Virus record (IMG/VR): IMGVR_UViG_3300024999_000030
Span: 186,001 to 250,000 of that record
DNA: 64,000 bases
Reading direction: 5' to 3' (one strand)
Shown: in pieces, positions 1 to 64,000 of the stretch
Layout: each line of letters starts with the position of its first letter
How positions within the stretch are numbered: position 1 is the first letter of the stretch
Made by a program: the position numbers and the translations under genes
The notes under the pieces: generated by a model
What the model was told of the DNA's origin: nothing
The model's database searches: none
Seen by the model: only the letters and a program-made list of their open reading frames with translations

Positions 1-1
1 A

Positions 2-556
2 TTTGGGAGAATCAAAAGTCACAGGAGGGTCCCACAGCTGGGATGTGAGAATGGTAAGGTTCAGTATCAAGTATACTGGCCTCGCCTAGCTGAGACCTCC
101 TGGTGGGATCCTGACGACCTTAAATCAGCTCACGAGTGGAAACACAAAAGGATGTTCATCTTGTGTGACCGAGTTTCGGACTGGCGAGGCAACTTGGGTA
201 CGATTGTTAGAATTAACAATCCTTCCCAAACCACAACTCAAGATAATTCAGATCAAATTCTTACCGTCTTATGGGACGATGGTACGAAAAATCTTATTGC
301 CCCCTGGCACATCCAACTCACAAGCCTTCCTTCTAAAGGAGATAACATGAACCCGAAAGATACCGATTCTTCCTCTTCAAATAGTACAACCCCCACCGCC
401 CATTTAGTTTATGGGAATGGCAAATCCTACTTCTTCTTAACCGAAGCTGCTGCGAGAGTCTTTGCTGAAAAACAAACCGCTGAAACTGGGGTTGATCATC
501 TTCTCTTTGAGAAAAAAGCCAAGTGTTCTCCCCACAGAAATGTAGCCTGGGAATAG
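2..556 (+). CDS. 5'-truncated SH3/KOW-like repeat protein with shared C-terminal module (internal start at 347)
   Basis: Frame is open from base 2 (FGRIKSH...YQVYW...LTVLWDDG). C-terminus (AEKQTAETGVDHLLFEKKAKCSPHRNVAWE) resembles those of 5687..7366 and 18731..19303. Confidence 0.7.
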   Translation, partial: FGRIKSHRRVPQLGCENGKVQYQVYWPRLAETSWWDPDDLKSAHEWKHKRMFILCDRVSDWRGNLGTIVRINNPSQTTTQDNSDQILTVLWDDGTKNLIAPWHIQLTSLPSKGDNMNPKDTDSSSSNSTTPTAHLVYGNGKSYFFLTEAAARVFAEKQTAETGVDHLLFEKKAKCSPHRNVAWE

Positions 557-1664
557 AAGACCATATGGACAGAGAAACGGTTACAGAAATTGGACTTTGG
601 ACTGTTCGCATCCTTCTTGTTATTGGAGGAATCGTGGGCGGGATCTTAGGTAGTCCAACAGTTATAGGTTTTTGTGTGGTTGGCCTAATGCTCACCATTT
701 TCTTCTTGTAGGCAACTATGAAACAAGTCATAGACACCACTAAAGTTTACGGTGCAATTGCCTTACTCTTGTTCTTTTCATTATGGTTATGGGAGCAATG
801 TTAGCTTCTGTAGCCTGTAGTAATTCTTCCACTCCCCCGGTTATTATCCCAGACACCTGGACGGTGTTCTATATTGGTGACGATGTACTTTGTAGAGGAA
901 CCCGCATCATTACCTATGAGGGCTGTGAGTATTTGATTACTGGGTTTCATGGTGGGTTTACTCTTTGCCATAAAGGAAACTGTAAAAAACCCCATTCACA
1001 TCTATGCTCCCGTTAAGAGGGAATCGGTAGGGCCATAATGCCAGCCTATTGCATTTGTATAGATAATGGCGTCAGTTGCAAACACCATGAGGGCTCTGGA
1101 TGTAAATTTCTTTCGGGAGATTGTGTTCCGATTGAAATGCAAGTCCCCAGTCAATCGTCTCGTGTTCTTTTGGTTGTTCCCATAGAAAACTGTCATGCAC
1201 CACAATTAGAACAACATGTGGTATTCTTTCATGGGAATGACTGGCATAAATCCATTTCCTAAAATCAGGGAGGATAACCACAATGCCCCTATGTAAAAAA
1301 TGCAGGGAATCTAAGGAACATTGCTTTCACACGACAGCCGACGAATGTACAAGGGTGATGAGACTCGCATACGGATATGGTAAGTGCGATAACCCTCAAG
1401 AACATCATGACTTCATTCCAGAGGAAACTTTGGAAGAAGAAGTTGTTAGACTGAAAAAAGAAGCGTGGGAGATAACAAAACAAAACACCGTTATTCATAA
1501 TCGTTTAACCGCGCTGGGGAAAACAGAAAGCACCTGAGAAAAGCTCTTTCGTTTTATGCTGAGGAGTCCAATTGGTTGGAACAGGAAACGGGTATCGGAA
1601 TGATACCCAGTGATGCTGTTTCTGACTCTGGTAAACATGCTCGTATTGCGCTGAGGGAGAAGCC

Positions 1665-1844
1665 ATGACCAAGTGGGAACACAAAGAAGTGACCTTTACG
1701 ACGGGTAACTTAGCAAACACACTGTCTAATTGGGGACGGCAGGGATGGGAATTGGTATCTGTTGTGAGATCAACAACCGCAGATCCCAATAATCGAGCCT
1801 ATCTCAAGAGGCCAGTCCAAGAAACCGATGAGACTAATTCTTAG
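1665..1844 (+). CDS. DUF4177-like small protein (59 aa, not in ORF track)
   Basis: Hand-translated MTKWEHKEV...LSNWGRQGWELVSV...AYLKRP matches the remembered DUF4177 pattern; GGAG upstream. Confidence 0.65.
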   Translation: MTKWEHKEVTFTTGNLANTLSNWGRQGWELVSVVRSTTADPNNRAYLKRPVQETDETNS

Positions 1845-3722
1845 TCTTCCCTTCGTCGTGTATCTCTACCGTCAGTATCTCTTTGCCAAAGCTTATTTAC
1901 TTTGGGAGATACTGAATGTCCAGGATCGTTGGTTGCTTGTGTGTCCCTTTGAACAGACAATCAACGATGAGTTCTGTGATATCATGGAGAGACTCGACTT
2001 CAAAGATGAGTACGACTGGACCTATGAGGAGTATTGTTCCGCTGCTAACAAGTTCTTAGATATTGGGCAGCAGAGCGATCCACCTACCTACAGGTACTTG
2101 TCAGCTGAGGATTATGAGGAGGAAAACGAAAATGCCATTTGACGAGAACACTAAGGTTCACACACACACTGGGTGGATGCCTCAGTGGCTGTACAATTTT
2201 GTGTATTACTCCAACAGTATAGATGAGAGTCTTTCAGAAAGAAAAACTCACAACTCTATAAATGTGGAGGGGTAGTATGCGACTAATCGAAGTGGCATAC
2301 TTCCCCATGGAAAATGATTTAAGTTATATGACGAGCTGCTTCATTGCTCCCGTCAATATTGCCAGTATCAGACCTCAATTGATTGATGGGGTTAGATTAT
2401 GGCGGATTCATATGAGCGATAAAGAACCCATCCTCGTTTCACCAACGGAGATGGAAAGAATTAAATTAATAACGAAGGAAACTTGAGGTTACGATGATTG
2501 ATTTAAAAGCAACCTTCGACAAATATGCTGACGAGTACATCAAGTTCGAGAATGTAGAACTAAAACTACATTCAAGGCCTGATGTTTGTGCCTTTCTTTT
2601 ACTGGATAAATTGGTTCCAGGAGAAGGACAGGACATTATTTCCGATGCCCAACGCGATGAGGTTTACCTGGACACGGATTGTGCGAAACTAGCTGAAGTC
2701 GCAACGGAAAGAGACATCTTAACTCTCATCCGATGCGGTGTCCAATACAACAGTAGTGTGGAAAGCCTGTGGATGTTTACTTAATCTTCAGGGAGGGCTA
2801 AAGTGAAAGAGCCACAGTGGGTAGAGCTTAGTAAACAAAAACCACCAGATGCAGCAGAGTGGGAACATAAGAGGTATTTGTGTTATCCTGGTTATGAAGT
2901 TTTAGATTATTGGGATGGCACCTTTTGGAGGTGGCACGCGGAAGACAATTCTAATGAGGAATGTAGAGTAACTCATTGGAAAGAGCTAACCCCACCCACG
3001 GACTTGAATAAACCTACCTCTAAGGAGGACTAAAGTGGACAAACAAATCGAAGAACTACTAACGGAATTAAACTCGGTTCGTGCTCTACTGGCTCAGTGG
3101 GTGAGCGCCTATGAAAAATATGGTATAATGGCCACCCCTCCAGGTAACCTGATGTATTCTCCTGACACTGTAGATAAATTTTTGTCCACTCTTGGTTATT
3201 CGAGGAGATATCTTGAGCGGGTAGCTTCTTCCACGAAAAAGATTACCTTTGAGGTATTTGATGGGGACAAGCCAGCCAAGTATCCAGACATCAAGGTTCA
3301 TCCATCCTGGAGTAATAACGTATTCTTCAGTTTCGTTGATGCCGAAGCATATGCTTTGAATTGGCTGGGTTGTTATTCTCCTGGAAAAGGAATCATTCAA
3401 CCGAATGTGCCCTATGATTATGATGGATGTGGGGACTGCGTCACAATTAAAACAATTCAAACAGAATAAATTGGAGACGAAACGATGCGAGTCCTAATCG
3501 TAGATAAATTCGGAGCGGTGGATTTAAAAGACAATCAAGACGCTGTGCCGAGAGTGGGAGATGCGGTGTATTTGAATTACACGCCTTTTCCTAAGGTTCA
3601 ATCGGTCACATGGTATCCAGAAAGAAAAATGATCCATAGCCTATATCCGACTATTACAGGATCGGATGTGGATGTTATTGTTTTCGTTGGATAAAACCTA
3701 ACCCCCCCTAAGGAGGTGTAAC

Positions 3723-4184
3723 ATGCTCGAAGTATCAAATGAGAACTCGGCATTCGGAATCATCAAGAAACTCATTAACTCTCCTTTTACTTTTCATCTC
3801 ACTGGCTCCCATTTCTTTGGGACCGCCAACGGAAACTCTGACATTGATTTCTTCGTGGAGCTTCCGTCTCATCTCGATTCCAACCAAGTTCAGTTGAATG
3901 ATTTTTGGTCCTTCTTGGAAGGTGATCTTGGAATGCATCGGGTGAATGGCGAAGGTTCTTATTCGGAAAGAGATCTGGAAGTTGCACATGTTTTTCAAAC
4001 AACTTTCGTGTCTCCTCCCATTCACATTCAAGTTGTTTTGGATGCGGAGATTAAGGTCATCGCTCAGGATATGATGAAGACACTTGGGGTTGTGCCTGAC
4101 AAACGTCGGGGAAGCTACCTTTGGGAAAAAGCTTACGATTATGCTCGAAAGCTTGACTCTCGACCCAAGTTGAAACAGAAGTAG
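3723..4184 (+). CDS. Minimal Pol-beta-superfamily nucleotidyltransferase
   Basis: hhhTGSxxxG...SDIDFFV motif (FHLTGSHFFGTANGNSDIDFFV); GGAGG SD. Confidence 0.75.
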   Translation: MLEVSNENSAFGIIKKLINSPFTFHLTGSHFFGTANGNSDIDFFVELPSHLDSNQVQLNDFWSFLEGDLGMHRVNGEGSYSERDLEVAHVFQTTFVSPPIHIQVVLDAEIKVIAQDMMKTLGVVPDKRRGSYLWEKAYDYARKLDSRPKLKQK

Positions 4185-4200
4185 GGCTGTAGAAAATTCG

Positions 4201-4240
4201 AGAGCCTCGCTTCGCTCGGTAACCTATAGTTTTCCGCCCG
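4201..4240 (+). repeat. Bipartite intergenic element, copy 1
   Basis: AGAGCCTCGCTTCGCTCGG-N15-CGCCCG, the same as 8473..8512 with identical spacing. Confidence 0.7.
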
Positions 4241-4251
4241 AGGAATAGACA

Positions 4252-4974
4252 ATGAAAGCAGGCGTCGTTTCTGATCTGCATTTTGAATTACAACAGGACG
4301 GAGGACTAACTCTACTTAAAGAACTACATAGGAACCTTGGTGGGATTGATATCTTAATCTTAGCTGGAGATGTATCTGAATCCAGGGATATCATTACTCA
4401 CCTTGAGTTCCTATGTGGTTTGTTTAAAGAGGTAGTATTCGTTCTAGGAAATCATGACTTGTTTCATGGGTCATTCTCTTCTGTTAGGAAAGACCTGAAG
4501 GATAGAGCACCCAAGAATCTGCATTTTCTAGACAACGAAGTTTATGAAGTTGGTGGCAGAAGACTTGTGGGGTCCACCATGTTCTATCCCCATCATTGGG
4601 ATAATCAATTCCATCATCGTGACATGGCTGACTTTGAGTGGATTAAGGGATTTGTAAACGATGTCTATGCAGAAAATGCTACGGCACAGTATTTTCTTAA
4701 GACTACTGTTCGTAGAGACGACATCGTTATCACCCATCACTTACCCACTCCACGCAGTATCCTTCCCGCATATTCGGGTCATCCTTTAAATCGATTCTTC
4801 CTCTGTGATATGTCGGATGTGATTGTTAATCAAGAACCGGCTATTTGGATTCATGGACACACTCATAGCAGTTTAAACTATAAACTGTTTGAGACCCAAA
4901 TAATCTGCAACCCCTTCGGGAACCCAGATGGTGTGAACAAGGATTTTGATCCAGGGTTTGTGATAGAAATATAG
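4252..4974 (+). CDS. Calcineurin-like metallophosphoesterase
   Basis: SDLH, LAGD, LGNHD, THH and HGHTH motifs in canonical order. Confidence 0.92.
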   Translation: MKAGVVSDLHFELQQDGGLTLLKELHRNLGGIDILILAGDVSESRDIITHLEFLCGLFKEVVFVLGNHDLFHGSFSSVRKDLKDRAPKNLHFLDNEVYEVGGRRLVGSTMFYPHHWDNQFHHRDMADFEWIKGFVNDVYAENATAQYFLKTTVRRDDIVITHHLPTPRSILPAYSGHPLNRFFLCDMSDVIVNQEPAIWIHGHTHSSLNYKLFETQIICNPFGNPDGVNKDFDPGFVIEI

Positions 4975-5406
4975 GAGTCGGCGATGCCTGGGTTTGGTAG
5001 TTTGCTTGCACAACTGAAAGAAGACATGGATATTTTCTTTAACTATCAGATTGATGGCCAATGTCAATCCTGTACTAAAATCGGGGCCGTCAACAACCAA
5101 CACATCTGTAAAAAGTGTAATGATACCGACGCAACAAGATCTACTCCAGTGAGGATGAATAATGGCTGACGATGCCGTATGGCTTATCTGGAGTATAGAA
5201 CACGATGCTTGGTGGAAGCCTTGCGAGAGAGGGTACACCAAAGATCGTGGCGAAGCTGGCAGATATACCTTTGCTGTTGCATGTAGTATCATGGAACAGG
5301 CTAATAGATATTCTGGTTCTGTTCCCAATGAGGCAATGGTAAAAGAGTAAAACTTTATAACATAGGGAGAAACAAAAAATGCGACTAGAACAATGGGCAA
5401 TCGTGT

Positions 5407-5670
5407 ATGCGAGTGATGACCCCTATACTTCCTCCTGAGCATAGAGGGCAAGCCTTTGACGGTAAGGTTTATGGTCACCCTAGGTTCAATGACGGTGATC
5501 GTATTACCACCTCAAATATTATTGAGGTGAAAAATGGTCGTTTCATTACTCAATCAGGTTCTGAGTATGAGTTAGGTGAAGTAGACCCAGCATACGAAGC
5601 CGCATTTCCTGGTGCGAAACAACGCGCTTTAGATTCACTATGTAAAGGTGTTACGAGTTCAAGTTCATAG
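5407..5670 (+). CDS. Conserved phage hypothetical protein
   Basis: GKVYGHPRFNDGDRITTS...TQSGSEYELG resembles a common small phage protein (from memory). Confidence 0.55.
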   Translation: MRVMTPILPPEHRGQAFDGKVYGHPRFNDGDRITTSNIIEVKNGRFITQSGSEYELGEVDPAYEAAFPGAKQRALDSLCKGVTSSSS

Positions 5671-5686
5671 AAAAACAGGAGTAAGA

Positions 5687-7366
5687 ATGGAACTAGAACT
5701 TAAACAGAAAAAAGAACGGGCACATGAAGCTTTGGCGCGATTATCTGGAATTGCCATCAGAGAAACAGTCCGAGGAATTGCTACTATCTCCATTAGGGAA
5801 AAGGTCCTAGAGGAAATTCGTGGCTATGAAGTTGATATTCTAAACTTAATCATAGCCGTGGATACATCAGTTGAATCGAAAACATCTAATGTTAAATTCA
5901 AAATGGGAGATAGAGTAGGCTGTAACTCTGGACCAAAGGGAGGAACCATTTGTAGTGAGGTCTTCTTTATTCGTGGTGAAGAAGCCTACATGGTTCGATG
6001 GCCAAAGGAATATGGAACACAAGGCTGTTTTGCCTTTCAGCTCTACCATTTGTTTAGTTTTAAGGTTGGAGATTGGGTACGGTTCATTGATCGTCCAGGA
6101 GTGTCTGGTACAATTACCAATATCAATACCAATTCATACTTTAGATACGAATTCATACCAAGTGATTCTACACTTAAATGTCCCAAATGGTATGGAGGAG
6201 ATAAAATTGAATTGGTTCCAGAATTCCAAAGCGGGGATATAATTCGGGTTATAGATAAACCCGAAAGAACGGGAACAGTTATTGGCGAGATTTGCCAAAG
6301 AAGCTTAATTCAAGTAAAGTGGGCAGAGGAAACTTCGGCAATTAGAAGAGAGTACATAGAACACACCACCAAATTTCACAAAGGAGACAGGGTCCGTCAT
6401 AATATGGATCCCCGTTTAGTGGGAGTAATTGAGGAAGTTGTTGGGCATTCCCATACAGCTTTTTATAAGATTCTTTGGGACGATAATCGAAGAGAAGCTT
6501 GCTGGGAAAACCAACTCGAAATTTCAATAAAACCTATCCCGATTTTAGTAAAGCCTAACCTGGGATTCAAAGTTGGAGATAAGGTTGCAGAGGTGGGTAG
6601 TTCCGCTGAAGGAGTAATTACCGATGTTGGCTACGGGTATGGCCCAACATACACGGTTGATTGGGACGTCAACTTAAAGAGTGAACATAAAGGTGCAAAA
6701 CACTATACTCATGAATTGCGTCTCTTATCCAAACTTGAAACCAAACCCACTTCAAACAAATTCAAAGTCGGAGATAAAGTATATCGTAACGATATTCCAT
6801 CGGACAGGGGAAAAATTATTACCGACTGTCTAAGCCCAAACAATTTATATCTTATTGAATGGGAAGATAAACGGGGTAACTGGAAAGAACATTGTTATGA
6901 TACAGAAATTAGTCTTCTACCTCCAAGCGAGTTTAAAGTAGGAGACAGAGTAGGTAGTATCGCAAGTAATGCTGAGGGAACAATTTCCTATGTCGACTAT
7001 AGCTCTAACTACGATTATGCCTATATAATCGATTGGGATAATTTAGAGCCCTTCGAAAAAAGTGCCGGGACACTTTATAGCTCTTTTGAGTTACGCCACC
7101 TGTCTAAACCTGACACCAAATCCAACACAAAAGGAGAAGATGAAATGAGGCACACAACATATCCTCCGTTTAACGGCAATGAAATCGATACAAGTAAACC
7201 CTTCTGGATTATTTTCTGTCCTCATTGTAACAATGTTACTTTGAAGCAGACAGAAGCGGATGCGAAGGCAGAAGCCGAGCGTCTCACTCAACTCACGGGG
7301 GAGGCTCACCTTCTCTTTGAGCAAAAGGGAATGTGTTCTCCTCAGAAACAGGTAACCTGGAGTTAA
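5687..7366 (+). CDS. Multi-repeat SH3/KOW-like protein (about 7 FKxGD(R/K/W)V units) plus C-terminal module
   Basis: Repeated FK(V/M)GD(R/K/W)V...G.I......Y.(V/I).W units; GGAG SD before ATG 5687; second SD+ATG at 7145. Confidence 0.75.
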   Translation: MELELKQKKERAHEALARLSGIAIRETVRGIATISIREKVLEEIRGYEVDILNLIIAVDTSVESKTSNVKFKMGDRVGCNSGPKGGTICSEVFFIRGEEAYMVRWPKEYGTQGCFAFQLYHLFSFKVGDWVRFIDRPGVSGTITNINTNSYFRYEFIPSDSTLKCPKWYGGDKIELVPEFQSGDIIRVIDKPERTGTVIGEICQRSLIQVKWAEETSAIRREYIEHTTKFHKGDRVRHNMDPRLVGVIEEVVGHSHTAFYKILWDDNRREACWENQLEISIKPIPILVKPNLGFKVGDKVAEVGSSAEGVITDVGYGYGPTYTVDWDVNLKSEHKGAKHYTHELRLLSKLETKPTSNKFKVGDKVYRNDIPSDRGKIITDCLSPNNLYLIEWEDKRGNWKEHCYDTEISLLPPSEFKVGDRVGSIASNAEGTISYVDYSSNYDYAYIIDWDNLEPFEKSAGTLYSSFELRHLSKPDTKSNTKGEDEMRHTTYPPFNGNEIDTSKPFWIIFCPHCNNVTLKQTEADAKAEAERLTQLTGEAHLLFEQKGMCSPQKQVTWS

Positions 7367-7950
7367 ATCTTTTCGGGAGAAAACATGGGACCTTTGCAAT
7401 GTAACATGTTGGAAGGAAGGGATGTTTCCACTCTTTCGGCTGCTATTAATGAATGGCTGAAAGCTCATCCGTATTGCTCCATTGAACATATTTTTCAATC
7501 TCAAAGTCAAACTTCTTTTCCTACAGACGGAAAGGTAGTGGTTTCCATCTGGTATCGAGATCAAAATAAAAAATGAAAGTTGAACAAGAGGAGATACACT
7601 CTCTCCCCATCGGTGTTGTTTTGCTTTTCATTTTACTTGCTATCCTCTGGTTCCTAAAACACTAAACCCACCACAAGGAGATGACATGAAGAAAGTTGAT
7701 GGAGTTGATCTTTCGGAGCTTGTTAAAGAAACCGCCACCGCAGTACTCAGCGAGAAACGCAAGGGTATTGCCGGGTTAGTGAAAGAGTTGATGCAAAAGT
7801 CAGAATCTCTCGCAAAGGAAATTGAGAAGGGAGAGATTGAACTCAACAAGAAGAAAGCGAATTTAACAGCTGTGAACGACAAGCTGAAGAAGCTTGGTGA
7901 GGGTGACTGGTCTGTTCTTCAAGACATCGCCCCGCCTCAGTAAAAACAAA

Positions 7951-8025
7951 AGACTTCTGGTTCCGATATGTTCACGAGTTATATACTCCACAGGAAAAAC
8001 GCCGAGTAGCCTGCGATAGAAGTCT
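7951..8025 (+). ncRNA. Candidate three-way-junction structured RNA
   Basis: AGACTTCT/AGAAGTCT closing stem with inner GAGT/ACTC and CAGG/CCTG stems; intergenic. Confidence 0.4.
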
Positions 8026-8169
8026 CGACATAAGTTTAACTCAAAACTCACGAAGTACCTCACAAGGAGATGAAAATGAGAATTTCTCACGTGCCACCCC
8101 AGTTTGTTCCTGGCCGCTTCAATGATGAGTTTGTATTTGTTTCTCCTGTTGTTAAGAGCGGGAGATAAG

Positions 8170-8463
8170 ATGGAAGCAGTGAAGAAACATCTTGATTTAT
8201 TGGGTCATTTGGTTGAGGACAAAGTTACTGGATTTAAAGGCATTGTAGCTTCCATCAATTTTGAACTCTACGGTTGCATTCAAGCGGTGGTAAATCCAGG
8301 GGTTGACAAAGATGGGAACATCAGAGATTCTCGATGGTTTGATGTGAATAGATTGAGGGTGTTGTCCAGTAGTCCAGTAATGAATGTTCCTAATTTCGGT
8401 CAACTCACGACTGCGAATGGCGATCAAGGGGCGGATGAAAAACCACTCTTTGATAAACCTTAA
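8170..8463 (+). CDS. Conserved phage hypothetical protein (SH3-like)
   Basis: LGxxVxDKVTGFKGIVxS...YGCxQ..V.P...FDxxRL pattern; GGAG SD before ATG 8170. Confidence 0.55.
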   Translation: MEAVKKHLDLLGHLVEDKVTGFKGIVASINFELYGCIQAVVNPGVDKDGNIRDSRWFDVNRLRVLSSSPVMNVPNFGQLTTANGDQGADEKPLFDKP

Positions 8464-8472
8464 ATAGATTTA

Positions 8473-8512
8473 AGAGCCTCGTTCCGCTCGGCACAAACTG
8501 TCTCATCGCCCG
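8473..8512 (+). repeat. Bipartite intergenic element, copy 2
   Basis: AGAGCCTCGTTCCGCTCGG-N15-CGCCCG. Confidence 0.7.
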
Positions 8513-9527
8513 GTTGGAAATAACTTAGGAGGATGCCAATGAAACGAATGCCAAGACCGTCTTGGGATCTTCCTGACAAGGTAAGGTTTCCTAAGCCGGG
8601 TGATGAGATAGTTCGATATATCCGTGGTCCGAAACACACTTACTCAGTTAAGGGAGTGGTGATTGGAGTATGGGTAAACGGAGCACTAGAGGTTAAGTGG
8701 GAAGACAAAAAAATACTTATGAAAGGAAGGGAGTAATGAAAAATAGTATGTGGCAATCGTTTAAGCAATGGTTGTCAAGACAAACTATTGTTGAGCTTCT
8801 TATTTATTTCTGCATCCTCGCCATTGTCTATTTGCTTTTTTTCGTGCCCATTTATCATGGGCAGGGATGGTTTGGAAAGAAAAGCAATGTAGACTGTACC
8901 GTCCAACGACTTTATGTGGATATGAGCGGTAGAAGTTCTCACTATATGGTGGGAACGGACAAGGGGGTATATGAAGTAGGAAACGGCTTTCTTATTGGAA
9001 TCTGGAACGCCGATGAGATTTATGCAGACATTAAAGAAGGTCGGTCTTATCATTTCACCACGCGGGGAAACAAGGCTCTTGGAATGTTCTACCAATATTA
9101 TCCTTTCATTGTAAAGGTGGAACCACTCACAAAGCCTGAAATTCCTTATGGTACTGTACCAGGCAAAGAGTGAAATGATTAACTCGGCTAAATGTGTATT
9201 TGAAATTACCCAAGAACTTTACTTCAATTGGTCTAAACATAAGAACTTAACTTCCGAACGAGACCAAGAAGATTATTCTCACCTCTATCAAATTCCTCCT
9301 CTTAGTTGCTTGGGAGCTTCGAACGGTTTTATGACCGCAACTAATGAACGGAATTGGAAGCGAATTTCCAAAAAGAAAGATAAAAAATCTGGTCTTTGGA
9401 ATCGTGAATATGAAAATCGGGAGGTGAGGTGGGAGGACTGGGAGAACACTAGTCTTATTGCTGAAGTAATTGACGATGGACAAACCATTCGCAGTATTAC
9501 TTTCCGTGTCTCATAAGGAGATGACAG

Positions 9528-9806
9528 ATGCAGTATCTTCACTTTACAATTAAAGGTAAGGTTCCTTTGGAAAATCCTCGGGACTTAGCTGATGCCGGGG
9601 AAATTATTTCTGGCGTAATGGATGACCTTAAACTTGGATCGATTGGTGATTTGAGTATCAATGCATCTCCAGCTAAAGGTTCGGCAACTGTTACTTTTAG
9701 TTTGGCAAACGGCCCAGCACCTAAAAAACCTAAGGGTGTAAAGCCTAGAGCCGTAAAGCCAAAGAAGGCCAAAGCGAAGAAAGTCGCAGTCGCTAATCCT
9801 TCGTAG
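9528..9806 (+). CDS. Small protein with Lys/Ala/Pro-rich histone-like tail
   Basis: C-terminal PAPKKPKGVKPRAVKPKKAKAKK; GGAG SD. Confidence 0.5.
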   Translation: MQYLHFTIKGKVPLENPRDLADAGEIISGVMDDLKLGSIGDLSINASPAKGSATVTFSLANGPAPKKPKGVKPRAVKPKKAKAKKVAVANPS

Positions 9807-10418
9807 TATTTTTTAATGTCCGATTTTCCGCTTCCAAAAGGAATCTTAAATGACTTAGATGGAATTTCTTTTGTTGGTAAGCTGGACAAAGGCACTATGG
9901 TTAGTGGGTTATCTTTTGTTGTTTCAACCATGACTCAGATAGATTCTATATTTACCGAGGAGTGGTCAACCTACTATAAAGTTGATATTCAATATGTGCC
10001 GATGGGAGTTAAGGTGGTTTTATGGAAAAAATGAAAGAATTTTTTTGGGTGATTCTATTTTGTTTAACATGGATTAGTGGGATAACCCTTAGCATTGTTT
10101 CAGTTAAGATTTTGGGTTTATCTTTCTCATTCTTTGTTGTTGTTTTAATCATAAGCATTGCTGAGAGTTGGGTTCTTTTGTTTTGTATTAGAAGAGCCAG
10201 CAAGTATTGAACGAAGAAACATTCAAGTCTAATTTTATCACGGTCTTTCTTGCAACTTGGGTGGCAAACAATTATCAAGAGGCCATTAATAATGGGGAGC
10301 ATGAAAAGCTCAATCATCCTCCCGTTGAAGATGCTGAGATGCTTGCGAACGAAGCGTGGCGAGAAATCTTGAGCAATTGTGTGTGCCACTTCAAATTAAC
10401 TTAGGAAGTATCCAGAGC

Positions 10419-10452
10419 CAGTAAGTCAATGTCGCAGGGCGTTGGCTTACTG
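10419..10452 (+). promoter_or_regulatory. 15-bp hairpin upstream of the first Cys-family cluster
   Basis: CAGTAAGTCAATGTC-gcag-GGCGTTGGCTTACTG pairs fully with G-U wobbles. Confidence 0.6.
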
Positions 10453-10482
10453 TAATGTGGGTATAACCGGAGGAGGTAAACG

Positions 10483-10773
10483 ATGAATGGATTCACGAAC
10501 CATTATATTTCTGCAATGCAAGACTTCATCGCTAACCCCTGTGTAAAACGATGGCGAGGGGTTGAGAGATTAAGTGATCTTAATTGTAAATGTTTACTTT
10601 TAGGGGTTTCTCAAATAGGCTCCTGTGTCGGCTGTCCATTTTATTCTTTTCATCCGAATGGCAGTGCCTGTCCTCGCTTAAATACAGCCTCCAGAAAAAA
10701 ATTAAATTTGTTTATTCCAAGGTTAGTTCTTGCTTGTTTAGAAGCTATTGCTTATTTACAGGCTAAGGAGTAA
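10483..10773 (+). CDS. Four-Cys (FIxNP) family paralogue 1
   Basis: DFIANP...CKC...CVGCPF...CPR...LACLEAIAYL. Confidence 0.8.
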   Translation: MNGFTNHYISAMQDFIANPCVKRWRGVERLSDLNCKCLLLGVSQIGSCVGCPFYSFHPNGSACPRLNTASRKKLNLFIPRLVLACLEAIAYLQAKE

Positions 10774-10775
10774 AT

Positions 10776-11156
10776 ATGGCAAATTTAAGAAGGGTTACCG
10801 ATCAAAATCGTCAGGAACAAATTAAAGCCTTTGAGGCCTTTATTGATAATCCAACTTTGGAAAATCGGAAACACCTGGCGAAAGTGATGCTTTTTGATAG
10901 TGGGCGAGATGGCAAACGAGGCTTTTGTTCGCTTTCTCGGCGAGAAGATGAAGTCTATCCTATTGTTGAGGCTTGTGAGGGGTGCCCGTTTTTTACAAGT
11001 GGTCTCAAAAGTTATTGTCCAAGAACAGAATGGATAATGGAAGAGGACTTTCCTTCGTTAACCTTAAATCGTCGTGAAGAAATACAACAAGGCCAGGTTG
11101 CTGTTTTTATTCTGGCGTGTGTCCAGGCGATTGCTCACCTTAGGATTAAAGAGTAA
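10776..11156 (+). CDS. Four-Cys family paralogue 2
   Basis: AFIDNP...FCS...CEGCPF...YCPR...LACVQAIAHL. Confidence 0.8.
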   Translation: MANLRRVTDQNRQEQIKAFEAFIDNPTLENRKHLAKVMLFDSGRDGKRGFCSLSRREDEVYPIVEACEGCPFFTSGLKSYCPRTEWIMEEDFPSLTLNRREEIQQGQVAVFILACVQAIAHLRIKE

Positions 11157-11459
11157 ATGAAAGATATTTTGCAAAACTCTCTAAATGCTTTGCAAAATTT
11201 TATTGATAATCCTAATCCAGAAACCTTTAAACAGGTTTACGAATCTTTTGCAGTCTTTAGAGTATGTCCTCTTGCCACAAAATATGAAAATATAGATATG
11301 TATCATTGTGAAAATTGTCCATTTCCCCGTGTGTTTAATCGTACTCGACTATTACAATGCCTTAGACAATATGGATATAGCTTTGATTCATCGAAATATT
11401 TAGGCCAAATGCTTGTTGCTTGTATTGAAGCAAAGGTTCTTCTGGAGGGCAGTAAATGA
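11157..11459 (+). CDS. Four-Cys family paralogue 3
   Basis: NFIDNP...CPL...CENCPF...QCL...VACIEAKVLL. Confidence 0.8.
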   Translation: MKDILQNSLNALQNFIDNPNPETFKQVYESFAVFRVCPLATKYENIDMYHCENCPFPRVFNRTRLLQCLRQYGYSFDSSKYLGQMLVACIEAKVLLEGSK

Positions 11460-11809
11460 CGAGAATAGAAATACTTAAATCACAAATCAAAGCTCTTCAA
11501 TCTTTTATTAACAACCCAATTAAAAATAATTGGAATAATATTTCATTAGCTTTTACTCAGGGATCAGCAGGAGGTCAAAAATGTACTCTAGCTGGCCCCG
11601 ATAATTCATATGGAACATGTCGTTCGTGTGTTTGGGCTAAAATAGATTATACCTACCCACGAAGTAAACGGTTTCGTAAGTTGTTACTTGGACACACCAA
11701 TAGAGTAAAATACTGTGGACCAGCATATCCAGAGACCGAACAACTTCCTTCGGTTATCCTAGCCTGTATTGAATCTGTGGCTAAACTGGAGGTTCTTTTG
11801 GAGGAATAA
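11456..11809 (+). CDS. Four-Cys family paralogue 4
   Basis: SFINNP...KCTL...CRSCVW...YCGP...LACIESVAKL. Confidence 0.8.
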   Translation: MTRIEILKSQIKALQSFINNPIKNNWNNISLAFTQGSAGGQKCTLAGPDNSYGTCRSCVWAKIDYTYPRSKRFRKLLLGHTNRVKYCGPAYPETEQLPSVILACIESVAKLEVLLEE

Positions 11810-11810
11810 G

Positions 11811-12221
11811 ATGAAAAGAGAGAACATGGTAAGTGCCCACAATCTCAAACAACAGATTAGGGCGCTGGAAAACTTTATTTTTAATCCAATTAAATCCAAC
11901 TGGGCAGTTGTACATCGAGTTTTTTCTTATGATAACTATCAAGCCCATAAAAAATCCAACATAAAAGAAAACAGAAGTTGTTGTTCAGTTGCCTTTCTTT
12001 TATCCAGAAAAACCCTAACTCAAGATCAAGATGATAATTTCGCGTGCTCTACTTGTCCATTTTTCAAATTTCAAAATATTTGTTGCCCAAGAGCCGGCAT
12101 CAATGAAGACAGATGGCTAGAAGCAAAGACTTGGGAAGCCGTTCAAGAAAATCTACCACAAATTATTAAGAATTGTATTGAGTCTCTTGGGCTTATTAAA
12201 ACAGCCGAGGAGGGTCAATGA
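11811..12221 (+). CDS. Four-Cys family paralogue 5
   Basis: NFIFNP...SCC...CSTCPF...CCPR...KNCIESLGLI; GGAGG SD before 11811. Confidence 0.8.
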   Translation: MKRENMVSAHNLKQQIRALENFIFNPIKSNWAVVHRVFSYDNYQAHKKSNIKENRSCCSVAFLLSRKTLTQDQDDNFACSTCPFFKFQNICCPRAGINEDRWLEAKTWEAVQENLPQIIKNCIESLGLIKTAEEGQ

Positions 12222-12595
12222 GAAAAAGAATTCTTTTAGAGGAAGTGAATCATATTAATAAGGTCATTATTCTTTTAGAAAATTTTATTAATGATCCGAC
12301 AATACCTAAACTTCGGATGATTAGTGATAGTCTTAGAAACTATCCATATAGAGAAAATAAAATTTTTTCTTGTTTTATTAATGCCATCGTATTTACCGGA
12401 AATGAATATGAAAACAAAAGATGTAAACATTGCCCATGTAAGAGTGAACCGCTTATCAGTATGATAAACTGCTATGGTCAGCCTGGACTTTGTTTAGAGG
12501 ATCCAAGTGACGATATATTTTTTTGTAAAGACATTCCCGTTACCATTAAAGCCTTGTTGGAAATTATCGGACTATTAAAAACCAAACTCCCATAA
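12218..12595 (+). CDS. Four-Cys family paralogue 6
   Basis: NFINDP...SCF...CKHCPC...NCY...LLEIIGLL. Confidence 0.75.
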   Translation: MRKRILLEEVNHINKVIILLENFINDPTIPKLRMISDSLRNYPYRENKIFSCFINAIVFTGNEYENKRCKHCPCKSEPLISMINCYGQPGLCLEDPSDDIFFCKDIPVTIKALLEIIGLLKTKLP

Positions 12596-12596
12596 T

Positions 12597-12947
12597 ATGA
12601 AAGGAGAAGATATGTTTGAGTTAACTCAAGAATATATGGAACAGCTTGTAATTGACATGGAAACTTTCATATCTTCTCCTACAATAGCAAATTGGAAAAT
12701 CTTAACCTCCCGTATGAGGATAGCAAGTAAATGTCCATTCTCCATAGCAATAGATAATTGCTGTCCGCCTGGGTGGCCACGATCAGCCTGTAGAGCTTGT
12801 GGATTTGATGCACCATCTTCAATAGACCCATGGCTCGATGTTGAGACGGGCTGCAACTATCCGAGAGATGATAATTCTAAAGCTGAGGTTATACATTTAT
12901 TTATTCAGTTTATTGCTATGTATAAAATTTTAATTAAAGGAGATTAG
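12597..12947 (+). CDS. Four-Cys family paralogue 7
   Basis: TFISSP...KCPF...CRAC...GCN...FIQFIAMY. Confidence 0.7.
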   Translation: MKGEDMFELTQEYMEQLVIDMETFISSPTIANWKILTSRMRIASKCPFSIAIDNCCPPGWPRSACRACGFDAPSSIDPWLDVETGCNYPRDDNSKAEVIHLFIQFIAMYKILIKGD

Positions 12948-14019
12948 AAAATGAGTACGAAGAAAGTCAAACAAGAAATAGAAACTTTAATACGCCTTTC
13001 AAGTTTCGGGCCTCGACCGGATACTCCCGAGGGTGAAGCGTGGGGAAGGGGCGCTCGCTGGGGTTACGAACAGGCCATGAGCAGATCCACCGATAAAAAA
13101 GCAGCCGCTAAGGATGCAGCAAAAACCATTGCTTCGATGGCCGAAGCTAGTATCAAGCAACTCTTTATGTCTAATTTTATTAGACATAACAAACGGGTGG
13201 AACTTCTCAAAGAGCTTTCTGATGCCGTTGCTACTATCGAAGAGGGTCTTGAATATATCAGGGAGGAATAAATGAAGCGAGATTTCTACGCCGATCTTCA
13301 TGATGACATTATCGATGACGAATACGATAATTCTGAAAACATTTCTACATCTCAAGCTTCTCCCATTCGTCACCCTGAAGTAACGTCCAAATCGGGAACA
13401 AGATATATTTTTTTCCATAACCGCCGGCGCAAACATCATCTTCCGAGTTGGATGATAAAGCTTCAACATTTGGATTGGTGGGGCAAACACGACGGAGAAT
13501 ATTCTTTAGGGCGAATCCAACGAAGGCTTGATGCCCTGTTAATCTGCCCTCCTGTTAAAATTATGTCCCATTACCGTGTATTGGAAATTAATTATTTACA
13601 TGATAGGGGACTGTGGTTGGATTTTTCTAGCGCATATAGTTATGCGTTAGGAGTTTATCCCGACAACTGTTTGCATGATTCTTTTCGTTTTTCATCGTTG
13701 TTTTACTCAGGGCTTTGGGGGCCAGATCTTGAGAGTATAAGAAAAATTAAGTTAAAAGAGTTTCAAGACGCAGTTAAAGAGGCTCTTCCTGAATATGAAG
13801 AATTTTGGCCTAGCAAAATTGAAAGCTTGAAAAGAGCAATTACCTCTGCTCAAAAACAAACCGAAATTTTGCGAATTAAGAGAGAGAAGCGAATCGCCCA
13901 TCTCAAAGAGACCCATGGTAAAACTCCAAGATACTTAGATCATCAGCGCGTTCTATATGGAGTGGATGAGTTTGCTGATCCATATGAAGAAGATTCATCC
14001 AAAGAAGAAAGGGAGGAAC

Positions 14020-14508
14020 ATGATCGAGAGAATCGTGGTTTTCTCACGACGACAGATTGAAGAGCTTGCTTACAAGCCCTTACTTGAATTGGAAGAAGTG
14101 CGGGTGTCCACTGGACCATATGCCATTATCAGCATTACCGGTTCAGATGATGACCTTGCTCAGCTACCCCTTAATGCGGACTTCGTTCTTCGCTTAACCT
14201 TCGATGATATTCTTGAAAATATGAACGGTAAAGAAATTGATATCATTGGTGGTGGAACACTTAAACTTAAATTCATTACGCGAGACGACGCTCTTTCGAT
14301 TACTCATTTTTTTGAAGAAATAAAAGATAAGGTTTCTTTACTCGTTGTTCATTGTGGGGCTGGTATTTCCAGAAGCGCAGGCGTCGCTATTGCCATTGCC
14401 GAACAAGTAGATATTTCAATGATGGGTCATCTTATTTCTCAACATGAGTTTTTTAATCGCGATGTCTATGCGTTAATCAAACAAACTTTCAACTCCCATA
14501 AGGAGTAA
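14020..14508 (+). CDS. Protein tyrosine/dual-specificity phosphatase-like protein
   Basis: HCGAGISRSA = HCxxGxxR P-loop; GGAGG SD before ATG 14020. Confidence 0.85.
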   Translation: MIERIVVFSRRQIEELAYKPLLELEEVRVSTGPYAIISITGSDDDLAQLPLNADFVLRLTFDDILENMNGKEIDIIGGGTLKLKFITRDDALSITHFFEEIKDKVSLLVVHCGAGISRSAGVAIAIAEQVDISMMGHLISQHEFFNRDVYALIKQTFNSHKE

Positions 14509-16993
14509 CGATGATTAATGTAATTATAACAATCGTGTTGGTATTGGTAATATTGGCCATTTGTGTTGGGTTCTATTATTTCGGGCGGTTCGAGGGTAAG
14601 ACTCTAGCTGAAATGGATTCCCTTAATAAGGCCCGAGAAGAAAATCTCAAAGCCATGAAGTCCTATCAAGACGCCCATAAATTTTATGAAGACACTACAA
14701 TCATGATTGAAAATTGGCGTAGAGAACTGAAGATTAGATGTGAAGACAATCTCAAGGCTGTTAAGCGAATTTCTAGTTTAAGTGAGACTAGATTAGATTA
14801 GATAACTTTGTAAATATAATGACATGAATAAAAAATGCAACGAATGTAAAGAAGAAAATAGTATTTTTAAAATATCCCTCGCATGTATAAAGTACCGTAA
14901 AAATGGATTAGGTAAACGCGGACACTGTTCTTTTTGTGAACATCTAAAGCGGTATCATAGCAAGAGAGACAAGGGAGAAAGAAATGAAAAAGAAACCGTT
15001 TCAATATCATGCCTCAATGGAAATGATGGGCGACGACACTTGCATGCGCACCACTAATATTGAGATGCGTATGAATCAAGATAAAAAGCGTGGTAGTAAT
15101 TCTAAAAAGAAAACCCAAACCAAGAAGCAAAATCCCAAGAGGAGTCGCTGATGCCTAAGAACGGACAAGGTACCCGAGTATTTTTATCATTTCGTAAATC
15201 TCCTCTCGGTATTATCGAAAGGGAAGAAGATAAGGATTTGAATCGCATGGATGTTTTTAATCCCGCTGCGTCAAAGAAACCAGAGACCGGTAAAGTGGTT
15301 CGTCTTAGTCGTGTGCAAGCAAGCATTCTTCGTAACCTTCATCGTATGAAAAATGGTATTTAAAAAGATATGTCATACGAAGGCTATGATCAATATCTGT
15401 GTGGGAATGGTCATTATTGGATACAAGATTGTAACAACGATAATGAAGAGTGTCCGGTATGTAAAGGAAAGTTTGTGTGGAGGAACGGTGTAAATGAAAC
15501 TAATTTTGACGGATGGGGTTATATCGACATGGAAAAGTTTCTTGTCACCCCAGCTGTTAATGTTACTTGTCCTACTTGTCACCATGAAAGCGAAAACACT
15601 CCTCCCATTTATCGCGTTCCTACTCAAGATGAAGCTAATGATGCTAAGACTTGTAGGGATGAAAACGGTAATATTATTTCTTGCAGTGAGGAGTTAAAAA
15701 GATTGGAGGCAGAAAATGATCAAGTACACTGATTCAAATGGTGAAACTTATGCTGTAGTCACCAATAGCAGAAAATTTGCCATTGCCCGCCTGAATGATG
15801 ACGGTAGTATTAAATATTTTTGTGCGGGTATGGATACTTTTCCAGACGGTGCAAGAATGTTTAAGCGAGGTGCGTTCTTTGTTAATTACTATCCATCACT
15901 TGACTTAGCTCAAAATGAACTGCAAACATATGTTGACTCTGAACAAGTGAAAGAGTGGGAAGTGGTTTCCGAACCGGAGATTAAAAATGATTAAAGTGGT
16001 TAAGACTTTCGGAGAGGTCCCAGTGGGATGGTGGGTTGAAAGTAACGATGGTCAAGTTAAACAGGCTGATGATTTTATGATCAGTCCCTACGGTTGGCCA
16101 TCGTCGCTTCCTGTAAAACATGGCATCTGTTCTAATGTTTCAGATGAACTCAAATATCTTATCAGAAAGGATGGAGCGTGATATGGAAAAAGTCGCGGAA
16201 GTTCTACAGTCTATTGCGGCACAGCTTGGAACAACGGTTGAAAATCTTTGGCCCTATATTGTAAGGCAACAGATCATTGAAGGCTGGAGTGGTATTATTA
16301 CTATTTCCATTCTTTATCTAATTTTCTTGGTTGTTTTCTTAGCGATCAGGAAAAAGGATGGAGGGGTTTGTGGAAATAATCCAAACGCATATGGGGTAGT
16401 AAAAATTGTCCTTGGTATTTTAACTGCAATTTTAACTCTCACTACTCTCTGTTGTATTCATGTTTTAATTTCTAAAATTATCAATCCAGAGTACGGAGCG
16501 TTAAAAGATTTAATGAACATGGTACACGGATATCGTTAAGGGTAAATACATGGAAACTAAACCCTTAACTCTCAGCAAAGGCTTTGCTAAAGTAAGTAAG
16601 GTCATTACGGTTGGAACGACTGGAAGAATTTTTCTAGTCAAAATGAACGAGCCATTGGGAGAAGCTAATTATGTGCTTATCCTTAACAAGTCTCGTGACC
16701 GTGAGGCTGTAAAAGATAAGATGCAAGCGGCTAGAAAAGCAAAAGGAATTGCCTGTAATAGAGGGATGAATAATCAAACTCGTAAGTCTTGGTGGGCTTG
16801 TTGGGGTTTTCCGAATAGGGAAAAAGCAAGTAAGGCTCTTCTTTTTGCTCAGAAGAATTTGTTTAAAGCTTCTGCTAAAGTTGGTAATGCTACTGTTTCC
16901 CTATTTGATGAAGTTCATCAGGACAGGGCGAAAAATTTCTTTATTGCTCATGCCAAATACCAGAAAAACTTTTCTGATAATTTGGATTAAACA

Positions 16994-17536
16994 ATGAAAA
17001 AGAAAATTTCAGAAATCAAAAATCAAATTACCAAAACTATGGGTAATATTATTAAAATAAATGGCAAGTGTCCCAACAGAGAATTATCGCGCCCAGATAC
17101 AATTGAAGAAATGGTATTTGAATTTCCACTCCTCGACGATATGGATGCTATGATTCCTAGTTCAGCCGTTCAAAATATTAAAACAATGATCACTAATTTA
17201 GATAAAGCCCAAGCCACTATAGAAATTAATAAAATTAAATTATCGGCTATGCAGGAAGTAATTAAAAATTTACCCAAAGATAATGAAATTTATTTCGATA
17301 CGGATTGGAATGATGATAACGATATTCAGCGTTGGGATTTTAATATTTCTACTTCTCATATGGAAACAGACGAAGAGTATTTAAAAAGATTAAAAGAACA
17401 TGAAGAGATGTTAAAGGATAGGGCAGCTAAAGCAGCTTTAAAAGCTAAGAGATTGGACACCGTCAGAGGACTTAAGGCTCGGGTTAAAGAAATGGAAGCT
17501 GTTATGGTGCAACACGGTTTGAATGTACCAGAATAA
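16994..17536 (+). CDS. Hypothetical coiled-coil protein, tandem paralogue A
   Basis: Shares N-terminal (I...G K.P.R.LS) and C-terminal patterns with 17548..18120. Confidence 0.55.
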   Translation: MKKKISEIKNQITKTMGNIIKINGKCPNRELSRPDTIEEMVFEFPLLDDMDAMIPSSAVQNIKTMITNLDKAQATIEINKIKLSAMQEVIKNLPKDNEIYFDTDWNDDNDIQRWDFNISTSHMETDEEYLKRLKEHEEMLKDRAAKAALKAKRLDTVRGLKARVKEMEAVMVQHGLNVPE

Positions 17537-17547
17537 AAGGTGAAAGA

Positions 17548-18120
17548 ATGAAGAAAATTAAACTCGATAAACAAATCATTGAAATTAAAGAGGCCGAAAA
17601 TAAAATTTTAGAACTTGGGGGTAAAGTTCCTAAGCGTGGCCTTTCTAAATGGAAAAAATTAGATCAATTTAAAATCAAATGTCCCTGCTTTAACGATGGT
17701 GTTACAGGGGTTACTGAGGTCATAAAAGATTTAAAGGATCTTGTTAATTCCATAGACGAAAGTATGTCTTCTATGGAAATAGCTAAGCTTAAAGCCAACG
17801 CTCTAATGGAGACGATAAAAAGTGCCGATGAAGATTCCAGGGTTTCTGTTAAAGTTTTCTGGGACGACGATAGTGATATCAATGGTTCTAGTAATCTCCA
17901 ATGGGATGAATTTCAAATTGAAATTGCTGAACCCAAAACCAATAAAGAATATTTAGAAGCTTTAAATAAATCAATACAAACCCGTACTGAGGCCATGGAA
18001 AAACAACTTAAGAAGAAAAAGAAAAAAGAAACTCTTTCTGATGTTAAAGCTAAACTTAAAATGGCTGAGGATTTTATTAAAGCCAACGGACTTAAGTTAT
18101 CACAAGATAGGAATAATTAA
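17548..18120 (+). CDS. Hypothetical coiled-coil protein, tandem paralogue B
   Basis: Similar to 16994..17536 (WDDDSD/WNDDND; EYLxxL; VKAxxKxxE). Confidence 0.55.
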   Translation: MKKIKLDKQIIEIKEAENKILELGGKVPKRGLSKWKKLDQFKIKCPCFNDGVTGVTEVIKDLKDLVNSIDESMSSMEIAKLKANALMETIKSADEDSRVSVKVFWDDDSDINGSSNLQWDEFQIEIAEPKTNKEYLEALNKSIQTRTEAMEKQLKKKKKKETLSDVKAKLKMAEDFIKANGLKLSQDRNN

Positions 18121-18546
18121 TTGCTGGGAAACTTTTTTGCTTTACTAATTCTCGGCCACATGGTAGGTGATTATTTACTACAAAACAAGTGGATGGCAAT
18201 GAATAAATCAGCCAGCCATTTTAAATGTGCGGTACATTGCCTACTGTATACCTTAGCGGTGGTTTGTTTTACATGGCCAGAAATTCATGGTTTATTATGG
18301 ACCTCTATTGTATTTGTTTCTCATTACCCAATTGATAGGTGGGGCCTTGCGGACAAATGGTTGGGAATGATAAATAGCCGTAGTCTAAAAGACTTCATTG
18401 TGTTTGGTAAGTATGATATTCCGATGGAATACGACTATGAAAATTATCACGCTCTTCGTGCTGGATTTACATCTATAGTGTATGTGGCCACCGACAACAC
18501 GATGCACATTGGTTTAATGGTTCTTGGCTGGTACTTAGTGAAGTAG
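18121..18546 (+). CDS. DUF3307-family membrane protein
   Basis: GHxxGDYLLQ...HCLLY...SHYxID...DNxxH His/Asp pattern in hydrophobic helices. Confidence 0.75.
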   Translation: MLGNFFALLILGHMVGDYLLQNKWMAMNKSASHFKCAVHCLLYTLAVVCFTWPEIHGLLWTSIVFVSHYPIDRWGLADKWLGMINSRSLKDFIVFGKYDIPMEYDYENYHALRAGFTSIVYVATDNTMHIGLMVLGWYLVK

Positions 18547-18730
18547 GAGCTGAAATGAAATTTAATAAAGGACACATCTTAGAGGCTGGAGATAGACTCC
18601 ATACGATGATTATTTTATCGGAGGAGTTGCTTAGAAATCATCCAGCACTTAAAAAAGCCAAATTAAACAAACGCTTTAAGAAAGTGATTAAAAAACTTAA
18701 TAACATGTATCAAAAAGTTTGGCAATTAAA

Positions 18731-19303
18731 ATGAAATCTCAGTCACTGAAACATAAATTCACTTACGAATGGATAGCGATATTTGGTTATGTTCCAGTTA
18801 AAAAAGACTTTGTCGCATACAATAGAAATGGTATAATTTTTCAAGGTCGTGTAATTTCTCCTCGCCCCACTTATTATGGAAACATTACCGTTGACCCTGG
18901 CGTTGGTTTAACTGAGCCCTTTCACATAGTCGGCGCGGCTGAGGTAATCTCAATTTTAACTTCAGATGGTAAGCGCTTTGCAAACGAAGAAAATAAATCT
19001 TCAGAAGGAATTTTTCCTGCTGGCTGGCAAATTCCTGTTGGTTGGCGAATTATGGGACCTAAGAAACAAGGAGGAGAAACGATGTGGTCTGATTATCCGA
19101 ATTTTAACCAAAACGGTGTTGACACAAGCGTGAATGATTTTTGGATTATTTTTTGTCCCGTCTGTAACAATGTAACTCTCGCCAAAGACGAGGCGGCGGT
19201 GAAGACCAAAGCAGAAGAGCTTACTGAGAAAAGCGGAAACCCTCATGTAATTTTTCACTCGAAGGGAGTTTGTACTCCAACCCGTAATGTGGTTTGGAGC
19301 TAA
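18731..19303 (+). CDS. Protein with shared C-terminal module (internal start at 19082)
   Basis: FWIIFCPVCNNVTL...CTPTRNVVWS nearly matches the end of 5687..7366. Confidence 0.7.
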   Translation: MKSQSLKHKFTYEWIAIFGYVPVKKDFVAYNRNGIIFQGRVISPRPTYYGNITVDPGVGLTEPFHIVGAAEVISILTSDGKRFANEENKSSEGIFPAGWQIPVGWRIMGPKKQGGETMWSDYPNFNQNGVDTSVNDFWIIFCPVCNNVTLAKDEAAVKTKAEELTEKSGNPHVIFHSKGVCTPTRNVVWS

Positions 19304-19310
19304 TATTATC

Positions 19311-19980
19311 TAGGGCCTCTTTCTGAATTGTAGGCTGAATTGACGAAAGCAGTGTGGACGAGATCAAACGGCTTAAATGAGCGTTTAGTCGCACTGAAAG
19401 GTTAAGGATGCCGAAGCCCTATTACATGGCGTGTCGGAAGAGGTGTCCCAGAAAGAAGGTGACTGTGTTTTATTGTCGCAGCCCTTGACTAATGTTTATA
19501 ATACAAAGTAATTGTATAAAAGAATATAATGAACGAGTAACCTGGGACGTAGGCTCATCCCCTCCTCAGGGCGTGTTAAATTTTTAAAACTGTTGCCTGA
19601 GACATCTTAACTAATGTTGGGTGTTGTAGAAGGGCGATAGTTAATTCTTGGATTAGAAATCATGCGGCCCCCTTATGATGAATTGAAACGTTTAATACCG
19701 CGCCAATCCCATAAGATGTGGTTCGAAAAACAACGCTGCAGCGTTGTAGTGACTCTAATCTAGAAAGGAGAATAACATTGGCCGCTTATATAAACATAAT
19801 GGTCAGATGTAGAAGCTCGGATTAAATAATCCCCATAACTAAAAAATGGAGTCGAGTGCCCGGGAAGTTGAACTGATATCCTTACAGGCTTTTAAAAATT
19901 AAGTCCACTATCCTGTGTTTAAAAATAAACCCAGGATCTGATGGTCAGATGTAAGATGTTATCAGTTTGCCCCGGGGCAA
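19311..19980 (+). ncRNA. Large structured non-coding region A
   Basis: No + strand ORF over 60 aa. Many stems by eye: TAGGGC/GCCCTA, CCTCTTTCTG/CAGAAAGAAGG, CTCAGG/CCTGAG, AACTGATA/TATCAGTT, CTTACA/TGTAAG, palindrome 19731..19746. Confidence 0.55.
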
Positions 19981-20035
19981 GGTTAATGCAGCCGGATGAT
20001 AATCCGCCAGTCCCAAGCCTGGAAATGCAGAGGGG
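19981..20035 (+). ncRNA. Twister ribozyme (P1-type order, weak or absent P1)
   Basis: U-AA, P2 UGC/GCA, A-GC, P3 CGGAU/AUCCG, P4 CCAG/CUGG, L4 UCCCAAGC, GA-GGG for T2 pseudoknot. Matches remembered twister consensus; predicted cut U19984/A19985. Confidence 0.85.
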
Positions 20036-20048
20036 AATAGGAAATGTT

Positions 20049-20360
20049 ATGAAAAAATATTCTATGCAAAATTTTAATGATGCTCTTGATAATTTAATTA
20101 ATAACCCGAGTAAAAAAACTTTCATTGCTTTTTTAAGAATTGCTGGTGAGGCTCCGGGAGATTGTCCACTATGTAGGTACTTAAGTAATGTCCGTAGACT
20201 AGATATACCTTGTTCATTTAAAGATTTGGATTGTCCTATGGGATTAAATTCAAATACCCATGAATTTGTATGTGCGCCATCATCTATAAATCTCATTCCT
20301 TTATCTAGAGTAGTAACCAAAGCAATCGAACTTAAAGCGTTCTTAGAAACAATAAAATAA
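20049..20360 (+). CDS. Four-Cys family paralogue 8
   Basis: NLINNP...DCPLC...CSF..DCP...VCAP...KAIELKAFL; the 5' extension in the ORF track overlaps the ribozyme. Confidence 0.75.
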   Translation: MKKYSMQNFNDALDNLINNPSKKTFIAFLRIAGEAPGDCPLCRYLSNVRRLDIPCSFKDLDCPMGLNSNTHEFVCAPSSINLIPLSRVVTKAIELKAFLETIK

Positions 20361-20363
20361 ATT

Positions 20364-20962
20364 ATGAAGACCACGCTTAATAATTCGAAAGAAAAACATA
20401 AGTGTGGGATGGAGTCAAACGAGCAAGTTAAGTGCTGTCCTGGATTTCACCGAGCAGGAAAATTTAACCCTAGTCGTTTGGCAAAAGAGATTAGCCGCTC
20501 AGCTAATGTAACGTTTAAACCCTTCCTTGGATGTCTAAATAGCCCAAGCGGGTTGGCTGAGGACTGGGCAATCTAAAGTTTCGGGCCGAGAAGGTGCCGG
20601 AATAAATATTTAAGACCACGAGCCGTGCTGGAATCATGAAAGTGATTTGAATCGTGGTATGAAGTTAGACGAGTATGGGCACGTTTATTGGGTAATCAAT
20701 ATCCTCGGCCCATACCCTCCTAAAAAGAGGACTGACTCGGGAGAGCCGAAGTACCAAAGTGCGTCTAGCGAAAGAACAGTCTCTTTGCGTTTTTCACATC
20801 CCCTGCCAGGATGTCTTTTACAGTCCTGTGCGAGCTATTGTGAAGAGGGAAGCACTGTTCCGAGTCTCGGGCCTGGATAGCTGCGGGACAAATATGGGGG
20901 AGCCAGTATCACACAATTAAACTGAAGAATAAGTTACGTTTAATTGTGACTACTGGTCCCCC
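20364..20962 (+). ncRNA. Large structured non-coding region B
   Basis: Nested GACTCG/CGAGTC, GAACAGT/ACTGTTC, TTCACA/TGTGAA; CTCAGC/GCTGAG; long terminal hairpin 20896..20962. The two ORFs here look non-protein-like. Confidence 0.5.
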
Positions 20963-20985
20963 TTTACTTTTTAAATGGAGGAAGT

Positions 20986-21369
20986 ATGCCGAAACTAATT
21001 TTAGTAAGGGGTTTACCTGGCAGTGGAAAATCTACCATTGCAATTCAAAATTACCCTCAGTTTGCACATTGGGAATCGGATATGTTCTTCATTAAAAAGA
21101 ATGGAGAATATATTTTCGACACTCGTTTAATCCATGTGGCTCATAAATGGTGTTTACATAAAGTTGAGACCGATCTTAAGAGTGGTAAAAATGTAATAGT
21201 AAGTAATACATTTATTGCTCGTTCAGATATAAAACCATATATAGAACTTGCTAATAAATTAAACATAGAAATTGAAGTAATTACTGCAAGAGGTGAGTAC
21301 GGAAGTATCCACGGTGTTTCAGAAGATATTATAACAAAAATGAAAATTAGATGGCAGGAGTACCCATGA
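20986..21369 (+). CDS. P-loop kinase (T4 Pnk kinase-like / AAA_33)
   Basis: LILVRGLPGSGKST Walker A; VIVSNTF; HGV near C-terminus. Confidence 0.85.
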   Translation: MPKLILVRGLPGSGKSTIAIQNYPQFAHWESDMFFIKKNGEYIFDTRLIHVAHKWCLHKVETDLKSGKNVIVSNTFIARSDIKPYIELANKLNIEIEVITARGEYGSIHGVSEDIITKMKIRWQEYP

Positions 21370-22727
21370 GAATTAGTGAAATAATCGCAGGCCTTCAAGT
21401 GGAAATGGAAAAGCGTGGGGATTTAAGAGCATGTGCTTTTGATGCTTATAGCGGAGAGACTTATGAAATTAATTCTATTCTTTTTGTAAAGGGTTGTTCT
21501 GAACTACCAGTTGACAACCTGGAATTTAACGACCACATTCTATTAGGGGAATATACATGAGTCGAGAATATAAATGTGTTCGAATTACTTATGGCAGCTT
21601 CAATGTAAGTGGTACACAGGCTTTATGTAAAATGTCAGAGGAAGTCCATGATCATGCCACGGCTGCTACAGGGCCTGTTGTTCCACAGGGTCATAGATTG
21701 CTTACTTCTCCCGTAGTTAAAGTACAAGTGACGCCAGAAGAAATTGCGATATTTACAATGTCTGGAAGTAAATATTGGATGAAAAACGAATCACATGAAA
21801 GTCCGTGTTCTTTTATTGATGTGGTAAGCATTAAAAAATGGCTTGTTGGTCGTGGCCCTGATCCAGATCCATGGCCGTTGAGTGACAATAAATAAGGAGA
21901 CAATATGAAACGACCAAAACTAGTAGTGATTATTAGTTTAATCGGAATTTTTGTTTATCTTTGGTTTTTATTTTTCCTCTCCCATCAGAACGACGTCTCA
22001 GCAGCATCTGAATCAAAAAGATTAGTGCCCCAAGAAGAAGGCAGTTTCGTTATGGATAAACGAGAAACAATTAATTATGCCATCGTAGTAGATAGTAAAA
22101 CAAAACGAGAATACTTATTTGTATGTCGAGCCTCTACCGGTTTATCTATTACTCCTCTATTGGAGACTAAACCCTAAGGCTATCACTGTGTAGTTCTTAG
22201 AGCTAGCAGGCTAGAAACGGCCTGCTATAATGTGAGAACTATAGGAGGTGCTCATGATAGAGCGATACGGTATCAATGAAAATGATTGGATGCTACAGAG
22301 ACAAGACGACGGGCATTTAGTTTCTTATAATGATTGGTTAAGGGTTCGCACACTTTTAAAGAATCTTGAAGTTGCAGCCAACGAGTACTACCATATGGCT
22401 GATATCTCCGTGTCCGTTAATAATGCAGACCCTGAATGTGTTTATGAAAATAATTTACTGGCTGCAAGAAATGAGGCCAGGGGTTTCATAAAGGAGACTA
22501 AAGATGCCGATGAGCAAAAAGGTATTTCGACTTAAAACTCTTGCAACTAAACTTCAAATGGAAGTCGATCCACTTATTGATAGTACTGAAAAACTTCTCA
22601 AGACTCTGAAGTTTATAGGTGTTGAATCTTTTGGTGACAGCACCCTTATTTATAATTATGCACAAACCAAAGAGGCCCTACGACAAATCAAAAATAAAAA
22701 ACAAGAACTTAAAGGCCTTATGTAAAG

Positions 22728-23060
22728 ATGCAACCATTTATTGCAGCACTTCAATCTTTTATCAATGAACCAAATTTAACCTCATGGTTAGATATGGTTG
22801 AAGTTTGGAGACATGAATCCTTACAAAGTAAAAACAAGGATTGCCCGATAAAATTTGAAATCGTCGGGATGAACACATTGATGTGTGGCGATTGTCCATT
22901 TTTAAATGCACATCCATGCCCATGGATAGTCAGTAATTTAGATTCCCCAAAAGGTAAAGAGCATTTTAAAGAAATACAAAGTATTCTTTTAGTCGATAGT
23001 ATTATTTTATTATCTAAATTACAAGCAATGGAAAATATAAATGTCAAAAAGAGAGACTGA
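22728..23060 (+). CDS. Four-Cys family paralogue 9
   Basis: SFINEP...DCPI...CGDCPF..PCPW...SIILLSKL. Confidence 0.8.
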   Translation: MQPFIAALQSFINEPNLTSWLDMVEVWRHESLQSKNKDCPIKFEIVGMNTLMCGDCPFLNAHPCPWIVSNLDSPKGKEHFKEIQSILLVDSIILLSKLQAMENINVKKRD

Positions 23061-23403
23061 TGCTAAAGTTATTCTTGTTAATTTTGTGAATCACCCAACA
23101 CCTGAAACTTGGGAAGAAGTACACAAATATTGGGAAATTCAAAATGCATGTCCATTTAATATAATGTATGAAGGCAGATGTGGTTGTTGTCCTTTTACAA
23201 GATTTGGAAAAAATCTTCATTTATCGATGCATGATTCAGCATTTGAACATCTTTGTCCATTTTATAAAAATACTCATTTAGATTTGAGTTCTAGGCTTGT
23301 TGCTAGTATTCAAGCCGTTGCTTATATAGAAACATATGAAAACTTAGAGATAGAGCAACTGGTTCCCCTGTGGACAAGGGAAATCAACAAGGGTGGAGGA
23401 TAA
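23041..23403 (+). CDS. Four-Cys family paralogue 10
   Basis: NFVNHP...ACPF...CGCCPF...LCPF...ASIQAVAYI. Confidence 0.8.
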   Translation: MSKRETDAKVILVNFVNHPTPETWEEVHKYWEIQNACPFNIMYEGRCGCCPFTRFGKNLHLSMHDSAFEHLCPFYKNTHLDLSSRLVASIQAVAYIETYENLEIEQLVPLWTREINKGGG

Positions 23404-23604
23404 AAATAAAATGAGAAAAAATAAATTTTTCAAAAACTTTATTGCGTCTCTCAAAGAAGCAATAACAATGAATATCAATCGTAAAGATCCCCCACCTAAA
23501 ACCACATATAGAACTTTAAATGATGGTAGTGTCCTTAGAACTATCACATATTATAGTTCCGATGGTCAAGTTGTGAGAACGGAAACTGACCACTTGCCAA
23601 AGTA

Positions 23605-23929
23605 ATGTTATATCAAAAAACAATTAATGCTTTAAGGTTATTTACAGAACAACCTAACCCCCATAATTGGAAAAATATTTCATTAGCATTAATTGATGAA
23701 TCTAATGAACTACTACAACAATGTTTATTGGGCTCTCCTGGACCAACCAAGGGATCTCCAGCCCATTGTTGTGATTGTCCATTTTGGCAAATATAAACAA
23801 ACTAATACATTTTGCCCTAGGTTTATATACAGAAGGCCTTCTATCGAAAGATTTGGAGAGGCAGTTTCCGTTGTTATGGCCATTCAAGCTATTGCTAGAT
23901 TAGAAATGTTAGCTGAAGAACATGAGTGA
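23605..23929 (+). pseudogene. Four-Cys family paralogue 11, split by +1 frameshift near 23780-23795
   Basis: Frame 1 LFTEQP...QCL...CCDCPFW stop; +1 frame continues KYKQTNTFCPR...MAIQAIARLE. Confidence 0.75.
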
Positions 23930-24221
23930 ATATATAAAAGATTATTCTTTTATTATTAACAGAATATTATTTAAAAAGGCATTGGAAGAATTTATATCTA
24001 ATGTTAACGAGGATTCATTCCAACTTTTGAAAAGATTTGCCTTGTCTGGTATATCATGTAGGGTATTGGCCCCCACTCGTTATCAAAATCCATATTGTTA
24101 TGGGTGTTGTTTCCAATCTGAGCGCGGGTGTATATTGAGCACAAATACCGCCGAAACAGTTCTTGGTAGTATACAGGCTTTAGCTTTTATTCTTTCGGAG
24201 GAGGAAGATGGCAGAACCTAG
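23922..24221 (+). CDS. Four-Cys family paralogue 12
   Basis: EFISNV...SCR...CYGCCF..GCIL...GSIQALAFI. Confidence 0.75.
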   Translation: MSEYIKDYSFIINRILFKKALEEFISNVNEDSFQLLKRFALSGISCRVLAPTRYQNPYCYGCCFQSERGCILSTNTAETVLGSIQALAFILSEEEDGRT

Positions 24222-24474
24222 TAATATAAAATACCTTAAGAGGTTTATTGCGTGCCCCTCTTCTGAAAATTGGGAAGAGGTAAAAATTCATGCGGTAAGA
24301 GATTGTTATTTTGGGTCTGAATGCCCATTAATAAATATCAACAATGGGTGTTGTCCACTTTTAACTAGTGTACCGTCCGAAAACTATCCCACTTCAGATG
24401 ACTTACCTAAGCTCACCGTCATTGCTATTCAATATTTGGCGCTACTGGAATCTAGGGGAACAAAAAACTACTAA
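24208..24474 (+). CDS. Four-Cys family paralogue 13
   Basis: RFIACP...DCY..ECPL...CCPL...IAIQYLALL. Confidence 0.75.
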   Translation: MAEPSNIKYLKRFIACPSSENWEEVKIHAVRDCYFGSECPLININNGCCPLLTSVPSENYPTSDDLPKLTVIAIQYLALLESRGTKNY

Positions 24475-24831
24475 CTAAGGAGATAGAATTGGATAAGCAT
24501 AGTAAACTTGGTATCGTTTCATTTATTATCTCTGTTTTTTCTATCGTAACTTTCTTTATGACCTTGGTTCTTGGAATAGTTATCACAAGCGGAAGAATGG
24601 AACCTCAATCTGGTATTGCCGTTTTTTCTGGATTGATTTATTGTTTTGATATGGTTGCATCTATTGTTGGTGTTGGTTTAGCTATCGGGGGTTTTTGTAC
24701 ACAGAGTAAACATCTTTTCTGCTGGTTAGGCGGGGTGATGAATGTATTGTTTCTTATTGGAGTAATGCTTCTTCTTGTTATTGGCACAATGGTTTCGTAG
24801 TTGTTACTCCGTCCCTGGAGAAAAAGCATTT

Positions 24832-24961
24832 CCATAGAGAGGATCTGGACACGGGACAACCCCGGCTCTCTATGGCGTGTTGACTTCCCCGACCCTCGAA
24901 AGGTCCGGCCTGATCCTCAGGCAGGAAGTACGGTGGGGCTGGGGCAGCTGGCCCCGGCCCC
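24832..24961 (+). ncRNA. GC-rich structured intergenic RNA ending in a terminator-like hairpin
   Basis: CCATAGAGAG/CTCTCTATGG; three-way junction ACTTCC/GGAAGT with GACC/GGTC and GCCTGA/TCAGGC; GGGGCTGGGGC/GCCCCGGCCCC followed by T-rich tract. Confidence 0.55.
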
Positions 24962-24991
24962 TTGATATTTTAAAAAACTTTGGAGGTTCAT

Positions 24992-25480
24992 ATGAAATAT
25001 TACAGAGTAAATAATCTTAAAGAAAATCACATGGGCCTTCAATATAAAACTGGTTTAGTGGAAGATTATCGACGATGTGGGATTGGTTTTCTAGGTGGTA
25101 TTCATTTTGCTAGTGTAGATATTCTTGCATTCATTAATTTTGGACCATGGATTAGGGAAGTAACTATTCCCTCCAACACTATTATTCATAAGGCCGGATA
25201 CAACGCTAAAGAGTTTAAGGCTCAACGAGTTATTCTTGGTGAACGAAGGAAAATTACACTATCAGTAATTAAAGAATTAGTTTCTGAGGGGGCAGATGTC
25301 AACGCCGTTAATGGGACTCCCCTTATCAATGCCACCTGTCTTAGAAATTTTGGGCTTGTGAAGACACTGTTGGACTGTGGTGCAAATCCCATGGTGTCTG
25401 ATGCTGAGGCTCTGAAAATAGCAAGTAAGATTAATCGCTATGATATTTTAAACCTTTTAACTGGGACCACGAATGAGTAA
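24992..25480 (+). CDS. Ankyrin-repeat-containing protein
   Basis: LVSEGADVNA.NGTPLINA...LVKTLLDCGANP; GGAGG SD. Confidence 0.75.
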   Translation: MKYYRVNNLKENHMGLQYKTGLVEDYRRCGIGFLGGIHFASVDILAFINFGPWIREVTIPSNTIIHKAGYNAKEFKAQRVILGERRKITLSVIKELVSEGADVNAVNGTPLINATCLRNFGLVKTLLDCGANPMVSDAEALKIASKINRYDILNLLTGTTNE

Positions 25481-25793
25481 ACCTAAAAAATCATCTAAAT
25501 TTAACGATGATGAAATTGTTGTTTTCGTTTATAATTTAATGAAAGAATTTATTAGTAATCCAAATATTAAATTATGGGAAGACATTCTTGAAGGCTTTCC
25601 ATGTCGATTTGATGATTGTGAAAATTGTCCCATGAGTCGAATCAATTGTTTTGATATTGATAGTGAGGGGTGGGAAAAAACAACAGGCATGTGTGTAACT
25701 TGCTCTATAGAAATTATAGCTATGTGTGAGTCTGAGATTTTTCCATTCAGACCTTCTACATGTAACTCAAAAGAAAAGTGGAGAATGGAATGA
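25473..25793 (+). CDS. Four-Cys family paralogue 14
   Basis: EFISNP...PCR..CENCPM..NCF...CSIEIIAMC. Confidence 0.8.
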   Translation: MSKPKKSSKFNDDEIVVFVYNLMKEFISNPNIKLWEDILEGFPCRFDDCENCPMSRINCFDIDSEGWEKTTGMCVTCSIEIIAMCESEIFPFRPSTCNSKEKWRME

Positions 25794-26386
25794 TTTTATC
25801 AATCGTGGCGACTAAAACAAATATATCATATAAAGAACAAGAAATAAGATTGCGAAAAAAATATAAAGAAATCGGGTCAGGCCGGGATGCAGAAATATAT
25901 AAAGTTTCAAGTAATCGAGTTATTAAGCTTCATAGAATGTTTACTGGGACCCATCACAATGATCCCTACTGGAATTTTCTTCGTATTATGCCAGAAAATA
26001 ATATTTATTTTCCTAGGATTTTTGATATAAAACTATACCGCTTTAAGTCCTTAGATCGGGTAGAGGAATATACAATAATAAAAATGGAACATCTAATCAA
26101 ACTGAATGACTTTTCCAATCGAGGACAGGTTCTAAGAGCTGCTATTCAAGATTTTGGTTTTCCAAAATGTGCTGAGGATAAATTTATTTCACGACTGGCA
26201 AATTGGGCGCTAGGTTGGAAAAGAAAACAAAAGAACATGCAACTAAATCCTCAAACTCAAATGGCAATGGATGTATTAGATACTTTGAAATCCTTGTCAT
26301 GCGGCGACCCAGATTTACACGAAGGTAATTTTATGGTTAGAAAAAAAGAACACAGCCAGTTAGTAATTATCGATCCAATGGCATAA
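25790..26386 (+). CDS. Protein kinase-like (Ser/Thr or APH fold) protein
   Basis: IGSGRDAEIY Gly loop, VIK Lys, DLHEGN catalytic loop, IIDP metal-binding motif. Confidence 0.8.
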   Translation: MILSIVATKTNISYKEQEIRLRKKYKEIGSGRDAEIYKVSSNRVIKLHRMFTGTHHNDPYWNFLRIMPENNIYFPRIFDIKLYRFKSLDRVEEYTIIKMEHLIKLNDFSNRGQVLRAAIQDFGFPKCAEDKFISRLANWALGWKRKQKNMQLNPQTQMAMDVLDTLKSLSCGDPDLHEGNFMVRKKEHSQLVIIDPMA

Positions 26387-26621
26387 ACTATGGAGTCTCT
26401 TAGGAGAAAACAATGAAAAAGAAAAAGCCCAATTGGTTTAGGATTGCTACTAAGATTAACTCCATTATTATAGAAGATATAGTATCTAGAATACAAACCG
26501 TAGATAATCTTGGACACATTACAGAAGAGGCTACGGCGATTCAAAATGAATTGATGAAGATTAGAAAGCGCTGTATCCAACTTAATCTTCTTCAAAACGC
26601 CCTTCCAGATAAAAGTGAAAC

Positions 26622-27029
26622 ATGAAGTTTGAAAATATTAAAACTTCAGTTGATATTTATATGATCGCTAAGGAAGCCTTGCGCAATCGTCTCTATATTG
26701 ACAATGAGAGCGCATTTTGGGTTTGGTTACACAACCCATGTGATATTAAAAAAATAACTACCTGCCGAGATGATGGTAAGTTAATTGGCGTGGCCGTTAT
26801 GATGAAGCACCCGGACATTCGTTTTGCTAATGGGGTTAACATTGGTGTGTATGTTAAATATACATACCGTTGTCGTGGTATAGGTTCAAAATTAATTAAA
26901 ATGTTGCCCAATGGTAAAAGCAACAAGCGATTATTTTGGGGAACAGGAATTAAAGATTCTGATAAGTTTTTCAAAAGTCTCCCTAAAAGTCGTAAAACAT
27001 TTAATCTTATACGTGCGGATGGTGAATGA
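26622..27029 (+). CDS. GNAT-family acetyltransferase
   Basis: VYVKYTYRCRGIGSKLI acetyl-CoA-binding motif A. Confidence 0.8.
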   Translation: MKFENIKTSVDIYMIAKEALRNRLYIDNESAFWVWLHNPCDIKKITTCRDDGKLIGVAVMMKHPDIRFANGVNIGVYVKYTYRCRGIGSKLIKMLPNGKSNKRLFWGTGIKDSDKFFKSLPKSRKTFNLIRADGE

Positions 27030-27430
27030 TGATTAATGATGATTCTCCTCTATATAGCGGTAAGAGTTTACTAATGAAAGAAATAGCGATGGAGCGTGGT
27101 ATTAGATATATAGATGTTCCAGTTTCCCCTGCTCCAGCCTCAAAAGACTTTCTTGGATTATTAATGGGAGATGTTCATGCCTTCCTTAAGATGTGAAAAA
27201 TGTCAATATCGAATTGAATTTGAGGGAGAAATAGTTATTCACTCCCGACGGGCTGATGGTTCTTGTTATCATTATTATATCTGTTCTGAGTGTTTTGATA
27301 TTAGAGCATATAAGGATATTAAGAACTGCCCTAAGTGCTTCGTTTGGCACGATGATAATGATCACTGCCCAAAGTGTGGAGTGGGGCCAGTAAATGTAAA
27401 TAGAATTATTCATGAATTTGGGAGAGTAAC

Positions 27431-27787
27431 ATGATTCCACATAGGGAGTGGATAAATTCTATGGAAAATTTTATCCGCGATCCTAGTTTTGAAAACATGT
27501 TGATGGTAAGAAAAATTAGAGACGATTACGGTTGCTCCAGCTACTCTCGTGATGGACAGCAGGGAAGGGGACCGCTTTGGCCTAGAGATGGTAGAAGCAT
27601 ATCCAGTTTATGTAAGGAGTGTCCATTCCAAACACATGTGGGCGCGGTTGGAGGATGGTGTTTATTACAAGAGTTAAGAGATAAAAAACATTTTATTACT
27701 TACTCTGGTTTATTAATTGAGCGATCAAAAAAAGCTGTAAATGATTTACGTGGAATGTGGTCAGATTCCCGAGGAAATCAATTCTGA
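27431..27787 (+). CDS. Four-Cys family paralogue 15
   Basis: NFIRDP...GCS...CKECPF...WCLL. Confidence 0.75.
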   Translation: MIPHREWINSMENFIRDPSFENMLMVRKIRDDYGCSSYSRDGQQGRGPLWPRDGRSISSLCKECPFQTHVGAVGGWCLLQELRDKKHFITYSGLLIERSKKAVNDLRGMWSDSRGNQF

Positions 27788-28054
27788 TTTTACTTGGGAA
27801 ATTAAACCTGATTCTCGATAGAGAAGGAGAAGGTTATGAAAGAGTATAATGGTAAGTTTGCCAATGAGGTTTGTAATATCAAGCGAAACGAAGCTGAAGA
27901 ACGCCAGAGGTTATCTGATCTCCGTAGTCCTCAGGATAGGCTTCAACGACTTGATACTAGATTTGGGGTAGGTCTGGGAGCTATTAAGGAACGCGCTCGT
28001 TTAAATGGCCTGTTGGAACAAAATAAAGTAAACGCGTAATTCAAACGAAAAGGA

Positions 28055-28235
28055 GGCCACTACTAAGTCTTGGTGGATTTAACAGGCACGCTTCGCCCGA
28101 AAGCTCGTTGAATAACCAGAGGTGAATCTGGGATGTTCCCGTAACGACTACTGATACAGGCTAAGAGTGAAAAGGGTTGTGTCCTGAGTAGTTTCTTAGC
28201 ACTGACCAAACCAATAGTAGACGGGCCACTATAAT
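28055..28235 (+). ncRNA. Candidate structured RNA C
   Basis: CCAC/GTGG, CCAGA/TCTGG, ACTACT/AGTAGT, GCTAAGA/TCTTAGC (crossing), CCCGT/ACGGG, GCCAC/GTGGC. Confidence 0.45.
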
Positions 28236-29127
28236 GTGTTGTGGCTATAATTTGTGGCTATCTAACATTAATCTACAATAGGAGAATAAAAATGGATTGG
28301 ATCGTAAATCTTATCACCGAATGGAAGTGGAATGGATTTATGTCACTTTTACTTTATTGGCTCCCGCTTTCGTTCTGTGTAGTCGGTTATACTTTACGTA
28401 CCGCCCGAAATTATATTAGAGATAAAAGAAGACTCGCGGAATATTTAAGCAGCAGGGGCAATAAGGTTGCTAAATCTAAAGAAATTATTTATCCAAGACA
28501 AGAATATTATCCTACCGACACCATAGGAACCCTTATTGGTAGATCGATTGTTTCCATTGTTCCTATCGGAAATCTTTGGGCTGCATTGTTTGACCTTGCC
28601 CCCGAAGTCTTTCGTAAGTTTTTTAAGTGGCTCGGCAAAGTATTTGATTTTCCGCTTGTGCCTGGACCGAAAGAAGATGCCTAAAGTAGACATTGACGCT
28701 CTAGAAAAACTTTACAATGAATCTACTCCGGGGCCATGGATAGTTAGGGATATGAAATTTGTTCATGCCCCATGCCCCTGTTGTGGAGATGTTGCTGAGT
28801 GCGTGCAGTATGGCCCAGGAAATGATAAGGAAAACTACAATACAGAAATTATCGTGGCGATGCACACAGCCCTACCGCACCTCATTACTGAACTAAGAGC
28901 CGCAAGAAGAAAGAATAGGAAAAAGTAAATGGAAAATAAATACAAACAAGTGTTGGAGACTTATAGATGCTTATTGAGTTGCAGAAAAAATCTTCCAGGA
29001 CTTAGCCTAGAAAGCGCATTTAATGAAGATGCCGTTAGGGATTTGGAAGAAGAATATGCTTGGCTGCAACAACAAAAACAATATGAAAGCCATACCGGGA
29101 TTAATTGTCCTCCTCCATAATTTAAAA

Positions 29128-29385
29128 GTGGACCTCGCCAGTGTGTAAGTAGGCACTCCCAGAATCATTTACAAGGGGGAGACACCGACGGCTGGAAGGT
29201 AGTATAATATTTATACTATCATCTGGTGAGATGCCCCATTGGAGGCCTAGCTTCGTCAAATCTCCATCGCGGTAAGGTGGAAATGATGGGCGGACTAGAA
29301 GCCCTCTGTCGCCACCGCTCTAGTGAAGATTGTTCCTAGAGCCGGCTCGTCGATGTAAGTCGGCGAGTCGTAATGTAGGAATAAA
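29128..29385 (+). ncRNA. Candidate structured RNA D
   Basis: CTCGCCAG/CTGGTGAG, CTCCC/GGGAG, TAGTATA/TATACTA, CCATC/GATGG, GCTCTAG/CTAGAGC, CTCGTCGA/TCGGCGAG. Confidence 0.5.
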
Positions 29386-29412
29386 TCTAACTTAACTTAT
29401 ATCGGAGATAAC

Positions 29413-29589
29413 ATGGCCAACAAACGGTGGGAAGAATACGGTCACGTGGTTGAAGAAGTTAGAAGTGAGTGGCATAAGGTGATTTATGTAGATGGTGTTC
29501 AGGTTAATGAGACTTTCAGTGAGGCTATTGGAAGAATTATGGCCGAGGAAAGTTTAAAGAAATTAATGAATCCAAATCCTAAACAGTAA
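29413..29589 (+). CDS. 58-aa hypothetical protein between two structured RNAs (not in ORF track)
   Basis: GGAG SD, ATG 29413, MANKRWEEYG...NPNPKQ stop. Confidence 0.55.
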   Translation: MANKRWEEYGHVVEEVRSEWHKVIYVDGVQVNETFSEAIGRIMAEESLKKLMNPNPKQ

Positions 29590-29592
29590 CAC

Positions 29593-29828
29593 CACATTAA
29601 CGCGGGAAGTAGGCTTAAGGGCAGCCATCTTTTAAAGAGTGAGGGCTGGCCATGTGCAGATAATATCGTCTTCGTTCGCAGGGTAGCATAAGAAGACCGA
29701 AGGATAGATTTTTAAAAATTCACAATCTATCTGGGGACGGCCATGGGCACCACTTGCAGCAAACAGAGGATTGTCAAGGACAATCTGTACTGTTCCTCTC
29801 TGGCGTAAAAGCACACCTCGTTAATGTG
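29593..29828 (+). ncRNA. 23S rRNA L11-binding (GTPase-associated centre, H43/H44) mimic with 162-nt insert
   Basis: GGAAGTAGGCTTAAGGGCAGCCATCTTTTAAAGAGT(G)...GCGTAAAAGCACAC versus remembered E. coli 23S ~1055-1104 GGAUGUUGGCUUAGAAGCAGCCAUCAUUUAAAGAAAGCGUAAUAGCUCAC; closed by perfect CACATTAACG/CGTTAATGTG. Confidence 0.8.
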
Positions 29829-30072
29829 TTTTAAATATTTGATAATGGGAGAGATAAAATGCCCACAAATAAAGTAGAAGTATTAATGGGGTCTTATGAA
29901 TCACCTAGGCCAGTAAAATGTTGTATTTGCCATTGCCCCATGTATTACATAGGGGATATTAGATATGAAGCAGAGATAAAAATGGAATTAACAAGTCATG
30001 AAATACCTTCAGTTGATCATGAAATTTTTTATGCTCATGCCAGATGTTTAATGCCATTGATCGGAGGTTGAA

Positions 30073-30440
30073 ATGAGAACAATTGCCATTGTGTTGTGTG
30101 ATAATGATTATCATTATACTTTTCCTTCTCTTTTGAAATCAGTATATGAAGCGATAAAGAGTTGGGATGGTTGTTTAAAAGACGAGCAATTAAACGAAGA
30201 TGACATTCGAGCCCTAATTAGATCTGGATTGGAATTTTTTTATCGAGGGTTCCAACAGGAGGTAGAGGTCATGGTCCGTGTGCTAGTGGATTTTTGCCAG
30301 TAGAGCACAGGGTTGAATATCTGCGCAAAGAAATAAAAATTCTTTTCGATGAAAAAGCTGAAAAACACATCCAATAACATGATCATGATGGTGGTTCATG
30401 GTATTTAGAAATAGCTACTGGAAAGGTTTATAGTTATTAA
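30073..30440 (+). pseudogene. Disrupted hypothetical gene (-1 frameshift near 30255 plus in-frame TAA at 30375)
   Basis: After ...FFYRGFQ the -1 frame reads GHGPCASGFLPVEHRVEYLRKEIKILFDEKAEKHIQ*HDHDGGSWYLEIATGKVYSY, which looks protein-like on both sides of the stop. Confidence 0.55.
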
Positions 30441-30602
30441 TTTTTAATTCAATATTGAAAACTACAAGAGACGATGCTTGGCGCCGAAGTGATCGTCAGG
30501 GTGTAAAAACCTAAGCCCTGCCATTCTGGTTCAAGTAGAGGTGACTGTATAGCCGTGGTGCATCTATTACAGTTTAAAGGGCTTGCACCAAAAGGAGAAT
30601 AC

Positions 30603-30947
30603 ATGGCCAATAAACAAGAGTCTTCGATTTACGGTAAAACTTTTGCTGGTGTTAAAATTACTCGCAAGACGCTGCGCGAACCTGAGACGGGTAAGTTTGG
30701 TATTTACGAAGTCCAGGTTGGCAAAGTGAAGTCAGCTACTCTCTTTGGTGCCAGGAAAGCTTTTCAGGCTGTGCTTGCTATTGCTAAGACTGAGTATCCT
30801 AAAGCCTATACGGCTATTGTGGCTCAGCTCAATACTAACAAGCCTGAACCTAAACCCAAGAAAGAGAAGGGAAAGTTGACCGTTAAGGAGACTACCACTC
30901 TTGGTCGTCTTCTTAAGAAGGCTGGCGTTAAGCTCGTTAGCCGGTAA
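30603..30947 (+). CDS. Basic small protein, probably highly expressed
   Basis: Lys-rich; strong AAGGAG SD; codon usage biased to GGT/GCT/AAG; preceded by a structured leader (about 30465-30590). Confidence 0.55.
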   Translation: MANKQESSIYGKTFAGVKITRKTLREPETGKFGIYEVQVGKVKSATLFGARKAFQAVLAIAKTEYPKAYTAIVAQLNTNKPEPKPKKEKGKLTVKETTTLGRLLKKAGVKLVSR

Positions 30948-30965
30948 AATTTTCAAAGCCCATTG

Positions 30966-30994
30966 GGCAATCGGAGGCTTTGTATCCGATTGCC
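30966..30994 (+). terminator. Hairpin after 30603..30947
   Basis: GGCAATCGGA/TCCGATTGCC 10-bp stem; no clear U tract. Confidence 0.45.
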
Positions 30995-31468
30995 TCCAAT
31001 TCAATTATCTAAACATTAAGGAGATTATATGACGCGAGTTACAAAAGCTTCAGTTGTAATTTCTTGGAACGGAAAAAATTATGCATCCGCTAAGCCCATT
31101 AGTATTTTTTCTAACTGGGGGCTTAATTGTTTTAAGAAGCTACCAGCACCAACTCAAGGTCTTTTAGTTAGGGCCCTTAATGATGGAGCTAGTAGTAAGT
31201 CAATTTGTTTGTCTTTAATTGCTGAATTTCCAAAAGATAAGGCCTTTCATTATAATGTTCACACCATCAACATGATTGCTGCGGGACTTAAGACTGTTGG
31301 AATCATGAATGATGTTCATCGTGCTCAGGGTCGAGTGGTGACGGCAAGAGTTGACAGTAATAATAGCAAGTCCTTCGATAGTCTTTTATCTGTAAAGTAG
31401 TATATAGACTCAGCATATCAGCGCTGAGTCGTTGATATGTTGAAGTGTATATACTAGGAGGATAAAAT

Positions 31469-31804
31469 ATGGAAAATTTTTCTTCATATATATATGAGCT
31501 TTATAGTGCTTCTAAGTCTTTTATTGAGGGTCCAAATGAAACAACTTGGAATGAACTTTCGTTAGCAACGGTCACGTGTCAGCTCTACAAATATAAAAAA
31601 GATAAAACTGAGGAATCCTATAAACATCATTGTGAGGATTGTCCTTTTTGGCCTATTTTACATTCACATAGTCATATTAATAATCCTGGGTGTCGTCACG
31701 ATTCCAGATCTAAATTACCAATAGCCGTTAGGTTAAGTAAAATTATAGAACTCATGGCTCTATTGGAAACTGAGTTTAGCTGGGTGGGTAAATATGGGAG
31801 ATGA
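31469..31804 (+). CDS. Four-Cys family paralogue 16
   Basis: SFIEGP...TCQL...CEDCPF...GCR...KIIELMALL. Confidence 0.8.
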   Translation: MENFSSYIYELYSASKSFIEGPNETTWNELSLATVTCQLYKYKKDKTEESYKHHCEDCPFWPILHSHSHINNPGCRHDSRSKLPIAVRLSKIIELMALLETEFSWVGKYGR

Positions 31805-32081
31805 AGGAAAAGTAGGACAAATGTATGACATGCGTACTATAAAACAACTTACAAATTTTATTAATCAACCTACTCAGGTAAATTGGGAAAAAATAAACTT
31901 TACTCATGATAGTTGCTATATATCTGACGAAGCTAATTGTTGTCATAATTGCCCATTTTTAAATTCATCAAATGGAGTTTGTTTAGCAATACATGGAAAT
32001 TTAGAAATAGGAAAAAAATTAGCATTGAGCATTGCGTTACGCGCAAAGCTGCAAGCTATTTGGGGTGAATATGAGCTATAG
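31794..32081 (+). CDS. Four-Cys family paralogue 17
   Basis: NFINQP...SCYI..CCHNCPF..VCL...LSIALRAKL. Confidence 0.8.
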   Translation: MGDEGKVGQMYDMRTIKQLTNFINQPTQVNWEKINFTHDSCYISDEANCCHNCPFLNSSNGVCLAIHGNLEIGKKLALSIALRAKLQAIWGEYEL

Positions 32082-32349
32082 CGGAAAATGGGGCAGAGAA
32101 TATGACATGCGCATAATGAAACAGCTTAAAATTTTTATTGATAAACCTACACAAAATAATTGGGAAAAAATACCCTTCACTTCCGATGGTTGCTATATAT
32201 CTATCGAAGCTGGATGTTGTCATGAATGCCCATTTGACAATGAAGAGAGTTGTAAAGCTGTAAAATCTGGATTAGACATTGGAAAAAGATTAGCATTAAG
32301 CATTGAATTACTTGCAAAATTACAAGTTGTTTGGGGTGAAGATGGGTAG
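32071..32349 (+). CDS. Four-Cys family paralogue 18 (recent duplicate of 17)
   Basis: IFIDKP...GCYI..CCHECPF..SCK...LSIELLAKL. Confidence 0.8.
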   Translation: MSYSGKWGREYDMRIMKQLKIFIDKPTQNNWEKIPFTSDGCYISIEAGCCHECPFDNEESCKAVKSGLDIGKRLALSIELLAKLQVVWGEDG

Positions 32350-32640
32350 ATTAGATGATATGATAAAAGCTTTACAAGATTTTATTCGTGATCCCAACAC
32401 ACAAAATTGGCTTAATATTAATAAAGTAAGGGTCGATGTTATTAGAGGCGGATGTTTTTTCTCTTATAGTGTCTCAACCAGCGATGAGTGTCGAGATTGT
32501 CCATATGGACGAAAAAATACAACAGACCCATTTTTTTGTACTTCAGCTCTTTGGAAAAAAAGGCGGAAGAAGGAAATACAGCTAGAAAATTACTTGGGGC
32601 AATAGAAATTTTGGCCAAACTAGAGGCCGTGAAAGGATAA
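32342..32640 (+). pseudogene. Four-Cys family paralogue 19, frameshifted at or near A7 run 32555..32561
   Basis: DFIRDP...GCF...CRDCPY...FCT; the -1 frame supplies the missing helix TARKLLGAIEILAKLE, stop at 32640. Confidence 0.8.
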
Positions 32641-33714
32641 CATGAAATATAAATCCAGTACCATCAATATTTTAATTTTTCTATCTTTTATTTCTCTTGG
32701 TGGAGCATGCTTCGTTTCACCCCCATTCAATCATCTTTTGCTCGCCGTGTCTTTAATTTGTTTATTTGTAGCCATAACCCTTCGTAATCATTATCCAGAA
32801 ATCAAAGAAGACAATGACGAAGATATGGTTGAATTCCAAGTAGATTTACCAGATGATCTTTATAATTTTTTGGATGAAGAGGCAAAGAAAAAAGGCATTA
32901 CAGCAGATGAATTCGCTAGTCAAATCGTTATTGATTATGTTAAATATCATTGTAACGAAGATGGTAGTTTAAAGGATGAAGCATGTCACAAGAAGTTTTA
33001 GAAAAATGGCTAAATCGACATAGAACATTAATGGCTGATATGGCTATTAAATTAACCGATGATGAGTATGGTATGGTTTTAGATGAATGTGAAAGACTAT
33101 GGACAATGCTTACTCAGGAAGAACAAAATGAGGCATTGAAAATAGTTAGTGATAGAATTAAAGAGAGTAGAAATTCTACCCCATTACCGATTGAAATGAA
33201 TGAAGGTGTCTCATGAATCGTCGCTATCGAAAAAAGAATTGTTTATATGAATATCAACGATTCTGTATAGTTTGGCAAGCTCCAGACGCAGAGTATGTTA
33301 AGTGGCGTACTAGATTTGTGCCTGCTAATCCAGCCAACATAGAAGCAGAACAAGATAGCGAAATTAAAGTATTTGGTGAGTTTCTAAATTTTCTAGAATC
33401 TTGTGATATGGGTCTGGGAGGTTGGGTAGGTAAAGCAGGAATACAAAAAACTCATCCTTATTCTAACCGTTTGATTTCTTGTACTCAAAAAGACTTAGAT
33501 CTTATTGTTGGATGGTTATGTTCCCATGAGGGGTGGGAAGGTCTATCTATTGGTTTATCGCTAGTGGACGATTGGTATCCCACTAACACTGATGAACCCT
33601 GGTCTCGAATGCGGCCAGATGGTACGGTTGATAGGTATGGGTGGTACAGAGGTGTTTTTAGAAAAAATAAAGAACGGCGAGTTATGAATGAGATTAAATT
33701 CACAGGAGGCGGTA

Positions 33715-34407
33715 ATGGCTGAAAGGAAAATTATAAGCAGTATTTTTAAATTAACTGATGCTATTGGTATCACTGAAACTCAAGGAGATAATGACACTGC
33801 CGTTGAATCTTCTGTGCCGGATTCTTTAGTTCCTGCTATAGAAGATGATAGCGACCACACTAACACGATTACAGCGACTTCGGTTTCAGGTGGAGACCCA
33901 AAAATTAAGAAACAAATCTTGGATGAGTTAGCCAAATCTGAGCCCTCTGCATATACAGCATTTGCCTCGATGATGTCTGAGTTGGCAGAGGATGTGCCTG
34001 AGGAATCCAGGAGAGCTAAGATTGTATTTAAAAGCCTTAAAGCACAAGGTATTAAATTAACCGATGTTCTTAGTGCTTTTGAAGACAAGCTTGCTTCGGT
34101 TGATGAATACGAATCGGCTTTCAAAGCAAATGTCAAGAGCAGAACTGAAACAGATGTATCTGCTCATGAAAAAGAAGCGGCTAAAACCGAAAAATTAATT
34201 TCAGATAAGGAAACAGAAATTGAACAATTAAGGGAGGAAATTAATACACTAAATGATGTCCGCGCCAAACATCTGGAAACAGCTAAGAGCGCTATTCAAA
34301 AAATTAACATCGCTACAAAACGGGTTGCCAGTGAACTTAGTTCTATTCGTGGTTCCATTCGTAAAGAAAAGGACATGGTGTCCGACTTAACCAAGGAGGG
34401 TAAATAA
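33715..34407 (+). CDS. Acidic helical/coiled-coil protein, first gene of ABC-associated operon
   Basis: AGGAGG SD; long heptad C-terminus; translationally coupled (TAATG) to the next gene. Confidence 0.6.
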   Translation: MAERKIISSIFKLTDAIGITETQGDNDTAVESSVPDSLVPAIEDDSDHTNTITATSVSGGDPKIKKQILDELAKSEPSAYTAFASMMSELAEDVPEESRRAKIVFKSLKAQGIKLTDVLSAFEDKLASVDEYESAFKANVKSRTETDVSAHEKEAAKTEKLISDKETEIEQLREEINTLNDVRAKHLETAKSAIQKINIATKRVASELSSIRGSIRKEKDMVSDLTKEGK

Positions 34408-35525
34408 TGGATACGACAAACGGTTTAGATAGTTTTATGCAAGACCCCAAGGGAGCTATTAAAAGCTTTTGGGATAAACCAGAGGGCGCGGCTGGCAAAG
34501 TGGCTATGGTTGGTTTGCTAGTTTTGTTTGGTCTCGGTATTTATAAAGCGCTCCCTTATATTGTTCTTGGCTTACAAAGCGCCCTCACTGCCACTTTACT
34601 TGGGGTTGGCCTTTTTGGTATTCTGTATGTGATTTTAAATAAACAATTCCAAACGGCAGTTTGGTATCTTTTCCAGATTGCCATGAAGAAGTTTACGGGC
34701 TTTATTATTGAATTGGACCCCATCAATATTCTCAAGAGTTATCTTGAAAGCCTTAAGCGTTCCTTGGGCGATATGGAACGAAGCATCAGCAAGCTCAATG
34801 GACAGATCCGGTCCCTTGATCAAATCATTCACAAGAATGAAGAGGATCGTAAAGAGAGCTTATCTATTGCCGGTAAAGCCCGAGAGACCGGTAAGAAGCA
34901 GGCCTTGGTTTTAAATGCTAGGAGGGCAGGGCGGCTTCAGAAATCCAATTTTACTTTACAAGTTCTACGAGATAAGTTATCAAAGCTTTTGACTGTTTTG
35001 GAAAAAATGTATGAAGTTTCTGAATTTCTTTATCAAGACACCGCCGATGAGGTTAAAGTTCAATCTCAACAATATGAAGCTACTAAAACCGCATGGTCTG
35101 CTTTTAAGTCTGCCCTAAGTGTAATTAAGGGTGATCCAGATAAACGAGCTATGTTTGATCAGACCATGGAATATATGGCTGATGATTTTGCCATGAAGAT
35201 TGGTGAGATTGAAGAATTCATGAAAATGAGTTCTGGGGTAATCGAAGGCGTAGATTTGCAAAATATGGTTTATGAAGAAGACGCTCTTAATGAACTCGAC
35301 ATGTGGTCTCAAAAAGCTGATAGCCTTCTTCTTTCTCCTGGTGAAAAACAGGAACTTATGCGACCCAGCTCTATGTATGATCCCGAAGTTCTAAAAGCTA
35401 GAAAAAATAATAGCACTGATTCTGTGTTGGAAGCTGCGTCAAAACAACCCGCTACCCCCGCTGTCTCTAGACATGAGAAAAAATCTTTGGAAGACTTTGA
35501 CTCGTTTTTTGATTCATCTAAATAA
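34407..35525 (+). CDS. Membrane-anchored long coiled-coil protein (PspA/IM30-like)
   Basis: Two N-terminal hydrophobic helices followed by long amphipathic helices. The PspA resemblance is inference. Confidence 0.5.
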   Translation: MDTTNGLDSFMQDPKGAIKSFWDKPEGAAGKVAMVGLLVLFGLGIYKALPYIVLGLQSALTATLLGVGLFGILYVILNKQFQTAVWYLFQIAMKKFTGFIIELDPINILKSYLESLKRSLGDMERSISKLNGQIRSLDQIIHKNEEDRKESLSIAGKARETGKKQALVLNARRAGRLQKSNFTLQVLRDKLSKLLTVLEKMYEVSEFLYQDTADEVKVQSQQYEATKTAWSAFKSALSVIKGDPDKRAMFDQTMEYMADDFAMKIGEIEEFMKMSSGVIEGVDLQNMVYEEDALNELDMWSQKADSLLLSPGEKQELMRPSSMYDPEVLKARKNNSTDSVLEAASKQPATPAVSRHEKKSLEDFDSFFDSSK

Positions 35526-35546
35526 CTAACGCAAGGAGGAAAAGAA

Positions 35547-37079
35547 ATGGAACGTAAAGTAAAAACTGGTCCAAAAATTATTGGTCTCGCTTTACTTGTT
35601 ATTGGCCTTATCTTCGGTGGAAAGTGGGTGTTGAACAACACTAATATTATTCCGAAGGGATCTAGTGGTACAAGCAAATCTTTCTTTAAACACGCTAAGG
35701 AACCTCTTAAGGTTTGTGTGGTTACCTGGGGAGGTTATGCTGGTGGTCAGTATTATAATCGTGGTTTCAAACCGAATGACGACTCTCAGTATCTGAAGAA
35801 GTATGATCTTCCTGTAGAGTTTGTTGTTATCGACGATTATAACGCATCCAGAGAGGCGTGGAAGGCCGATGCAGTCCAGGTGCTGTGGACTACTGCTGAC
35901 TCGTTTCCGACCGAAGCTGGGGCACTACAGCGCGCCGGATACAAACCTAAAATCATTTTTCAGTCTGACTGGTCCCGTGGTGGAGATGTCATTGTTAGTA
36001 CCCGAGTTATTAACTCCATTCAGGATCTCAAGGGTAAGCGAGTTAGTGTTGCTTTCGGCACCCCATCCCACACCTTCCTGCTGCGTTCGTTAGAGGCGGT
36101 AGGTATGACGGTTAAAGACCTCAAACTTATTGAGGTTCCGTCTGCTGTTGATTCTGCCACGGCCTTTAAGGCTGGACAGGTTGAGGCGGCGGTGGTGTGG
36201 TCCCCTGACGATGAAGACTGCATTAGTAAGGTTTCAGGAGCTAAGGCTCTCGCTTCCACTAAACAAGCTACCCATATCATCGCCGATGTTTTCTATGCTA
36301 AGGAAGAAATTATTGAGAAGCGTAGAGACGACATCAAGGCTTTGGTAGAAGGTTGGATGATTGGTGCGGCGGAAGTTAACTCTAGCCCCACTGCCCGCTC
36401 TCAGGCTGTTAAGATTCTGGCCGAGGGTTTGAATCAACCTGATGGTTTCATTGATCAGGCAATTAACAATGTTCGCTTAAACACCTACGGAGACAATGTG
36501 AACTTCTTTAATCTTCGTGGAAGTTTTACTGGTGTAACTGGCGAACAGCTTTATCTTGAGACCGGTAGATTGTATCAGGAAAATACCAACCTGGTTCCAG
36601 ATGGTATGCCTTCCTGGAGAGTTATTAGCGATGCCAGTATTCTTCGTGATATCAATCTCACTGGCGTTAATGATGGTGCTGAATCTGACTTTAAGTTCTC
36701 TCAGCCCACCAAGTCTCTTGAAACCGCTCCAGCTCTTAGCACTAAGCGTTTATCTGTGAGCTTCGCCACGGGCTCAGCCTCTCTCGATGCCAACGCTAAG
36801 ACGATTATTGACCTTGGGTTTGTTCCCACGGCTAAGTCGTTTGCTAGTGCCCGCATCAGAATCGAAGGTAACACAGATAGTACGGGTAGTGCCTCGACCA
36901 ACGAGCGTCTTTCCTATCTTCGCGCTAAAGCTGTTGCTGGATATCTTTCCGAGCAGTATGGATTTGACAGCAATCGTTTCGTCATCGTTGGTAATGGTCC
37001 CAATAAACCAATAGCTGACAATGACACCGAAGAGGGCCGTTCTGCTAATCGTCGCACCGATTTTGAGTTGGTGCGGTAA
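35547..37079 (+). CDS. ABC substrate-binding (SsuA/NMT1-THI5-like) - OmpA C-terminal fusion
   Basis: N-terminal TM anchor; DLKGKRV..AFGTPSH..L; C-terminal FATGSASL..IEGNTDSTG..NERLSYLRAKAV..NRRTDF OmpA motifs. Confidence 0.88.
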   Translation: MERKVKTGPKIIGLALLVIGLIFGGKWVLNNTNIIPKGSSGTSKSFFKHAKEPLKVCVVTWGGYAGGQYYNRGFKPNDDSQYLKKYDLPVEFVVIDDYNASREAWKADAVQVLWTTADSFPTEAGALQRAGYKPKIIFQSDWSRGGDVIVSTRVINSIQDLKGKRVSVAFGTPSHTFLLRSLEAVGMTVKDLKLIEVPSAVDSATAFKAGQVEAAVVWSPDDEDCISKVSGAKALASTKQATHIIADVFYAKEEIIEKRRDDIKALVEGWMIGAAEVNSSPTARSQAVKILAEGLNQPDGFIDQAINNVRLNTYGDNVNFFNLRGSFTGVTGEQLYLETGRLYQENTNLVPDGMPSWRVISDASILRDINLTGVNDGAESDFKFSQPTKSLETAPALSTKRLSVSFATGSASLDANAKTIIDLGFVPTAKSFASARIRIEGNTDSTGSASTNERLSYLRAKAVAGYLSEQYGFDSNRFVIVGNGPNKPIADNDTEEGRSANRRTDFELVR

Positions 37080-37129
37080 ACTAAATTTTATAATGGGGGC
37101 CCATATTGGGCCCCCTCTATGGAGGTCAT

Positions 37130-37759
37130 ATGAAAAAGTTTCTGATTACTATGGCGTTGTCGATTTTCTGTGTTACAAACTGGGCCACTTTTACTGGGCT
37201 CACACTTATTCCTACTAGTGATTACATTGGTAAGGATGTGTGGTCTATTGGTGGGCAGGCCTGCTATACTAAGTTCCACACCGATCAGTTTCTTATTACT
37301 GAGTTTGGTTTGGGAGATAGATGTGAAGTGGGGTTTGACTTCTACGCCAATCCACAACAAGTTGAGCATCGTGAATATTTTAACTTTAAATACATGGTGC
37401 TTAAAAGCGACAGCCATAAGTTTTTTGTCAGCGTTGGGTTTTACAACATGATGGTTACTGGAAATTCCGTTCCGTTTCTTGTGGCCACTAAGGACTTGGG
37501 TTTGATTAGAGTCCACGGTGGGGTTCAATATGAAGGACTAACGGACACTAAAAGTAATTGTATGATTGGCATTGATCGTATATTTACTAATGGTTGACAA
37601 GTGTCTGCCGATTATACACATGGTCAACAGAACTTTTCTTCAATCGGCGTTGGTCGTATTGGTAAGCGTTGGCAAACTTTTGCTGGTGCCATGTATCCTA
37701 ATGCTGGCGGGCGGCCCCTTGTTATGTTGAGGATAATTTTTACTGGCAAGGGGAAGTAA
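37130..37759 (+). pseudogene. Signal-peptide protein, beta-strand rich (possible outer-membrane barrel), with in-frame TGA at 37595
   Basis: The frame continues past TGA as NG*QVSADYTHGQQNFSSIGV...LRIIFTGKGK to TAA 37759. Confidence 0.55.
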
Positions 37760-37983
37760 ATGTTTGAAATTTTAATCAGGGGTTTTAAAACTAAAGCACA
37801 AGCAGAGGCATTTTATAGCTGGTATGAAGGACAAGGAGAACAAGACGCTTGTATATGGTTTGAGTGTAGAAAAGAAGAAGGCGACATAGATGTTGATTCT
37901 ATGTTGACTGATGTCAATGTTGGGAATAAGTGGGTAGGAGATTGTTTGACCTTTGAAGTAACCCCTAATTAAACGGAGATCGC

Positions 37984-38781
37984 ATGGATAGTTTGTTTAC
38001 TTTGCGTGGAACACTGTCCAATAGAAATAAACTCATCGTAGAAATTCTTGGAGCAATGTTACTACTTGTTATTTGGTGGACGGTAGTTAGTACTGGACTT
38101 GTTCGTTCCAGCATTCTTCCTTCCCCAGTAAGCGTTATTACTTCCGTGCCAGAGTTGCATTATCAAGACGCTCTTATTATGAATTGTTTGTATTCCCTAA
38201 AACTTAATATTATGGGATACATCGAAGCAATTCTCATTGCTATTCCCCTTGGGTTTTTTATTGGTCTCATTCCAGTATGTAGGGGAATGACAGAGAGATA
38301 TATTACCGCCTTGAGATACCTTCCACTCACTGCCGTCATTGGCTTATTTATTCTGTGGTTTGGTATCGGCGATGCGATGAAGATTCAATTTTTAACTCTG
38401 GGAATTGTTGTGTATTTATTACCAGTAGTAGTGCAAAGAATCGATGAAGTCCAGCAAGTTTATCTGGACACCATTAAAACTTTAGGAGCTACTAACTGGC
38501 AAACAATTTTTAGGGTTTATATTCCCAGCGTTGTTTCTAGGATATCGGATGATATCCGTGTGCTTGTTGCTATCTCTTGGACTTATATTATCATTGCTGA
38601 AGTAGTGAACAAACAGGACGGTGGCATCGGGGCTCTTATTTTTACAGTAGCGAGACAAAGTAGGGTAGATAAGGTGTTTGCCCTTTTGGCTGTTATTATT
38701 GTAATTGGATTCACTCAAGATAAGTTATTCATGTGGTTAGATAAAATTGCGTTTCCATTTAAATATAAAGGAGGTCGATAA
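37984..38781 (+). CDS. ABC transporter permease (SsuC/TauC-like)
   Basis: About 6 TM helices; EAA-like loop (TIKTLGATNWQTIFRVYIP); IVAE-like IIAE motif. Confidence 0.9.
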   Translation: MDSLFTLRGTLSNRNKLIVEILGAMLLLVIWWTVVSTGLVRSSILPSPVSVITSVPELHYQDALIMNCLYSLKLNIMGYIEAILIAIPLGFFIGLIPVCRGMTERYITALRYLPLTAVIGLFILWFGIGDAMKIQFLTLGIVVYLLPVVVQRIDEVQQVYLDTIKTLGATNWQTIFRVYIPSVVSRISDDIRVLVAISWTYIIIAEVVNKQDGGIGALIFTVARQSRVDKVFALLAVIIVIGFTQDKLFMWLDKIAFPFKYKGGR

Positions 38782-39647
38782 TGGCACGTAGCGTTGGAGA
38801 AGAAATCATCGAGGCCGCCATTAATAATACCTCCGATGGTGTTACTTTTGAGAACACCAAATACCCAGACATAATTGAGTTAAAAGATATCTGCCAGACT
38901 TATGATGGCGGAAAAAATTACACTATTAAGAACTGCAATTTACTTATTGAAAACAAACCGGATCAGGGACAGTTTGTGGTACTACTCGGTATGTCTGGAT
39001 GTGGTAAATCCACATTGTTAAAATATATTGCTGGCCTACAGCAGCCCACATCTGGACAAGTTTTAATTGGTGGAAAACTTCGTTCCGATAAAGATATTGT
39101 CAGTATGGTATTCCAACAATATTCTTCTTTCCCATGGCTCTCTGTGCTTAAAAATGTGATGTTACCCCTAGAGCTTAAGGGCGTATCATCTAAAGAGTGC
39201 AGAGATAAGGCTATGGAAATGTTAAAACTTGTTGGGCTTGTGGAACACAAAGACAAATATGCAATGTATGGACCGTTATCCGGCGGTCAGTTACAGCGCG
39301 TTGCTATTGCCCGTAGTCTTGTTTCCAACCCTAACATCATTTTAATGGACGAGCCCTTTGGTGCTCTTGATGGGGTAACTCGTTATCAAATGCAAGTTCT
39401 TTTATCAAAGATTTGGGAGGCTCTTAAGTCAACCATTATTTTTGTTACTCATGACATTAGAGAGGCTGTATTTTTGGGAGATGATATTTATATTATGGCT
39501 CCTCATGGTGGTAAAATTCTTAAGCATTTCTTTGTAAATTTACCACTACATCGAGATTTAGATATCATGCAGGATCCAATCTTTATTGAGACCGTTCGCC
39601 AGATTGATATAGAAATGAGATCTGCTGCAGAAAAATATTTGAAATAG
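38781..39647 (+). CDS. ABC transporter ATP-binding subunit (SsuB/TauB-like)
   Basis: GMSGCGKST, MVFQ, LSGGQLQR, LMDEPFGALD, VTHD. Confidence 0.95.
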   Translation: MARSVGEEIIEAAINNTSDGVTFENTKYPDIIELKDICQTYDGGKNYTIKNCNLLIENKPDQGQFVVLLGMSGCGKSTLLKYIAGLQQPTSGQVLIGGKLRSDKDIVSMVFQQYSSFPWLSVLKNVMLPLELKGVSSKECRDKAMEMLKLVGLVEHKDKYAMYGPLSGGQLQRVAIARSLVSNPNIILMDEPFGALDGVTRYQMQVLLSKIWEALKSTIIFVTHDIREAVFLGDDIYIMAPHGGKILKHFFVNLPLHRDLDIMQDPIFIETVRQIDIEMRSAAEKYLK

Positions 39648-39782
39648 AGTAACAATGGAATTAAATCATGTATAAGCCTTACATACCAGAGCGTGACAAA
39701 AACATCAAGCTTTATAATGATGGGCATTCCTGTCATTTGAAACCATTACCTCTCGACATGGAGGAGAAAGAGAAGGAACGAA

Positions 39783-40601
39783 ATGTTCTTCACCGACTAT
39801 GGACAAATATTAGAAAGCTCATTTCCCTGCGGAGAGAAAAATGTTAATGATTTTAAAGTCATGGGACATTCACTTTTGGCAGCGAGTAACATCAAATGGA
39901 AGTGGGAATCTGATTCAGAACTAATCACGCTCATGTTGATAAAAAAGCTCTATCCAAATATTTTAACTCTTACAATTTTTTACCTCCCATATGGAAGAGC
40001 TGACAGGAACGAAAAAGGTGGAAGTTCGTGCTCGCTAAGATATGTCGGAGATTTTATTCAATCACTTGGATTCGAGAAAATTACAGTTCTCGATCCCCAT
40101 TCCGATTTATCGATTGCATACCTTGGCGAATCTGCGTGCTCATATTATCCAAAATCTGAACTGCTTACAGGGCTTGGCGTTAACTACACGCCAAAAAATT
40201 CAGTAGTAATGTTTCCTGATTCTGGAGCACAAAAGCGTTATGGCAAAGCCTGGTATGGATATCTGCATGTCTTAGGTTCAAAGACCAGGGATTTTCGAGA
40301 CGGTAAGCTCACTGGTTATTCTATCGCGGATGGGGTTCCAGCAGAAGGCAAGCATGTTATTATAGTTGACGACATTTGTTCGTATGGTGGTACATTTATA
40401 CTTGCCTCAAACGCTATCAGAAAATTCAATCCGTTGTCAGTGGCACTTGTTGTAACTCACTGTGAAGACAGCATTTTCAATGGTGATGTTTTAAAGGCTG
40501 GTAGCCCAATCGATCTTGTCGTCACAACAAATTCCCTAATTACTAAAGAGGGATCTTCTAAACTTAAAATCGTAGATGTTATAAAAACAGGAGGGAACTA
40601 A
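39783..40601 (+). CDS. Ribose-phosphate pyrophosphokinase-like protein (putative Adps of NARP1)
   Basis: FPCGE, YLPYGRADR, DPHS, FPDSGAQKRY, IVDDICSYGGTF; adjacent to the NAMPT-like gene. Confidence 0.85.
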   Translation: MFFTDYGQILESSFPCGEKNVNDFKVMGHSLLAASNIKWKWESDSELITLMLIKKLYPNILTLTIFYLPYGRADRNEKGGSSCSLRYVGDFIQSLGFEKITVLDPHSDLSIAYLGESACSYYPKSELLTGLGVNYTPKNSVVMFPDSGAQKRYGKAWYGYLHVLGSKTRDFRDGKLTGYSIADGVPAEGKHVIIVDDICSYGGTFILASNAIRKFNPLSVALVVTHCEDSIFNGDVLKAGSPIDLVVTTNSLITKEGSSKLKIVDVIKTGGN

Positions 40602-42071
40602 TGCCCAGAATCCCAATGCTTATGGCCGACTTCTATAAAATAGGCCATAGAGAACAGTATCCAGATGGAACACAAACCGTGTATTCAACTTGGACGCCGA
40701 GAGCAAGTAGGGTCGAACCAATAAAACATGTAGTTGCCTTTGGGTTCCAAGCCTTTATTAAGAAGTATCTCATTCAGTTTTTCAATGAGAACTTTTTTGA
40801 AAGACCGAAGGCCGATGTGGTTTCTGAATACAAGAGGGTAATTTCTTCAACTCTTGGGATAGGGAACCCGCATACCCAACATATCGAAAGGCTTCATGAT
40901 CTCGGATATCTTCCAATTAAAATTATGGCTGTGCCAGAAGGCACCAGAGTCCCACTTCGAGTTCCGATGCTCACAATAGAAAACACAGGCTCGGAGTTTT
41001 TCTGGCTCACAAATTTTCTTGAAACACTTATGTCTTGTGAAATTTGGCTGGCAAGCACGAGCGCAACAACCGCAGCCGAGTACAGAAAAATCCTGGATCA
41101 CTATGCAAAGTTGACTGGTGATCCAGAGTTTGTTAAATTCCAAGGGCATGATTTCAGTTTTAGGGGCATGGCGTGCTTAGAGGCTGCTGAAATGAGTGGA
41201 GCGGGACATCTTCTCAGTTTTGTTGGAACAGATTCAATTCCAGCCATCACATATCTAGAGGAATATTATCACGGGAATGTAGAGAAAGAATTAATTGGAT
41301 GTTCAGTGAACGCTACTGAGCATTCTGTTATGTGTGCTGGGGGGGGCTAACAACGAATTTGAAACATATAAGCGACTGATGTTCGATGTTTATCCAACAG
41401 GGATACTTTCAATTGTCTCTGACACTTGGGACTTCTGGAATGTCTTATCTAATATTATTTTTCCACTAAAGGATGGAATAATCAAGCGTGATGGAAAGAT
41501 TGTCATTAGACCAGATAGTGGTGACCCAACTAAAATAATTTGTGGGGATCATGATGCTAACAACCTCCTCGCATATAAGGGGGCCATCGAAGTTCTTTGG
41601 GACATATTTGGAGGTACCGTTAACGATAAAGGATATAAATGTTTGGACCCACACATTGGTCTGATTTATGGTGATGCCATCACCCTTGATCGATGTAGGG
41701 AAATTTGCAGCGGGCTCGAAGCAAAGGGCTTCGCATCCACAAATGTCGTCTTTGGTATTGGGTCATATACATATCAATGTGTAACACGTGATACATTTGG
41801 CTTCGCTTTAAAATCAACCCATGTTACAATTAATGGAGAAGATGTAAACATCTTTAAGAATCCACTAACTGACTCCGGGTCCATAAAGAAGTCGGCAATT
41901 GGAAGGGTGGCTGTCCTACAGAAAGACGATGGGGAACTTTATTTGTCCGATGGACATGGCCGGGAAGAAGTTCCTGGAAATCTCTTATCTCCTATTTTTG
42001 TGAATGGTGTATTAGTTAAAGAACAAACACTTGCAGAAATTCGCGAAAGACTTACTTCTGTAAAAACTTAA
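40601..42071 (+). pseudogene. nadV: Nicotinamide phosphoribosyltransferase-like protein (putative Namat), split by +1 frameshift at G8 (41339..41346)
   Basis: DFYKxxH, HDFSFRG, ATEHSVM | SIVSDTWD, IRPDSGDP, LIYGDAIT, KKSAxG. Removing one G restores CAGGANNEFETY. Confidence 0.88.
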
Positions 42072-42083
42072 ATTAGAAATATA

Positions 42084-42515
42084 ATGCCAGATAAAATTAA
42101 AGTTACATATTCATCTGGAGTTATTAAAGAAGTAACGGCGACTACCGCAGCTAAGATTTACAGAAGGCAAGCCAGACAAGCTATTGAACGGGCTATGGCA
42201 CATGATATAGAATATTATGAATTGTTTAACATTTTAAAACATCCCGTAAATGACTATAGATGTCTTATTTCCGAATGTCTTACTGGAAAAAAGGGTTCAT
42301 ATTCTTTTTCTACTTGTGAAGAATGTTTTTTTGAAAGTAAATATGGTTGTGTTCTTAAGCTTATTACTAGTGAGCTAATGACGGAAGATACAGCTAGTTC
42401 CTATATTAAAAAATTACTGGACCTGAAGGGCATCGGCACATTAGAACTTTTTATTATTAAAGTTCATGCGGGGTTGCAAGCCACTGGACTTGGAAACAAA
42501 TCCCAAAAGAGGTGA
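42084..42515 (+). CDS. Degenerate four-Cys family paralogue 20
   Basis: RCL..CL...CEECFF..YGCVL; lacks a clear FIxNP. Confidence 0.5.
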   Translation: MPDKIKVTYSSGVIKEVTATTAAKIYRRQARQAIERAMAHDIEYYELFNILKHPVNDYRCLISECLTGKKGSYSFSTCEECFFESKYGCVLKLITSELMTEDTASSYIKKLLDLKGIGTLELFIIKVHAGLQATGLGNKSQKR

Positions 42516-42551
42516 TTTGTGAGACAACTCACGAGAGCGCCTTAATGTTGA

Positions 42552-42596
42552 TGGCATTATTTTAACCCGTCGGAATAATGCCAACTTAAATGACGG
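42552..42596 (+). ncRNA. Candidate H-type pseudoknot
   Basis: TGGCATTATT/AATAATGCCA stem; loop CCGTC complementary to downstream GACGG. Confidence 0.45.
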
Positions 42597-42868
42597 CCTT
42601 AATTATCCACAATTAGAAAGGAGTTCCTCAAATGGAACAGACCATGGTTAAGTATCGAGTTGTACTTCTCAAAGTTGTTGAGGGCAGTAAAGACAAGATG
42701 ATTCATAGTTTCACTCGCCCCTGTACTCAAAGTAAAGCTGAGAAGATTTTCAATCAGCTTTTGCTGGATTGGGGATTGAAGTACGATAAGGATACGGGCT
42801 TTGATCCCCCGCCTGCCAATGATGCGGTATATCCCGCTATTGTAGCAGTTGAGTAAGTAATAACAAAA

Positions 42869-43603
42869 TTTCTTTCTTCATTCAAACTATTCCCCACATA
42901 AAGAACCATCTCCCTTCCCTCCTAATTATAGGTGAATGAAGGAGTAATGTTCTAGGAAATTGAATTTGATAGAAGAAAGAAAACTCCAATTAGGCCGATG
43001 GCGATTGTTTGAACGCTCAACTCTCGTTTGCGTGAAGACCCACTCAGATCGATTGGCCAGGCGTTTACATGGAAGAGTAGACATGGCTAGAGATATCTCT
43101 CTTGTTTATTCTTTCTTTTATGAGTGTGTTACTCTATTGGGGCGGTTTCGATACCAATCCACAGTATGCGTCCATGATAAGTTATGGAATAGAGATGGCA
43201 TACTCTAGAAGGCGGACGGTCGTGTCCGCCTTCGCCAAACACCTGTATTACTGAGAGGGTGTATGGTTCCTAAAGTTGGAACCATTTACTACATCGTCGG
43301 TTCTTTTGCAGAGAAAAAGGTCAATGGCATGACGCCGCAAAGATTGTTGTGCTTCGGCACACCTTTGAGTCTGGGCAGGCTTATTATATAAGCCCAGCCG
43401 GTTCTGCAATTCCCAACTCGCGCTTATGAATCACAAATCAACGTTGCTACGTGAGTGCAGTCAGGCAGCTGACCAGTAATACTTATTGAATTGACTACCG
43501 GTAGTGGTCATTCAATCGGGGTCATCATGGTGATGACCCCACAATCCGGCTAAAACTAATCTTCTGGTGGAGCCGGGGAAGAGCATGTGCTCAGGAAGAT
43601 TAG
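42869..43603 (+). ncRNA. Large structured non-coding region E (about 735 nt)
   Basis: GAAGGCGGAC/GTCCGCCTTC, ATGGTTCC/GGAACCAT, GTGC-UUCG-GCAC, TTGCAGA/TCTGCAA, GGGGTCATCA/TGATGACCCC, CTAATCTTC/GAAGATTAG. Confidence 0.65.
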
Positions 43604-43620
43604 GGAATAGGAGATAACTA

Positions 43621-44145
43621 ATGTCATATATGGATAGTATTTTTGAAGCAAGTAGTTATAAAAATATTGTTTCTAAAACAGCATTAGTAATTGATAAGAT
43701 TTCCGAAAAACATAATAAACTTTCTATTGTTCATACGGGATTAAGTGGTGGTTTAATTGGCCATCCCGTTGCAATGGCTCTAAAACTTAATAGCATGCAC
43801 ATTAGAAAGAATGATCAGAGTCATGGAGATCCAATAGAGGCTGGATATAGTTCACCCGATAAGCAAATTAAGTTTCCATATGCTATCGTTGATGATTTTA
43901 TGGATAGTGGTGATACCATTAAGAAAATAATTAAGAAAATGAAAAACTTTTTTCCCAAATGTTTTCCGGTTGGAATTGTATTATATGATGAAATCTCTTT
44001 TGATGTGTGGGACCATAAAGTGATTAACTCCGTAGTAAAGGGAGATTTTTCTGTCTATACCTTTTGGCATAAAGCTAAAGGATATAGAGTACACACCTTC
44101 GATGGCAAAGAATGGCATGAATCTAAAACTCTTAAAAAGTTTTGA
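43621..44145 (+). CDS. Type I phosphoribosyltransferase
   Basis: YAIVDDFMDSGDT PRPP-binding loop; TGLSG motif. Confidence 0.82.
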   Translation: MSYMDSIFEASSYKNIVSKTALVIDKISEKHNKLSIVHTGLSGGLIGHPVAMALKLNSMHIRKNDQSHGDPIEAGYSSPDKQIKFPYAIVDDFMDSGDTIKKIIKKMKNFFPKCFPVGIVLYDEISFDVWDHKVINSVVKGDFSVYTFWHKAKGYRVHTFDGKEWHESKTLKKF

Positions 44146-44152
44146 GGCATAA

Positions 44153-44665
44153 ATGTTTCCAATGTATAATATCAATGAATTTATTAATTTGATAGATAAG
44201 TTTTTATCAAACCCGACTATTAATTCCGCTCATTCTTTCTTAACTAATCCCTATATGTTTGGTGGTTTTGGAGCTGCTCCTGGAAGAGTAAGTGCCAAGG
44301 CTATATATTATGATTGTCAATTTCATCATCATGTTCTTGGGGGGCAGGAGAGAAGTCAACAGTATTGTGATCGATGTCCATTTGCTCATAAAGGCAATTT
44401 AGTAACCAAGAATCAAGCCTTCTATTCAAACTGTTCTCTTGTACATTCATTTGTATTATTTGAAGTACCTCCACATTATTCTGATGTTACATGTCTCGAC
44501 ACAAATGAACAATATGGATTATCTAAGTGTTCTCTTGTTAATTTAATTCCAAAGTTAATTATGGGGTTAATAACCATGAAAGCTATTTGTGAAATTAAAA
44601 AAGAAAAACTCCGACAAGTTAATGAAAAAAGGAGAATGTCCCGTGGTAAATCCCAAAACCCGTAG
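44153..44665 (+). CDS. Four-Cys family paralogue 21
   Basis: KFLSNP...DCQF...CDRCPF...NCSL...GLITMKAIC. Confidence 0.75.
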   Translation: MFPMYNINEFINLIDKFLSNPTINSAHSFLTNPYMFGGFGAAPGRVSAKAIYYDCQFHHHVLGGQERSQQYCDRCPFAHKGNLVTKNQAFYSNCSLVHSFVLFEVPPHYSDVTCLDTNEQYGLSKCSLVNLIPKLIMGLITMKAICEIKKEKLRQVNEKRRMSRGKSQNP

Positions 44666-46119
44666 GGAATACCTCAATACTAAAACTAAACTTTATGCCA
44701 TCTTATTGAGATTTGATGAAAGTGATCTTAGTCCCAATGAACTCAATCTCATGCAGGCGTTAATAAAAGATACGGACATTCAGGCTATTCTGGAAAGATC
44801 GGCTTTTCAGGATAAATAAACGCGAGGAGCACCCTGCGTGGAAATGGGTGTCAACTAGTTGAAAGACTAGTCAAGGAGTTTCACATGTCTAATCTCGAAC
44901 AGCGTGCAGCGAATCTTATTAGCAAAACCTGTCACACTAACCCCCTTGTACCTGGTAAATTTGCAGGACCCTGGACTGGAATGCCTCTTGATAAAGCTAT
45001 GGCTAAGCTCAATAAAATTGACGAAGAATTGAAGGCCGAGCGAGACGAAATTACTAAAGCCATTAATAATGAGGATGCAAAAGCAAGAGCGAATTATCCC
45101 AAGCGCACAGCTTCCGATTGGGCTTATATTCGGCGCCTGAAGAAGCTTGGTGTAATTGGTTAATGAATAAGGCTCAAGGAGAAACTATGAAGAAAATTTT
45201 AGTTTGTTTTCTATTTACGGTTTTGGTAATTGGTTTTATGGGTTGTAGCATTAGCCCAACCAAAAGTCGACAAGCAGTCGTATCAAAATATGGTCCTGAG
45301 GTTCAGAGTTTACCAGAGTTTAGCTATATATTTATAGCTAGGAAAACTAACGGAGAAGTTTGGTATGTATCCTGTTTGAACTCTAATGATAATAATATCT
45401 CTGAAGAGACCCTATTATTTGGTCCAATTAAAAATCAGCAATAAACATGTTTAAGTTATTTAATCTTTTAAAATTATGCTTTAAAGATTTATTTTCTAAT
45501 AGACCGATGACTGAGACCGATATGAAATCAGCCTTAGCAATGTGCGGTATTCGTTTTTACTCTTGTCCGTATTGCGGTAAGGAACTCACCGAGTATGAAC
45601 TTAAACATGGGCTTCGTGAAGACCAAGATGATACCGGACCTATGTAGGAGGTGCAATTGGACGATTACGATGAAGCTGAATCAAATAATTCAAGTATAGA
45701 AAATGGAGTGTGGTACGCATTTAAATGTCCAGTATGTCTCGTTGAACAGTCGGCGTGGTGGCTTAGGGGATATATCGAAATGAAACAACATGAGCCACTT
45801 GAAACTATACGCCTCTGTCCTAAATGTAACGCAGAATTGAAATTTACCGTAGACAGACATACCAAAGGCATTTGTACCGTTGAAAGGAACAGGAGATGAG
45901 GCTTCAACAAGTAGAATCATATCCTAAAGCTAACGATGAATACTGGACAGAAATAAGTCTAGGAAATGCGATTGCCATTTCATTTACAGTTAATGAAAAT
46001 GGGGAGTGTAACAAAGCTCTTATATCTGATATGCGGGATGGCATTCAATTTGAAATAGATTTTTTAGCTAAAACAAGTTGGTATGACAGAGCTGTTATGA
46101 AAGCGAAAGAGGTAAAATT

Positions 46120-46482
46120 ATGTCTGCACAAAATAATTTCATCTTAACAGTAAAGTCTTTAATCAGCGCTGGTAAAAAAATTGAAGCCATTAAGGAAGTG
46201 AGAGAGGTTTTACTTCTTGGTTTAAGGGATGCTAAGGATTTAATTGATGCCTGTGAGGCTGAGAAGAGTATGGAACCGCTCACTAGAGTCGCTAGAAACA
46301 TTGCCTCGCAAACTGTCAAAGGTTCTCCAAGTATTGTATTAGTTGTTTTTGACGGAGAGGATTCTAGTGTATCTTGTCGGCTCTCTATTGGCACCTTTTC
46401 CTGTAAGGATGTGACTGAAGTTCAAATCAAGCGGGCCATTGCTATGATAGGGGCTGCTCAAAATTGCGATGTCCAAGAATAA
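46120..46482 (+). CDS. Protein with ribosomal bL12 (L7/L12) C-terminal-domain-like motif
   Basis: GKKIEAIKEVREVLLLGLRDAKDLID resembles the remembered L12 motif [24 protein letters not shown]; no L12 N-terminal domain. Confidence 0.65.
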   Translation: MSAQNNFILTVKSLISAGKKIEAIKEVREVLLLGLRDAKDLIDACEAEKSMEPLTRVARNIASQTVKGSPSIVLVVFDGEDSSVSCRLSIGTFSCKDVTEVQIKRAIAMIGAAQNCDVQE

Positions 46483-46714
46483 TTTAGATTCAAGTCTTCA
46501 GAAATTTTTAAGTGAAATTCCATCTGCACCAACAATACCAAATCCACCAGAAGTTCTTTTTACGGCTGAAGAACAAGATAAGGACTTAGAGGCTTGGCTT
46601 AAAACGCTTCCAGTTTCAAACGCCCCAAACGATGAAGCGGCGACATGGCTGAGTACCTTTGAGGCTAGTCTGGGTGAAAGATGGAAGCGAATGAAAAGAG
46701 ACAGGAGTAATTAA

Positions 46715-47054
46715 ATGAGGCCCGTGGACATGATGTTGGAAGAATTTTCTATTTTTGTAGCTCATCCAACTAAGCGAACAGCGACAAGTGCTATTAATTC
46801 CTTAGTTGGACTTAATAACACAAGGACTAAATGTGATGCAGTATTTTTCAACTGTATGGAGTGTCCCCTTTTTTTTAAAGGAACCATATACAGAAACTCG
46901 ATATGGAGGCACATACCCAACACTAAAAAGCATTTATTGTTTGGCCGTTAAAATGAATATGAAATTACACTTACATAATTTTGAAACAGAAATCATGTCG
47001 GAATTTGTAAAAAAGGGTCTTGAGTTTGTAGCTGCCCTTCAGATGAAGGTGTGA
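46715..47054 (+). pseudogene. Four-Cys family paralogue 22, frameshifted at T8 (46869..46876)
   Basis: IFVAHP...KCD..CMECPL; the +1 frame continues LKEPY...YCL...KGLEFVAALQ. Confidence 0.75.
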
Positions 47055-47987
47055 TAAATGCAACAAGACTTAAACAAAAAAGATTTCGTAAGTCCGCTTA
47101 GCACCCTACAAACTAAGTACGGATGGACTTTTGGTAAAGCTAAATCCATTACCGACATTAAGGGTAAAGACATTAAGGGTCAATTTTGTCAAACAATTAA
47201 ACATAAGTTTTGGGGTGAAAGCCTACCAATGAAATTGTTGATTCATGCGGCGGTTTCCGCAATACAATTTTGCGTAGCTTATGCTATTTTTGTTTGGTTG
47301 ATTGGTGCGGATGCCCCTACGATAATTACTATTTGGATTGTTATGAGTTTTCTTGATACAACTTCTGCAATTAAAGACGCCTGGGGTAATGCATTTTTTC
47401 AAACAATGTTGATTTATGCTCCAGATGGAGTGGTTCTATCTGGAGAAGATGTAAAAACCAGCATCAAAGGTGGAGATGCCCCGAAAGGAGATCTATGATT
47501 CGCACGATAGAAGAGTTTTTTGTTGAGTCCGAGGCAATTGGTAAACAACTTTTAGCTGGAGAGGAGGGACATAAGATTGATGTCTCTCCAGAAATATTAG
47601 CAAAGATAGTCAGTAATTTTAATGATTCATTAAAAACCCTAGACCACTTAAAGACGTGGGTTGCGGATCTTGAGAATGCTGAGCCCGAAGATGACGAAGA
47701 AGCGGAACTTATGTCTCGTCTTTTAGCTGGGCAGGTGTTGGGTATTCGCGCTCATTTTAGATTATTTGAATATCTAGATAAATATGAACCTGGATTTAAA
47801 AATGGATACACAGCACCACTTAAAGAAGTTATGACTACAATGTATGAAACTATCAAAGCTAAATTTCCATCAGCCCTTAATTTGGCAGACGAAATTGAGA
47901 ATGGTAATGAAAGCGCTGGCTGTGCTCATGACTGCAAGGGATGTCATGGAGGGTGTGGTGGCGACTAAAGATGTTATTCTTATTAGA

Positions 47988-48503
47988 ATGGAAGGATTTA
48001 GAAACGCAATTGATGCGTTTTTAACTGATCCCGGCGAGATTCCATTACTGAAAATTAGAAAGGAATATTTAAAAAGAAATCAATGTCCCTTGCAAGTGGG
48101 GCTTGGAGCGGGTACAAAGAGTTGGAACAATGTAAGTAATCCAATTATGAGTCCGCTGACTGACACCAACCCCATGGTAAAAGATTTTCATGACAGGATG
48201 CAGGAGACTTTGAAGGGTGGCTCTTCTTATTATAATTGTAATTTCTGTTCCATTTGCCCCGTGTCGATTCTCAATAAACAGCGATGTGGCATAGACGAAT
48301 ACTATGCTAAGGCTAGAGCTAGAATGGCTTTTCAGCAAGGCCTGAAGAAAAACCATGAAAAATTAGATAGCAGAACTAAAGAAGTTTTAGATGATCACCG
48401 TTCTGGTTGCTCTGATCTTATGAGCGTTTGTCTCGCTGGTTTTATCGAACTTTCGGCAGTATTAACTTCTATTCTTCATGGAGAGGAATGCACCAATGCC
48501 TAA
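47988..48503 (+). CDS. Four-Cys family paralogue 23
   Basis: AFLTDP...QCPL...CNFCSICPV...RCG...GFIELSAVL; start uncertain. Confidence 0.7.
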   Translation: MEGFRNAIDAFLTDPGEIPLLKIRKEYLKRNQCPLQVGLGAGTKSWNNVSNPIMSPLTDTNPMVKDFHDRMQETLKGGSSYYNCNFCSICPVSILNKQRCGIDEYYAKARARMAFQQGLKKNHEKLDSRTKEVLDDHRSGCSDLMSVCLAGFIELSAVLTSILHGEECTNA

Positions 48504-48693
48504 TTGCACCTGTGGACATTCTCATAAAAAACATACGGAACACATTTGTTCAGACCTTAGACGCGGATGTACAGAATGTGACTGTGTGGCCTTCTTCCCC
48601 GTAGATAAGGACAAGCCTTGTTCCTGCGGTCACAATTTGAGTGACCACGATGCTTTTGGTTGTGTGAATTGCGAATGTGACATCAAGGTTTAA
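48496..48693 (+). CDS. Small Cys/His-rich metal-binding protein with two CxCGH units
   Basis: CTCGHSHKKH...CTECDC and CSCGHNLSDH...CVNCEC. Confidence 0.6.
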   Translation: MPNCTCGHSHKKHTEHICSDLRRGCTECDCVAFFPVDKDKPCSCGHNLSDHDAFGCVNCECDIKV

Positions 48694-49297
48694 TATGTCA
48701 GCATTTAGATCGGGAGACTTAGTTACCGTCTCCCCCTTTGACGACGACTTCTTCTTTCCGTTTGTCGGGACAATAGTCCAAGTGACAAGGGATACAGATA
48801 GGGAACTATATTTAGTTACCTGCTGCGAAGGAGAAGTATATACTGTTGTCGAGGAGCAACTGACATTTGCAGAGCCTAGGGAGAAATGATGGACCTCAAG
48901 TGCCTTATTTGTGGTGCTGCTATTTCTTGTATAATTCCAGAAGAGTGGCCGTACCAAAATATTTTTCCCGTAAATTGCACATCTTGTCACAAACAACAGC
49001 TCATTACTATTAAGGACTAATGGAATGGGGAGAAGTGTTAGACATTCTTAATCTAGCTTTTACTGATAAAGGTGTGGCTCTTCGAGATATTAGGAACGCA
49101 TCGTCTCTTTCCCCTCCCGCTGAAACGGTATATAGAGAAGAGGGGGAAAATAATACTGTTGCCCCATCTAATGTTGGCGTGACTAACATAGCTGACTGGA
49201 AAAAGAGGAAAAACAAATGAAATGGTTAAAAATTGTAATCATTGACTTCTGGTTTAATGGTTTTGAATATTGGCGAGAAAAATTTTTGAGACGGTAA

Positions 49298-49690
49298 ATG
49301 TTATCAAGGGCCGTTGCTTTACGCCAAATTGAATTGTTTATAAAAACTCAAGATATTAATATAATTATCCAATTGACTGAAAACATCATGAGTGACTCAG
49401 GAAATCATTTTAAATTTTCTTTATTAAAAGAGTGTCCATTTGTTAATAGTAATATAACCTGTAGAAGCTTTTTAAAAAATTGTCCATTGTACATGTCATG
49501 GAGAAAAAGATTTCCATATTCTTATTGCAGTTGTGCCTTCTCTGAAATATCAATGTTAGTACATGGCGGTGGGCCGACTGCAATAAAATTTATTATGAGC
49601 GAATTACTTTTAGCTTTAATAATAATGGTTGGAACTGTTAAAGCGGACATGACCGCCATAGAGGAAAAATGGCCAAATCGGTTACCCTAG
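49298..49690 (+). CDS. Four-Cys family paralogue 24
   Basis: LFIKTQ...ECPF...TCR..NCPL...YCSC...ALIIMVGTV. Confidence 0.65.
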   Translation: MLSRAVALRQIELFIKTQDINIIIQLTENIMSDSGNHFKFSLLKECPFVNSNITCRSFLKNCPLYMSWRKRFPYSYCSCAFSEISMLVHGGGPTAIKFIMSELLLALIIMVGTVKADMTAIEEKWPNRLP

Positions 49691-50112
49691 TCCTTACTGA
49701 GAGATTTGTAGAATCCCTCAATAATTTTATTGCTAGTCCGTCTGGATCTACCTATTCTATTCTAGCTGACACCTGGAAGGTTAATAGGGTCTCGTGGATA
49801 AAAAACAAGAACGAATATAAATTGGGACTAGGGGCGCGAACGGCAAACAAAACTCTACCAATTCTTATGTGTCAAGCTAGAGCGATTCCAGCGCAAGGTT
49901 CATGTTTTGGTTGTGACTTCTATTCTCATAGTGGGTGTCTTATATATAGTGTTAGGCATAAAAGCACCATTAGTAAGCGCCTCTTAGCTGCGATGGAAAT
50001 ACAAGCAGCATTAAATACTGTGGAGTATTCCACTTCAGATGATGCTTTTGTTGCTAAGTGTGCAGGTGAAGAAAGAATGAAAAAACTTATTGAAGAACAA
50101 GACGATGAATGA
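49669..50112 (+). CDS. Four-Cys family paralogue 25
   Basis: NFIASP...MCQ...CFGCDF..GCLI...AAMEIQAAL. Confidence 0.75.
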   Translation: MAKSVTLVLTERFVESLNNFIASPSGSTYSILADTWKVNRVSWIKNKNEYKLGLGARTANKTLPILMCQARAIPAQGSCFGCDFYSHSGCLIYSVRHKSTISKRLLAAMEIQAALNTVEYSTSDDAFVAKCAGEERMKKLIEEQDDE

Positions 50113-50704
50113 TACTTGGGTGTTTGCTGATTCGCATTTTGATCATGAGGGTATTATTAAACATGCAAAGCGTCCTTTTTCTTCTGTGTCTGATATGAAT
50201 AAAACCCTCATTGATAACTGTAAGGTAATTTCTCCAAGAGACACCCTTATCATCGTTGGAGACTTTGCATGGAAGAACCATGGACATTGGATCCAAGCCG
50301 TTAAGGGTAAAAAGATATTAGTCTGTGGTAACCATGACAAAATGAACGCTCTGTGTTTATCACAATTCACTGAGGTTCATGATATTTTAGAACGAAATAT
50401 TCACGGTCAGTTCACAGTTTTTTGTCACTACGCTATGCGCGCTTGGGATCGTAAACATCATGGGGCTTGGCATCTTTATGGTCATAGTCACGGTGCATTA
50501 CCCGAGTATGCTGATGATATGAGCTTTGATGTCGGAATGGATGTTTGGCAACTGCGGCCCGTTCATTGGGATATCATAGTTAAAAAGATGGCATGGAAAA
50601 AATTACCTAATGTAAAATTTGCCGTCAATACTGACAGTCGGGACACACAGGAGGTAATACGAAAAAACAAAGAATTGAATCTTTTATTGTATCCCACAAG
50701 TTAA
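50090..50704 (+). CDS. Phage-type metallophosphoesterase
   Basis: ADSHFDH, VGDF, GNHD, CHY, HLYGHSHG, FDVGMD. Confidence 0.9.
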   Translation: MKNKTMNDTWVFADSHFDHEGIIKHAKRPFSSVSDMNKTLIDNCKVISPRDTLIIVGDFAWKNHGHWIQAVKGKKILVCGNHDKMNALCLSQFTEVHDILERNIHGQFTVFCHYAMRAWDRKHHGAWHLYGHSHGALPEYADDMSFDVGMDVWQLRPVHWDIIVKKMAWKKLPNVKFAVNTDSRDTQEVIRKNKELNLLLYPTS

Positions 50705-50713
50705 GGAGTTAAG

Positions 50714-51265
50714 ATGAAAACATTCATCTTTGATATGGATGGCGTTCTGGTTGACCTTGAGGGAGCACTAGTCTCCCTAGCTGACCGCCTTGGTTTATCG
50801 TTGCCCCCTGGGCCAGCTAAGGGACTGCACATCTGGCGCGACCTCAAGTATCGGCGCGTTATGCAGTACATTTCTATGAGCAGCGATTTTTGGATTAATT
50901 TAGAGCCACTACCATCTGGACTACAAGCATTTAAAACCCTTAAGTCCGAAGGAAACACTACCCTTATATGTACTTGCCCATTTGACGCCAGTTGTATTTC
51001 TCAAAAAATTACATGGTGTGAACATTACTTAGATATCGGCTTAGATGATATAACAGTAATGAGGCGGAAGGAATTAATGGCCGCCCCACGAAGAATTTTG
51101 ATTGACGATAAAATAGATAATTGTAATGCCTTCGATGCTGCGGGCGGAACATCTATTTTAGTTAATCAGCCGTGGAGTCCGTATGAATCTTTTTCAAATA
51201 AACCAGCTAGTGGCGTTATTGTGGCTGATCCAAATCATATTCTGGAGGTGTTAAGGCAACTATGA
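50714..51265 (+). CDS. HAD-family 5'(3')-deoxyribonucleotidase (NT5C-like)
   Basis: FDMDGVLVD motif I; KITWC; LIDDK motif IV. Confidence 0.88.
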   Translation: MKTFIFDMDGVLVDLEGALVSLADRLGLSLPPGPAKGLHIWRDLKYRRVMQYISMSSDFWINLEPLPSGLQAFKTLKSEGNTTLICTCPFDASCISQKITWCEHYLDIGLDDITVMRRKELMAAPRRILIDDKIDNCNAFDAAGGTSILVNQPWSPYESFSNKPASGVIVADPNHILEVLRQL

Positions 51266-51927
51266 AAACCTCAAAGCGATTTCTAAAAGAAGCGCTTGAT
51301 GGGGCTGGATTACCAAGTGTCATACCCAACACAAATGACTATGTGCAGAGGGGTGATGCTTTAGTTATTATTGATATGCAGCGTATGTATTTTGATTTGG
51401 GAGAAGCTCGATGGAGAAACGATAAAAATACATCTGCATTTTCACTCAATAATATCGGATGGTTATCCAGAGATATGATTAAAAGACAAATTAAAGTTAT
51501 TCAGTCATTTAGGAAAGCTCAAAAGCCAATCATTGTTGTAGAGTTTACAACGGATAGTGGACCATGGGATGCAACTTTACCGCCAATTCTCAGGGCATTA
51601 GATGGCTATAATAAATTTGTCACAATAAAAAAGAGACAGATAGATGGTTCCACTCATGTAAAACGGGCCATTAATAAATTTTTGCCAAAGCCAACTAAGG
51701 TATTAGTTATGGGTATTTATTTATCCTGTTGTGTTAAAGAAACTGTTGCTGGTTTAATTAAAAAGAATATAGACGCTTCCGCTATAATTTCCTGCTCATA
51801 TCACACTGATTTACTAGCTGATTTAAATCACAATCCAACTTCTCATAACTATAGAAAAGCATTCTTAAGAGGTGATGTCTTGAATAGGTCCTTCACTTAT
51901 GATATAGAAATGAGGTTAGTTCCATGA
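51262..51927 (+). CDS. Isochorismatase/nicotinamidase-family cysteine hydrolase
   Basis: ALVIIDMQ (Asp), IKKRQIDG (Lys), GIYLSCCV (Cys) catalytic triad pattern. Confidence 0.75.
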   Translation: MKTSKRFLKEALDGAGLPSVIPNTNDYVQRGDALVIIDMQRMYFDLGEARWRNDKNTSAFSLNNIGWLSRDMIKRQIKVIQSFRKAQKPIIVVEFTTDSGPWDATLPPILRALDGYNKFVTIKKRQIDGSTHVKRAINKFLPKPTKVLVMGIYLSCCVKETVAGLIKKNIDASAIISCSYHTDLLADLNHNPTSHNYRKAFLRGDVLNRSFTYDIEMRLVP

Positions 51928-52893
51928 CAGATAGAAATTCATCTACAAAGAATTCTAAGAAAACCGCCACGAAGAAATCGGTTAAAAGTAAAAAAGTTCC
52001 CCGTAATAATTTTCCAGCTTTAAAAACGGCATTAGATCAGATACATATTGAAGTAGACAGGTCTTTGTTTCTTAATGAAAGAGAGGATATTGCAAGTAAA
52101 GAGGAGGCTATATCAGTAAGACGAGAAATTTCTATTAGGTTATTAAAGTCTATCGAGTGGATTAGTCGTGTTGAACAACTACTTAGTGGCATCACTACCC
52201 TTAGTTAATTCAAACACAAGGAGATTAAAATGAAGATCGGAAAAAATATTTACGAAGTGAAGGCTTTTAGGTATGCTGAACAGTTTTCTTCCAAGGGCGG
52301 AACGGCTGCTCTTATTCGCGTGAAGGGATATCATGATGAGGAAACGCCTACTGACGCCAGTCTTTCTAAACTAGAAAACGCTATTAACCGCAGCAAGCGC
52401 CAGAATGGCAGACTTCCCCGGTGGGTTGCTATTACTGAACTTTGGTTGAACAATGATCTTGTTAGCACCGGAATTTCTGCTTGTGTTGTTACGGACAAAA
52501 CCAACAAGCACGAGGGTGCAACTCGTTCATTGGTTCGAGCTATGAAGGAAGCTAAGTTGGATTGTCATATTGAAGAGATTCTTTCTGAGCGTCGTAAGAA
52601 TCGTCAATACGCTCGCCGGATGGCAGCCATTGATTCTGCCCGACGCCTTCTGGAGAAGTATGGCCAGACGGCATAAGTAATGGCTAAAATTCAAAAAGTA
52701 AAAATAGTTAAAACCCAGATTAAACCTGAGGTTAAAAGTATTACTTGTCCTTTATGTAAGGCTATTTTTCTGTGTGCTTCACAATATTCTTGCGTTGATC
52801 TTTACGGTAAATGCGCCAGTTGCGTAGCAGATGACGGCAGTCTTACCAAACTAACTGAACCAGCATCTAACAAAACTATGAGGAGAAAATAAC

Positions 52894-53490
52894 ATGGCTG
52901 GACTTATTCCTATCGTGGTTGAACAAACTGGGCGGGGCGAACGAGCATATGATATTTATTCGCGCCTACTGAAAGATCGCATTGTATTTCTCGATGGAGA
53001 AATTCACGATGAAGACGCGAATCTTATTATTGCTCAGCTTTTATTTCTAGAGGCAGAAGATCCATCGAAAGACATTTGGCTCTATATCAATAGCCCTGGT
53101 GGCTCGGTGACGGCTGGATTAGCTATCGTTGATACGATGCAATACATTCGTCCCGATATCAATACTATTTGTATTGGGCAAGCGGCTTCCATGGGAGCCG
53201 TCATCCTCGCCTGCGGAACTAAGGGTAAGCGCTACGCCCTTCCTCGTTCCAGAGTATTGATTCATCAGCCTAGTGGTGGAGCAGGCGGACAGTCTATCGA
53301 TATTAAAATTGCAGCAAACGAAATTGAAAGAATGGCTCAGCAACTTTATACCATTCTTAGTGAGCAGACTGGTCAGAAGCTCGCTAAAGTTGAAAAGGAT
53401 TGCGATCGTGACTTCATCATGGTCCCCGAAGTAGCTAAGAAGTATGGGGTTATTGATGGAGTGCTTAATAAGCGACCGCTCACGAAGTAA
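52894..53490 (+). CDS. clpP: ATP-dependent Clp protease proteolytic subunit
   Basis: [34 protein letters not shown] (Ser), LIHQP (His), DRD (Asp). Confidence 0.97.
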
Positions 53491-54150
53491 ATGAAACGAA
53501 TTAAAGCTTACATTGCTTTGGCCTTGCGAGCCACCTGGGGAGTATTGGTGGCTCGCTGGCCAGAACGTGTTGCTGTCCCCACAGTACGTATTCTATTTGT
53601 CTTATGCGGTATTGTGGTTCTGTTGGGGGCCTCTGCAATTGGAAATAGACCAACCCTAGAAAGTGAAGCAGAACTCCGTAGTACCACAGCAATAATTCCC
53701 ATTGGAGAAGATGGGGTGGTTAGAGTTTTATCTGTTGACACTAAACTTAGTTCTCACTATATGTCCTACATATATAAATTAACAAAAAAACACTCTGCTG
53801 ATTATAACTTAGATCCCCTTCTTGTAATGTCTATCATGTCCACGGAGAGCACTTTTCGTGTTAGCGCTACGTCCGAAAAGGAATGTGCTGGACTAATGCA
53901 AATTAATTGGGCTTCGTGGGGAACTAAACTTCAACGACTTGGAATTGCTAGAGATGCCGCTGATATATATAATCCAGATGTTAACATTGAAGCGGGATGT
54001 TATGTATATAGCACATTACTGGAAGAAAACCATGGCTCTCATGACGCGGCCCTTAACAGATATTTAGGAACAAGTAATGAAACATATAGGCGAAATGTGT
54101 ATGCTATATATGGTAGATTAAAACTAGTAGCATCACAGAGAGGAGACTAA
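53491..54150 (+). CDS. Soluble lytic transglycosylase (SLT) with N-terminal TM segment
   Basis: IMSTESTF (catalytic Glu), AGLMQI, NIEAGCYVY, ALNRYLG. Confidence 0.88.
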   Translation: MKRIKAYIALALRATWGVLVARWPERVAVPTVRILFVLCGIVVLLGASAIGNRPTLESEAELRSTTAIIPIGEDGVVRVLSVDTKLSSHYMSYIYKLTKKHSADYNLDPLLVMSIMSTESTFRVSATSEKECAGLMQINWASWGTKLQRLGIARDAADIYNPDVNIEAGCYVYSTLLEENHGSHDAALNRYLGTSNETYRRNVYAIYGRLKLVASQRGD

Positions 54151-54330
54151 TGTTTGTCTTTGTGGCGATGCACAATGGAAGAGTAGAGAGCGCCAGTATT
54201 GCCGCTACGATGGAGGCATTATATGAGTCATTCAAACTGCACACTAGCATGGAGTGGGAAGCATATCAACAGTTTCCAGACAGTTTGGATCCAGATTTAT
54301 ATGGTTCTACTATTGTAGCGGCGGAGGAGT

Positions 54331-55638
54331 GTGATGATTCCCTGGTCCACGAGCACGAACTTGGCAACAGCTAAAAATCCAAACCGTCCGGTGAACGGGG
54401 TACTATCGGAAGATTTATTTGCTTGTAATCCTAATCCAAGTTTTAGTCTTTCGTCAAGTGTTATTCAGGAAGCTAAAAGAAAAAAACAAGACTACTCCCA
54501 TATATTAGAAAGAAATTTAAGTGGTAAAATATTTCCGTTTAAAGATATAGCAACTAGATATTGCCCCGAGCTTTTTGACGCCTTATCTATGTTAGTTGTT
54601 TTTGCTAGACATCCTGGTAAGCTCTGGGTGGCCGGTGGATCACTACTTGCTAATAAACTTGGAAAACCTATTAAGGATGTAGATTTTTTCTTTTCCGATA
54701 GAAATACAAGATTAGAGGTATTAGATTATTTATTGTGGAAAGGATATGTTATCGATTTTGTAAGTTCAAATGCCACCACAATGAGTAAAAATGGACAGCC
54801 TCCGATTCAACTTATCAATAATCACTATTATAATGACATGTTAGATTGTTTGATGGGGTTTGATATTTGTGCTAGCCAATTTGGCTTAAGAGTTATGAAC
54901 GGATCTCTTAACGAAATCCGTCCTAATAATACTTTATTTGATATGGATACAAAAAGATTTATGTTAAATGATATGGCAGTTGGAGATCCAAGAGTTACAA
55001 TTAGAAGATTAATTAAATATGCAAAACAATATAATCTTACTCCCGTATATGATCAAACCACATATCGTGTGTTTGGTGCAGCAGCAGAAGCGGGAGCTAG
55101 AGACTATGATAGTCTTAACAACAAAGAATATAAAAAAGAAGATTACACTTTTCCTAGAGATTTATCTTCTCTTTGGACAGCACCAACGGTAGACATTGTT
55201 AAAGGCAATTTACGTGATGTATTGGGCGATATGACCGATTGTTATGGAAGTTCTTATGATTTATGGTTGGGCTTTAAAAAAAGCATTGATAGGCGCCTTG
55301 GGGGCGAATGGAGTCTAGAGCATTGTGCAAAGATTGCTATAGATTTAACTAATCAATGTAATACTTTTCCATTTATTCGATCACATATGGACTATGGAAA
55401 CTGGCCTAGCTTTCAAGACTTTGCTAATATGGCGCCTGCTATTGACCATTATCTTAAAAAAGGATTCTTAAGCAATTGGCAAGATTTTGGAAATGCTTTA
55501 TATGTTTCCGATGAACAAGATCTAGGAATTTCTTTGAATGTTGTCATGCAACTGTCTGTGTTTTTAGAAACAAAATTGCCGGGGATGCGAGATAATCCGT
55601 GGCCTGGAAAAACAGAAGGAGATAACGGTGATTACTAA
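54331..55638 (+). CDS. CCA-adding/poly(A)-polymerase-like nucleotidyltransferase head domain protein
   Basis: WVAGGS...KDVDFFF, FDICASQFG, RRLIKY. Confidence 0.7.
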   Translation: MMIPWSTSTNLATAKNPNRPVNGVLSEDLFACNPNPSFSLSSSVIQEAKRKKQDYSHILERNLSGKIFPFKDIATRYCPELFDALSMLVVFARHPGKLWVAGGSLLANKLGKPIKDVDFFFSDRNTRLEVLDYLLWKGYVIDFVSSNATTMSKNGQPPIQLINNHYYNDMLDCLMGFDICASQFGLRVMNGSLNEIRPNNTLFDMDTKRFMLNDMAVGDPRVTIRRLIKYAKQYNLTPVYDQTTYRVFGAAAEAGARDYDSLNNKEYKKEDYTFPRDLSSLWTAPTVDIVKGNLRDVLGDMTDCYGSSYDLWLGFKKSIDRRLGGEWSLEHCAKIAIDLTNQCNTFPFIRSHMDYGNWPSFQDFANMAPAIDHYLKKGFLSNWQDFGNALYVSDEQDLGISLNVVMQLSVFLETKLPGMRDNPWPGKTEGDNGDY

Positions 55639-57013
55639 AGATTTAGATGTTTTAAAATCTTCCCTGGAAGAAGAATTAAAAAAGCTAAATATAGAAAAAA
55701 TGCCAATAATTAGAATGGGAGCCACTGTAAGGCTTAATCAACGCATTACTAATGCTGGCATTAACACTGTTTTAATTGGTATGGAATTCCCTGAGTTTTA
55801 TACTCAAATTACCATTGATGAGATGGAGCGCAGTGGTAATGCATGCAACGCTAAGATTGTATCTTGGCCAATGGAGTTTTCTACAAAACAAGAAACTCTT
55901 GATCTTAGTGAAATTGTTGGATTTAAACTTACCTTTTCTTCTCCGATATATTGTCTTAAAGATATTAGACTACAAAGCCTTACTCATTCTGTATCTATTT
56001 CTCTAATAGCTGATACTATTCAAAGGCAAATAGAAATGCTACAAGCAGTTGAACAATTACAACATATTATTAAGAGTATTATCCCAACAAAGGGTAAATG
56101 ACATGACGGCCAAGAAAATTAATAAGGTTAGTCTGTTTGTTAAAAAGGGCCTTCGTAATTTAAGCAAGGTTGTTATTGACGACAATGTTCTTAGATGGGA
56201 TTCGGAATTTACTCGTATCTTCTCTGATAAAACATTAACGGATAACTGGTCTAAAGTAATAAAAACCTTTGGAGAAAACTTTAAAGGTCAATTGTTTAAT
56301 CCATCTAATTATTATTTAGCGACCACTGAGGAGATTGAGGTTGCTGGATCATTTTTATTTTCTGGTCTGGAATATATTATCATTGCTTTTAATTTAAATA
56401 AAGATGAAATTTCTAAAATAAACACATCTTGTTATTCTCGTAGATGGAGGGCTGGTCAAAATTTACCTCTTCAATGGACGATGGAAATTCATTTTTCAGA
56501 GAATGGAATAGAGGCCAATGCAGAGGAAATTAGACCGTACCTCGTTGCACAAATCATTTATCACCAAAGGAAAAATAAAGTTTGTTTAGAAAAAGTTAAC
56601 ATGTCTTGTAATATGAACTTCTCTATTCCAGATTTTCTAGGTTGCAAAATTGAATTAATGGTAAATGGCAAACCATATGTTTCCCCTAAGAGTGGAATTG
56701 ATGGTAATTTTGATGGCTCACTTATTTCCACTGTGGGAGATCCATTAATTGAGAATTATAAAAATACTATTATTGCTTCTCGTTTTTGTAATGGAGTTGC
56801 TGTTAATAAGATTTTCCGAGGCTTCTCTTCTAGTATGGGTAATACCCAAATGTCTCTAGTAAAGGGAACTCTTCTTGGTTTGTCTGGTATTAAAAGTAAG
56901 TCTGCCGATGTTACGATGAATGGTAATCAGGCTCAAGTCGGAATTCCTGGGAGTTATAGCGCCCGGGGTGATGTATTTATAATTTCATTTGAAGATTAGG
57001 TACAGGAGGTAAC

Positions 57014-58318
57014 ATGGCGAATACTAATAAGGCTAGAACTAGATATATTATCGTCCTTCCCAGAAACTCTGGCTCTACGCAATATGTCGCAATGAACGCT
57101 ATCGTAGGCACTATTTTCTCTAGTGGTAGTAACGATGGAGTTTATGATTCTCTTCAACTTATGTTCCCTGGTGTTTATGATATTTTCCCAGATAAGCGTA
57201 TGTTGGTAGCTGAGGCCGTCATTGAATCATTGTCTTACGCTGCTAATGTTTCCATTAAAAATATTGATTGCCAAGCAACACCAGATGAACGCCCCAGAGT
57301 ATTGCTTCTAACTGTTGCAAGTAGTGAAAAGAGTAAAGATATTTCTCACTTAATTGTTTTGGAGAAGTATCTGCCTGAGAATGATATTCTTGACTTACCC
57401 TCGGCTGATGGCTCTGGTCACCCAGCATCAAGTGCGACGAACATGGCTGGTGGTAAGGTCGCTGGGCCTGGACAGCAAGAACAAAAATCCGCTGGGTATA
57501 TTTATATGCCAAAGCATAATGTTCCCTTGATTCTCGGAGAACATGAAGCTAATGTACTACAGGATGTCCTTGATGCTATTGTTAACCGTAAGAAGATTTT
57601 TGAAGATTATGGTCTCGATGAGGTTATGGACACCAATAGTATGTGTTTTCTATTTCATGGTGCTCCTGGGACAGGCAAAACACAAGCCGCCAAATATGTT
57701 GCTAAGAAACTCAACACGCCTCTTCTTATCGTTGACCACAGTCAAATTGTAGATAAATATGTGGGAGAGACTGAAAAGCGTATTGCTGAAGTGTTTAAAC
57801 GCGCCGAAACCGAAAAGTGCATCATCTTCTTTGATGAAGCTGACTCTTTGCTTGGAGCGAGGAATGGAGCGGAGCACTCTTGGGAAATCAGCAAAGTTAA
57901 TGCGTTGCTTCAGTCTATGGAAAATTTTAATGGCGTAGCAATTTTTGCAACGAACTATGCTTCTCAGCTTGATCAGGCTGTTAATAGACGACTTCTTATG
58001 AAGATTACTTTTGATCTTCCTGATCAGGAGAGCCGTGCTAAAATTTGGGAGGCTTTGCTGCCCACCAAGGCCCCTAAAGATGCGCTCGATTTTAAGGAAT
58101 TAAGCAAACATCTTATGACTGGCGGCGAAATTAAGAATGCAGTTATCTCTGCAACAGTTGAAGTTGCTAAGACTGATGCAAAGATTAACATGGACTCTCT
58201 TAATCGAATGGCGGCTAAAGTTATTGAGGAGCGCCTCTTTGATCCATATAAGGAATCGGATAAGGAGAAATCCAAGAAGAATATGGGGTTCGGACCCCCG
58301 ATGATGGAATTGAAATAA
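57014..58318 (+). CDS. AAA+ ATPase with unknown N-terminal domain
   Basis: HGAPGTGKT, IFFDEAD, ATN, DQAVNRRL, TGGEIKNAV. Confidence 0.92.
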   Translation: MANTNKARTRYIIVLPRNSGSTQYVAMNAIVGTIFSSGSNDGVYDSLQLMFPGVYDIFPDKRMLVAEAVIESLSYAANVSIKNIDCQATPDERPRVLLLTVASSEKSKDISHLIVLEKYLPENDILDLPSADGSGHPASSATNMAGGKVAGPGQQEQKSAGYIYMPKHNVPLILGEHEANVLQDVLDAIVNRKKIFEDYGLDEVMDTNSMCFLFHGAPGTGKTQAAKYVAKKLNTPLLIVDHSQIVDKYVGETEKRIAEVFKRAETEKCIIFFDEADSLLGARNGAEHSWEISKVNALLQSMENFNGVAIFATNYASQLDQAVNRRLLMKITFDLPDQESRAKIWEALLPTKAPKDALDFKELSKHLMTGGEIKNAVISATVEVAKTDAKINMDSLNRMAAKVIEERLFDPYKESDKEKSKKNMGFGPPMMELK

Positions 58319-59818
58319 TGGTTAAAAGGGGACAGGCTGTTCCTGGAGCCAGGGTAGTAGTCAAAGACATGTTAAGAAAAAGTATTTTTACATGGGAACC
58401 ACCCCAACCTAATAAATTTCCAGTTCTTAAAGGAGCTGCAGATGCCTTTGGGGGTGGGTGGGAAGTTTCCGCTGGAGATGTTCTTGAAATTTTAGATCCA
58501 GTTTCTAAAATTACATCTGGTGAATGGAGCGTTAGTAGTCGCAATGGATGTTGGTATAAAGATTCTATTCAAGTGGTTCCCGTTAGAATTATATCTCATC
58601 TTAACGAGACCCTTCCTGTTTTTCATGATGGATTTGCATATTGGCAGGACATATATAGAGGAACCGACTTAATATTTTCACCACCTAACTGTTCGGTTGA
58701 AACCAACTGTCCGATTGAAACTAATGGAAAGGATAGAAATGATTGAAAAAAACTGGTCCTTAGATAAGACCACTACGGTTAAAAAAGTTATCGCTGAAAT
58801 TTCCACAACTATCTTCAACGAAGTTAATACTTTTATTGCGGATGATAACGGGCTTAATACTAAAAAGAAAATCATTGATTTTATTACTAACGCCCTAAAG
58901 GAAGAGGACTTTGTTACCGTAGAATATGTGAGGGCTGGTTGTACCGTAGCCTATAACATTTCTAAAACCTATGGTAATAGAATTACTTTTAGTAGTGCTT
59001 TTGATTTTCCCGTATCTCAAACGCTAGAGAATGCTGGGTCCTATTCTCTGAAGTTTGATTTGGATGAACAATCTATTTGCGTTGATACTTCCAAGGCCAA
59101 TGGGGTCATTCAACTGTACGGGGCCATCAATGGTATGATTGAAAGTATGTCTTCTTTTAACTCTGGAACATCAGCCCCAGCCAAGGTTAGTGAACTCTAT
59201 AAAATTATGGAGGGCGGCGGGTTTGCTCTTGAAGGAGATAAAACCTGGGCAAAGAAATGGAAGACTGAATACGGACCCATCACCCTTCATCTCGATTATA
59301 AAAATGATTTAAGTTCTCTCACAGAACAAGATGTATCTGCTGCACAGTTAATCACCACTATTCTTGAAACATTGGGGAATAACAATGGGTAAGAAAAATG
59401 AAATCAAACCCCTAGACGAAGAGAAAACTACAGTTAATGGAGTTGAAATTATTTTTCAAAAGTTTCAAGACATTTCTAATATATATTTTTGTAGTGAATG
59501 TTCCACTTTCATTCGTCCCGATGTTGAAGCTGGCGAATTCTTTTGGTACTCCCCAATGACCGGCGGAGTATTATGCGGAAGCGGAGACTGCAAAGAAAAA
59601 CACATGGAAAAGATTATAGAAAAAGCTAAAGAGGCTGAAGAAATTGATCTTACTAAAGAAGATGATGAAGCTTCGGAGGATGATGATAAGTAAATAAATT
59701 ATATCTCACTTATCTTTTTGTAGTTAATCCATTAAAAATTCACAAATCGGTTTACATAATCGTTTCAACCAACCCTAACAAATGTAACTGTCCGGTAACA
59801 CTCAAAGGAGAAAAACCA

Positions 59819-60919
59819 ATGAAGATGAATATTGAAGACGCCAAGGCCGCTATTAAATCTCTCGACATCACTATCCCTGTATTCTTGTGGGGGCCTCCTG
59901 GTGTTGGTAAGTCGTCCCTCGTTCACCAGCTCGCACAAGAGGTGGGTATGGGCTTTAAGGATGTTCGTCTCACCACTATTGATCCAACTGATCTTCGTGG
60001 TTTGCCTTACATTCATGAAGGGCGAGCTTATTGGGCTAACCCCGTAATTCTTCCTCAGCGCGCTGACAAGGAGCACGGTATTAAAGGAGATGAGGAGTGC
60101 GGTTATTTGCTTCTGGATGAATTGAACTCTGCTCATACCACGATTCAGGCTGGCGCTTATCAGCTTGTTCTTGATCGTAAAGTTGGTGAGTATGTTCTTC
60201 CTGACGGCTGGCGTATTATTGCTGCTGGTAACCGAGAGGAAGATCGTGGTGTTACTTTCCAAATGCCCCGTCCTCTTCAAAATCGTTTCGTGCACATTGA
60301 GATTGAAGTTGATAAGAAGGTGTGGACTAACTGGGCTATGAAGGCCGGAGTGTCTCCTACTGTTATTGCTTTCATTGAGTCTCAGCCTGGTATGCTCAAC
60401 CCTTCCGATAAGGACAAAACGAAGAAGTCTTTCCCCACCCCGCGAACTTGGGAGTACACTAGCAAAATCATCAACACCGTAAAGAATGAAGACCTTCTTA
60501 TTCCGTTGCTTCAGGGCACCATTGGTGATGCTGCTTCTCATCAGTTTGTGAGCTTCTTGAAGTTGCGCCATAAGCTTCCTAACCTCGATAAGATTTTTGC
60601 CGGTAAACAGGAGCCTCTGCCCAGTGAAACTTCCTTGCAGTATGCTTTCTATGCTGCCCTGTGTGGTAAGGTTGATGACCTGGTGAAAGAACGCGGTATT
60701 GCTAAGCTCACGAAGGATGATAAGTTCATCGGTGGGCTTGTTTATTGTATCACTAAGCTGGAACGTGAGTTCGTTGAACTTATCGTTCGCCATCTGTCCG
60801 AGAGACAGGGCCAGTTGTTTGTGGCTCTCATCAAGGCGGCTCCCGACCTGGCCAAAGAACTCACCAAGATGTACGGTGAAATCATGACCGTGTCCATGAA
60901 ATTCGGTGGTGGAAAATAA
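59819..60919 (+). CDS. MoxR-like / AAA_5 ATPase
   Basis: WGPPGVGKS, TDLRGLP, LLLDELN, AAGNR, LQNRF, PTPRTWE. Confidence 0.92.
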   Translation: MKMNIEDAKAAIKSLDITIPVFLWGPPGVGKSSLVHQLAQEVGMGFKDVRLTTIDPTDLRGLPYIHEGRAYWANPVILPQRADKEHGIKGDEECGYLLLDELNSAHTTIQAGAYQLVLDRKVGEYVLPDGWRIIAAGNREEDRGVTFQMPRPLQNRFVHIEIEVDKKVWTNWAMKAGVSPTVIAFIESQPGMLNPSDKDKTKKSFPTPRTWEYTSKIINTVKNEDLLIPLLQGTIGDAASHQFVSFLKLRHKLPNLDKIFAGKQEPLPSETSLQYAFYAALCGKVDDLVKERGIAKLTKDDKFIGGLVYCITKLEREFVELIVRHLSERQGQLFVALIKAAPDLAKELTKMYGEIMTVSMKFGGGK

Positions 60920-60945
60920 TCTAATTAGGTGTTATATTTATCATG

Positions 60946-60975
60946 TGGGGTGGGCGAGAGTGGCTCGCCTATCCC
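60946..60975 (+). promoter_or_regulatory. GC-rich hairpin between the AAA and VWA genes
   Basis: GGGTGGGCGAG/CTCGCCTATCC. Confidence 0.45.
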
Positions 60976-61011
60976 AGTTATGTTTCAACTAAGTAGATAA
61001 GGAGGATTTAA

Positions 61012-62232
61012 ATGGCAGATTTTCTAGCTGGCAAGAGCGATTCAGAAATTGCGAAGATTAAGATTGCAGCTGCAAAACGTGAGGCGCATTCTAAATGTCC
61101 GTTCTTCGCCTTTCTTTTGTTTGCTCCCAACTATAAGGAAGCTCCAGATGAAATGTGGACTTCTGCTGGTGGGTCTCCAACGATGGCGACTGACGGAGAA
61201 AACATTTTCTATTCCGTTCAGTTCATTAAGGACATTCCGATTGATCAGTTAATCGGAGTTTTAGTCCACGAGGTTATGCATTGCGCTTTACTTCACATTG
61301 TTCGTAAGGGTGTGCGTGACCCACTCAAATGGAACATTGCTATTGACTATGCAACCAACGCTATTCTTCATAAGAACAATCTCAAGCTTCCCGCTGGCAC
61401 TTTGTTTGATGCAAAGTATAACGATAGAAGCGCTGAAGAGATTTATGTTGATGTCTCTAAGAACCCACCTGACATGAAAAAGGTTAAGATGTTTGATATG
61501 CATATGTTTGGCGAGGGGGATGGTGGCAACAATAAGAAAAATAATGGCGGAGGTCAGAACTCCAGTGAAAAATTTAAAGAGCAAATGTGGAAATCACATC
61601 TTGCTAACGCTGCTGTTCAGGCCCGCCAGCAGGGTAAGTTGCCCGCTGGGATGGAGCGTATTATTGAGGATGTTCTGGAAGATAAGGTTCCGTGGCAGCA
61701 AATGCTTTCCAGATATCTGAGCCCGTTTGCACTGAAGACTGATTTCACCTGGACTAAGCCCAATAAGAAGATGCTTCAGTTTGGTATTATTCTCCCTGGG
61801 TTCCAGTCTGAAAGCCTTGAAGTTGCTGTTGGTGTAGATACTTCCGGTTCCATTGGACCCAACGAGATTCAAACTTTCCTTAGTGAAGTTCAAGGCATCA
61901 TGAGTGTGTCTAAGAACTATACGATTCACATCGTTGGTTGTGATGCTCAAGTTGATGAGAAGGATTATCATATCATCACTGAGTGTAACTCCACTCTTCC
62001 CACAAAGCTCGGTGGTGGTGGTGGCACGGACTTTCGGCCCGTGTTTGATTTCTATGAGAAGAAGAATGTGCGCCCGGCCTGTTTAGTTTACTTTACTGAC
62101 GGCTATGGGACCTTCCCGAAGGAGCCTCCCGACTACGATGTTATCTGGTGCGTGGTTCCTGGTGGGGTTGGCCCCGACCAGGTTCCTTGGGGTGTTTACG
62201 TCCGGACTGAATTCGACAAGGACGAAGAGTAA
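61012..62232 (+). CDS. HExxH metallopeptidase + VWA domain protein (DUF2201-like)
   Basis: TMATDG, HEVMH, WNIAxDYxxN, VDTSGS (MIDAS), GGGGTDFRP, YFTDG. Confidence 0.9.
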   Translation: MADFLAGKSDSEIAKIKIAAAKREAHSKCPFFAFLLFAPNYKEAPDEMWTSAGGSPTMATDGENIFYSVQFIKDIPIDQLIGVLVHEVMHCALLHIVRKGVRDPLKWNIAIDYATNAILHKNNLKLPAGTLFDAKYNDRSAEEIYVDVSKNPPDMKKVKMFDMHMFGEGDGGNNKKNNGGGQNSSEKFKEQMWKSHLANAAVQARQQGKLPAGMERIIEDVLEDKVPWQQMLSRYLSPFALKTDFTWTKPNKKMLQFGIILPGFQSESLEVAVGVDTSGSIGPNEIQTFLSEVQGIMSVSKNYTIHIVGCDAQVDEKDYHIITECNSTLPTKLGGGGGTDFRPVFDFYEKKNVRPACLVYFTDGYGTFPKEPPDYDVIWCVVPGGVGPDQVPWGVYVRTEFDKDEE

Positions 62233-62239
62233 GGAGATG

Positions 62240-62267
62240 AAAGAGGCCCCAGAAATGGGGCCTCTTT
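62240..62267. terminator. Intrinsic terminator-like hairpin
   Basis: Perfect 11-bp AAAGAGGCCCC/GGGGCCTCTTT just after the VWA gene stop. Confidence 0.75.
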
Positions 62268-62519
62268 ACTGTTCCAAGAAATGAATATTAAAAATAATTG
62301 GGCAACTAGATGTGGATATATACTTGAAATACCCTGGTATAAACATATATATTATTCTTTGAAAATACCCGCTACGATTGATTATGGATTTGTTTCTAAG
62401 TCTACCTGGCCCGGAAACCATAATATTGGATTTTATACAGTATATTATGATGGCTGGCATTGGACTTTTCATATTTTGAATTTTTATATTTCAGCGAGTG
62501 GATACGACTGAATTGTCTG

Positions 62520-62660
62520 TTAGCCGGTCCATTAACCAGAAGATGGCTATGGGGATCGCGTAGACAAAGAGGAGTCCGTTAAAGACAGGGGCGCCCCCGA
62601 GGTCCTCGGACCAACCGAGCGGGTTCCGAAGCGCCAGGTCCACAAGAACGATATCCCCAG
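62520..62660 (+). ncRNA. GC-rich rod-shaped candidate RNA
   Basis: TGGGGAT/ATCCCCA closing stem, internal bubble, then GGCGC/GCGCC, CCCG/CGGG, CTCGG/CCGAG. Confidence 0.5.
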
Positions 62661-63075
62661 TAATGTTTAAATTTTAGAAAGGAAAAATAAAACATGTCTG
62701 ACCGGTTTATTTATAGTTCCACAGGAGCGGTTCGATACCGCGTTTCGGACCAAGGGGGTAGTATCTTTATATACAACGCTCAAGGTCAATTGGCGTACAG
62801 ATATGATAGAGCCACTGACACCACTTATGATGAGACAGGTAAGATAGCTATGCGTGGTTCTATTTTACCAGACCTAACATGAGAGCGATGTGGTGGGGGT
62901 ATCTTCATGAAAATGGAACCATCCAAGTGAAAAGATGGTTTGGTGATAATGCGGATTATACTAAAGATTGCCAAAACAATTCCTTTGTTAAGATAGTCAT
63001 ATCTCCATTTGTGGCAGAGAGCCGAGAGAAGGCTATACAGATTGTCATTGAAAAATTAGGATTGGAGAAAAAATA

Positions 63076-64000
63076 ATGCCTAAAACAGTAACCTGTTTTG
63101 CCTGCAAAGAATGTTTAGAAAACTATACAACTTTTAGAAAGGCAGCTAACTGTGAGAAAAAACACGCCACACAAAAAATAGCCGAACAATCTATAGAACA
63201 AGCATATAAAAATAAGCTGGCTATATCGGATGAGGTTAGACTTAATTCTTCTAGCCTTTGTGAAATAGAAATTAATTTAATTAAATGGATGGAAAAACAC
63301 CATAATCTTCGTTTATCTTTTAAACAAGGAATTGAATCCCTAACTATGGGATGGATAAGTAATTCTCATAATTTCCCCATCAATGGAAAAACTAATTGGT
63401 GCGGTGGGGAGGGGGGACCTAATGGCTACATTGGTTGGAACGGAGAAATCCGGGGTACTTTAAAATCTTTAAGTGGGAAACAATTCGAAAAATATGGTAT
63501 ATATGATATTCTTAGTGATCGTTTTGGTAACAACGAGGAAGCAACACTTAGGGGAATTAATTTAGGTTCCGGGGGCGGGTACAACGAATCTTTTACTTAT
63601 AATTGTAAAATATTTGTTGATGATTTTCCCATTTTAAAAGAAAAGGCTTCTTTAGTTATTACCCAATGGAAACTTAGAAAAAATTATAACAATGAGGTCA
63701 AAAGATTAGATGAAAGCTATCAATGTGGGGTGAAGGATTTATGTAAAATTAATCCTGATCATATGATAGCTGCAAATAGATTGGACAAAGTTGTTTATGA
63801 ACAAAAATTACTAGCCGACGAAAGAGAAAAATTGATAAATAAACTCGCTAATATTAAAGAAAATATTAAGAAACAAGTTCTTGCCGAAAATGAAAATATT
63901 TTACAACCTGACCCCAATAAATTTAAATTTCAATCAAAATTATTTGATGAACTAACTTATGACCTTAATTGTAATTATAATGTGGACTCGGCGTTGTCCG
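63076..64000 (+). CDS. 3'-truncated hypothetical protein (not in ORF track)
   Basis: ATG 63076 overlaps the previous TAA; hand translation MPKTVTCFACKEC... is open to the window end. Confidence 0.7.
   Translation, partial: MPKTVTCFACKECLENYTTFRKAANCEKKHATQKIAEQSIEQAYKNKLAISDEVRLNSSSLCEIEINLIKWMEKHHNLRLSFKQGIESLTMGWISNSHNFPINGKTNWCGGEGGPNGYIGWNGEIRGTLKSLSGKQFEKYGIYDILSDRFGNNEEATLRGINLGSGGGYNESFTYNCKIFVDDFPILKEKASLVITQWKLRKNYNNEVKRLDESYQCGVKDLCKINPDHMIAANRLDKVVYEQKLLADEREKLINKLANIKENIKKQVLAENENILQPDPNKFKFQSKLFDELTYDLNCNYNVDSALS

What the first reader, a model, noticed from the sequence alone, without database searches (positions are those of the whole stretch)
347..19303. Three genes share a C-terminal module that has its own in-frame SD+ATG (nested long and short isoforms)
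Seen: the ORFs 2..556, 5687..7366 and 18731..19303 end in a related ~70-aa module (two share FWIIFCPxCNNVTL; all share A..E.L...G..H..F..K..C.P...V.W). In each, a strong SD (AAAGGAG, AAAGGAG, GGAGGAG) sits just before an in-frame ATG at the module start (347, 7145, 19082). Inference: each locus makes both a long fusion and a free module. The module could be an assembly or targeting tag that co-assembles variable SH3-like N-terminal payloads.
Basis: partly seen in the sequence, partly recalled or inferred. Interest (0 to 1): 0.65.

Follow-up and report, generated by a model that had tools for sequence, protein, structure and literature searches.

The report
Shared tail module with internal start
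Three genes of a 333-kb groundwater phage end in the same small protein module, and each has a conserved ribosome-binding site and start codon just before it, so each gene probably makes both a long protein and the free module; phage lysis enzymes are known to do this, but not this protein family.

Summary
Three + strand genes end in a related 55-70-aa module: ORF1 (443 aa, only its tail is in the window), ORF2 (559 aa) and ORF3 (190 aa). Each has a strong Shine-Dalgarno (SD) sequence 5-8 nt before an in-frame ATG at 347, 7145 and 19082. In the whole 332,730-bp genome only six deep-internal in-frame ATGs have such an SD, and three of them are these.

The family is tiny. All four relatives that carry the module's N-terminal extension keep both an open frame across the junction and the SD+ATG. 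This holds despite about 42% protein identity, a GC shift from 38% to 51%, different amino acids over the SD, and once a different codon phase. All nine Gly codons inside the SDs are GGA. No relative has a stop before the module.

The module is modelled as a small beta-beta-alpha-beta unit with no known family. A homodimer prediction passed its controls (0.56 against 0.00).

The N-terminal parts are SH3-like repeat arrays in ORF1 and ORF2 only.

Most likely this is functional internal initiation giving long and short isoforms that pair through the module. That matches the two-polypeptide endolysin genes, here in a new protein family. Translation and binding were not shown, and the function is unknown.

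The parts
2..556 (+). 3' part of ORF1. The whole gene is G000:185225-186556, 443 aa: six SH3-like repeats, a linker and the C-terminal module.
335..341 (+). Internal Shine-Dalgarno AAAGGAG of ORF1, 5 nt before the ATG at 347
347..556 (+). Nested short ORF of ORF1 (69 aa). This module variant has no CPxC knuckle.
5687..7366 (+). ORF2 (559 aa). Its own strong 5' SD is AGGAG. It has an about 65-aa N-terminal region, seven SH3-like repeats, a linker and the module.
5891..7108 (+). Seven tandem SH3-like (MIB/Tudor/KOW-type) repeats of ORF2
7130..7136 (+). Internal Shine-Dalgarno AAAGGAG of ORF2, 8 nt before the ATG at 7145
7145..7366 (+). Nested short ORF of ORF2 (73 aa): a flexible tail of about 18 aa with YPxFNxN, then the beta-beta-alpha-beta module with C25, C28, H55 and C64
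18731..19303 (+). ORF3 (190 aa). Its start overlaps the stop of the upstream gene (ATGA) and has no SD of its own. It has an unassigned beta-rich N-domain, a disordered linker and the module.
19070..19076 (+). Internal Shine-Dalgarno GGAGGAG of ORF3 (AAGGAGG from 19068), 5 nt before the ATG at 19082
19082..19303 (+). Nested short ORF of ORF3 (73 aa)

Best explanation
Each of the three genes is a two-product gene. Ribosomes starting at the 5' start make the long protein: N-terminal payload, a flexible linker, then the C-terminal module. Ribosomes binding the conserved internal SD in the linker start at the in-frame ATG and make the 69-73-aa module alone.

The module is a small beta-beta-alpha-beta(-beta) unit. 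Most copies carry a Cys-Cys-His-Cys set that looks like a metal site. It is predicted to pair with itself through its most conserved stretch (G..H..F..K..C.P). Long-long, long-short and short-short dimers could therefore form, in proportions set by the two ribosome-binding sites.

In ORF1 and ORF3 the 5' start has a weak SD or none, while the internal one is near-consensus, so the short form may be in excess and cap the long form.

Shown: the sequence features, their rarity in this genome, and their conservation.
Inferred: use of the internal start, dimerisation, and stoichiometry.
Unknown: the biological function.
For: - Rarity: the three sites are 3 of only 6 deep-internal in-frame ATGs in the genome with an SD of at least 6 nt.
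- Conservation: the ORF3-like P0002 (42% identity), the ORF1-like P0007, the ORF2-like P0003 and the L007 gene all keep a GGAG-type SD 5-8 nt before an ATG at the aligned position. Meanwhile the encoded residues change (KGDN, KGDQD, KGEDE, QGGNE, QGGET, QGGKT, MEERL). In P0002 the SD sits in another codon phase.
- Synonymous sites: all 9 Gly codons inside these SDs are GGA, although GGA is only 22-32% of Gly codons. The P0002/P0007 contig has 51-52% GC against 38% here.
- Boundary: protein identity jumps at the internal Met. For 25 aa upstream against 25 aa downstream it is 6 vs 22 (ORF2/P0003) and 6 vs 16 (ORF3/P0002).
- Position: the Met lies in a low-confidence linker, residues 87-135 of the ORF3 model. 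The first ~18 aa of the module model are also poorly defined: residues 1-8 fall below pLDDT 50, and the first strand begins at residue 21.
- Open frame: it is open across the junction in all 7 genes. No free-standing module gene exists in 1.8 or 5.8 billion proteins. The single 78-aa call (P0004) is a gene caller choosing the internal start of an open frame.
- Homodimer test: score 0.56 against a best control of 0.00. That mark was reached by 20 of 30 proteins solved as pairs of one chain and by 1 of 23 solved as single chains. The runs share at least 82% of their contacts and the partner's pLDDT is at least 74. The interface is residues 52-66 plus 21-26 and 41-49.
- Local mRNA folding is weaker than the gene average at 6 of 7 internal starts, which is weak support.
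- The same arrangement is experimentally established in phage endolysins (PMC4777826, PMC9430671).
Against: - There is no expression, ribosome or protein evidence. Only DNA runs from groundwater hold this phage.
- The family is tiny, with about five distinct relatives, and all copies descend from one ancestor, so the cases are not independent.
- A more distant member (P0006) has the module but no in-frame start codon before it. The free form is therefore not needed by every family member.
- The dimer is a model's own confidence score, obtained with my own shallow alignment.
- The module has no known fold relative that would indicate a function.
Confidence: 0.65

Rival explanations
1. Fossil signals. 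The module was once a separate small gene with its own SD and ATG, and was fused to upstream genes by loss of their stop codons. The internal SD+ATG would then be a leftover that is no longer used.
For: The module is joined to at least three unrelated N-terminal parts: SH3-like arrays, ORF3's unassigned domain and a UPF0150/HicB-like domain. This fits a cassette that was moved about. P0006 has lost the start.
Against: A leftover should have decayed. The SD and ATG survive 42% protein identity and a 13-point GC shift, at synonymous positions and in a changed codon phase, while the neighbouring linker residues are unrecognisable. No relative with the presumed ancestral state, a stop before the module, was found.
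Confidence: 0.12
2. The SD-like sequence acts during elongation, not initiation. It would pause ribosomes at the domain boundary so that the N-terminal part folds before the module is made, and the ATG is simply a conserved Met.
For: The site lies exactly at a domain boundary in a disordered linker.
Against: The ATG is kept in 7 of 7 genes at initiation-type spacing of 5-8 nt. A gene caller picked it as a start. From general knowledge, SD-induced pausing has been disputed as an artefact of ribosome profiling.
Confidence: 0.08
3. The free module is made, but it acts on its own, for example by binding a host or nucleic-acid target. The long forms would be tethered versions, and the module would not pair with itself.
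For: Many small uncharacterised phage proteins of 50-100 aa have a similar predicted shape. In P0006 the module sits where HicB-type antitoxins usually carry a DNA-binding domain (plus general knowledge of HicB architecture).
Against: The homodimer prediction passes with its interface on the most conserved residues. This rival is compatible with internal initiation and differs only in the last step.
Confidence: 0.15

Closest known systems
Two-polypeptide endolysin genes with an in-frame internal translation start site: CTP1L, CD27L, CS74L, LysP7951, LysIME-EF1, phi2638A (PMC4777826, PMC9430671, PMC7098653, PMC12203907)
   Same: A phage gene has an RBS and an in-frame start in the linker before the C-terminal domain. 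The short product is that C-terminal domain. In several cases the short product multimerises with the full-length chain through that domain. Pinto et al.'s screening criteria are met here: the iTSS is an outlier within the gene, is not within 20 aa of either end, and is not inside a domain.
   Different: There is no peptidoglycan hydrolase and no cell-wall-binding domain. The shared domain is a roughly 55-aa beta-beta-alpha-beta unit with no family. Three paralogous genes of one genome carry it behind different N-terminal parts. The host is unknown. Nothing was tested at the bench.
Classical nested in-frame phage genes: lambda C/Nu3, T7 gene 4A/4B, phiX174 A/A* (from general knowledge, not checked here)
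   Same: One reading frame gives two products that share a C-terminus, through an internal start.
   Different: Those short forms are large functional parts of an enzyme or scaffold. Here the short form is a small module shared by several genes.
DUF2188 (PF09954), small uncharacterised bacterial and phage proteins
   Same: The predicted shape is similar: TM 0.56/0.57 over 52 residues. It is also the nearest named cluster by language-model features, at 0.78.
   Different: The Pfam model matches neither the modules nor anything in the genome at E <= 1. Both resemblances are below the levels the tools call reliable.
SH3-like beta-barrel repeats of the MIB/HERC2, Tudor and KOW kind (N-terminal parts of ORF1 and ORF2 only)
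   Same: A profile of 19 repeats hits MIB1 (E 4.6e-6), uL24 and SPT5 KOW domains and a PCL Tudor domain in the PDB. Pfam SH3_15, MIB_HERC2, SH3-C_UBE2O and YccV-like appear below their cut-offs.
   Different: No Pfam gathering score is reached. The arrays have 1 to 7 or more copies. The strong-looking CV39L lectin hit is a short YLVxWxD motif summed over seven blades, not a domain match.

Membership tests
Two-polypeptide genes with an in-frame iTSS (endolysin type) | An in-frame start codon preceded by an RBS that stands out from the rest of the gene | tested here: met
   The sites are 3 of the 6 such sites in the whole genome. The SD is 6-7 nt at spacer 5-8.
Two-polypeptide genes with an in-frame iTSS (endolysin type) | The iTSS lies between domains and not within 20 aa of either end | tested here: met
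   The Met lies in a low-confidence linker. 69-73 aa remain downstream and 117-486 aa lie upstream.
Two-polypeptide genes with an in-frame iTSS (endolysin type) | Two polypeptides are actually produced | not testable with these tools
   No RNA, ribosome or protein data exist. Only groundwater DNA runs hold the phage.
Two-polypeptide genes with an in-frame iTSS (endolysin type) | The short product multimerises with the full-length chain through the shared domain | tested here: inconclusive
   The homodimer model scores 0.56 against a best control of 0.00. The mark was reached by 20 of 30 solved pairs and 1 of 23 single chains. Contacts agree by at least 82% and pLDDT is at least 74. This is a prediction only.
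Two-polypeptide genes with an in-frame iTSS (endolysin type) | A peptidoglycan hydrolase domain plus a cell-wall-binding domain | tested here: not met
   No such Pfam or PHROG match was found in any of the three proteins.
DUF2188 (PF09954) | A match to the Pfam model at its gathering score (22 bits) | tested here: not met
   There was no match at E <= 1 in the proteins or in the six-frame genome.
DUF2188 (PF09954) | The same fold | tested here: inconclusive
   Atlas shape match has TM 0.56/0.57, 52 residues aligned, rmsd 2.4. This means little for so short a domain.
Lar-like restriction alleviation proteins (phrog_6422 / Pfam Lar_restr_allev) | A significant profile match | tested here: not met
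   phrog_6422 matches at E 0.073 for the ORF2 module only. There is no Pfam hit.
SH3-like repeats (Pfam SH3_15 / MIB_HERC2) for the N-terminal arrays | A match at the Pfam gathering score | tested here: not met
   SH3_15 scores 18.2 bits against a cut-off of 24, and MIB_HERC2 scores 14 against 33.5. A profile search against the PDB does reach MIB1 at E 4.6e-6, so the resemblance in fold class is likely but membership is not shown.

The most novel reading that the evidence does not exclude
The module is a common pairing plug of a jumbo-phage protein set. Because its interface residues are nearly the same in the three paralogues, long forms of ORF1, ORF2 and ORF3 and their free modules could pair in any combination. 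The free modules, made from the stronger internal ribosome-binding sites, would act as caps that set how many SH3-like arrays are joined. That would be a translationally tuned, combinatorial assembly system outside the lysis enzymes.
Probability: 0.18. Interest if true: 0.65.

Novelty: new variant of a known kind. Interest (0 to 1): 0.45.

Why it matters
In-frame internal starts that give a free C-terminal domain are documented mainly for endolysins of phages of Gram-positive bacteria.

Here the same logic appears in a protein family with no annotation, three times in one huge phage genome. The comparative evidence for selection on the ribosome-binding site itself is unusually clean.

If confirmed, it would show that this coding trick is a general way for phages to set the stoichiometry of assemblies. 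It would also give a handle on a group of 'hypothetical' jumbo-phage proteins.

It also flags a practical point: gene callers report either the long or the short form, never both (P0004).

Tried and rejected
- **Module family:** Pfam and PHROGs give only sub-threshold zinc-ribbon, Lar-like and phrog_17352 hints. A PDB sequence profile search found nothing. Foldseek against the PDB found nothing at E <= 0.001. VIA-align wide gave a best Z of 4.0, with only generic small alpha/beta matches. BFVD returned only uncharacterised small phage proteins at E 0.02-0.2. The DUF2188 lead failed the sequence test.
- **More relatives:** scans of viral contigs, metagenome contigs and genome contigs found only copies of the same phage, or nothing. 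One alignment was too divergent to scan with. Megablast against GenBank phages gave no match.
- **Spurious hits:** P0008 and P0009 from the representative search are repeat proteins and were dropped.
- **ORF3 full-length model:** too poor for a fold search, with pLDDT 51.
- **CV39L lectin hit of the repeat profile:** rejected as a summed short motif.
- **Expression evidence:** there are no RNA runs. Laying contigs from four DNA runs showed identical sequence and no variants, which adds nothing beyond reproducibility.
- **Local mRNA folding at the internal starts:** only a weak trend.
Full report
**Where this is.** The window is G000:C1:186001-250000 of a 332,730-bp virus record that CheckV rates complete. 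This is a jumbo phage. It is held by groundwater metagenomes from three studies. About 88% of the genome is coding under table 11, 367 of 402 crude gene calls lie on the + strand, and GC is 38%. Megablast found no GenBank phage like it.

| Gene | SD (coordinates) | ATG | Spacer |
|---|---|---|---|
| ORF1 | AAAGGAG, 335-341 | 347 | 5 nt |
| ORF2 | AAAGGAG, 7130-7136 | 7145 | 8 nt |
| ORF3 | GGAGGAG, 19070-19076 | 19082 | 5 nt |

- ORF 2..556 is the tail of a 443-aa gene that starts 776 nt before the window.
- The C-termini are truly related. An HMM built from the three and run over all six frames of the genome finds these three and nothing else. A protein search of the genome agrees.
- ORF2 and ORF3 share FWIIFCPxCNNVTL. 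All three share AE..T...G..H..F..K..C.P...V.W.
- ORF1's module has lost the CPxC knuckle.

**Is it more than chance?** I counted in-frame ATGs lying at least 40 codons from either end of a gene and preceded, at spacer 4-10, by at least 6 nt of the GGAG/GAGG-type SD.
- The whole genome has 6 such sites among 1,422 ATGs and 65,861 codons.
- Three of the six are the module starts.
- The same SD strength occurs at only 71 of 402 first-ATG gene starts, so these internal sites rank among the best ribosome-binding sites in the genome.

**Relatives.** An exhaustive profile search of 1.84 billion representative proteins gave only nine hits, two of them spurious repeat proteins. The real relatives are:
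- P0002: ORF3-like, 42% identity over the whole length.
- P0007: ORF1-like, on the same 22.7-kb contig as P0002.
- P0003: ORF2-like, with three repeats instead of seven and a module 88% identical.
- P0004: called as a 78-aa protein.
- P0006: a more distant member whose N-terminal half resembles UPF0150/HicB, below the Pfam cut-off.

Scans of viral, metagenome and genome contigs added only further copies of the same phage.

- No relative has a stop before the module. The 'free' P0004 is a gene caller's choice. Its frame is open upstream to an ATG that overlaps the previous gene's stop, and the upstream part carries two weak F-x-K/Q-G-D repeat starts.
- A search restricted to short proteins among 5.8 billion sequences found only P0004.
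- All seven genes that carry the module's N-terminal extension keep SD+ATG at the aligned position: AAAGGAG in ORF1, P0007 and ORF2; AAGGAGG in P0003, ORF3 and L007; GGAGGAG in P0002. The spacers are 5-8 nt.
- The residues encoded over the SD differ: KGDN, KGDQD, KGEDE, QGGNE, QGGET, QGGKT, MEERL. In P0002 the motif lies in another codon phase, (AT)G GAG GAG, against GGA GGA G in ORF3. The nucleotide motif is what is kept, not the peptide.
- All nine Gly codons inside these SDs are GGA, although GGA makes up only 22-32% of Gly codons in these genomes.
- The P0002/P0007 contig has 51-52% GC against 38% here.
- Protein identity jumps at the Met. For 25 residues upstream against 25 downstream it is 6 vs 22 for ORF2/P0003 and 6 vs 16 for ORF3/P0002.
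- P0006 has the module core but lacks the YPxFN extension and has no in-frame ATG, GTG or TTG before it. The internal start therefore belongs to one clade of the family, not to every member.

**The two starts compared.**
- ORF2 and P0003 have strong 5' SDs.
- ORF1 and P0007 have only GGGG-type sequences.
- ORF3 starts at an ATGA overlap with the previous gene and has no SD.
- P0002 is similar to ORF3: its start lies inside the 3' end of the upstream gene and only a weak GGGA-type sequence precedes it.

The internal sites are thus as strong as, or stronger than, the gene starts. By inference, the short form would be at least as abundant as the long one. Local mRNA folding around the internal ATG is weaker than the gene's average in six of seven genes. 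It falls in the least-structured quarter of in-frame positions in five (0.26 in one of these). This is only weak support.

**What the parts are.**
- *Module.* With an eight-row alignment it is modelled at mean pLDDT 78.7 as strand 21-25, strand 30-34, helix 37-51 and strand 56-59, plus a less certain C-terminal stretch. No secondary structure is assigned before residue 21, and only residues 1-8 fall below pLDDT 50.
- *Possible metal site.* C25 and C28 (in the hairpin), H55 and C64 are kept in most members. H55, C64 and W72 are invariant even where the knuckle is lost.
- *No family or solved fold matches the module*. The nearest shapes are many small uncharacterised phage proteins and a DUF2188 cluster. 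The DUF2188 model finds nothing in this genome.
- *N-terminal parts of ORF1 and ORF2.* These are arrays of a roughly 55-aa repeat beginning F-K-V-G-D: six in ORF1, seven in ORF2, three in P0003 and at least five in P0007. A profile of 19 repeats reaches MIB1, KOW and Tudor domains in the PDB, and Pfam gives sub-threshold SH3-like hits. They are most likely SH3-like barrels. The apparently strong CV39L lectin hit is a short motif summed over seven propeller blades and was discarded.
- *N-terminal part of ORF3.* It does not match this repeat. Its model is poor (pLDDT 51), showing a helix and six strands followed by a disordered stretch, residues 87-135, that contains Met118.

**Pairing.** A homodimer prediction of the module scored 0.56 (median of three runs) against 0.00 for the best of three controls.
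- The mark was reached by 20 of 30 proteins solved as pairs of one chain and by 1 of 23 solved as single chains.
- The runs agree in at least 82% of contacts, and the partner's pLDDT is at least 74.
- The counts hold only roughly, because my own alignment was used.
- The interface is residues 52-66, the most conserved stretch (G..H..F..K..C.P), together with 21-26 and 41-49. H55 of one chain lies against residues 63-64 of the other.
- This supports binding; it does not show it.

**Most likely mechanism.** Each gene gives a long protein and the free module from one mRNA by two independent initiations. The module pairs with itself, so the free form can pair with, and possibly cap, the long form.

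The closest documented parallel is the group of endolysin genes with an internal translation start site. In those genes the free C-terminal domain is made from an internal RBS and start codon and assembles with the full-length enzyme (CTP1L, CD27L and CS74L: PMC4777826; a survey and LysP7951 with its 1:5 complex: PMC9430671). The features used in that survey to call an iTSS are met here: it is an outlier within the gene, it is not near the ends, and it lies between domains. The defining lysis domains are absent, so this is not an endolysin. It works like one in its coding logic only.

**Rivals.**
- Fossil ribosome-binding sites left by old gene fusions. The synonymous-site and phase-shift conservation argue against this.
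- An elongation pause site at the domain boundary. The invariant ATG at start-type spacing argues against this.
- A free module that acts alone without pairing. This remains open and differs only in the last step.

**Limits.**
- No transcript, ribosome or protein data exist for this phage.
- Contigs from four DNA runs are identical over ORF3, which shows only that the sequence is reproducible.
- The family is very small and all copies share ancestry.
- The function of the long proteins is unknown.

**Verdict.** The nested-isoform reading is well supported by comparative evidence but is not demonstrated. The kind of arrangement is known, and this is a new variant in an unannotated jumbo-phage family. 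Interest is moderate.

Noticed in passing
window 10483-12947 and 19941-20360; also L007:838-1573: There is a tandem array of at least seven paralogous genes of about 100-125 aa, plus one more just after ORF3. Each has an N-terminal F-I-x-N-P-like motif and a CxxCPF-like motif, and none has a Pfam match. Two members also lie directly downstream of the module gene in the relative L007, so the neighbourhood is conserved.
   Followed up: partly
window 16994-17536 and 17548-18120: Two adjacent paralogous genes (180 and 190 aa), predicted to be largely helical and Lys/Glu-rich, with no family. They lie just upstream of the DUF3307 gene and ORF3.
   Followed up: no
window 3723-4184, 4252-4974, 13957-14508, 18121-18546: These are the few genes with a family hint in this stretch: a nucleotidyltransferase (NTP_transf_2, E 4e-5), a calcineurin-like metallophosphoesterase (E 6e-14), a dual-specificity-phosphatase-like protein with an HCxxGxxRS loop (E 7e-5, below cut-off), and a DUF3307 membrane protein (E 2e-11). 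In the P0006 locus an NTP_transf_2 gene also lies directly upstream of the module gene.
   Followed up: partly
G000:C1:173256-173627 (outside the window), internal ATG at 173463: This is one of only three other deep-internal in-frame ATGs in the genome with a strong SD (TAAGGAGG, spacer 6). It lies in a 123-aa ORF and leaves 54 aa downstream, so it may be another nested pair or a mis-joined pair of genes.
   Followed up: no
window 7140-7148: An out-of-frame ATG-AAA-TGA mini-ORF overlaps the internal start of ORF2 (ATG at 7140, stop overlapping the ATG at 7145). It is absent from the ORF2-like relative P0003, so it is probably incidental.
   Followed up: partly
L005 and L012 (contig Ga0071344_1000829, 22.7 kb): This relative carries the ORF1-like and ORF3-like genes about 11 kb apart, against 18 kb here. 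It has no ORF2-like gene between them, and its GC is 51-52% against 38%. ORF2 may be a lineage-specific gain or loss.
   Followed up: partly
whole window: Cumulative GC skew rises steadily across all 64 kb and nearly all genes are on the + strand. This is consistent with one long co-directional transcription and replication block.
   Followed up: no

Follow-up and report, generated by a model that had tools for sequence, protein, structure and literature searches.

Why would a phage devote so much of its genome to copies of one small protein, and what do these copies have in common? A preliminary description of a 64,000-nucleotide stretch of a 333-kb uncultured groundwater phage (IMGVR_UViG_3300024999_000030, positions 186,001 to 250,000; hereafter the window) proposed that about 25 paralogues of an unrecognized four-Cys protein form a helical scaffold displaying hypervariable loops, that is, a diversified library of anti-defense decoys or host-protein inhibitors. 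We determined whether these copies form a single family, whether that family is already known, and whether the sequences behave as such a library would.

A family of four-cysteine proteins in tandem arrays

To define the family, we built a hidden Markov model (HMM) from 16 obvious copies and iterated it on all six-frame stop-to-stop segments of the window. The search converged on 21 plus-strand segments (E 1e-14 to 1e-24), and a broader 69-sequence profile recovered the same set plus weaker ones. No minus-strand segment scored better than E 0.7, and the best unrelated plus-strand segment scored E 0.07. The tally is 25 plus-strand copies, of which 19 are intact, 3 are split by frameshifts and 3 are divergent. 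Thus, the observation of an expanded family is confirmed. More copies lie just outside the window, so the genome has at least 30. The arrays sit where they had been described, at 10.5-12.9 kb (7 copies), 22.7-24.5 kb (5), 31.5-32.6 kb (4) and 49.3-50.1 kb (2), and the motifs are also as described. The features are listed below; copies are intact unless stated otherwise, E values are from the first profile unless the broad profile is named, and labels beginning with L denote foreign sequences carrying relatives, with percent identity given for orthologues in a related phage.

10483..10773 (+), copy 1 (96 aa), first gene of array 1; E 1.4e-24; orthologue L005:6809-7114, 53%
10776..11156 (+), copy 2 (126 aa), array 1; E 3.7e-23; no positional orthologue in the related phage's six-gene array
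11157..11459 (+), copy 3 (100 aa), array 1; E 1.1e-24; orthologue L005:7119-7418, 41%
11456..11809 (+), copy 4 (117 aa), array 1, its start overlapping the previous stop; E 3.2e-23; orthologue L005:7420-7803, 46%
11811..12221 (+), copy 5 (136 aa), array 1; E 3.9e-23; orthologue L005:7793-8224, 45%, with conserved loop motifs
12218..12595 (+), copy 6 (125 aa), array 1; E 5.3e-19; orthologue L005:8221-8592, 43%
12597..12947 (+), copy 7 (116 aa), last gene of array 1; E 3.6e-22; orthologue L005:8610-8912, 27%
19941..20360 (+), single copy (139-aa ORF, with the family domain starting near 20064); E 3.8e-17; orthologue L004:6602-6928, 36%
22728..23060 (+), copy (110 aa, exactly four Cys), first gene of array 2; E 2.5e-22
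23041..23403 (+), copy (120 aa), array 2; E 6e-21; orthologue L004:10001-10309, 46%
23605..23929 (+), frameshift-split copy (segments 23605/23693), array 2; the N half (23605-23796, E 1.2e-14) ends just after CxxCPF and the C half (E 6.4e-4, broad profile) continues in another frame to 23929; the halves align to the intact L004:10508-10834 in different frames; the truncated ORF is present on 21 contigs and was seen in 24 contigs read
23922..24221 (+), copy (99 aa), array 2; E 1.6e-14
24208..24474 (+), copy (88 aa), last family gene of array 2; E 2.3e-17; orthologue L004:11143-11412, 51%
24935..24961 (+), strong intrinsic-terminator-like hairpin downstream of array 2 and of the small membrane-protein gene at 24489-24800; 11-bp stem with 10 GC pairs and a T-rich tail, a consensus match only
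25473..25793 (+), single copy (106 aa); E 5.8e-14; orthologue L004:12434-12709, 43%
27431..27787 (+), single copy (118 aa); E 5e-20
31469..31804 (+), copy (111 aa), first gene of array 3; E 2e-19; nearest relative L017:3-323
31794..32081 (+), copy (95 aa), array 3, one of the only young duplicate pair; E 4.1e-19; 60% protein identity to 32071, with a 173-nt DNA repeat at 75% identity
32071..32349 (+), copy (92 aa), array 3, the young duplicate of 31794; E 2.1e-18
32342..32640 (+), frameshift-split copy (segments 32342/32566), array 3; the N part (E 4.9e-19) runs to 32605 and the C-terminal helix is encoded in another frame (32566-32640), with the junction in an A7 run at 32555-32561; the pieces align to the intact L017:599-886 in frames 1 and 3; the truncated ORF is on 21 contigs
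42084..42515 (+), divergent member (143 aa) with an N-terminal extension; E 1.2e-4 (broad profile); counterpart in the related phage L017:7838-8281, E 6e-4
44153..44665 (+), single copy (170 aa) with the longest loops; E 1.1e-17; orthologue L017:10671-11138
46715..47054 (+), frameshift-split copy (segments 46715/46866); the N half (46715-46951) and the C half (46866-47054) are in different frames, with the junction in a C4T8 tract at 46865-46876; both align to the intact L017:13291-13632 (E 5.5e-24) in frames 1 and 2; an independent 332,725-bp assembly is identical here
47844..48503 (+), weak, divergent candidate of uncertain membership (219-aa ORF, with the family-like part starting near residue 60); E 0.016 only (broad profile); the F(L)xDP motif, C..C..CP..C and the C-terminal helix motif are visible by eye
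49298..49690 (+), divergent member (130 aa), first gene of pair 4; E 2e-4 (broad profile)
49669..50112 (+), copy (147 aa), second gene of pair 4; E 6.3e-16; orthologues L017:16537-16998 and L021:210-695

Genes within the arrays are coupled by TAAATG and ATGA junctions, many with GGAGG ribosome-binding sites. Each copy has an N-terminal helical hairpin (L..FI.NP....W), a loop region with four near-invariant Cys (C1-x(n)-C2xxC3-P-F-x(n)-C4) and a long C-terminal helix (..IE..A.L). In 69 sequences, the four Cys and the Pro of FIxNP were the only invariant or at least 90% conserved positions, and 86 of 91 full-length members from eight sources had Cys in all four columns. Cys content is 5.1%, against 1.76% in 59 neighboring ORFs. 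Loop lengths vary between paralogues, with 4-21 residues from C1 to C2, 5-20 from C3 to C4 and 2-34 from C4 to the helix. No signal peptide or convincing membrane segment was found, and pI ranges from 4.7 to 9.2.

Predicted fold and comparison with known families

Next, we wanted to examine the fold. AlphaFold2 modeled the protein confidently as a three-helix bundle capped by the Cys loops, with three long helices and lower confidence in the loops. The model of copy 10483 had a pLDDT of 82.5 and a pTM of 0.78, and that of copy 22728, made with 69 sequences, had a pLDDT of 85.7 and a pTM of 0.79, with helices at residues 2-13, 17-32 and 74-109. Convergence of the four Cys on one site is inferred from their invariance. 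Searches of Pfam, PHROGs, NCBIfam, PADLOC, PDB and BFVD returned no match to a named family beyond a single chance-level PHROGs structural hit at E 0.02, consistent with the preliminary description, which had recognized no family.

The four Cys had been likened to [4Fe-4S] loops such as that of EndoIII/MutY, with Zn equally possible. However, this resemblance is only a shared CxxCP knuckle, because the spacing fits neither the EndoIII/MutY loop nor WhiB. WhiB-like (Wbl) [4Fe-4S] proteins (PF02467), including the copies carried by actinobacteriophages, are likewise small, helical, cytoplasmic proteins with four Cys that include a C-x-x-C-P knuckle. They are often encoded by phages (705 phage records match TM4 gp49) and act by binding another protein, in their case sigma factor region 4, an activity that, like the cytoplasmic location, is only inferred for the present family. 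Homology to them is excluded at the level tested: a direct profile-profile comparison (hhalign) against phage WhiB-like proteins gave 0.35% probability, none of 19 members matched PF02467 while the control scored 5e-21, and Foldseek returned no WhiB structure. In addition, the C3-C4 spacer is variable at 6-21 residues instead of a fixed 5, C1 follows a two-helix hairpin instead of lying near the N terminus, and there is no G-[VI]-W-G-G turn and no basic tail. The family occurs as arrays of 7-30 copies, not as a single gene, and in phages of 35-51% GC, which is not obviously actinobacterial.

Zinc-binding anti-sigma (ZAS) domains such as RsrA (zf-HC2, PF13490) are also small helical bundles that hold one metal through Cys ligands including a CxxC and act by sequestering a partner protein, features that for our family are inferred. 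However, the defining H-x3-C-x2-C motif is absent because no His is conserved, CxxC is in the middle of the ligand order and not last, and there was no Pfam match at E up to 1.

Paralogue-specific loops are retained

We then asked whether the loops are hypervariable, as had been claimed. Compared with a related phage that shares only 53% median protein identity, the nearest relative of 15 of 21 window copies was the positional orthologue. Loops were 31-37% identical between orthologues but 12-18% identical between paralogues. The loops are therefore diverged and individually retained, and neither "hypervariable" nor "library" is supported. The idea that the loops are targets of a diversity-generating retroelement or another programmed hypermutation system, for which the impression of hypervariability was the only support, is effectively refuted for the window. 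There was no reverse transcriptase among the window's Pfam hits and no template/variable repeat pair, the only sizeable DNA repeat was the 75%-identical duplication in array 3, and independent assemblies were identical over 5.4 kb that includes four copies.

To examine selection, we used the younger array of L008, where synonymous sites are saturated (pS 0.6 to 0.8), so that the test is weak. Given this caveat, pN was below pS in every region, and no region showed pN/pS above 1. pN was lowest in the C-terminal helix (0.23) and the CxxC knuckle (0.26) and highest in the loops (0.41 to 0.45). The terminal helices are the most conserved parts (pN 0.23 to 0.33), and the C-terminal helix is almost invariant in the L008 array. 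This fits a fold constraint but fits a shared partner equally well. One alternative is that the proteins are Fe-S (or redox- or metal-sensing) regulators that all dock through these helices on one common partner, such as the host or phage RNA polymerase or a sigma factor, with the variable loops tuning specificity, much as WhiB-like proteins work but without homology to them. The CxxCP knuckle, in which Pro follows C3 in 67 of 91 members, is in keeping with this reading. However, 25 to 30 regulators for one partner are hard to rationalize and the conserved hydrophobic positions look like bundle core, not a surface, and we consider this reading unlikely.

A largely redundant or selfish expansion, by neutral birth and death of a duplicating gene, could also produce many copies. 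Three of 25 copies are frameshifted, so individual copies can be lost. Copy number differs between relatives, because copy 10776 has no counterpart and L017 has an extra copy (P0047), and homopolymer runs are overrepresented in family genes. However, most copies are retained one to one across deep divergence together with their own loops, and phage genomes are under strong pressure against dead weight, yet the family takes 13.7% of the window. This explanation is improbable.

Distribution and genomic context

Among 1.84 billion representative proteins, only 68 hits appeared, of which about 48 were foreign relatives. All those examined are on metagenomic, phage-like contigs, none of the 20 foreign clusters examined comes from an isolate genome, and every longer contig examined carries the genes as arrays. 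The family thus occurs only in a few uncultured phage lineages among those examined. Arrays recur in further lineages, with about 16 copies in L008, at least 25 in 15 kb in L013, at least 7 in L015 and at least 15 in L018.

The surrounding genes are huge-phage accessory cargo, with accessory and metabolic genes and no structural genes in 64 kb. This bears on the possibility that the proteins are virion associated, as packaged internal or ejected proteins or minor decoration proteins present as many variants. Large phages package families of small proteins, and nothing in the sequence excludes packaging. However, there are no recognizable capsid-targeting or cleavage motifs, which together with the gene context and the PHROGs result makes this reading unlikely.

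Many tandem paralogues with a conserved N-terminal helix and a variable Cys-containing middle also superficially resemble prochlorosin-type precursor families (Nif11 or NHLP leaders), in which tens of paralogues have a conserved N-terminal part and a variable Cys-containing part, and so could suggest precursors of ribosomally made, posttranslationally modified peptides. Here, however, the variable part is internal and is flanked by a conserved C-terminal helix that is predicted to pack on the N-terminal hairpin as one folded domain, and the proteins, at 90 to 170 aa, are larger. None of 59 other window ORFs matched a radical-SAM enzyme, lanthipeptide synthetase or YcaO protein, and the ABC system present is a binding-protein-dependent importer, not a peptidase-containing exporter. 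This reading is very unlikely.

A working model for the family

The preliminary interpretation is thus partly supported: the helical scaffold with four conserved Cys, the divergence of paralogues mainly in loops and surfaces, and the absence of a named family hold, whereas a rapidly diversifying library does not, and a role as anti-defense or host-protein binders remains a reasonable inference. Our analysis establishes the family itself, its architecture, the Cys conservation, its array organization, its restriction to phage-like contigs among the relatives examined, the retention of orthologues and purifying selection; metal binding, cytoplasmic location, the binding of distinct targets and the biological role are inferences from these data.

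In this view, whose structural and evolutionary parts are well supported but which as a whole, with its inferred function, we hold only tentatively, the genes encode a phage-restricted family of small (about 90 to 170 aa) cytoplasmic proteins in which the polypeptide between helix 2 and helix 3 is gathered into a cap by the four Cys, which most likely bind one metal center, either structural Zn(II) or an Fe-S cluster. The conserved residues would be the bundle core and the metal ligands, while loops and helix surfaces differ between paralogues. The family expanded into cotranscribed, translationally coupled tandem arrays before this phage and its relative diverged, with each paralogue since kept with its own loops. 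The diverged helical multigene families of large eukaryotic viruses, such as the poxvirus Bcl-2-like immunomodulators, offer an analogy: many paralogues per genome share one small helical scaffold, sequence identity falls to around 20% while the fold is kept, each paralogue is retained between related viruses, and each poxvirus copy binds a different host protein. The folds and hosts are unrelated, and the phage family adds the four-Cys site and is arranged in tight tandem operons. The most likely working model is therefore a set of individually maintained, specialized binding modules, in which each copy would recognize a different host or phage macromolecule, probably for host takeover or counter-defense.

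Identification of the family copies in the window

The preliminary description reported about 25 small four-Cys paralogues, partly in tandem arrays. To determine whether this observation holds, we first listed the open reading frames, in which plus-strand ORFs of 88-170 aa with the described motifs were obvious. We then built an HMM from 16 clear copies and iterated it over every stop-to-stop segment of all six frames. The search converged on 21 plus-strand segments, with E values from 1e-14 to 1e-24, and a broader 69-sequence profile added weaker members, whereas nothing on the minus strand scored better than E 0.7. The tally is 19 intact copies, 3 copies split by frameshifts, and 3 divergent copies, which makes 25, as had been estimated. 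Thus, the observation is confirmed, and the results below extend it. The paralogues are very diverged, with a median identity of 22% and a single young pair that reaches 60%. The arrays, frameshift-split copies, and divergent copies are as follows.

10483-12947 (+), array of 7 genes
22728-24474 (+), array of 5 genes
31469-32640 (+), array of 4 genes
49298-50112 (+), array of 2 genes
23605-23929 (+), copy split by a frameshift
32342-32640 (+), copy split by a frameshift, with the junction in an A7 tract at 32555-32561
46715-47054 (+), copy split by a frameshift, with the junction in a C4T8 tract at 46865-46876
42084 (+), start of a divergent copy (E 1.2e-4)
49298 (+), start of a divergent copy (E 2e-4)
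47844 (+), start of a divergent copy of uncertain membership (E 0.016)

Genomic setting

The window is part of a contig of about 332.7 kb that was assembled independently many times from Rifle aquifer groundwater (PRJNA268031). The records include NCBI GCA_902730515.1 and IMGVR_UViG_3300024999_000030, and the contig start differs between assemblies. All long ORFs are on one strand, and GC is about 0.39. The syntenic contig of a related phage (L017) has a GC of 0.51 despite conserved gene order, which is a large compositional shift between related phages. A megablast search of 12 kb against deposited phages gave no DNA match, and the best match to any deposited phage was 33% protein identity. 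Literature searches and the huge-phage survey paper gave no description of the family, its host, or its clade.

The other genes in the window are typical huge-phage accessory cargo: a binding-protein-dependent ABC importer, PRPP synthetase and nicotinamide or nicotinate phosphoribosyltransferase-like genes, an isochorismatase-family protein, NT5C and ClpP, a ribosomal L7/L12-like protein, an ankyrin protein, a dual-specificity phosphatase, a GNAT, AAA+ ATPases, and a MoxR/VWA pair. Features of the window outside the family are as follows.

13957-14508, dual-specificity protein phosphatase-like gene (HCGAGISRS P-loop; Pfam DSPc E 7e-5) two genes after the first array, conserved near the arrays in the related phage (64% identity) and in L018, a contig of the same broad clade (42%)
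35547-39647, complete binding-protein-dependent ABC importer, in which the substrate-binding protein (NMT1/phosphonate-binding type) is fused to a C-terminal OmpA-like peptidoglycan-binding domain and is followed by a permease and an ATPase; conserved in the related phage (L017:3640-7747)
39783-42071 and 50714-53490, NAD-salvage and nucleotide cluster of PRPP synthetase-like, nicotinamide/nicotinate phosphoribosyltransferase-like, NT5C, and isochorismatase-family genes, plus a ClpP protease gene (about 52894-53490), assigned by PHROGs/Pfam and by synteny with L017
46120-46482, ribosomal protein L7/L12 C-terminal-domain gene (Pfam E 4.5e-7), also present in the related phage
152-556, 5648-7366, and 18719-19303, second, smaller paralogue set, in which the 572-aa protein shares a C-terminal segment with the 134-aa protein (66-nt repeat 485-550 / 7295-7360) and a CxxC-containing segment with the 194-aa protein (39-nt repeat 7202-7240 / 19139-19177), supported by cross-hits to the related phage's counterparts
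16994-17536 and 17548-18120, two adjacent genes of 180 and 190 aa that look like tandem paralogues, with similar N-terminal K..I.E.K..I...GGK.P.R.LS starts and coiled-coil-like tails; their orthologues in the related phage are only 30-32% identical, which places them among the fastest-evolving genes of the region
19304-19940, 29121-29858, 43209-43620, and 63077-64000, unusually long stretches without an ORF of 55 aa or more in an otherwise tightly packed genome, with no Rfam family and no tRNA
24935-24961 (+), strong terminator-like hairpin following the array at 22728-24474

Next, we looked for signals governing the arrays. Array genes are translationally coupled through TAAATG and ATGA junctions, and many have GGAGG sites. 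Sigma-70-type promoters were not enriched, there was no recurrent intergenic motif, and searches for Rfam families and tRNAs found none.

Architecture and predicted fold

We next wanted to determine which residues define the family. Members share an N-terminal hairpin (L..FI.NP....W), four Cys arranged as C-x(n)-CxxC(P)-x(n)-C, and a C-terminal helix (..IE..A.L), and they occur in tandem arrays on phage contigs. Across 69 sequences from several phages, only the four Cys and the Pro of FIxNP are invariant or at least 90% conserved. Of 91 full-length members, 86 have Cys in all four columns, and the other five have a Cys one or two positions away; Pro follows C3 in 67 of the 91. In one lineage, a sub-array at L018:5757-8568 has the knuckle changed from C-x-x-C-P to C-P-x-x-C (C-x3-C, for example CPPEC and CPTEC), while the other two Cys and both helices are kept. 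Loop lengths vary between paralogues, at 4-21 (C1-C2), 5-20 (C3-C4), and 2-34 (C4 to helix) residues.

AlphaFold2 gave confident models of two members. The 96-aa protein at 10483, modeled with a 19-sequence alignment, had a pLDDT of 82.5 and a pTM of 0.78, with long helices at residues 3-17, 21-33, and 74-95 and a block-mean pLDDT of 64-75 in the Cys-loop region. The 110-aa protein at 22728, modeled with the 69-sequence alignment, had a pLDDT of 85.7 and a pTM of 0.79, with long helices at 2-13, 17-32, and 74-109 and a block-mean pLDDT of 61-80 in the Cys-loop region. The conserved non-Cys positions are hydrophobic positions of these helices, which we infer to be the bundle core. The proteins have no signal peptide or convincing membrane segment, their pI ranges from 4.7 to 9.2, and their Cys content is 5.1%, against 1.76% in neighboring genes. 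Four near-invariant Cys in a protein inferred to be cytoplasmic point to a metal site, although Zn and Fe-S cannot be told apart from sequence. Pfam found no domain fused to any longer member.

Distribution of the family

To examine how widely the family occurs, we ran an exhaustive profile search of 1.84 billion representative proteins, which gave only 68 hits at E below 1e-3. Seventeen are the window's own proteins, 3 are spurious repeat proteins, and about 48 are foreign small proteins with the same architecture. Twenty foreign clusters were looked up, and all are metagenomic (JGI, ENA, Logan), tiny, and at most named "hypothetical protein." A tblastn search with two members gave no hit in deposited phage genomes, and P0016 was not found in IMG/VR. 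Every longer contig that could be fetched carries the family as arrays.

Contigs from other phages that carry the family
L004/L005 and L017; syntenic related phage, JGI 3300005259; orthologous arrays
L021; closer relative (VWA protein 79% identical); orthologues present
L018; same broad clade; at least 15 copies in 20 kb
L008; 121.6-kb contig; about 16 tandem copies
L013; 27-kb contig; at least 25 copies in 15 kb
L015; 6.4-kb contig; at least 7 copies

Copies also lie outside the window in the same genome, which therefore has at least 30. Four more tandem copies lie about 8-10 kb upstream of the window start (L023:151-1830). Five tandem longer proteins of 209-284 aa lie about 1.5-5 kb downstream of the window end (L022:14473-17907). 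These share the N-terminal hairpin, C1, and the CxxC knuckle (hhalign probability 88.7%, E 2.6e-6) but have an extra N-terminal domain of about 70 aa and a different C-terminal helix ending in ..NPP.

Retention and divergence of the paralogues

The preliminary description had proposed that the loops are hypervariable and that the family forms a diversified binder library. We compared orthologues with paralogues. Window paralogues pair one-to-one, in order, with paralogues of the related phage at 27-53% identity, and for 15 of 21 window copies the nearest neighbor in a family tree is that positional orthologue. The median identity of family orthologues is 43%, against 53% for 27 neighboring genes, so the family evolves somewhat faster but within the same range. 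In the terminal helices, orthologues are 41-48% identical and paralogues 22-24%, whereas in the loops, orthologues are 31-37% identical and paralogues 12-18%. Each paralogue therefore keeps its own loops, which are diverged, not hypervariable. Programmed diversification by a diversity-generating retroelement was also rejected, because the window has no reverse transcriptase domain and no template/variable repeat pair.

Loop and helix selection was then examined in the 121.6-kb contig L008. In L008 and L015, the copies form lineage-specific clades (12 of 12 and 6 of 7, respectively). Synonymous sites in L008 are saturated (pS 0.6-0.8), and pN is lowest in the C-terminal helix (0.23) and the knuckle (0.26) and highest in the loops (0.41-0.45). 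No region has a pN/pS above 1. Given the caveat that this is a weak test for positive selection, the result shows purifying selection without gene conversion; gene conversion as the cause of the near-invariant C-terminal helix in L008 was rejected because synonymous sites there are saturated.

Turnover does occur. Window copy 10776 has no counterpart in the related phage, the related phage has an extra copy (P0047), and the three frameshifted window copies have intact orthologues there. A largely redundant expansion nevertheless remains an improbable account of the family. Two of the three frameshift junctions lie in homopolymer tracts, the A7 and C4T8 runs, and the breaks recur in independent assemblies. 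Polymorphism of the C4T8 tract was rejected, because an independent assembly is identical and the low contig count came from gene calling. Homopolymer runs of 7 or more bases are 2.6 times over-represented in family genes, with 9 of 25 runs in 13.7% of the bases (3.4 expected); for runs of 6 or more, 34 of 126 fall there (17.2 expected). These counts were not controlled for the lower GC of the family genes, which may explain part of the excess. The breaks could be pseudogenes, on/off switching, or sites of transcriptional or translational slippage.

Comparison with known families

The preliminary description recognized no named family and had suggested building a profile to search for one. Profile scans of 19 members against Pfam, PHROGs, NCBIfam, and PADLOC gave only chance-level hits: PADLOC gave 0 families at E up to 0.1, and PHROGs gave only single hits at E 0.02 or more. 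The family thus matches no defense or counterdefense family in PADLOC-DB and no phage orthologous group in PHROGs. PDB sequence searches with two profiles gave nothing better than E 0.14. Foldseek searches of both models against PDB and of one against BFVD gave nothing better than E 0.6; the best PDB hits had E values of 4.0-5.5 and TM scores below 0.45 and were generic helical bundles with rmsd above 8 Å.

The closest idea was that of the phage WhiB-like (Wbl) Fe-S proteins, and homology to them was rejected. None of 19 members matched the Pfam model PF02467 at E up to 1, whereas the positive control, TM4 gp49, scored 5.2e-21. An hhalign comparison of the 69-sequence alignment with an alignment of six annotated phage WhiB proteins gave a probability of 0.35% and an E of 0.17, with only 17 columns around CxxCP aligned. 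The Wbl alignment shows C-x22-C-x2-C-x5-C and GIWGG, within the Wbl pattern of C-x(n)-C-x2-C-x5-C followed by a G-[VI]-W-G-G turn, whereas in the window family the C3-C4 spacer varies from 6 to 21 residues and no such turn is conserved. Foldseek of both models against PDB returned no Wbl chain.

The other candidates also failed. ZAS anti-sigma domains (zf-HC2, PF13490) require an H-x3-C-x2-C motif, but no His is conserved in the 69 sequences, and there was no Pfam hit. The EndoIII/MutY Fe-S cluster loop and ferredoxin-type [4Fe-4S] motifs have the fixed spacings C-x6-C-x2-C-x5-C and C-x2-C-x2-C-x3-C-P, respectively, whereas the spacing here is C-x(4-21)-C-x2-C-x(6-21)-C, and there were no Fer4 or HhH-GPD Pfam hits. 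RiPP precursors of the Nif11 or NHLP leader type have a leader, a C-terminal variable core, and adjacent maturation enzymes. Here, the variable part is internal, the C-terminal helix is conserved and part of the predicted fold, the window has no maturation-enzyme domains, and there was no NCBIfam leader-peptide hit; this reading was rejected.

Interpretation

Taken together, the analyses support well a new, phage-restricted family of small proteins, predicted to be cytoplasmic and three-helical, with a near-invariant four-Cys site; the family is organized in arrays inferred to be co-transcribed, is old, and is individually maintained. What these proteins do is inferred, as is metal binding at the four Cys. 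Our tentative reading is that the copies are specialized binding modules with different targets, used for host takeover or counterdefense, which would work like the diverged helical multigene families of large eukaryotic viruses. The main rival, which we consider unlikely, is a set of Fe-S or metal-sensing regulators that dock on one shared partner through the conserved helices. Virion-associated proteins are less likely still, RiPP precursors are very improbable, and targets of diversity-generating retroelements more so. The interpretation in the preliminary description is therefore partly supported: the scaffold and the absence of a named family hold, the hypervariable library does not, and the proposed function remains an inference.

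A bolder possibility, unlikely but not excluded, is that this is the first phage counterpart of the host-interaction multigene families of giant and pox viruses. In this view, a new metal-cluster fold would be used as a modular scaffold, with about 30 specialized copies per genome, each neutralizing or redirecting a different host protein or defense system, and individual copies would be switched off and on through frameshifts in homopolymer tracts. Two of the three broken copies are interrupted inside A7 or C4T8 runs, and such runs are 2-2.6 times over-represented in family genes. Viral multigene families of small scaffold proteins are already known, whereas the protein family described here is new. 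It is large, sharply defined, and confined to poorly understood huge phages, but nothing yet shows what it does.

Huge phages carry hundreds of genes of unknown function, and few of these fall into recognizable families. Here, one undescribed family takes up 13.7% of a 64-kb stretch, has at least 30 copies in a 333-kb genome, and recurs as arrays of 7 to at least 25 copies in several uncultured phage lineages. The four near-invariant cysteines make it a well-defined target that lends itself to biochemistry, and if the site holds an Fe-S cluster, it would be a new cluster-binding fold. Even without a known function, the profile built here gives a marker for this group of phages. The one-to-one retention of paralogues between diverged phages argues that each copy does something distinct. 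If the copies are target-specific binders, they would be a ready-made set of small, stable inhibitors or adaptors of bacterial proteins and a handle on how huge phages take over their hosts.

What the first reader, a model, noticed from the sequence alone, without database searches (positions are those of the whole stretch)
19311..19980. About 670-nt structured non-coding RNA whose 3' end could be set by a ribozyme
Seen: a long ORF-poor gap in an otherwise densely coding region, with nested stems and one crossing pair set (TAGGGC/GCCCTA versus CCTCTTTCTG/CAGAAAGAAGG). ATGGTCAGATGTA occurs twice (about 19799 and 19941). The region ends right at the twister cut site. Known: phages carry large ncRNAs (GOLLD, ROOL) of this size class. 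Inference: a large ncRNA released by self-cleavage.
Basis: partly seen in the sequence, partly recalled or inferred. Interest (0 to 1): 0.6.

Follow-up and report, generated by a model that had tools for sequence, protein, structure and literature searches.

The report
Twister-ended large phage noncoding RNA candidate
A 332-kb uncultivated groundwater phage carries a roughly 680-base stretch with no gene in it, kept in block-wise conserved form in one distant relative and followed directly by a twister self-cutting RNA, so it is most likely a new large structured RNA whose end is cut by a ribozyme, though it has never been seen as RNA.

Summary
Window 19304-20048 is a 745-nt ORF-free gap in a 332,730-bp huge phage. 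A type-P1 twister sits at 19980-20038 (49.2 bits, E 1e-9, below Rfam's cut-off), with its cut site at 19984|19985 and the next gene starting 10 nt after it. No other Rfam family matches.

Only one independent relative was found (L004; flanking proteins 30-85% identical). It keeps the same gap, the same twister and the same ordered conserved blocks, separated by length-variable segments, with no shared reading frame.

Covariance models built from the window's structure alone align L004 with 79-84% of pairs kept and 5, 12 and 11 two-sided changes. Slid controls give 0-5. Most of those changes lie where the alignment was fitted to the structure, so support is moderate.

The 3' branched hairpin folds independently in both phages (z -4.7 and -3.6).

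Among 82 other phage twisters the median upstream ORF-free distance is 23 nt. These two phages have the longest.

Best reading: a new, rare, large structured ncRNA, co-transcribed with its neighbours, with its 3' end made by twister cleavage. Function, 5' end and expression are unknown.

The parts
18719..19303 (+). Upstream gene (194 aa, unknown function, Cys-rich conserved C-terminal part). Its stop codon lies 9 nt before the first conserved RNA block.
   Evidence: ORF list. No Pfam or PHROG match. 42% identical homologue in L004 at 10001-10543. The C-terminal domain is also found in three other metagenomic proteins whose loci show no match to this RNA; one of those contigs ends 67 nt after the gene.
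19304..20048 (+). ORF-free intergenic gap that holds the candidate RNA and the twister.
   Evidence: 18-20 stops in each + frame. The blocks shared with L004 switch frame and contain stops. The syntenic gap in L004 is 10544-11422.
19309..19500 (+). 5' domain. Its conserved blocks are GGGCCTCTT, GAATTGTAGG, TGCCGAAGCCCTA and TGTTTTATTG, around a variable hairpin at 19335-19408. The candidate closing helices are 19309-19315 with 19447-19452 and 19316-19323 with 19436-19443. An alternative stem, 19406-19410 with 19444-19448, would make the second closing helix a pseudoknot.
   Evidence: Model R2, built from the window alone, aligns L004 at 56.8 bits, E 3e-15. 12 two-sided changes against 0-4 in slid controls, and 1 of 500 shuffles reaches the observed value. 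The alternative stem has an A-U to U-A change inside conserved flanks.
19529..19575 (+). Most conserved internal block (85% identity). It has a possible hairpin, CCTGGGA with TCCTCAGG, around a conserved GGCTCATC loop.
   Evidence: Alignment A1. Identity table. G-U in the window becomes A-U in L004 (sequence). The fold of this piece alone is not better than shuffles in the window (z +0.5) and is z -1.6 in L004.
19576..19780 (+). Variable central region (205 nt here, 283 nt in L004). It includes a shared stem-loop at 19594-19640 with a conserved asymmetric internal loop (GAGACA on one side, GTAGAA on the other).
   Evidence: Model R3 aligns L004 at 22.3 bits, E 4e-5, with 11 two-sided changes against 1-5 in slid controls. 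The stem-loop folds alone with z -2.6 and -1.9. The lineage-specific inserts do not align.
19780..19857 (+). Start of the 3' domain. A small hairpin pairs 19780-19784 with 19800-19804.
   Evidence: Alignment A1. In the hairpin, G-U at 19784/19800 becomes U-A in L004 between conserved flanks (sequences). The three small helices that the window-only fold puts at 19815-19857 are poorly kept in L004.
19858..19978 (+). Long branched hairpin that closes the 3' domain. It ends in the conserved palindrome GCCCCGGGGC, 6 nt before the cut site. The second copy of the 13-mer (19941-19953) lies inside it and is not conserved.
   Evidence: Independent folds: window z -4.7 and L004 11247-11354 z -3.6, with 0 of 200 shuffles as stable in either. 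Both have the same architecture but different sequence in the middle helices. Model R1 aligns L004 at 43.8 bits, E 2e-10. Helices 4-6 hold 28 pairs: 5 two-sided changes, 3 one-sided and 3 broken. A-U at 19884/19952 becomes G-C within conserved flanks.
19980..20038 (+). Type-P1 twister ribozyme. The predicted cut is between U19984 and A19985. It would leave a 2',3'-cyclic phosphate on the RNA upstream and a 5'-OH on the mRNA downstream.
   Evidence: RF03160: 49.2 bits, E 1.1e-9, full length, all strongly conserved core positions matched. It is the only copy in the 332-kb genome. The L004 counterpart scores 57.7 bits. Other phage twisters with the same core score 48-64 bits. End chemistry is from PMC6765202.
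20039..20360 (+). Ribosome-binding site (AGGA at 20039-20042) and downstream gene 20049-20360 (103 aa, Cys-rich, unknown function). The gene starts 10 nt after the twister.
   Evidence: The L004 counterpart (11423-11749) is 37% identical and starts 9 nt after its twister.
20986..21369 (+). Context only: a small P-loop kinase (AAA_33; related to phage polynucleotide kinase families). It is conserved at 74% identity at the same place in L004.
   Evidence: Pfam PF13671 E 2e-9; phrog_2071 E 7e-30; phrog_505 polynucleotide kinase E 1e-10.

Best explanation
Window 19309-19984 encodes a single-copy, + strand, roughly 680-nt structured non-coding RNA that belongs to no described family. It has three parts:
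- a conserved 5' domain;
- a length-variable centre;
- a conserved 3' domain closed by a long branched hairpin.

It is probably made as part of the long rightward transcript that also carries its neighbours. No promoter or terminator of its own is visible.

The type-P1 twister directly downstream cuts itself at 19984|19985. That single cut does two things. It gives the RNA a defined 3' end with a 2',3'-cyclic phosphate, 6 nt past its closing helix. It also frees the mRNA of the next gene with a 5'-OH and the folded twister as its leader.

Shown here:
- the stretch is non-coding;
- it is conserved at the same place in one diverged phage;
- the ribozyme is recognised by the model in both phages;
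- pairs are kept in the relative for a structure predicted without it.

Inferred: transcription, cleavage, the nature of the 5' end, and that the RNA acts on its own after release. What it does is unknown. From its size, modular build and phage origin, I take it to be a stable scaffold-like RNA of the GOLLD/ROOL sort rather than a regulator of one gene.
For: Non-coding:
- 18-20 stops per + frame.
- The conserved blocks switch frame and contain stops in both phages.

Conserved:
- L004 shares gene order over about 17 kb, with proteins 27-85% identical.
- It keeps a gap of 879 nt with about a dozen ordered identical blocks of 8-23 nt, separated by segments whose lengths differ.

Ribozyme:
- twister-P1 at 49.2 bits in the window and 57.7 bits in L004, with the core intact.
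- It is the only twister in the genome.
- Sub-threshold scores of 48-64 bits are usual for phage twisters with this core.

Structure:
- Three models were built from the window's own fold only. L004 aligns to them at E 2e-10, 3e-15 and 4e-5.
- L004 keeps 33 of 40, 43 of 51 and 38 of 48 pairs, with 5, 12 and 11 two-sided changes. Slid partners give 0-5.
- The 3' hairpin folds alone in both phages at z -4.7 and -3.6.

Strand:
- The twister and all neighbouring genes are on the + strand.
- 16 Watson-Crick pairs of the window are G-U in L004. On the other strand these would be mismatches.

Context:
- Among 82 other phage twister-P1 sites, the median ORF-free distance upstream is 23 nt and half have an ORF starting within 33 nt downstream.
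- The window (674 nt) and L004 (807 nt) have the two longest upstream gaps.
- In several other long gaps the twister follows a tRNA or a skipping-rope RNA, so twisters after RNA genes have precedent.
- Processing of polycistronic transcripts is the role proposed in the literature (PMC6765202).
Against: - Only two lineages are known, so covariation cannot be judged statistically.
- All but one of the 28 two-sided changes lie where the model-guided alignment is not fixed by flanking sequence identity.
- Among pairs whose alignment is fixed by flanking identity and that vary, 9 are kept and 7 are broken. The window-only structure is therefore wrong in places, notably at 19815-19857, 19560-19571 and 19465-19479.
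- Whole-region folding energy is ordinary for this genome (z -0.4 here, -0.8 in L004). It is the same on both strands.
- Overall nucleotide identity of the RNA is 57%, no higher than that of neighbouring genes at 51-73%.
- There is no expression data.
- No own promoter, terminator or 5' processing signal was found.
- The twister is below Rfam's gathering score and its P1 stem is almost unpaired.
Confidence: 0.55

Rival explanations
1. It is a cis-acting part of the operon's mRNA rather than a free RNA. One form is a long structured 3' tail that protects the upstream message once the twister has cut, because a cyclic-phosphate end plus terminal hairpins blocks 3' exonucleases. The other form is a long leader that sets how often the twister folds and cuts, and so how much of the downstream 103-aa protein is made.
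For: - Only 9 nt lie between the upstream stop codon and the first conserved helix.
- No promoter-like or terminator-like site precedes the RNA in either phage.
- Twisters in phages normally sit in short spacers just ahead of an ORF.
- mRNA processing and stability control is the role proposed for them (PMC6765202).
- Sequences just upstream (GCCCCGGGGC) could pair with twister segments if the closing helix is not formed (anchor-anchor pairs listed).
Against: - A stabiliser needs one hairpin, not about 680 nt with a dozen blocks kept identical between phages whose proteins are about 50% identical.
- The other 82 phage twisters do without such an element.
- Once cut, the upstream part can no longer act in cis on the downstream gene.
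Confidence: 0.27
2. It is a DNA-level element, such as a replication origin, a packaging site or a cluster of protein-binding sites. On this reading the inverted repeats matter as DNA, and the twister next to it is a coincidence.
For: - The long hairpin is as stable on the - strand as on the + strand (z -4.7 and -4.5).
- Whole-region z-scores are equal on both strands.
- There are two exact or near-exact 13-nt direct repeats.
- There is an AT-rich stretch at 19486-19530 with promoter-like hexamers.
Against: - Cumulative GC skew rises steadily through the region with no turn.
- There is no iteron array. Only two-copy repeats occur, and the second copy of the main repeat is absent in L004.
- The promoter-like sites are no more frequent than in shuffles and are not conserved in L004.
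- Many Watson-Crick to G-U changes are tolerated only in + strand RNA.
- The element abuts the twister within 6 nt in both phages.
Confidence: 0.08
3. It is decaying remains of one or more genes, or of a mobile element such as an intron, and has no function of its own.
For: - Overall identity of 57% is no higher than that of neighbouring genes.
- The central part is not alignable between the two phages.
Against: - No reading frame is shared by the conserved blocks.
- Both flanking genes are complete, with their own stop and start, so nothing is interrupted.
- No intron or other Rfam model matches even at E 10.
- Blocks of 8-13 identical bases in a fixed order, in phages this far apart, point to selection.
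Confidence: 0.05

Closest known systems
Type-P1 twister self-cleaving ribozyme (Rfam RF03160)
   Same: For 19980-20038 only. It is a full-length match to the model. The UAA at the cut site, GCC, GUCCCAAGCC and GAGGG are all present. The P2 and P4 stems are formed. The same element is present in the relative. Like most phage copies, it sits just ahead of an ORF.
   Different: The score is below Rfam's gathering cut-off, P1 is almost unpaired and the loops are short. What lies upstream is a long non-coding RNA rather than the end of a gene. The upstream ORF-free distances here (674 nt) and in L004 (807 nt) are the two longest of 84 phage sites compared.
GOLLD and ROOL, large ornate RNAs of phages and prophages
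   Same: It is phage-encoded, roughly 600-800 nt long, and of unknown function. It is modular, with well-conserved end domains and a poorly conserved middle. GOLLD likewise has a conserved 3' part and a less conserved 5' part (PMC12286853).
   Different: Neither model, nor any of the 4227 Rfam families, matches at E up to 10. There is no tRNA within 64 kb, whereas GOLLD and ROOL often lie near tRNA islands. As far as I know from memory, neither is described as ending at a self-cleaving ribozyme. Only two lineages are known here, against hundreds for those families.
Self-cleaving ribozymes as intercistronic processing sites in bacteria and phages, and ribozymes in the 5' UTRs of RNA viruses
   Same: A small ribozyme sits between two functional units of one transcript and immediately ahead of a translation start. 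Cleavage yields a 5'-OH message (PMC6765202. PMC13725137).
   Different: In those cases the upstream product is another message or a short leader. Here it would be a long conserved structured RNA. The translational role was shown in eukaryotic hosts, not in phages.
Phage twisters that follow tRNA or skipping-rope RNA genes (loci L120, L099, L048)
   Same: A twister-P1 lies a few hundred nt downstream of a non-coding RNA gene on the same strand and ahead of an ORF.
   Different: Those upstream RNAs are small and of known families. Models R1 and R2 for the 3' and 5' domains of the present RNA find nothing in those loci.

Membership tests
twister-P1 ribozyme (RF03160) | Match to the family covariance model at or above the curated gathering score (67.2 bits) | tested here: not met
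   49.2 bits in the window and 57.7 bits in L004. Five other phage twisters found through their exact core score 48-64 bits, also below the cut-off. The cut-off is therefore strict for phage copies.
twister-P1 ribozyme (RF03160) | Strongly conserved core nucleotides: UAA at the cut site, GCC, GUCCCAAGCC, GAGGG | tested here: met
   All are matched in the cmscan alignments of both phages. The two twisters are 87% identical, the highest value of any segment compared.
twister-P1 ribozyme (RF03160) | Stems P2 and P4 formed; CCC and GGG available for the tertiary pseudoknot | tested here: met
   In the alignments no non-standard pair is marked in P2 or P4. CCC at 20012-20014 and GGG at 20033-20035 are conserved in both phages. 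That these triplets form the pseudoknot is from my knowledge of the family.
twister-P1 ribozyme (RF03160) | Stem P1 closing the ribozyme | tested here: not met
   Two of the four P1 pairs are marked non-standard in each phage. From memory, P1 is dispensable for catalysis in vitro. A weak P1 would favour release of the upstream product.
twister-P1 ribozyme (RF03160) | Site-specific self-cleavage giving a 2',3'-cyclic phosphate and a 5'-OH | not testable with these tools
   This needs an in vitro transcription and cleavage assay. No RNA run holds this DNA.
GOLLD / ROOL / other described large ncRNAs (OLE, raiA, HEARO and the rest of Rfam 15) | Match to the family covariance model | tested here: not met
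   No match at gathering scores anywhere in the window. No match at E up to 10 in 19100-20200 apart from the twister and one chance-level hit. The same holds in L004.
GOLLD / ROOL | Frequent location next to tRNA islands in phages and prophages | tested here: not met
   ARAGORN finds no tRNA or tmRNA in the 64-kb window. The family trait is taken from PMC12286853.
Self-splicing intron (group I or II) | Interrupts a gene; matches the intron core | tested here: not met
   The upstream protein ends at its native C-terminus, as in three other homologues. The downstream gene has its own RBS and start. No intron model matches.
Conserved structured RNA (general criterion: covariation) | Helices kept through compensatory changes across homologues | tested here: inconclusive
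   Two lineages only. There are 28 two-sided and 23 one-sided pair-preserving changes on model-guided alignments, against 0-5 two-sided per domain in slid controls. Among pairs whose alignment is fixed by flanking identity, 9 varying pairs are kept and 7 are broken.

The most novel reading that the evidence does not exclude
This is the founding example of a new class of large ornate phage RNA whose maturation is built in: a twister ribozyme cuts the RNA free at the base of its closing helix. The product would be a stable, cyclic-phosphate-ended RNA of about 680 nt that acts in trans during infection of an unknown groundwater host. It might act as an assembly or scaffold like the GOLLD and ROOL cages. 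The perfectly conserved GC palindrome next to the cut site could serve as a self-pairing contact. The phage's own RtcB ligase and PNK-like kinase could act on the ends that cleavage creates.
Probability: 0.3. Interest if true: 0.75.

Novelty: new variant of a known kind. Interest (0 to 1): 0.55.

Why it matters
Large structured RNAs of phages (GOLLD, ROOL) are few, their functions are unknown, and they recently proved to form RNA-only cages. Each further class is a new test case.

The biological role of twister ribozymes in bacteria and phages is also still open. A locus where a twister sits exactly at the end of a long conserved non-coding RNA, and 10 nt ahead of the next gene, gives a concrete and testable job for the ribozyme: making the 3' end of an RNA and the 5' end of a message in one cut.

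The survey made here suggests that this intercistronic position is the rule for phage twisters. Of the 82 other phage twisters, half lie within 23 nt of the upstream ORF and half within 33 nt of the next same-strand ORF.

The limits are real. There are two lineages, both uncultivated, and no RNA data.

Tried and rejected
Searches for more homologues that gave only the same phage or chance hits:
- blastn of the region against GenBank phages.
- tblastn of two neighbouring proteins against GenBank phages.
- Flanking proteins in IMG/VR.
- Word-indexed protein searches.
- A full HMMER search with the upstream protein. Its three distant hits lie in loci without the RNA.
- Conserved-block patterns in IMG/VR.
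- A conserved-block pattern in JGI metagenomes. Of 18 hits, 16 are chance matches in GC-rich DNA and 2 are the same phage. This pattern was a poor choice, and it used the only metagenome scan.
- A conserved-block pattern in GTDB genomes (one chance hit).
- Cluster members of the flanking proteins. These gave the same phage, with two SNPs and scaffold gaps.

Expression: no RNA runs hold the DNA. Laying contigs of four DNA runs showed only the identical phage and no variants.

Linkage to twisters: models R1 and R2 found nothing in 79 other twister-bearing phage loci. They also found nothing in L033, which has a twister in a 550-nt gap.

Thermodynamic stability of the whole region was rejected as evidence.

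Its anchored subset showed only invariant pairs, which say nothing.

RNAalifold on plain MAFFT alignments gave inconsistent structures because the variable hairpins were misaligned.

Flanking proteins: no Pfam or PHROG family and no useful Atlas lead.

A second ORF-poor stretch at 28929-30555 turned out to be a run of small ORFs with no RNA family match.

Considered and rejected: tRNA or tmRNA, an intron, a riboswitch or any known RNA family, and a small conserved peptide.

Full report
WHERE THE WINDOW LIES. The window is bases 186001-250000 of a 332,730-bp virus record that CheckV rates complete. The same sequence is on record as a groundwater metagenome assembly and as a GenBank assembly of about 332.7 kb. 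It occurs in groundwater DNA runs of three studies, and no RNA run holds it. Almost all genes in the window are on the + strand, and cumulative GC skew rises steadily through it.

THE OBSERVATION. ORF 18719-19303 ends with TAA at 19301-19303. The next credible gene starts at ATG 20049, preceded by AGGA at 20039-20042. The 745 nt between them have 18-20 stop codons in every + frame. The 13-mer ATGGTCAGATGTA occurs exactly twice, against 0.08 matches expected by chance.

Rfam finds nothing in the window at gathering scores. With the permissive threshold on 19100-20200, the only meaningful match is twister-P1. It lies at 19980-20038 on the + strand, scores 49.2 bits against a cut-off of 67.2, and has E 1.1e-9. 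The match is full length and every strongly conserved position is present. It is the only twister in the genome.

A RELATIVE. The upstream protein has one clear homologue (42% identity) on a 22.7-kb JGI contig, fetched as L004. Gene order is shared over the whole locus, with proteins 27-85% identical. Between the two homologous flanking genes L004 has an 879-nt gap. A twister-P1 (57.7 bits) lies at its 3' end, 9 nt before the next start codon.

The two gaps share about a dozen identical blocks of 8-23 nt in the same order. The blocks are separated by segments that differ in sequence and length. For example, the centre is 205 nt in the window and 283 nt in L004. The blocks do not share a reading frame and contain stops, so the element is non-coding in both phages.

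Overall identity is 57%, within the range of neighbouring genes (51-73%). The twister (87%) and the block at 19529-19575 (85%) are the best-conserved pieces of the whole neighbourhood.

NO FURTHER HOMOLOGUES. Every other route gave only the same phage or chance matches. The routes were protein searches, block patterns in viral, metagenomic and genomic collections, GenBank phages, and cluster members. A more distant phage (L033; 60% identity in the best-conserved neighbouring protein) has a twister in a 550-nt gap but nothing like this RNA. The RNA is single-copy in its own genome.

IS IT A STRUCTURED RNA? Energy alone does not say. The region beats shuffles by z -2.8 on both strands. It is ordinary compared with other pieces of the same genome (z -0.4; L004 -0.8).

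To avoid circularity, I built three covariance models from the window only (two identical rows, with RNAalifold supplying the structure). I then asked how L004 fits them.
- 3' domain (19801-19984): 43.8 bits, E 2e-10. 33 of 40 comparable pairs are kept, with 5 two-sided changes against 0-1 when the partners are slid.
- 5' domain (19309-19500): 56.8 bits, E 3e-15. 43 of 51 pairs are kept, with 12 two-sided changes against 0-4 slid. Only 1 of 500 shuffles reaches the observed value.
- Centre (19529-19715): 22.3 bits. 38 of 48 pairs are kept, with 11 two-sided changes against 1-5 slid.

These alignments are fitted to the structure, so I also sorted pairs by whether flanking sequence identity alone fixes the alignment. 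Of such pairs, 32 never vary, 9 vary and stay paired (one through a double change, 19884/19952, A-U to G-C), and 7 break. The broken ones cluster in three small helices (19815-19857, 19560-19571, 19465-19479) that the single-sequence fold probably got wrong.

By eye there are two further anchored double changes:
- G-U to U-A at 19784/19800;
- A-U to U-A in an alternative stem, 19406-19410 with 19444-19448.

Independent folding gives the cleanest result. The 121-nt branched hairpin 19858-19978 and its 108-nt counterpart in L004 each fold far better than shuffles (z -4.7 and -3.6, 0 of 200). They share the same order of helices and loops, although the middle helices differ in sequence.

I conclude that a conserved fold is likely. 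The 3' hairpin and the closing helix of the 5' domain are its best-supported parts. Two lineages cannot prove the rest.

WHICH STRAND. The hairpin is as stable on the - strand. Three things point to the + strand as the functional one:
- the twister and all neighbouring genes are on the + strand;
- the models match only the + strand of L004;
- 16 Watson-Crick pairs of the window are G-U in L004, which would be A-C mismatches on the other strand.

TAGGGC/GCCCTA is invariant between the phages, which is no evidence either way. The crossing helix CCTCTTTCTG/CAGAAAGAAGG keeps 6 of 9 pairs in L004. The same pyrimidine tract has two other purine-rich partners:
- 19436-19443 (GGAAGAGG), which keeps 7 of 8 pairs through three G-U-type changes;
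- a local GAAAG at 19345-19349, whose L004 counterpart is a stronger 7-8-bp local stem.

If the alternative stem 19406-19410 with 19444-19448 is real, the 19316-19323 with 19436-19443 helix is itself a pseudoknot. Only the first copy of the 13-mer is conserved, as GGTCAGATG.

HOW TWISTERS SIT IN OTHER PHAGES. A scan of IMG/VR for the exact twister core returned about 100 stretches, of which 79 loci were read. None holds a match to the 5' or 3' domain models.

For 82 twister sites, the median distance back to the nearest ORF of 70 aa or more is 23 nt. Only three sites exceed 500 nt, and half have a same-strand ORF starting within 33 nt downstream. The window (674 nt) and L004 (807 nt) have the two longest upstream gaps.

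Of the four other loci with long upstream gaps (488 nt or more) that I scanned, two hold a tRNA and one a skipping-rope RNA upstream of the twister. Their twisters score 48-64 bits, also under Rfam's cut-off.

The usual place of a phage twister is thus a short spacer just ahead of a gene. This fits the processing role proposed in the literature (PMC6765202). The present locus is that same arrangement with a long conserved RNA as the upstream product.

MECHANISM I COMMIT TO. The rightward transcript runs through 18719-20360. No promoter-like or terminator-like site beyond chance precedes the RNA in either phage, and only 9 nt separate the stop codon from the first conserved helix.

The twister folds and cuts at 19984|19985. 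The upstream product ends 6 nt after the closing helix of the 3' domain with a 2',3'-cyclic phosphate. The downstream product is the message of the 103-aa Cys-rich protein, with a 5'-OH and the folded twister as its leader (end chemistry). The nearly unpaired P1 would let the two products part.

How the 5' end of the RNA is made, and whether it stays attached to the upstream message, is open. That is the main difference between my best explanation (0.55) and the cis-acting rival (0.27). A DNA-level element (0.08) and a decayed gene (0.05) fit the data poorly.

COMPARISON WITH WHAT IS KNOWN. The 59-nt element is a twister-P1 by sequence and secondary structure, but it is under the curated score and its activity is untested. 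The 680-nt RNA is a member of no Rfam family. It resembles GOLLD and ROOL in size, phage origin and modular conservation. It differs in having no nearby tRNAs and in its ribozyme end (for the family traits). I rate it a new variant of a known kind: a candidate new class of large phage RNA with a built-in 3' end maker.

SIDE OBSERVATIONS. The phage encodes an RtcB ligase outside the window and no Rnl-type RNA ligase. A PNK-like P-loop kinase lies 1 kb downstream of the twister and is conserved in L004. These enzymes act on exactly the ends a twister makes, but phage RNA-repair genes are common and the link is only a lead.

LIMITS. There are two lineages, both uncultivated, and no RNA data. My choice of a GC-rich pattern wasted the single metagenome scan. 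The structure given is a single-sequence prediction that is only partly confirmed.

Noticed in passing
G000:C1:264121-265227 (outside the window; locus L044) and window 20986-21369: The phage encodes a full-length RtcB RNA ligase (355.7 bits) and no Rnl-type RNA ligase. A small PNK-like AAA_33 kinase lies 1 kb downstream of the twister and is 74% identical at the same place in L004. RtcB joins cyclic-phosphate and 5'-OH ends, which are exactly the ends twister cleavage makes.
   Followed up: partly
window 19969-19978; L004 11345-11354: The perfect 10-nt GC palindrome GCCCCGGGGC is identical in both phages and ends 6 nt before the cut site. It can pair within the molecule, closing the 3' hairpin with a bulge in the window. 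In principle it could also pair with a second copy of the RNA.
   Followed up: no
window 19626-19632 and 19809-19815 (compare TTGTAGG at 19328-19334): GTAGAAG occurs twice, each time in a conserved unpaired context. L004 has GTAGAAA and GCAGAAG at the matching places. It may be a repeated tertiary or protein-binding motif.
   Followed up: no
window 19484-19496 and 19606-19618: A second near-exact 13-nt direct repeat, CTTGACTAATGTT and CTTAACTAATGTT. The first copy overlaps a block that is partly conserved in L004.
   Followed up: no
L033 6569-7116 (twister at 6769-6841): A more distant phage from other metagenomes has a twister-P1 (42.8 bits) in the middle of a 550-nt ORF-poor gap ahead of a 563-aa gene. 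About 200 nt lie before the twister and 275 nt after it, and neither part resembles the RNA studied here.
   Followed up: partly
79 IMG/VR loci L045-L123: Phage twister-P1 copies sit in short intergenic spacers. The median distance from the upstream ORF is 23 nt, and half have a same-strand ORF starting within 33 nt downstream. Several contigs carry two copies. This is a consistent intercistronic position.
   Followed up: partly
L120 1101-1474; L099 1685-2060; L048 3865-4787: In three of the four other long-gap loci scanned, the twister follows an RNA gene on the same strand. In L120 and L099 it is a tRNA about 240 nt upstream. In L048 it is a skipping-rope RNA about 780 nt upstream. All these twisters score below Rfam's gathering cut-off.
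   Followed up: partly
window 35547-39647: The phage carries what look like transport genes in a row. A 510-aa protein has a substrate-binding (NMT1/phosphonate-binding) part and an OmpA domain. It is followed by an ABC permease and an ABC ATPase.
   Followed up: no
window 28929-30555: A second stretch without long ORFs turned out to be a run of small + strand ORFs (58-76 aa) with no RNA family match.
   Followed up: yes
L004 10544-10633: L004 has about 90 extra nt between the upstream stop codon and the first conserved RNA block. They include a GC-rich stem with an A6 loop. The window has only 9 nt there. It is unclear whether this is an extra 5' helix of the RNA or a spacer.
   Followed up: no

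What the first reader, a model, noticed from the sequence alone, without database searches (positions are those of the whole stretch)
19981..20049. Twister ribozyme 15 nt upstream of a Cys-family gene
Seen: all remembered twister core elements are present in order, but P1 cannot pair well. Known: P1-less mini-twisters still cleave, giving 5'-OH and 2',3'-cyclic phosphate ends. Inference: cleavage creates a 5'-OH, decay-resistant mRNA for paralogue 8. The Pnk-like kinase (20986) and phosphoesterases could process such ends.
Basis: partly seen in the sequence, partly recalled or inferred. Interest (0 to 1): 0.7.

Follow-up and report, generated by a model that had tools for sequence, protein, structure and literature searches.

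The report
Phage twister ribozyme heading a small gene
A real twister self-cleaving ribozyme lies just before a small cysteine-rich gene in a 333-kb groundwater phage; this placement is ordinary for phage twisters, but here the ribozyme and gene lie between two conserved, folded, unclassified non-coding RNA stretches.

Summary
Window 19980-20038 (+) matches Rfam twister-P1 at 49.2 bits (E 6e-8 for the whole window). Every conserved core nucleotide is present, P2, P3, P4 and both pseudoknots pair fully, and P1 is essentially absent. The score is below Rfam's gathering score of 67.2, but so were 19 of 21 other phage twisters tested here.

A syntenic relative (L120) has the ribozyme at the same place, with an identical core. 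The protein after it has drifted to 37% identity.

The ribozyme has a P0 hairpin directly upstream and a ribosome-binding site and ATG (20049) directly downstream. In my sample, 56 of 70 distinct viral twisters have a start codon this close.

Cleavage at U19984|A19985 would most likely cut a longer transcript. The upstream RNA would end in a hairpin with a cyclic phosphate, and the mRNA would begin with a 5'-OH and the folded ribozyme. Cleavage itself, transcript stability, and any role for the neighbouring kinase or the phage's RtcB ligase are untested.

The kinase is polynucleotide-kinase-like by fold, but its homologues in other phages have no twister nearby.

New here: the roughly 660-nt and 600-nt flanks are non-coding, conserved, rich in compensatory pairs, and match no Rfam family.

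The parts
19304..19965 (+). Upstream non-coding flank A: conserved structured RNA of unknown class
   Evidence: No ORF under the standard code or with any one stop codon read through. Single-sequence fold z = -2.8. Conserved blocks against L120 at 74-78% identity. RNAalifold gives 30 compensatory pairs against 15.3 (maximum 20) in column shuffles, energy z about -10.7. No codon periodicity in substitutions. No Rfam family at E<=10.
19966..19981 (+). P0/L0 hairpin abutting the ribozyme: 6 pairs, CCGG loop
   Evidence: Pairs listed. In L120 the three outer pairs are C-G where the window has U.G, U-A and U-A, so the stem is kept through changes. P0/L0 is a described auxiliary stem-loop of twisters (PMC11662667).
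19980..20038 (+). Type-P1 twister ribozyme with P3, no real P1; predicted cleavage between U19984 and A19985
   Evidence: Rfam RF03160, 49.2 bits, E 6.2e-8. Pair table. Orthologue in L120 at 11355-11413 scores 57.7 bits, E 7.7e-12.
20039..20044 (+). Shine-Dalgarno-like AGGAAA inside the conserved block GGGAAUAGGA
   Evidence: The block is identical in the window and L120 directly after the ribozyme. It lies 4 nt before ATG 20049.
20049..20360 (+). 103-aa Cys-rich helical protein gene, the ribozyme's downstream cistron
   Evidence: ORF. The start is confirmed by the L120 orthologue, which begins at the aligned ATG (37% identity). It shares the family motif (N-terminal helix, four conserved Cys, C-terminal helix) with about 28 paralogues. 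AlphaFold2 pLDDT 87, no PDB match. No Pfam or PHROG family.
20361..20895 (+). Downstream non-coding flank B: conserved structured RNA with two weakly similar modules (each AAGACCACG ... GGATGTCT)
   Evidence: Fold z = -4.8. 68% identity to L120, in alternating conserved and variable blocks. 24 of 145 predicted pairs are compensatory, against 14.9 (maximum 21) in shuffles; energy z about -11.5; slid-partner controls give 0-3. The start codon of the 70-aa ORF at 20364 is absent in L120. No codon periodicity. No Rfam family.
20896..20962 (+). Long hairpin closing flank B, followed by a U-rich tract in the window only
   Evidence: -37 kcal/mol, z = -4.9. The stem is conserved with compensatory changes in L120, where no U-tract follows.
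20986..21369 (+). 127-aa polynucleotide-kinase-like P-loop kinase, syntenic neighbour (link to the ribozyme unproven)
   Evidence: Pfam AAA_33, E 2e-9. PHROG 505 polynucleotide kinase, E 1e-10. AlphaFold2 pLDDT 91. Foldseek best hits are 4JT2/4GP7 and 1LY1. Same position in L120, 74% identity.

Best explanation
Window 19980-20038 encodes a working type-P1 twister ribozyme with P0 and P3 auxiliary hairpins and no P1. It lies inside a roughly 1.7-kb conserved RNA-rich unit of a jumbo phage, between a 660-nt structured non-coding RNA and a small Cys-rich protein gene.

When the + strand is transcribed, the ribozyme folds and cuts between U19984 and A19985. The upstream RNA then ends in the P0 hairpin plus GUU with a 2',3'-cyclic phosphate. 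The downstream mRNA begins with a 5'-OH and carries the compact 50-nt ribozyme fold as its leader. Its ribosome-binding site (AGGA, 20039-42) and ATG (20049) are left single-stranded because no P1 strand has to pair with them. The cut therefore separates two RNAs with different fates from one transcript.

Shown: the motif, its statistical significance, its full set of pairs, its conservation in a relative, and its typical placement. Inferred: cleavage itself, co-transcription with flank A, and the effect on stability or translation.
For: The Rfam match has E 6.2e-8 and is unique in the genome. All core pairs and both pseudoknots form.

The orthologous ribozyme in L120 has every core nucleotide identical. 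It differs only in one extra P3 base pair, the P3 loop, and the length of the junction between P4 and P2 (AAA versus AUAAA). Over the same distance the downstream protein fell to 37% identity and the flanks to about 70%. The P0 stem is kept through three changed pairs.

Of 70 distinct viral type-P1 twisters, 56 have a Shine-Dalgarno sequence plus start codon within 40 nt after GAGGG. Only 125 of 550 control positions in the same loci do.

P1 is dispensable for cleavage (PMC5408937) and imperfections in it are tolerated (PMC11662667). Processing of polycistronic phage-associated transcripts has already been proposed for bacterial twisters and hammerheads (PMC6765202).
Against: There is no transcript or cleavage data. 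No RNA run was listed that holds the locus, and the two RNA-labelled runs laid gave no reads.

The score is below Rfam's gathering score. The junction between P4 and P2 is 3 nt, against the consensus 5. P0/L0 hairpins lowered cleavage in vitro (mean 0.40 versus 0.85, PMC11662667).

No promoter is mapped, so the ribozyme might trim only a short leader rather than release flank A. The 70 viral twisters are not phylogenetically independent.
Confidence: 0.65

Rival explanations
1. The ribozyme's main job is to make the 3' end of the upstream large structured RNA (flank A). It would release that RNA as a separate, hairpin-capped non-coding RNA; the effect on the downstream mRNA would be secondary.
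For: Flank A is conserved and structured. P0 sits exactly at what would be its 3' end and covaries. P0-like hairpins without U-tracts are common directly upstream of viral twisters.
Against: This does not exclude the main explanation. The tight, conserved coupling of ribozyme to ribosome-binding site points at least equally to the downstream gene. The enrichment of hairpins over controls is modest, 53 of 70 versus 305 of 550. No evidence shows that flank A accumulates as an RNA.
Confidence: 0.25
2. The whole 19304-20985 unit is a mobile or intron-like RNA element with an embedded gene, and the twister frees that gene's mRNA. This would be analogous to the twin-ribozyme group I introns, in which a second ribozyme creates the 5' end of the homing-endonuclease mRNA.
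For: Two large structured RNA halves flank a small ORF headed by a ribozyme. More distant homologues of the upstream protein (L125-L127) are followed directly by ordinary genes, with no RNA-rich unit.
Against: No group I or II intron match in the unit at E<=10, and no group I match there in the genome-wide search. The flanking genes are complete: the upstream protein ends at the same residues in homologues that lack the unit, and the kinase starts at its P-loop in all homologues. Nothing is interrupted. The embedded protein is not a known endonuclease.
Confidence: 0.07
3. The motif is a decayed or chance twister look-alike without activity, or it is simply the N-terminal coding sequence of a 124-aa protein, as automatic gene callers annotate it.
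For: Below Rfam's gathering score. P1 absent. Short junction. The reading frame is open from 19941, and AUG 19986 is in frame.
Against: E 6e-8, with every invariant nucleotide intact. The core is perfectly conserved in L120 while its surroundings diverged. In L120 the same AUG is out of frame with the ORF, and the orthologue starts at the aligned downstream ATG. The paralogue family's conserved N-terminus begins about 5 residues after ATG 20049.
Confidence: 0.04

Closest known systems
Twister ribozyme, type P1 (Rfam RF03160; O. sativa and env22 structures)
   Same: Order and identity of all conserved core nucleotides, P2 and P4, both pseudoknots, optional P3 and P0 hairpins, and the cleavage site before the conserved A.
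   Different: No P1 stem in either of the two related phages. The junction between P4 and P2 is 3 nt in the window. The score is below the curated Rfam cut-off. Activity is untested.
Twister and hammerhead ribozymes next to phage and prophage genes, proposed to process polycistronic mRNAs (reviewed in PMC6765202)
   Same: Intergenic, on the same strand as the genes, with its 3' end a few nucleotides before a ribosome-binding site. I found this arrangement in 56 of 70 distinct viral twisters.
   Different: The host genome is a 333-kb groundwater jumbo phage. The ribozyme lies between long conserved structured non-coding regions rather than between two closely packed genes.
Twin-ribozyme group I intron of Didymium (lariat-capping ribozyme upstream of a homing-endonuclease ORF); general knowledge, not tested here
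   Same: A small ribozyme inside a larger structured RNA creates the 5' end of an embedded gene's mRNA.
   Different: No intron signature, no interrupted host gene, a different ribozyme class, and an embedded protein of unknown function.
[quoted passage not shown]
   Same: Structured non-coding RNAs of mostly unknown function found near twister and hammerhead ribozymes. A RAGATH-28 match lies in one of the viral twister loci (L008).
   Different: Flanks A and B match no RAGATH or other Rfam model at E<=10 and are much longer than most RAGATH motifs.
T4 Pnk and Clostridium thermocellum Pnkp kinase domains (for the neighbouring gene)
   Same: P-loop fold and best structural matches. PHROG 505 polynucleotide kinase.
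   Different: Kinase domain only, 127 aa, with no phosphatase or ligase domain. No sequence-level PDB hit. Substrate unknown.

Membership tests
Twister ribozyme (type P1) | Conserved core nucleotides in order (U-AA, GCC, GUCCCAAGCC, A-rich junction, GAGGG) | tested here: met
   All present and exact; only the A-rich junction is 3 nt instead of 5.
Twister ribozyme (type P1) | Stems P2 and P4 and pseudoknots T1 and T2 can form | tested here: met
   4, 3, 2 and 3 standard pairs respectively, with no mismatch.
Twister ribozyme (type P1) | P1 stem closing the motif | tested here: not met
   Only A19980-U20038 and U19983.G20035 of four positions pair, and A19980 is also claimed by P0. P1 is likewise absent in L120. 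The literature shows P1 is conserved but dispensable for catalysis (PMC5408937, PMC11662667), so its absence does not bar catalytic membership.
Twister ribozyme (type P1) | Covariance-model score at or above Rfam's gathering score (67.2 bits) | tested here: not met
   49.2 bits in the window and 57.7 in L120, although E is 6e-8. In the calibration, 19 of 21 viral twisters with intact cores also fell below the cut-off.
Twister ribozyme (type P1) | Conservation in relatives, with changes that keep the pairs | tested here: met
   One relative only. The core is identical, P3 differs by a whole base pair, and P0 is kept through three changed pairs.
Twister ribozyme (type P1) | Site-specific self-cleavage giving 2',3'-cyclic phosphate and 5'-OH ends | not testable with these tools
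   No RNA data hold the locus. An in vitro assay is needed.
5'-OH polynucleotide kinase (gene 20986-21369) | P-loop kinase fold closest to Pnk/Pnkp kinase domains | tested here: met
   AlphaFold2 pLDDT 91. Best Foldseek hits are 4JT2, 4GP7, 1LY1 and 1LTQ, E 2e-6 to 2e-4, TM 0.73-0.78. PHROG 505, E 1e-10.
5'-OH polynucleotide kinase (gene 20986-21369) | Phosphorylation of 5'-OH RNA ends, in particular the ribozyme product | not testable with these tools
   The P-loop (G12-T17), E30 and D32 are invariant in 34 homologues. The substrate is unknown, and homologues in other phages lack nearby twisters.

The most novel reading that the evidence does not exclude
The twister is the internal processing site of a conserved 1.7-1.8-kb RNA-rich unit. 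In this reading the two flanks (about 660 and 600 nt) are members of one or two undescribed classes of large structured phage RNA. The ribozyme releases the upstream one as a hairpin-capped RNA with a cyclic-phosphate end, and it launches the mRNA of a small Cys-rich protein that may act with these RNAs. The adjacent Pnk-like kinase and the phage's RtcB could then remodel the 5'-OH and cyclic-phosphate ends.
Probability: 0.3. Interest if true: 0.65.

Novelty: new member of a known kind. Interest (0 to 1): 0.42.

Why it matters
What most genomic twister ribozymes do is still an open question. This locus gives a clean natural case. It is a P1-less, P0-bearing twister held perfectly constant while its surroundings diverge, fused to a ribosome-binding site, and placed between two large conserved structured RNAs, with a polynucleotide-kinase-like gene next door and an RtcB ligase elsewhere in the genome.

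It also shows two practical points. Rfam's gathering score misses most phage twisters. And the arrangement 'hairpin, twister, ribosome-binding site' recurs across viral contigs, which makes the mRNA-processing hypothesis testable on many loci. The ribozyme itself is not surprising; the unclassified flanking RNAs are the part worth following.

Tried and rejected
- Rfam default scan of the window: nothing, because the twister is below the gathering score. The E-value mode found it.
- Other ribozymes or known RNAs in the flanks: none credible at E<=10 in either phage. The only group I intron hit in the genome is weak and elsewhere.
- Alternative genetic codes as an explanation for the ORF-free flanks. 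The genome has a CTA-anticodon tRNA, but no long ORF appears when any one stop codon is read through.
- Hidden coding in the flanks: similarity is spread over all three frames and substitutions show no codon periodicity.
- Leaderless mRNA starting at AUG 19986, one nucleotide after the cut: rejected, because that AUG is out of frame in L120.
- A duplicated degenerate twister upstream, suggested by the 13-mer repeat: the alignment shows only the 13-mer.
- Paralogues of the flanks in the genome: none by nhmmer or blastn.
- More relatives: IMG/VR, the JGI metagenome scan, the 5.8-billion and 1.84-billion protein libraries and exact conserved-block searches gave only identical copies and L120. The 15 prokaryotic hits to an 18-base pattern are about what chance predicts, by my estimate.
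- Transcript evidence: no RNA run was listed as holding the locus, and the DNA runs showed no variants.
- A general kinase-twister association: not found.
- A covariance model of the flank-B module: started and abandoned, because MAFFT misaligned the hairpins and only four sequences exist.

Full report
**Where the window lies.** The window is bases 186001-250000 of a 332,730-bp IMG/VR virus record that CheckV rates complete. It was assembled from groundwater metagenomes. Nearly all genes are on the + strand. The genome carries 29 tRNA genes. It is a jumbo phage with no close relative among deposited phages.

**Is the twister there?** Yes.
- Rfam's default scan reports nothing, because the match scores below the curated gathering score.
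- With E-value reporting, twister-P1 (RF03160) matches window 19980-20038 on the + strand at 49.2 bits. E is 5.8e-10 for the local search and 6.2e-8 for the whole window against all families.
- It is the only such match in the genome.
- The 17-base core pattern occurs once, where 0.03 is expected.
- Reading the sequence: U19984|A19985 is the predicted scissile step. P2 (UGCA/UGCA), pseudoknot T1 (GC/GC), P3 (5 pairs, GAUA loop), P4 (3 pairs), the L4 loop GUCCCAAGCC and pseudoknot T2 (CCC/GGG) all form without a mismatch.
- P1 is effectively missing, with one A-U and one U.G out of four positions. The junction between P4 and P2 is AAA where the consensus has five nucleotides.

**Does the sub-threshold score matter?** I scanned 19 short viral loci that contain the exact twister core. 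Of the 21 twister-P1 matches found, only two reached 67.2 bits; the rest ranged from 35 to 66. The gathering score is therefore very strict for phage twisters, and 49 bits lies within the range of plausible members.

**Conservation.**
- The protein directly upstream (18719-19303) has one 42%-identical homologue in 5.8 billion proteins.
- Its contig, L120 (JGI, 22.7 kb), is syntenic. It has the homologue, then an ORF-free gap of about 880 nt, a 108-aa gene, a gap of about 614 nt, and then the same 127-aa kinase.
- Rfam finds a twister at the corresponding place, L120 11355-11413, at 57.7 bits and E 7.7e-12.
- In the alignment every core nucleotide is identical. The differences are one whole extra U-A pair and a different tetraloop in P3, and AUAAA instead of AAA in the junction.
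- Over the same evolutionary distance the downstream protein fell to 37% identity, the kinase to 74% and the flanks to about 70%. The ribozyme is under strong purifying selection.
- P1 is absent in L120 too, so its loss is a stable feature of this lineage and not recent decay.

**The start of the gene.**
- Automatic gene calling gives a 124-aa product starting at AUG 19986, one nucleotide after the cut. That raised the idea of a leaderless mRNA.
- In L120 the same AUG is out of frame, and the orthologue starts at the ATG aligned with window 20049.
- The conserved N-terminal helix of the paralogue family begins a few residues after that ATG.
- The gene is therefore 20049-20360 and encodes 103 aa. 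The block GGGAAUAGGA, which contains the Shine-Dalgarno-like AGGA, is identical in both phages.

**The hairpin upstream.**
- Directly before the ribozyme lies a 6-pair hairpin with a CCGG loop (19966-19981). Two nucleotides separate it from U19984.
- In L120 the three outer pairs are C-G where the window has U.G, U-A and U-A, so the stem is maintained through changes.
- This is the P0/L0 auxiliary stem-loop described for twisters. It is reported in about 10% of tested candidates and lowered cleavage in vitro (PMC11662667).

**Placement compared with other viral twisters.**
- I found 70 distinct type-P1 copies among them. Of these, 56 have a Shine-Dalgarno-like sequence and a start codon of an ORF of at least 50 aa within 40 nt after GAGGG. 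Only 125 of 550 control positions in the same loci and strand do.
- 53 of the 70 have a stable hairpin just upstream, against 305 of 550 controls. This is a weaker enrichment.
- P1 is usually only 3-4 pairs and shows no contiguous pairs from the cleavage site in 14 of the 70.
- These copies are not phylogenetically independent.
- The window's copy (14 nt to the ATG, with P0 present) fits this common pattern. Reviews already note that bacterial twisters and hammerheads lie near phage genes and may process polycistronic transcripts (PMC6765202).

**How it most likely works.**
- Shown: a conserved, complete twister core, oriented with the genes, with P0 on its 5' side and the ribosome-binding site on its 3' side.
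- From established knowledge: twisters cut to give a 2',3'-cyclic phosphate and a 5'-OH, and they do so without P1 at nearly wild-type rate (PMC5408937).
- Inferred: the transcript is cut at 19984|19985. The upstream RNA ends in P0 plus GUU with a cyclic phosphate, which should resist 3' exonucleases. The mRNA begins with a 5'-OH buried in the ribozyme fold.
- Because no P1 strand has to pair with the nucleotides after GAGGG, the ribosome-binding site stays free.
- Whether the 5'-OH stabilises the mRNA depends on the unknown host's RNases. From general knowledge, 5'-OH ends escape 5'-monophosphate-dependent RNase E but are attacked by RNase J1 in Bacillus.
- No transcript data exist for this phage.

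The gene and ribozyme lie between two long ORF-free stretches, 19304-19965 and 20361-20985.
- No ORF appears under the standard code or with any one stop codon read through.
- The putative start of the 70-aa ORF at 20364 is not conserved.
- Translated similarity to L120 is spread over all three frames, and substitutions show no codon periodicity, unlike the coding controls.
- Both flanks fold better than dinucleotide shuffles, with z = -2.8 and -4.8.
- Against L120 they show alternating invariant and variable blocks.
- RNAalifold predicts 145 pairs in flank B, of which 24 are compensatory, and 109 pairs in flank A, of which 30 are compensatory. Column shuffles give about 15 (maximum 20-21). 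Slid-partner controls give 0-3 for flank B and 2-7 for flank A. Consensus energies have z near -11.
- Flank B contains two weakly similar modules, each opening with AAGACCACG, containing a covarying GAAA-loop hairpin, and closing near GGATGTCT.
- Flank B ends in a long conserved hairpin at 20896-20962.
- Neither flank matches any Rfam family at E<=10 in either phage. Neither has a paralogue in the genome.
- With only two sequences I cannot define a family. They are conserved structured RNAs of unknown class.
- They are not an intron in a protein gene. The upstream protein ends at the same residues in homologues that lack the unit, and the kinase begins at its P-loop in all homologues.

**The kinase, the phosphoesterases and RtcB.**
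- Gene 20986-21369 is an AAA_33 P-loop protein. It matches PHROG 505 'polynucleotide kinase' at E 1e-10.
- Its confident AlphaFold2 model (pLDDT 91) is closest to the kinase domains of C. thermocellum Pnkp and T4 Pnk (E 2e-6, TM about 0.76). 'Pnk-like' is fair.
- It is one member of a widespread family, with 445 homologues at E<=1e-10. Five loci carrying three homologues from other phages have no twister core within 10 kb.
- A metallophosphoesterase lies 15 kb upstream, at window 4252-4869.
- The phage also encodes RtcB, outside the window at genome 264121-265227. RtcB joins exactly the kinds of ends a twister makes. I found no Rnl2-type ligase. The Rnl1 search also found nothing, but its controls found nothing either, so it is uninformative.
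- With 29 tRNAs in the genome, tRNA repair is the more usual role for such enzymes (general knowledge). A link to the ribozyme remains speculation.

**The downstream protein.**
- It belongs, marginally by sequence (iterated search E 5e-4) but clearly by motif, to a family of about 28 small Cys-rich paralogues in this genome.
- The model is a confident helical bundle (pLDDT 87) with no significant PDB match.
- It has no Pfam or PHROG family. Its function is unknown.

**Verdict.** The ribozyme is a new member of a known kind, in a placement typical of phage twisters. The modest novelty lies in the lineage-stable loss of P1 and, above all, in the two unclassified conserved structured RNAs that flank the ribozyme-gene pair.

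Noticed in passing
Outside the window: genome G000:C1:14708-14783: Among the phage's 29 tRNA genes, ARAGORN calls one with anticodon CTA, which would read the TAG stop codon. This hints at stop-codon suppression or recoding. Reading TAG through did not change the ORF picture around the twister.
   Followed up: partly
window 10483-12947, 22728-25793, 27431-27787, 31469-32605 and elsewhere in the genome: About 28 paralogues of a small (about 90-150 aa) Cys-rich protein. They share an N-terminal helix (FIxNP..W), a C..CPF motif and a C-terminal helix, and are often arranged in tandem arrays. The member after the twister models as a confident helical bundle with no PDB match. No Pfam or PHROG family.
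   Followed up: partly
window 43209-43620 and 29121-29631: Two further ORF-free, relatively G+C-rich stretches. The first folds far better than shuffles (z = -6.0); the second modestly so (z = -2.4). Neither matches an Rfam family. The phage may carry several unclassified structured RNAs.
   Followed up: partly
Outside the window: genome G000:C1:264121-265227: A full-length RtcB RNA ligase gene (Pfam E 4e-107). RtcB joins 2',3'-cyclic-phosphate or 3'-phosphate ends to 5'-OH ends.
   Followed up: no
window 19799-19811 and 19941-19953: The 13-mer ATGGTCAGATGTA occurs twice, 142 nt apart, and nowhere else in the genome. The core of the first copy (GGTCAGATG) is conserved in L120; the second copy is not. 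Meaning unknown.
   Followed up: partly
L013, L026, L053, L062 (viral contigs); L008: In several unrelated viral contigs a tRNA gene lies about 230-250 nt upstream of a twister on the same strand. One twister-bearing locus (L008) also holds a RAGATH-28 RNA.
   Followed up: no
window 20896-20962: A roughly 25-pair hairpin just before the kinase gene. It is followed by a U-rich tract in the window, so it looks like a terminator, but not in L120, where the stem is conserved with compensatory changes.
   Followed up: partly
Outside the window: genome G000:C1:120084-120235: A weak group I intron-like match (17 bits, E 0.009, far below the cut-off). Probably chance.
   Followed up: no
window 20044-20052: A two-codon mini-ORF (AUG UUA UGA) overlaps the gene's start codon. 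It is absent in L120, so it is probably fortuitous.
   Followed up: yes
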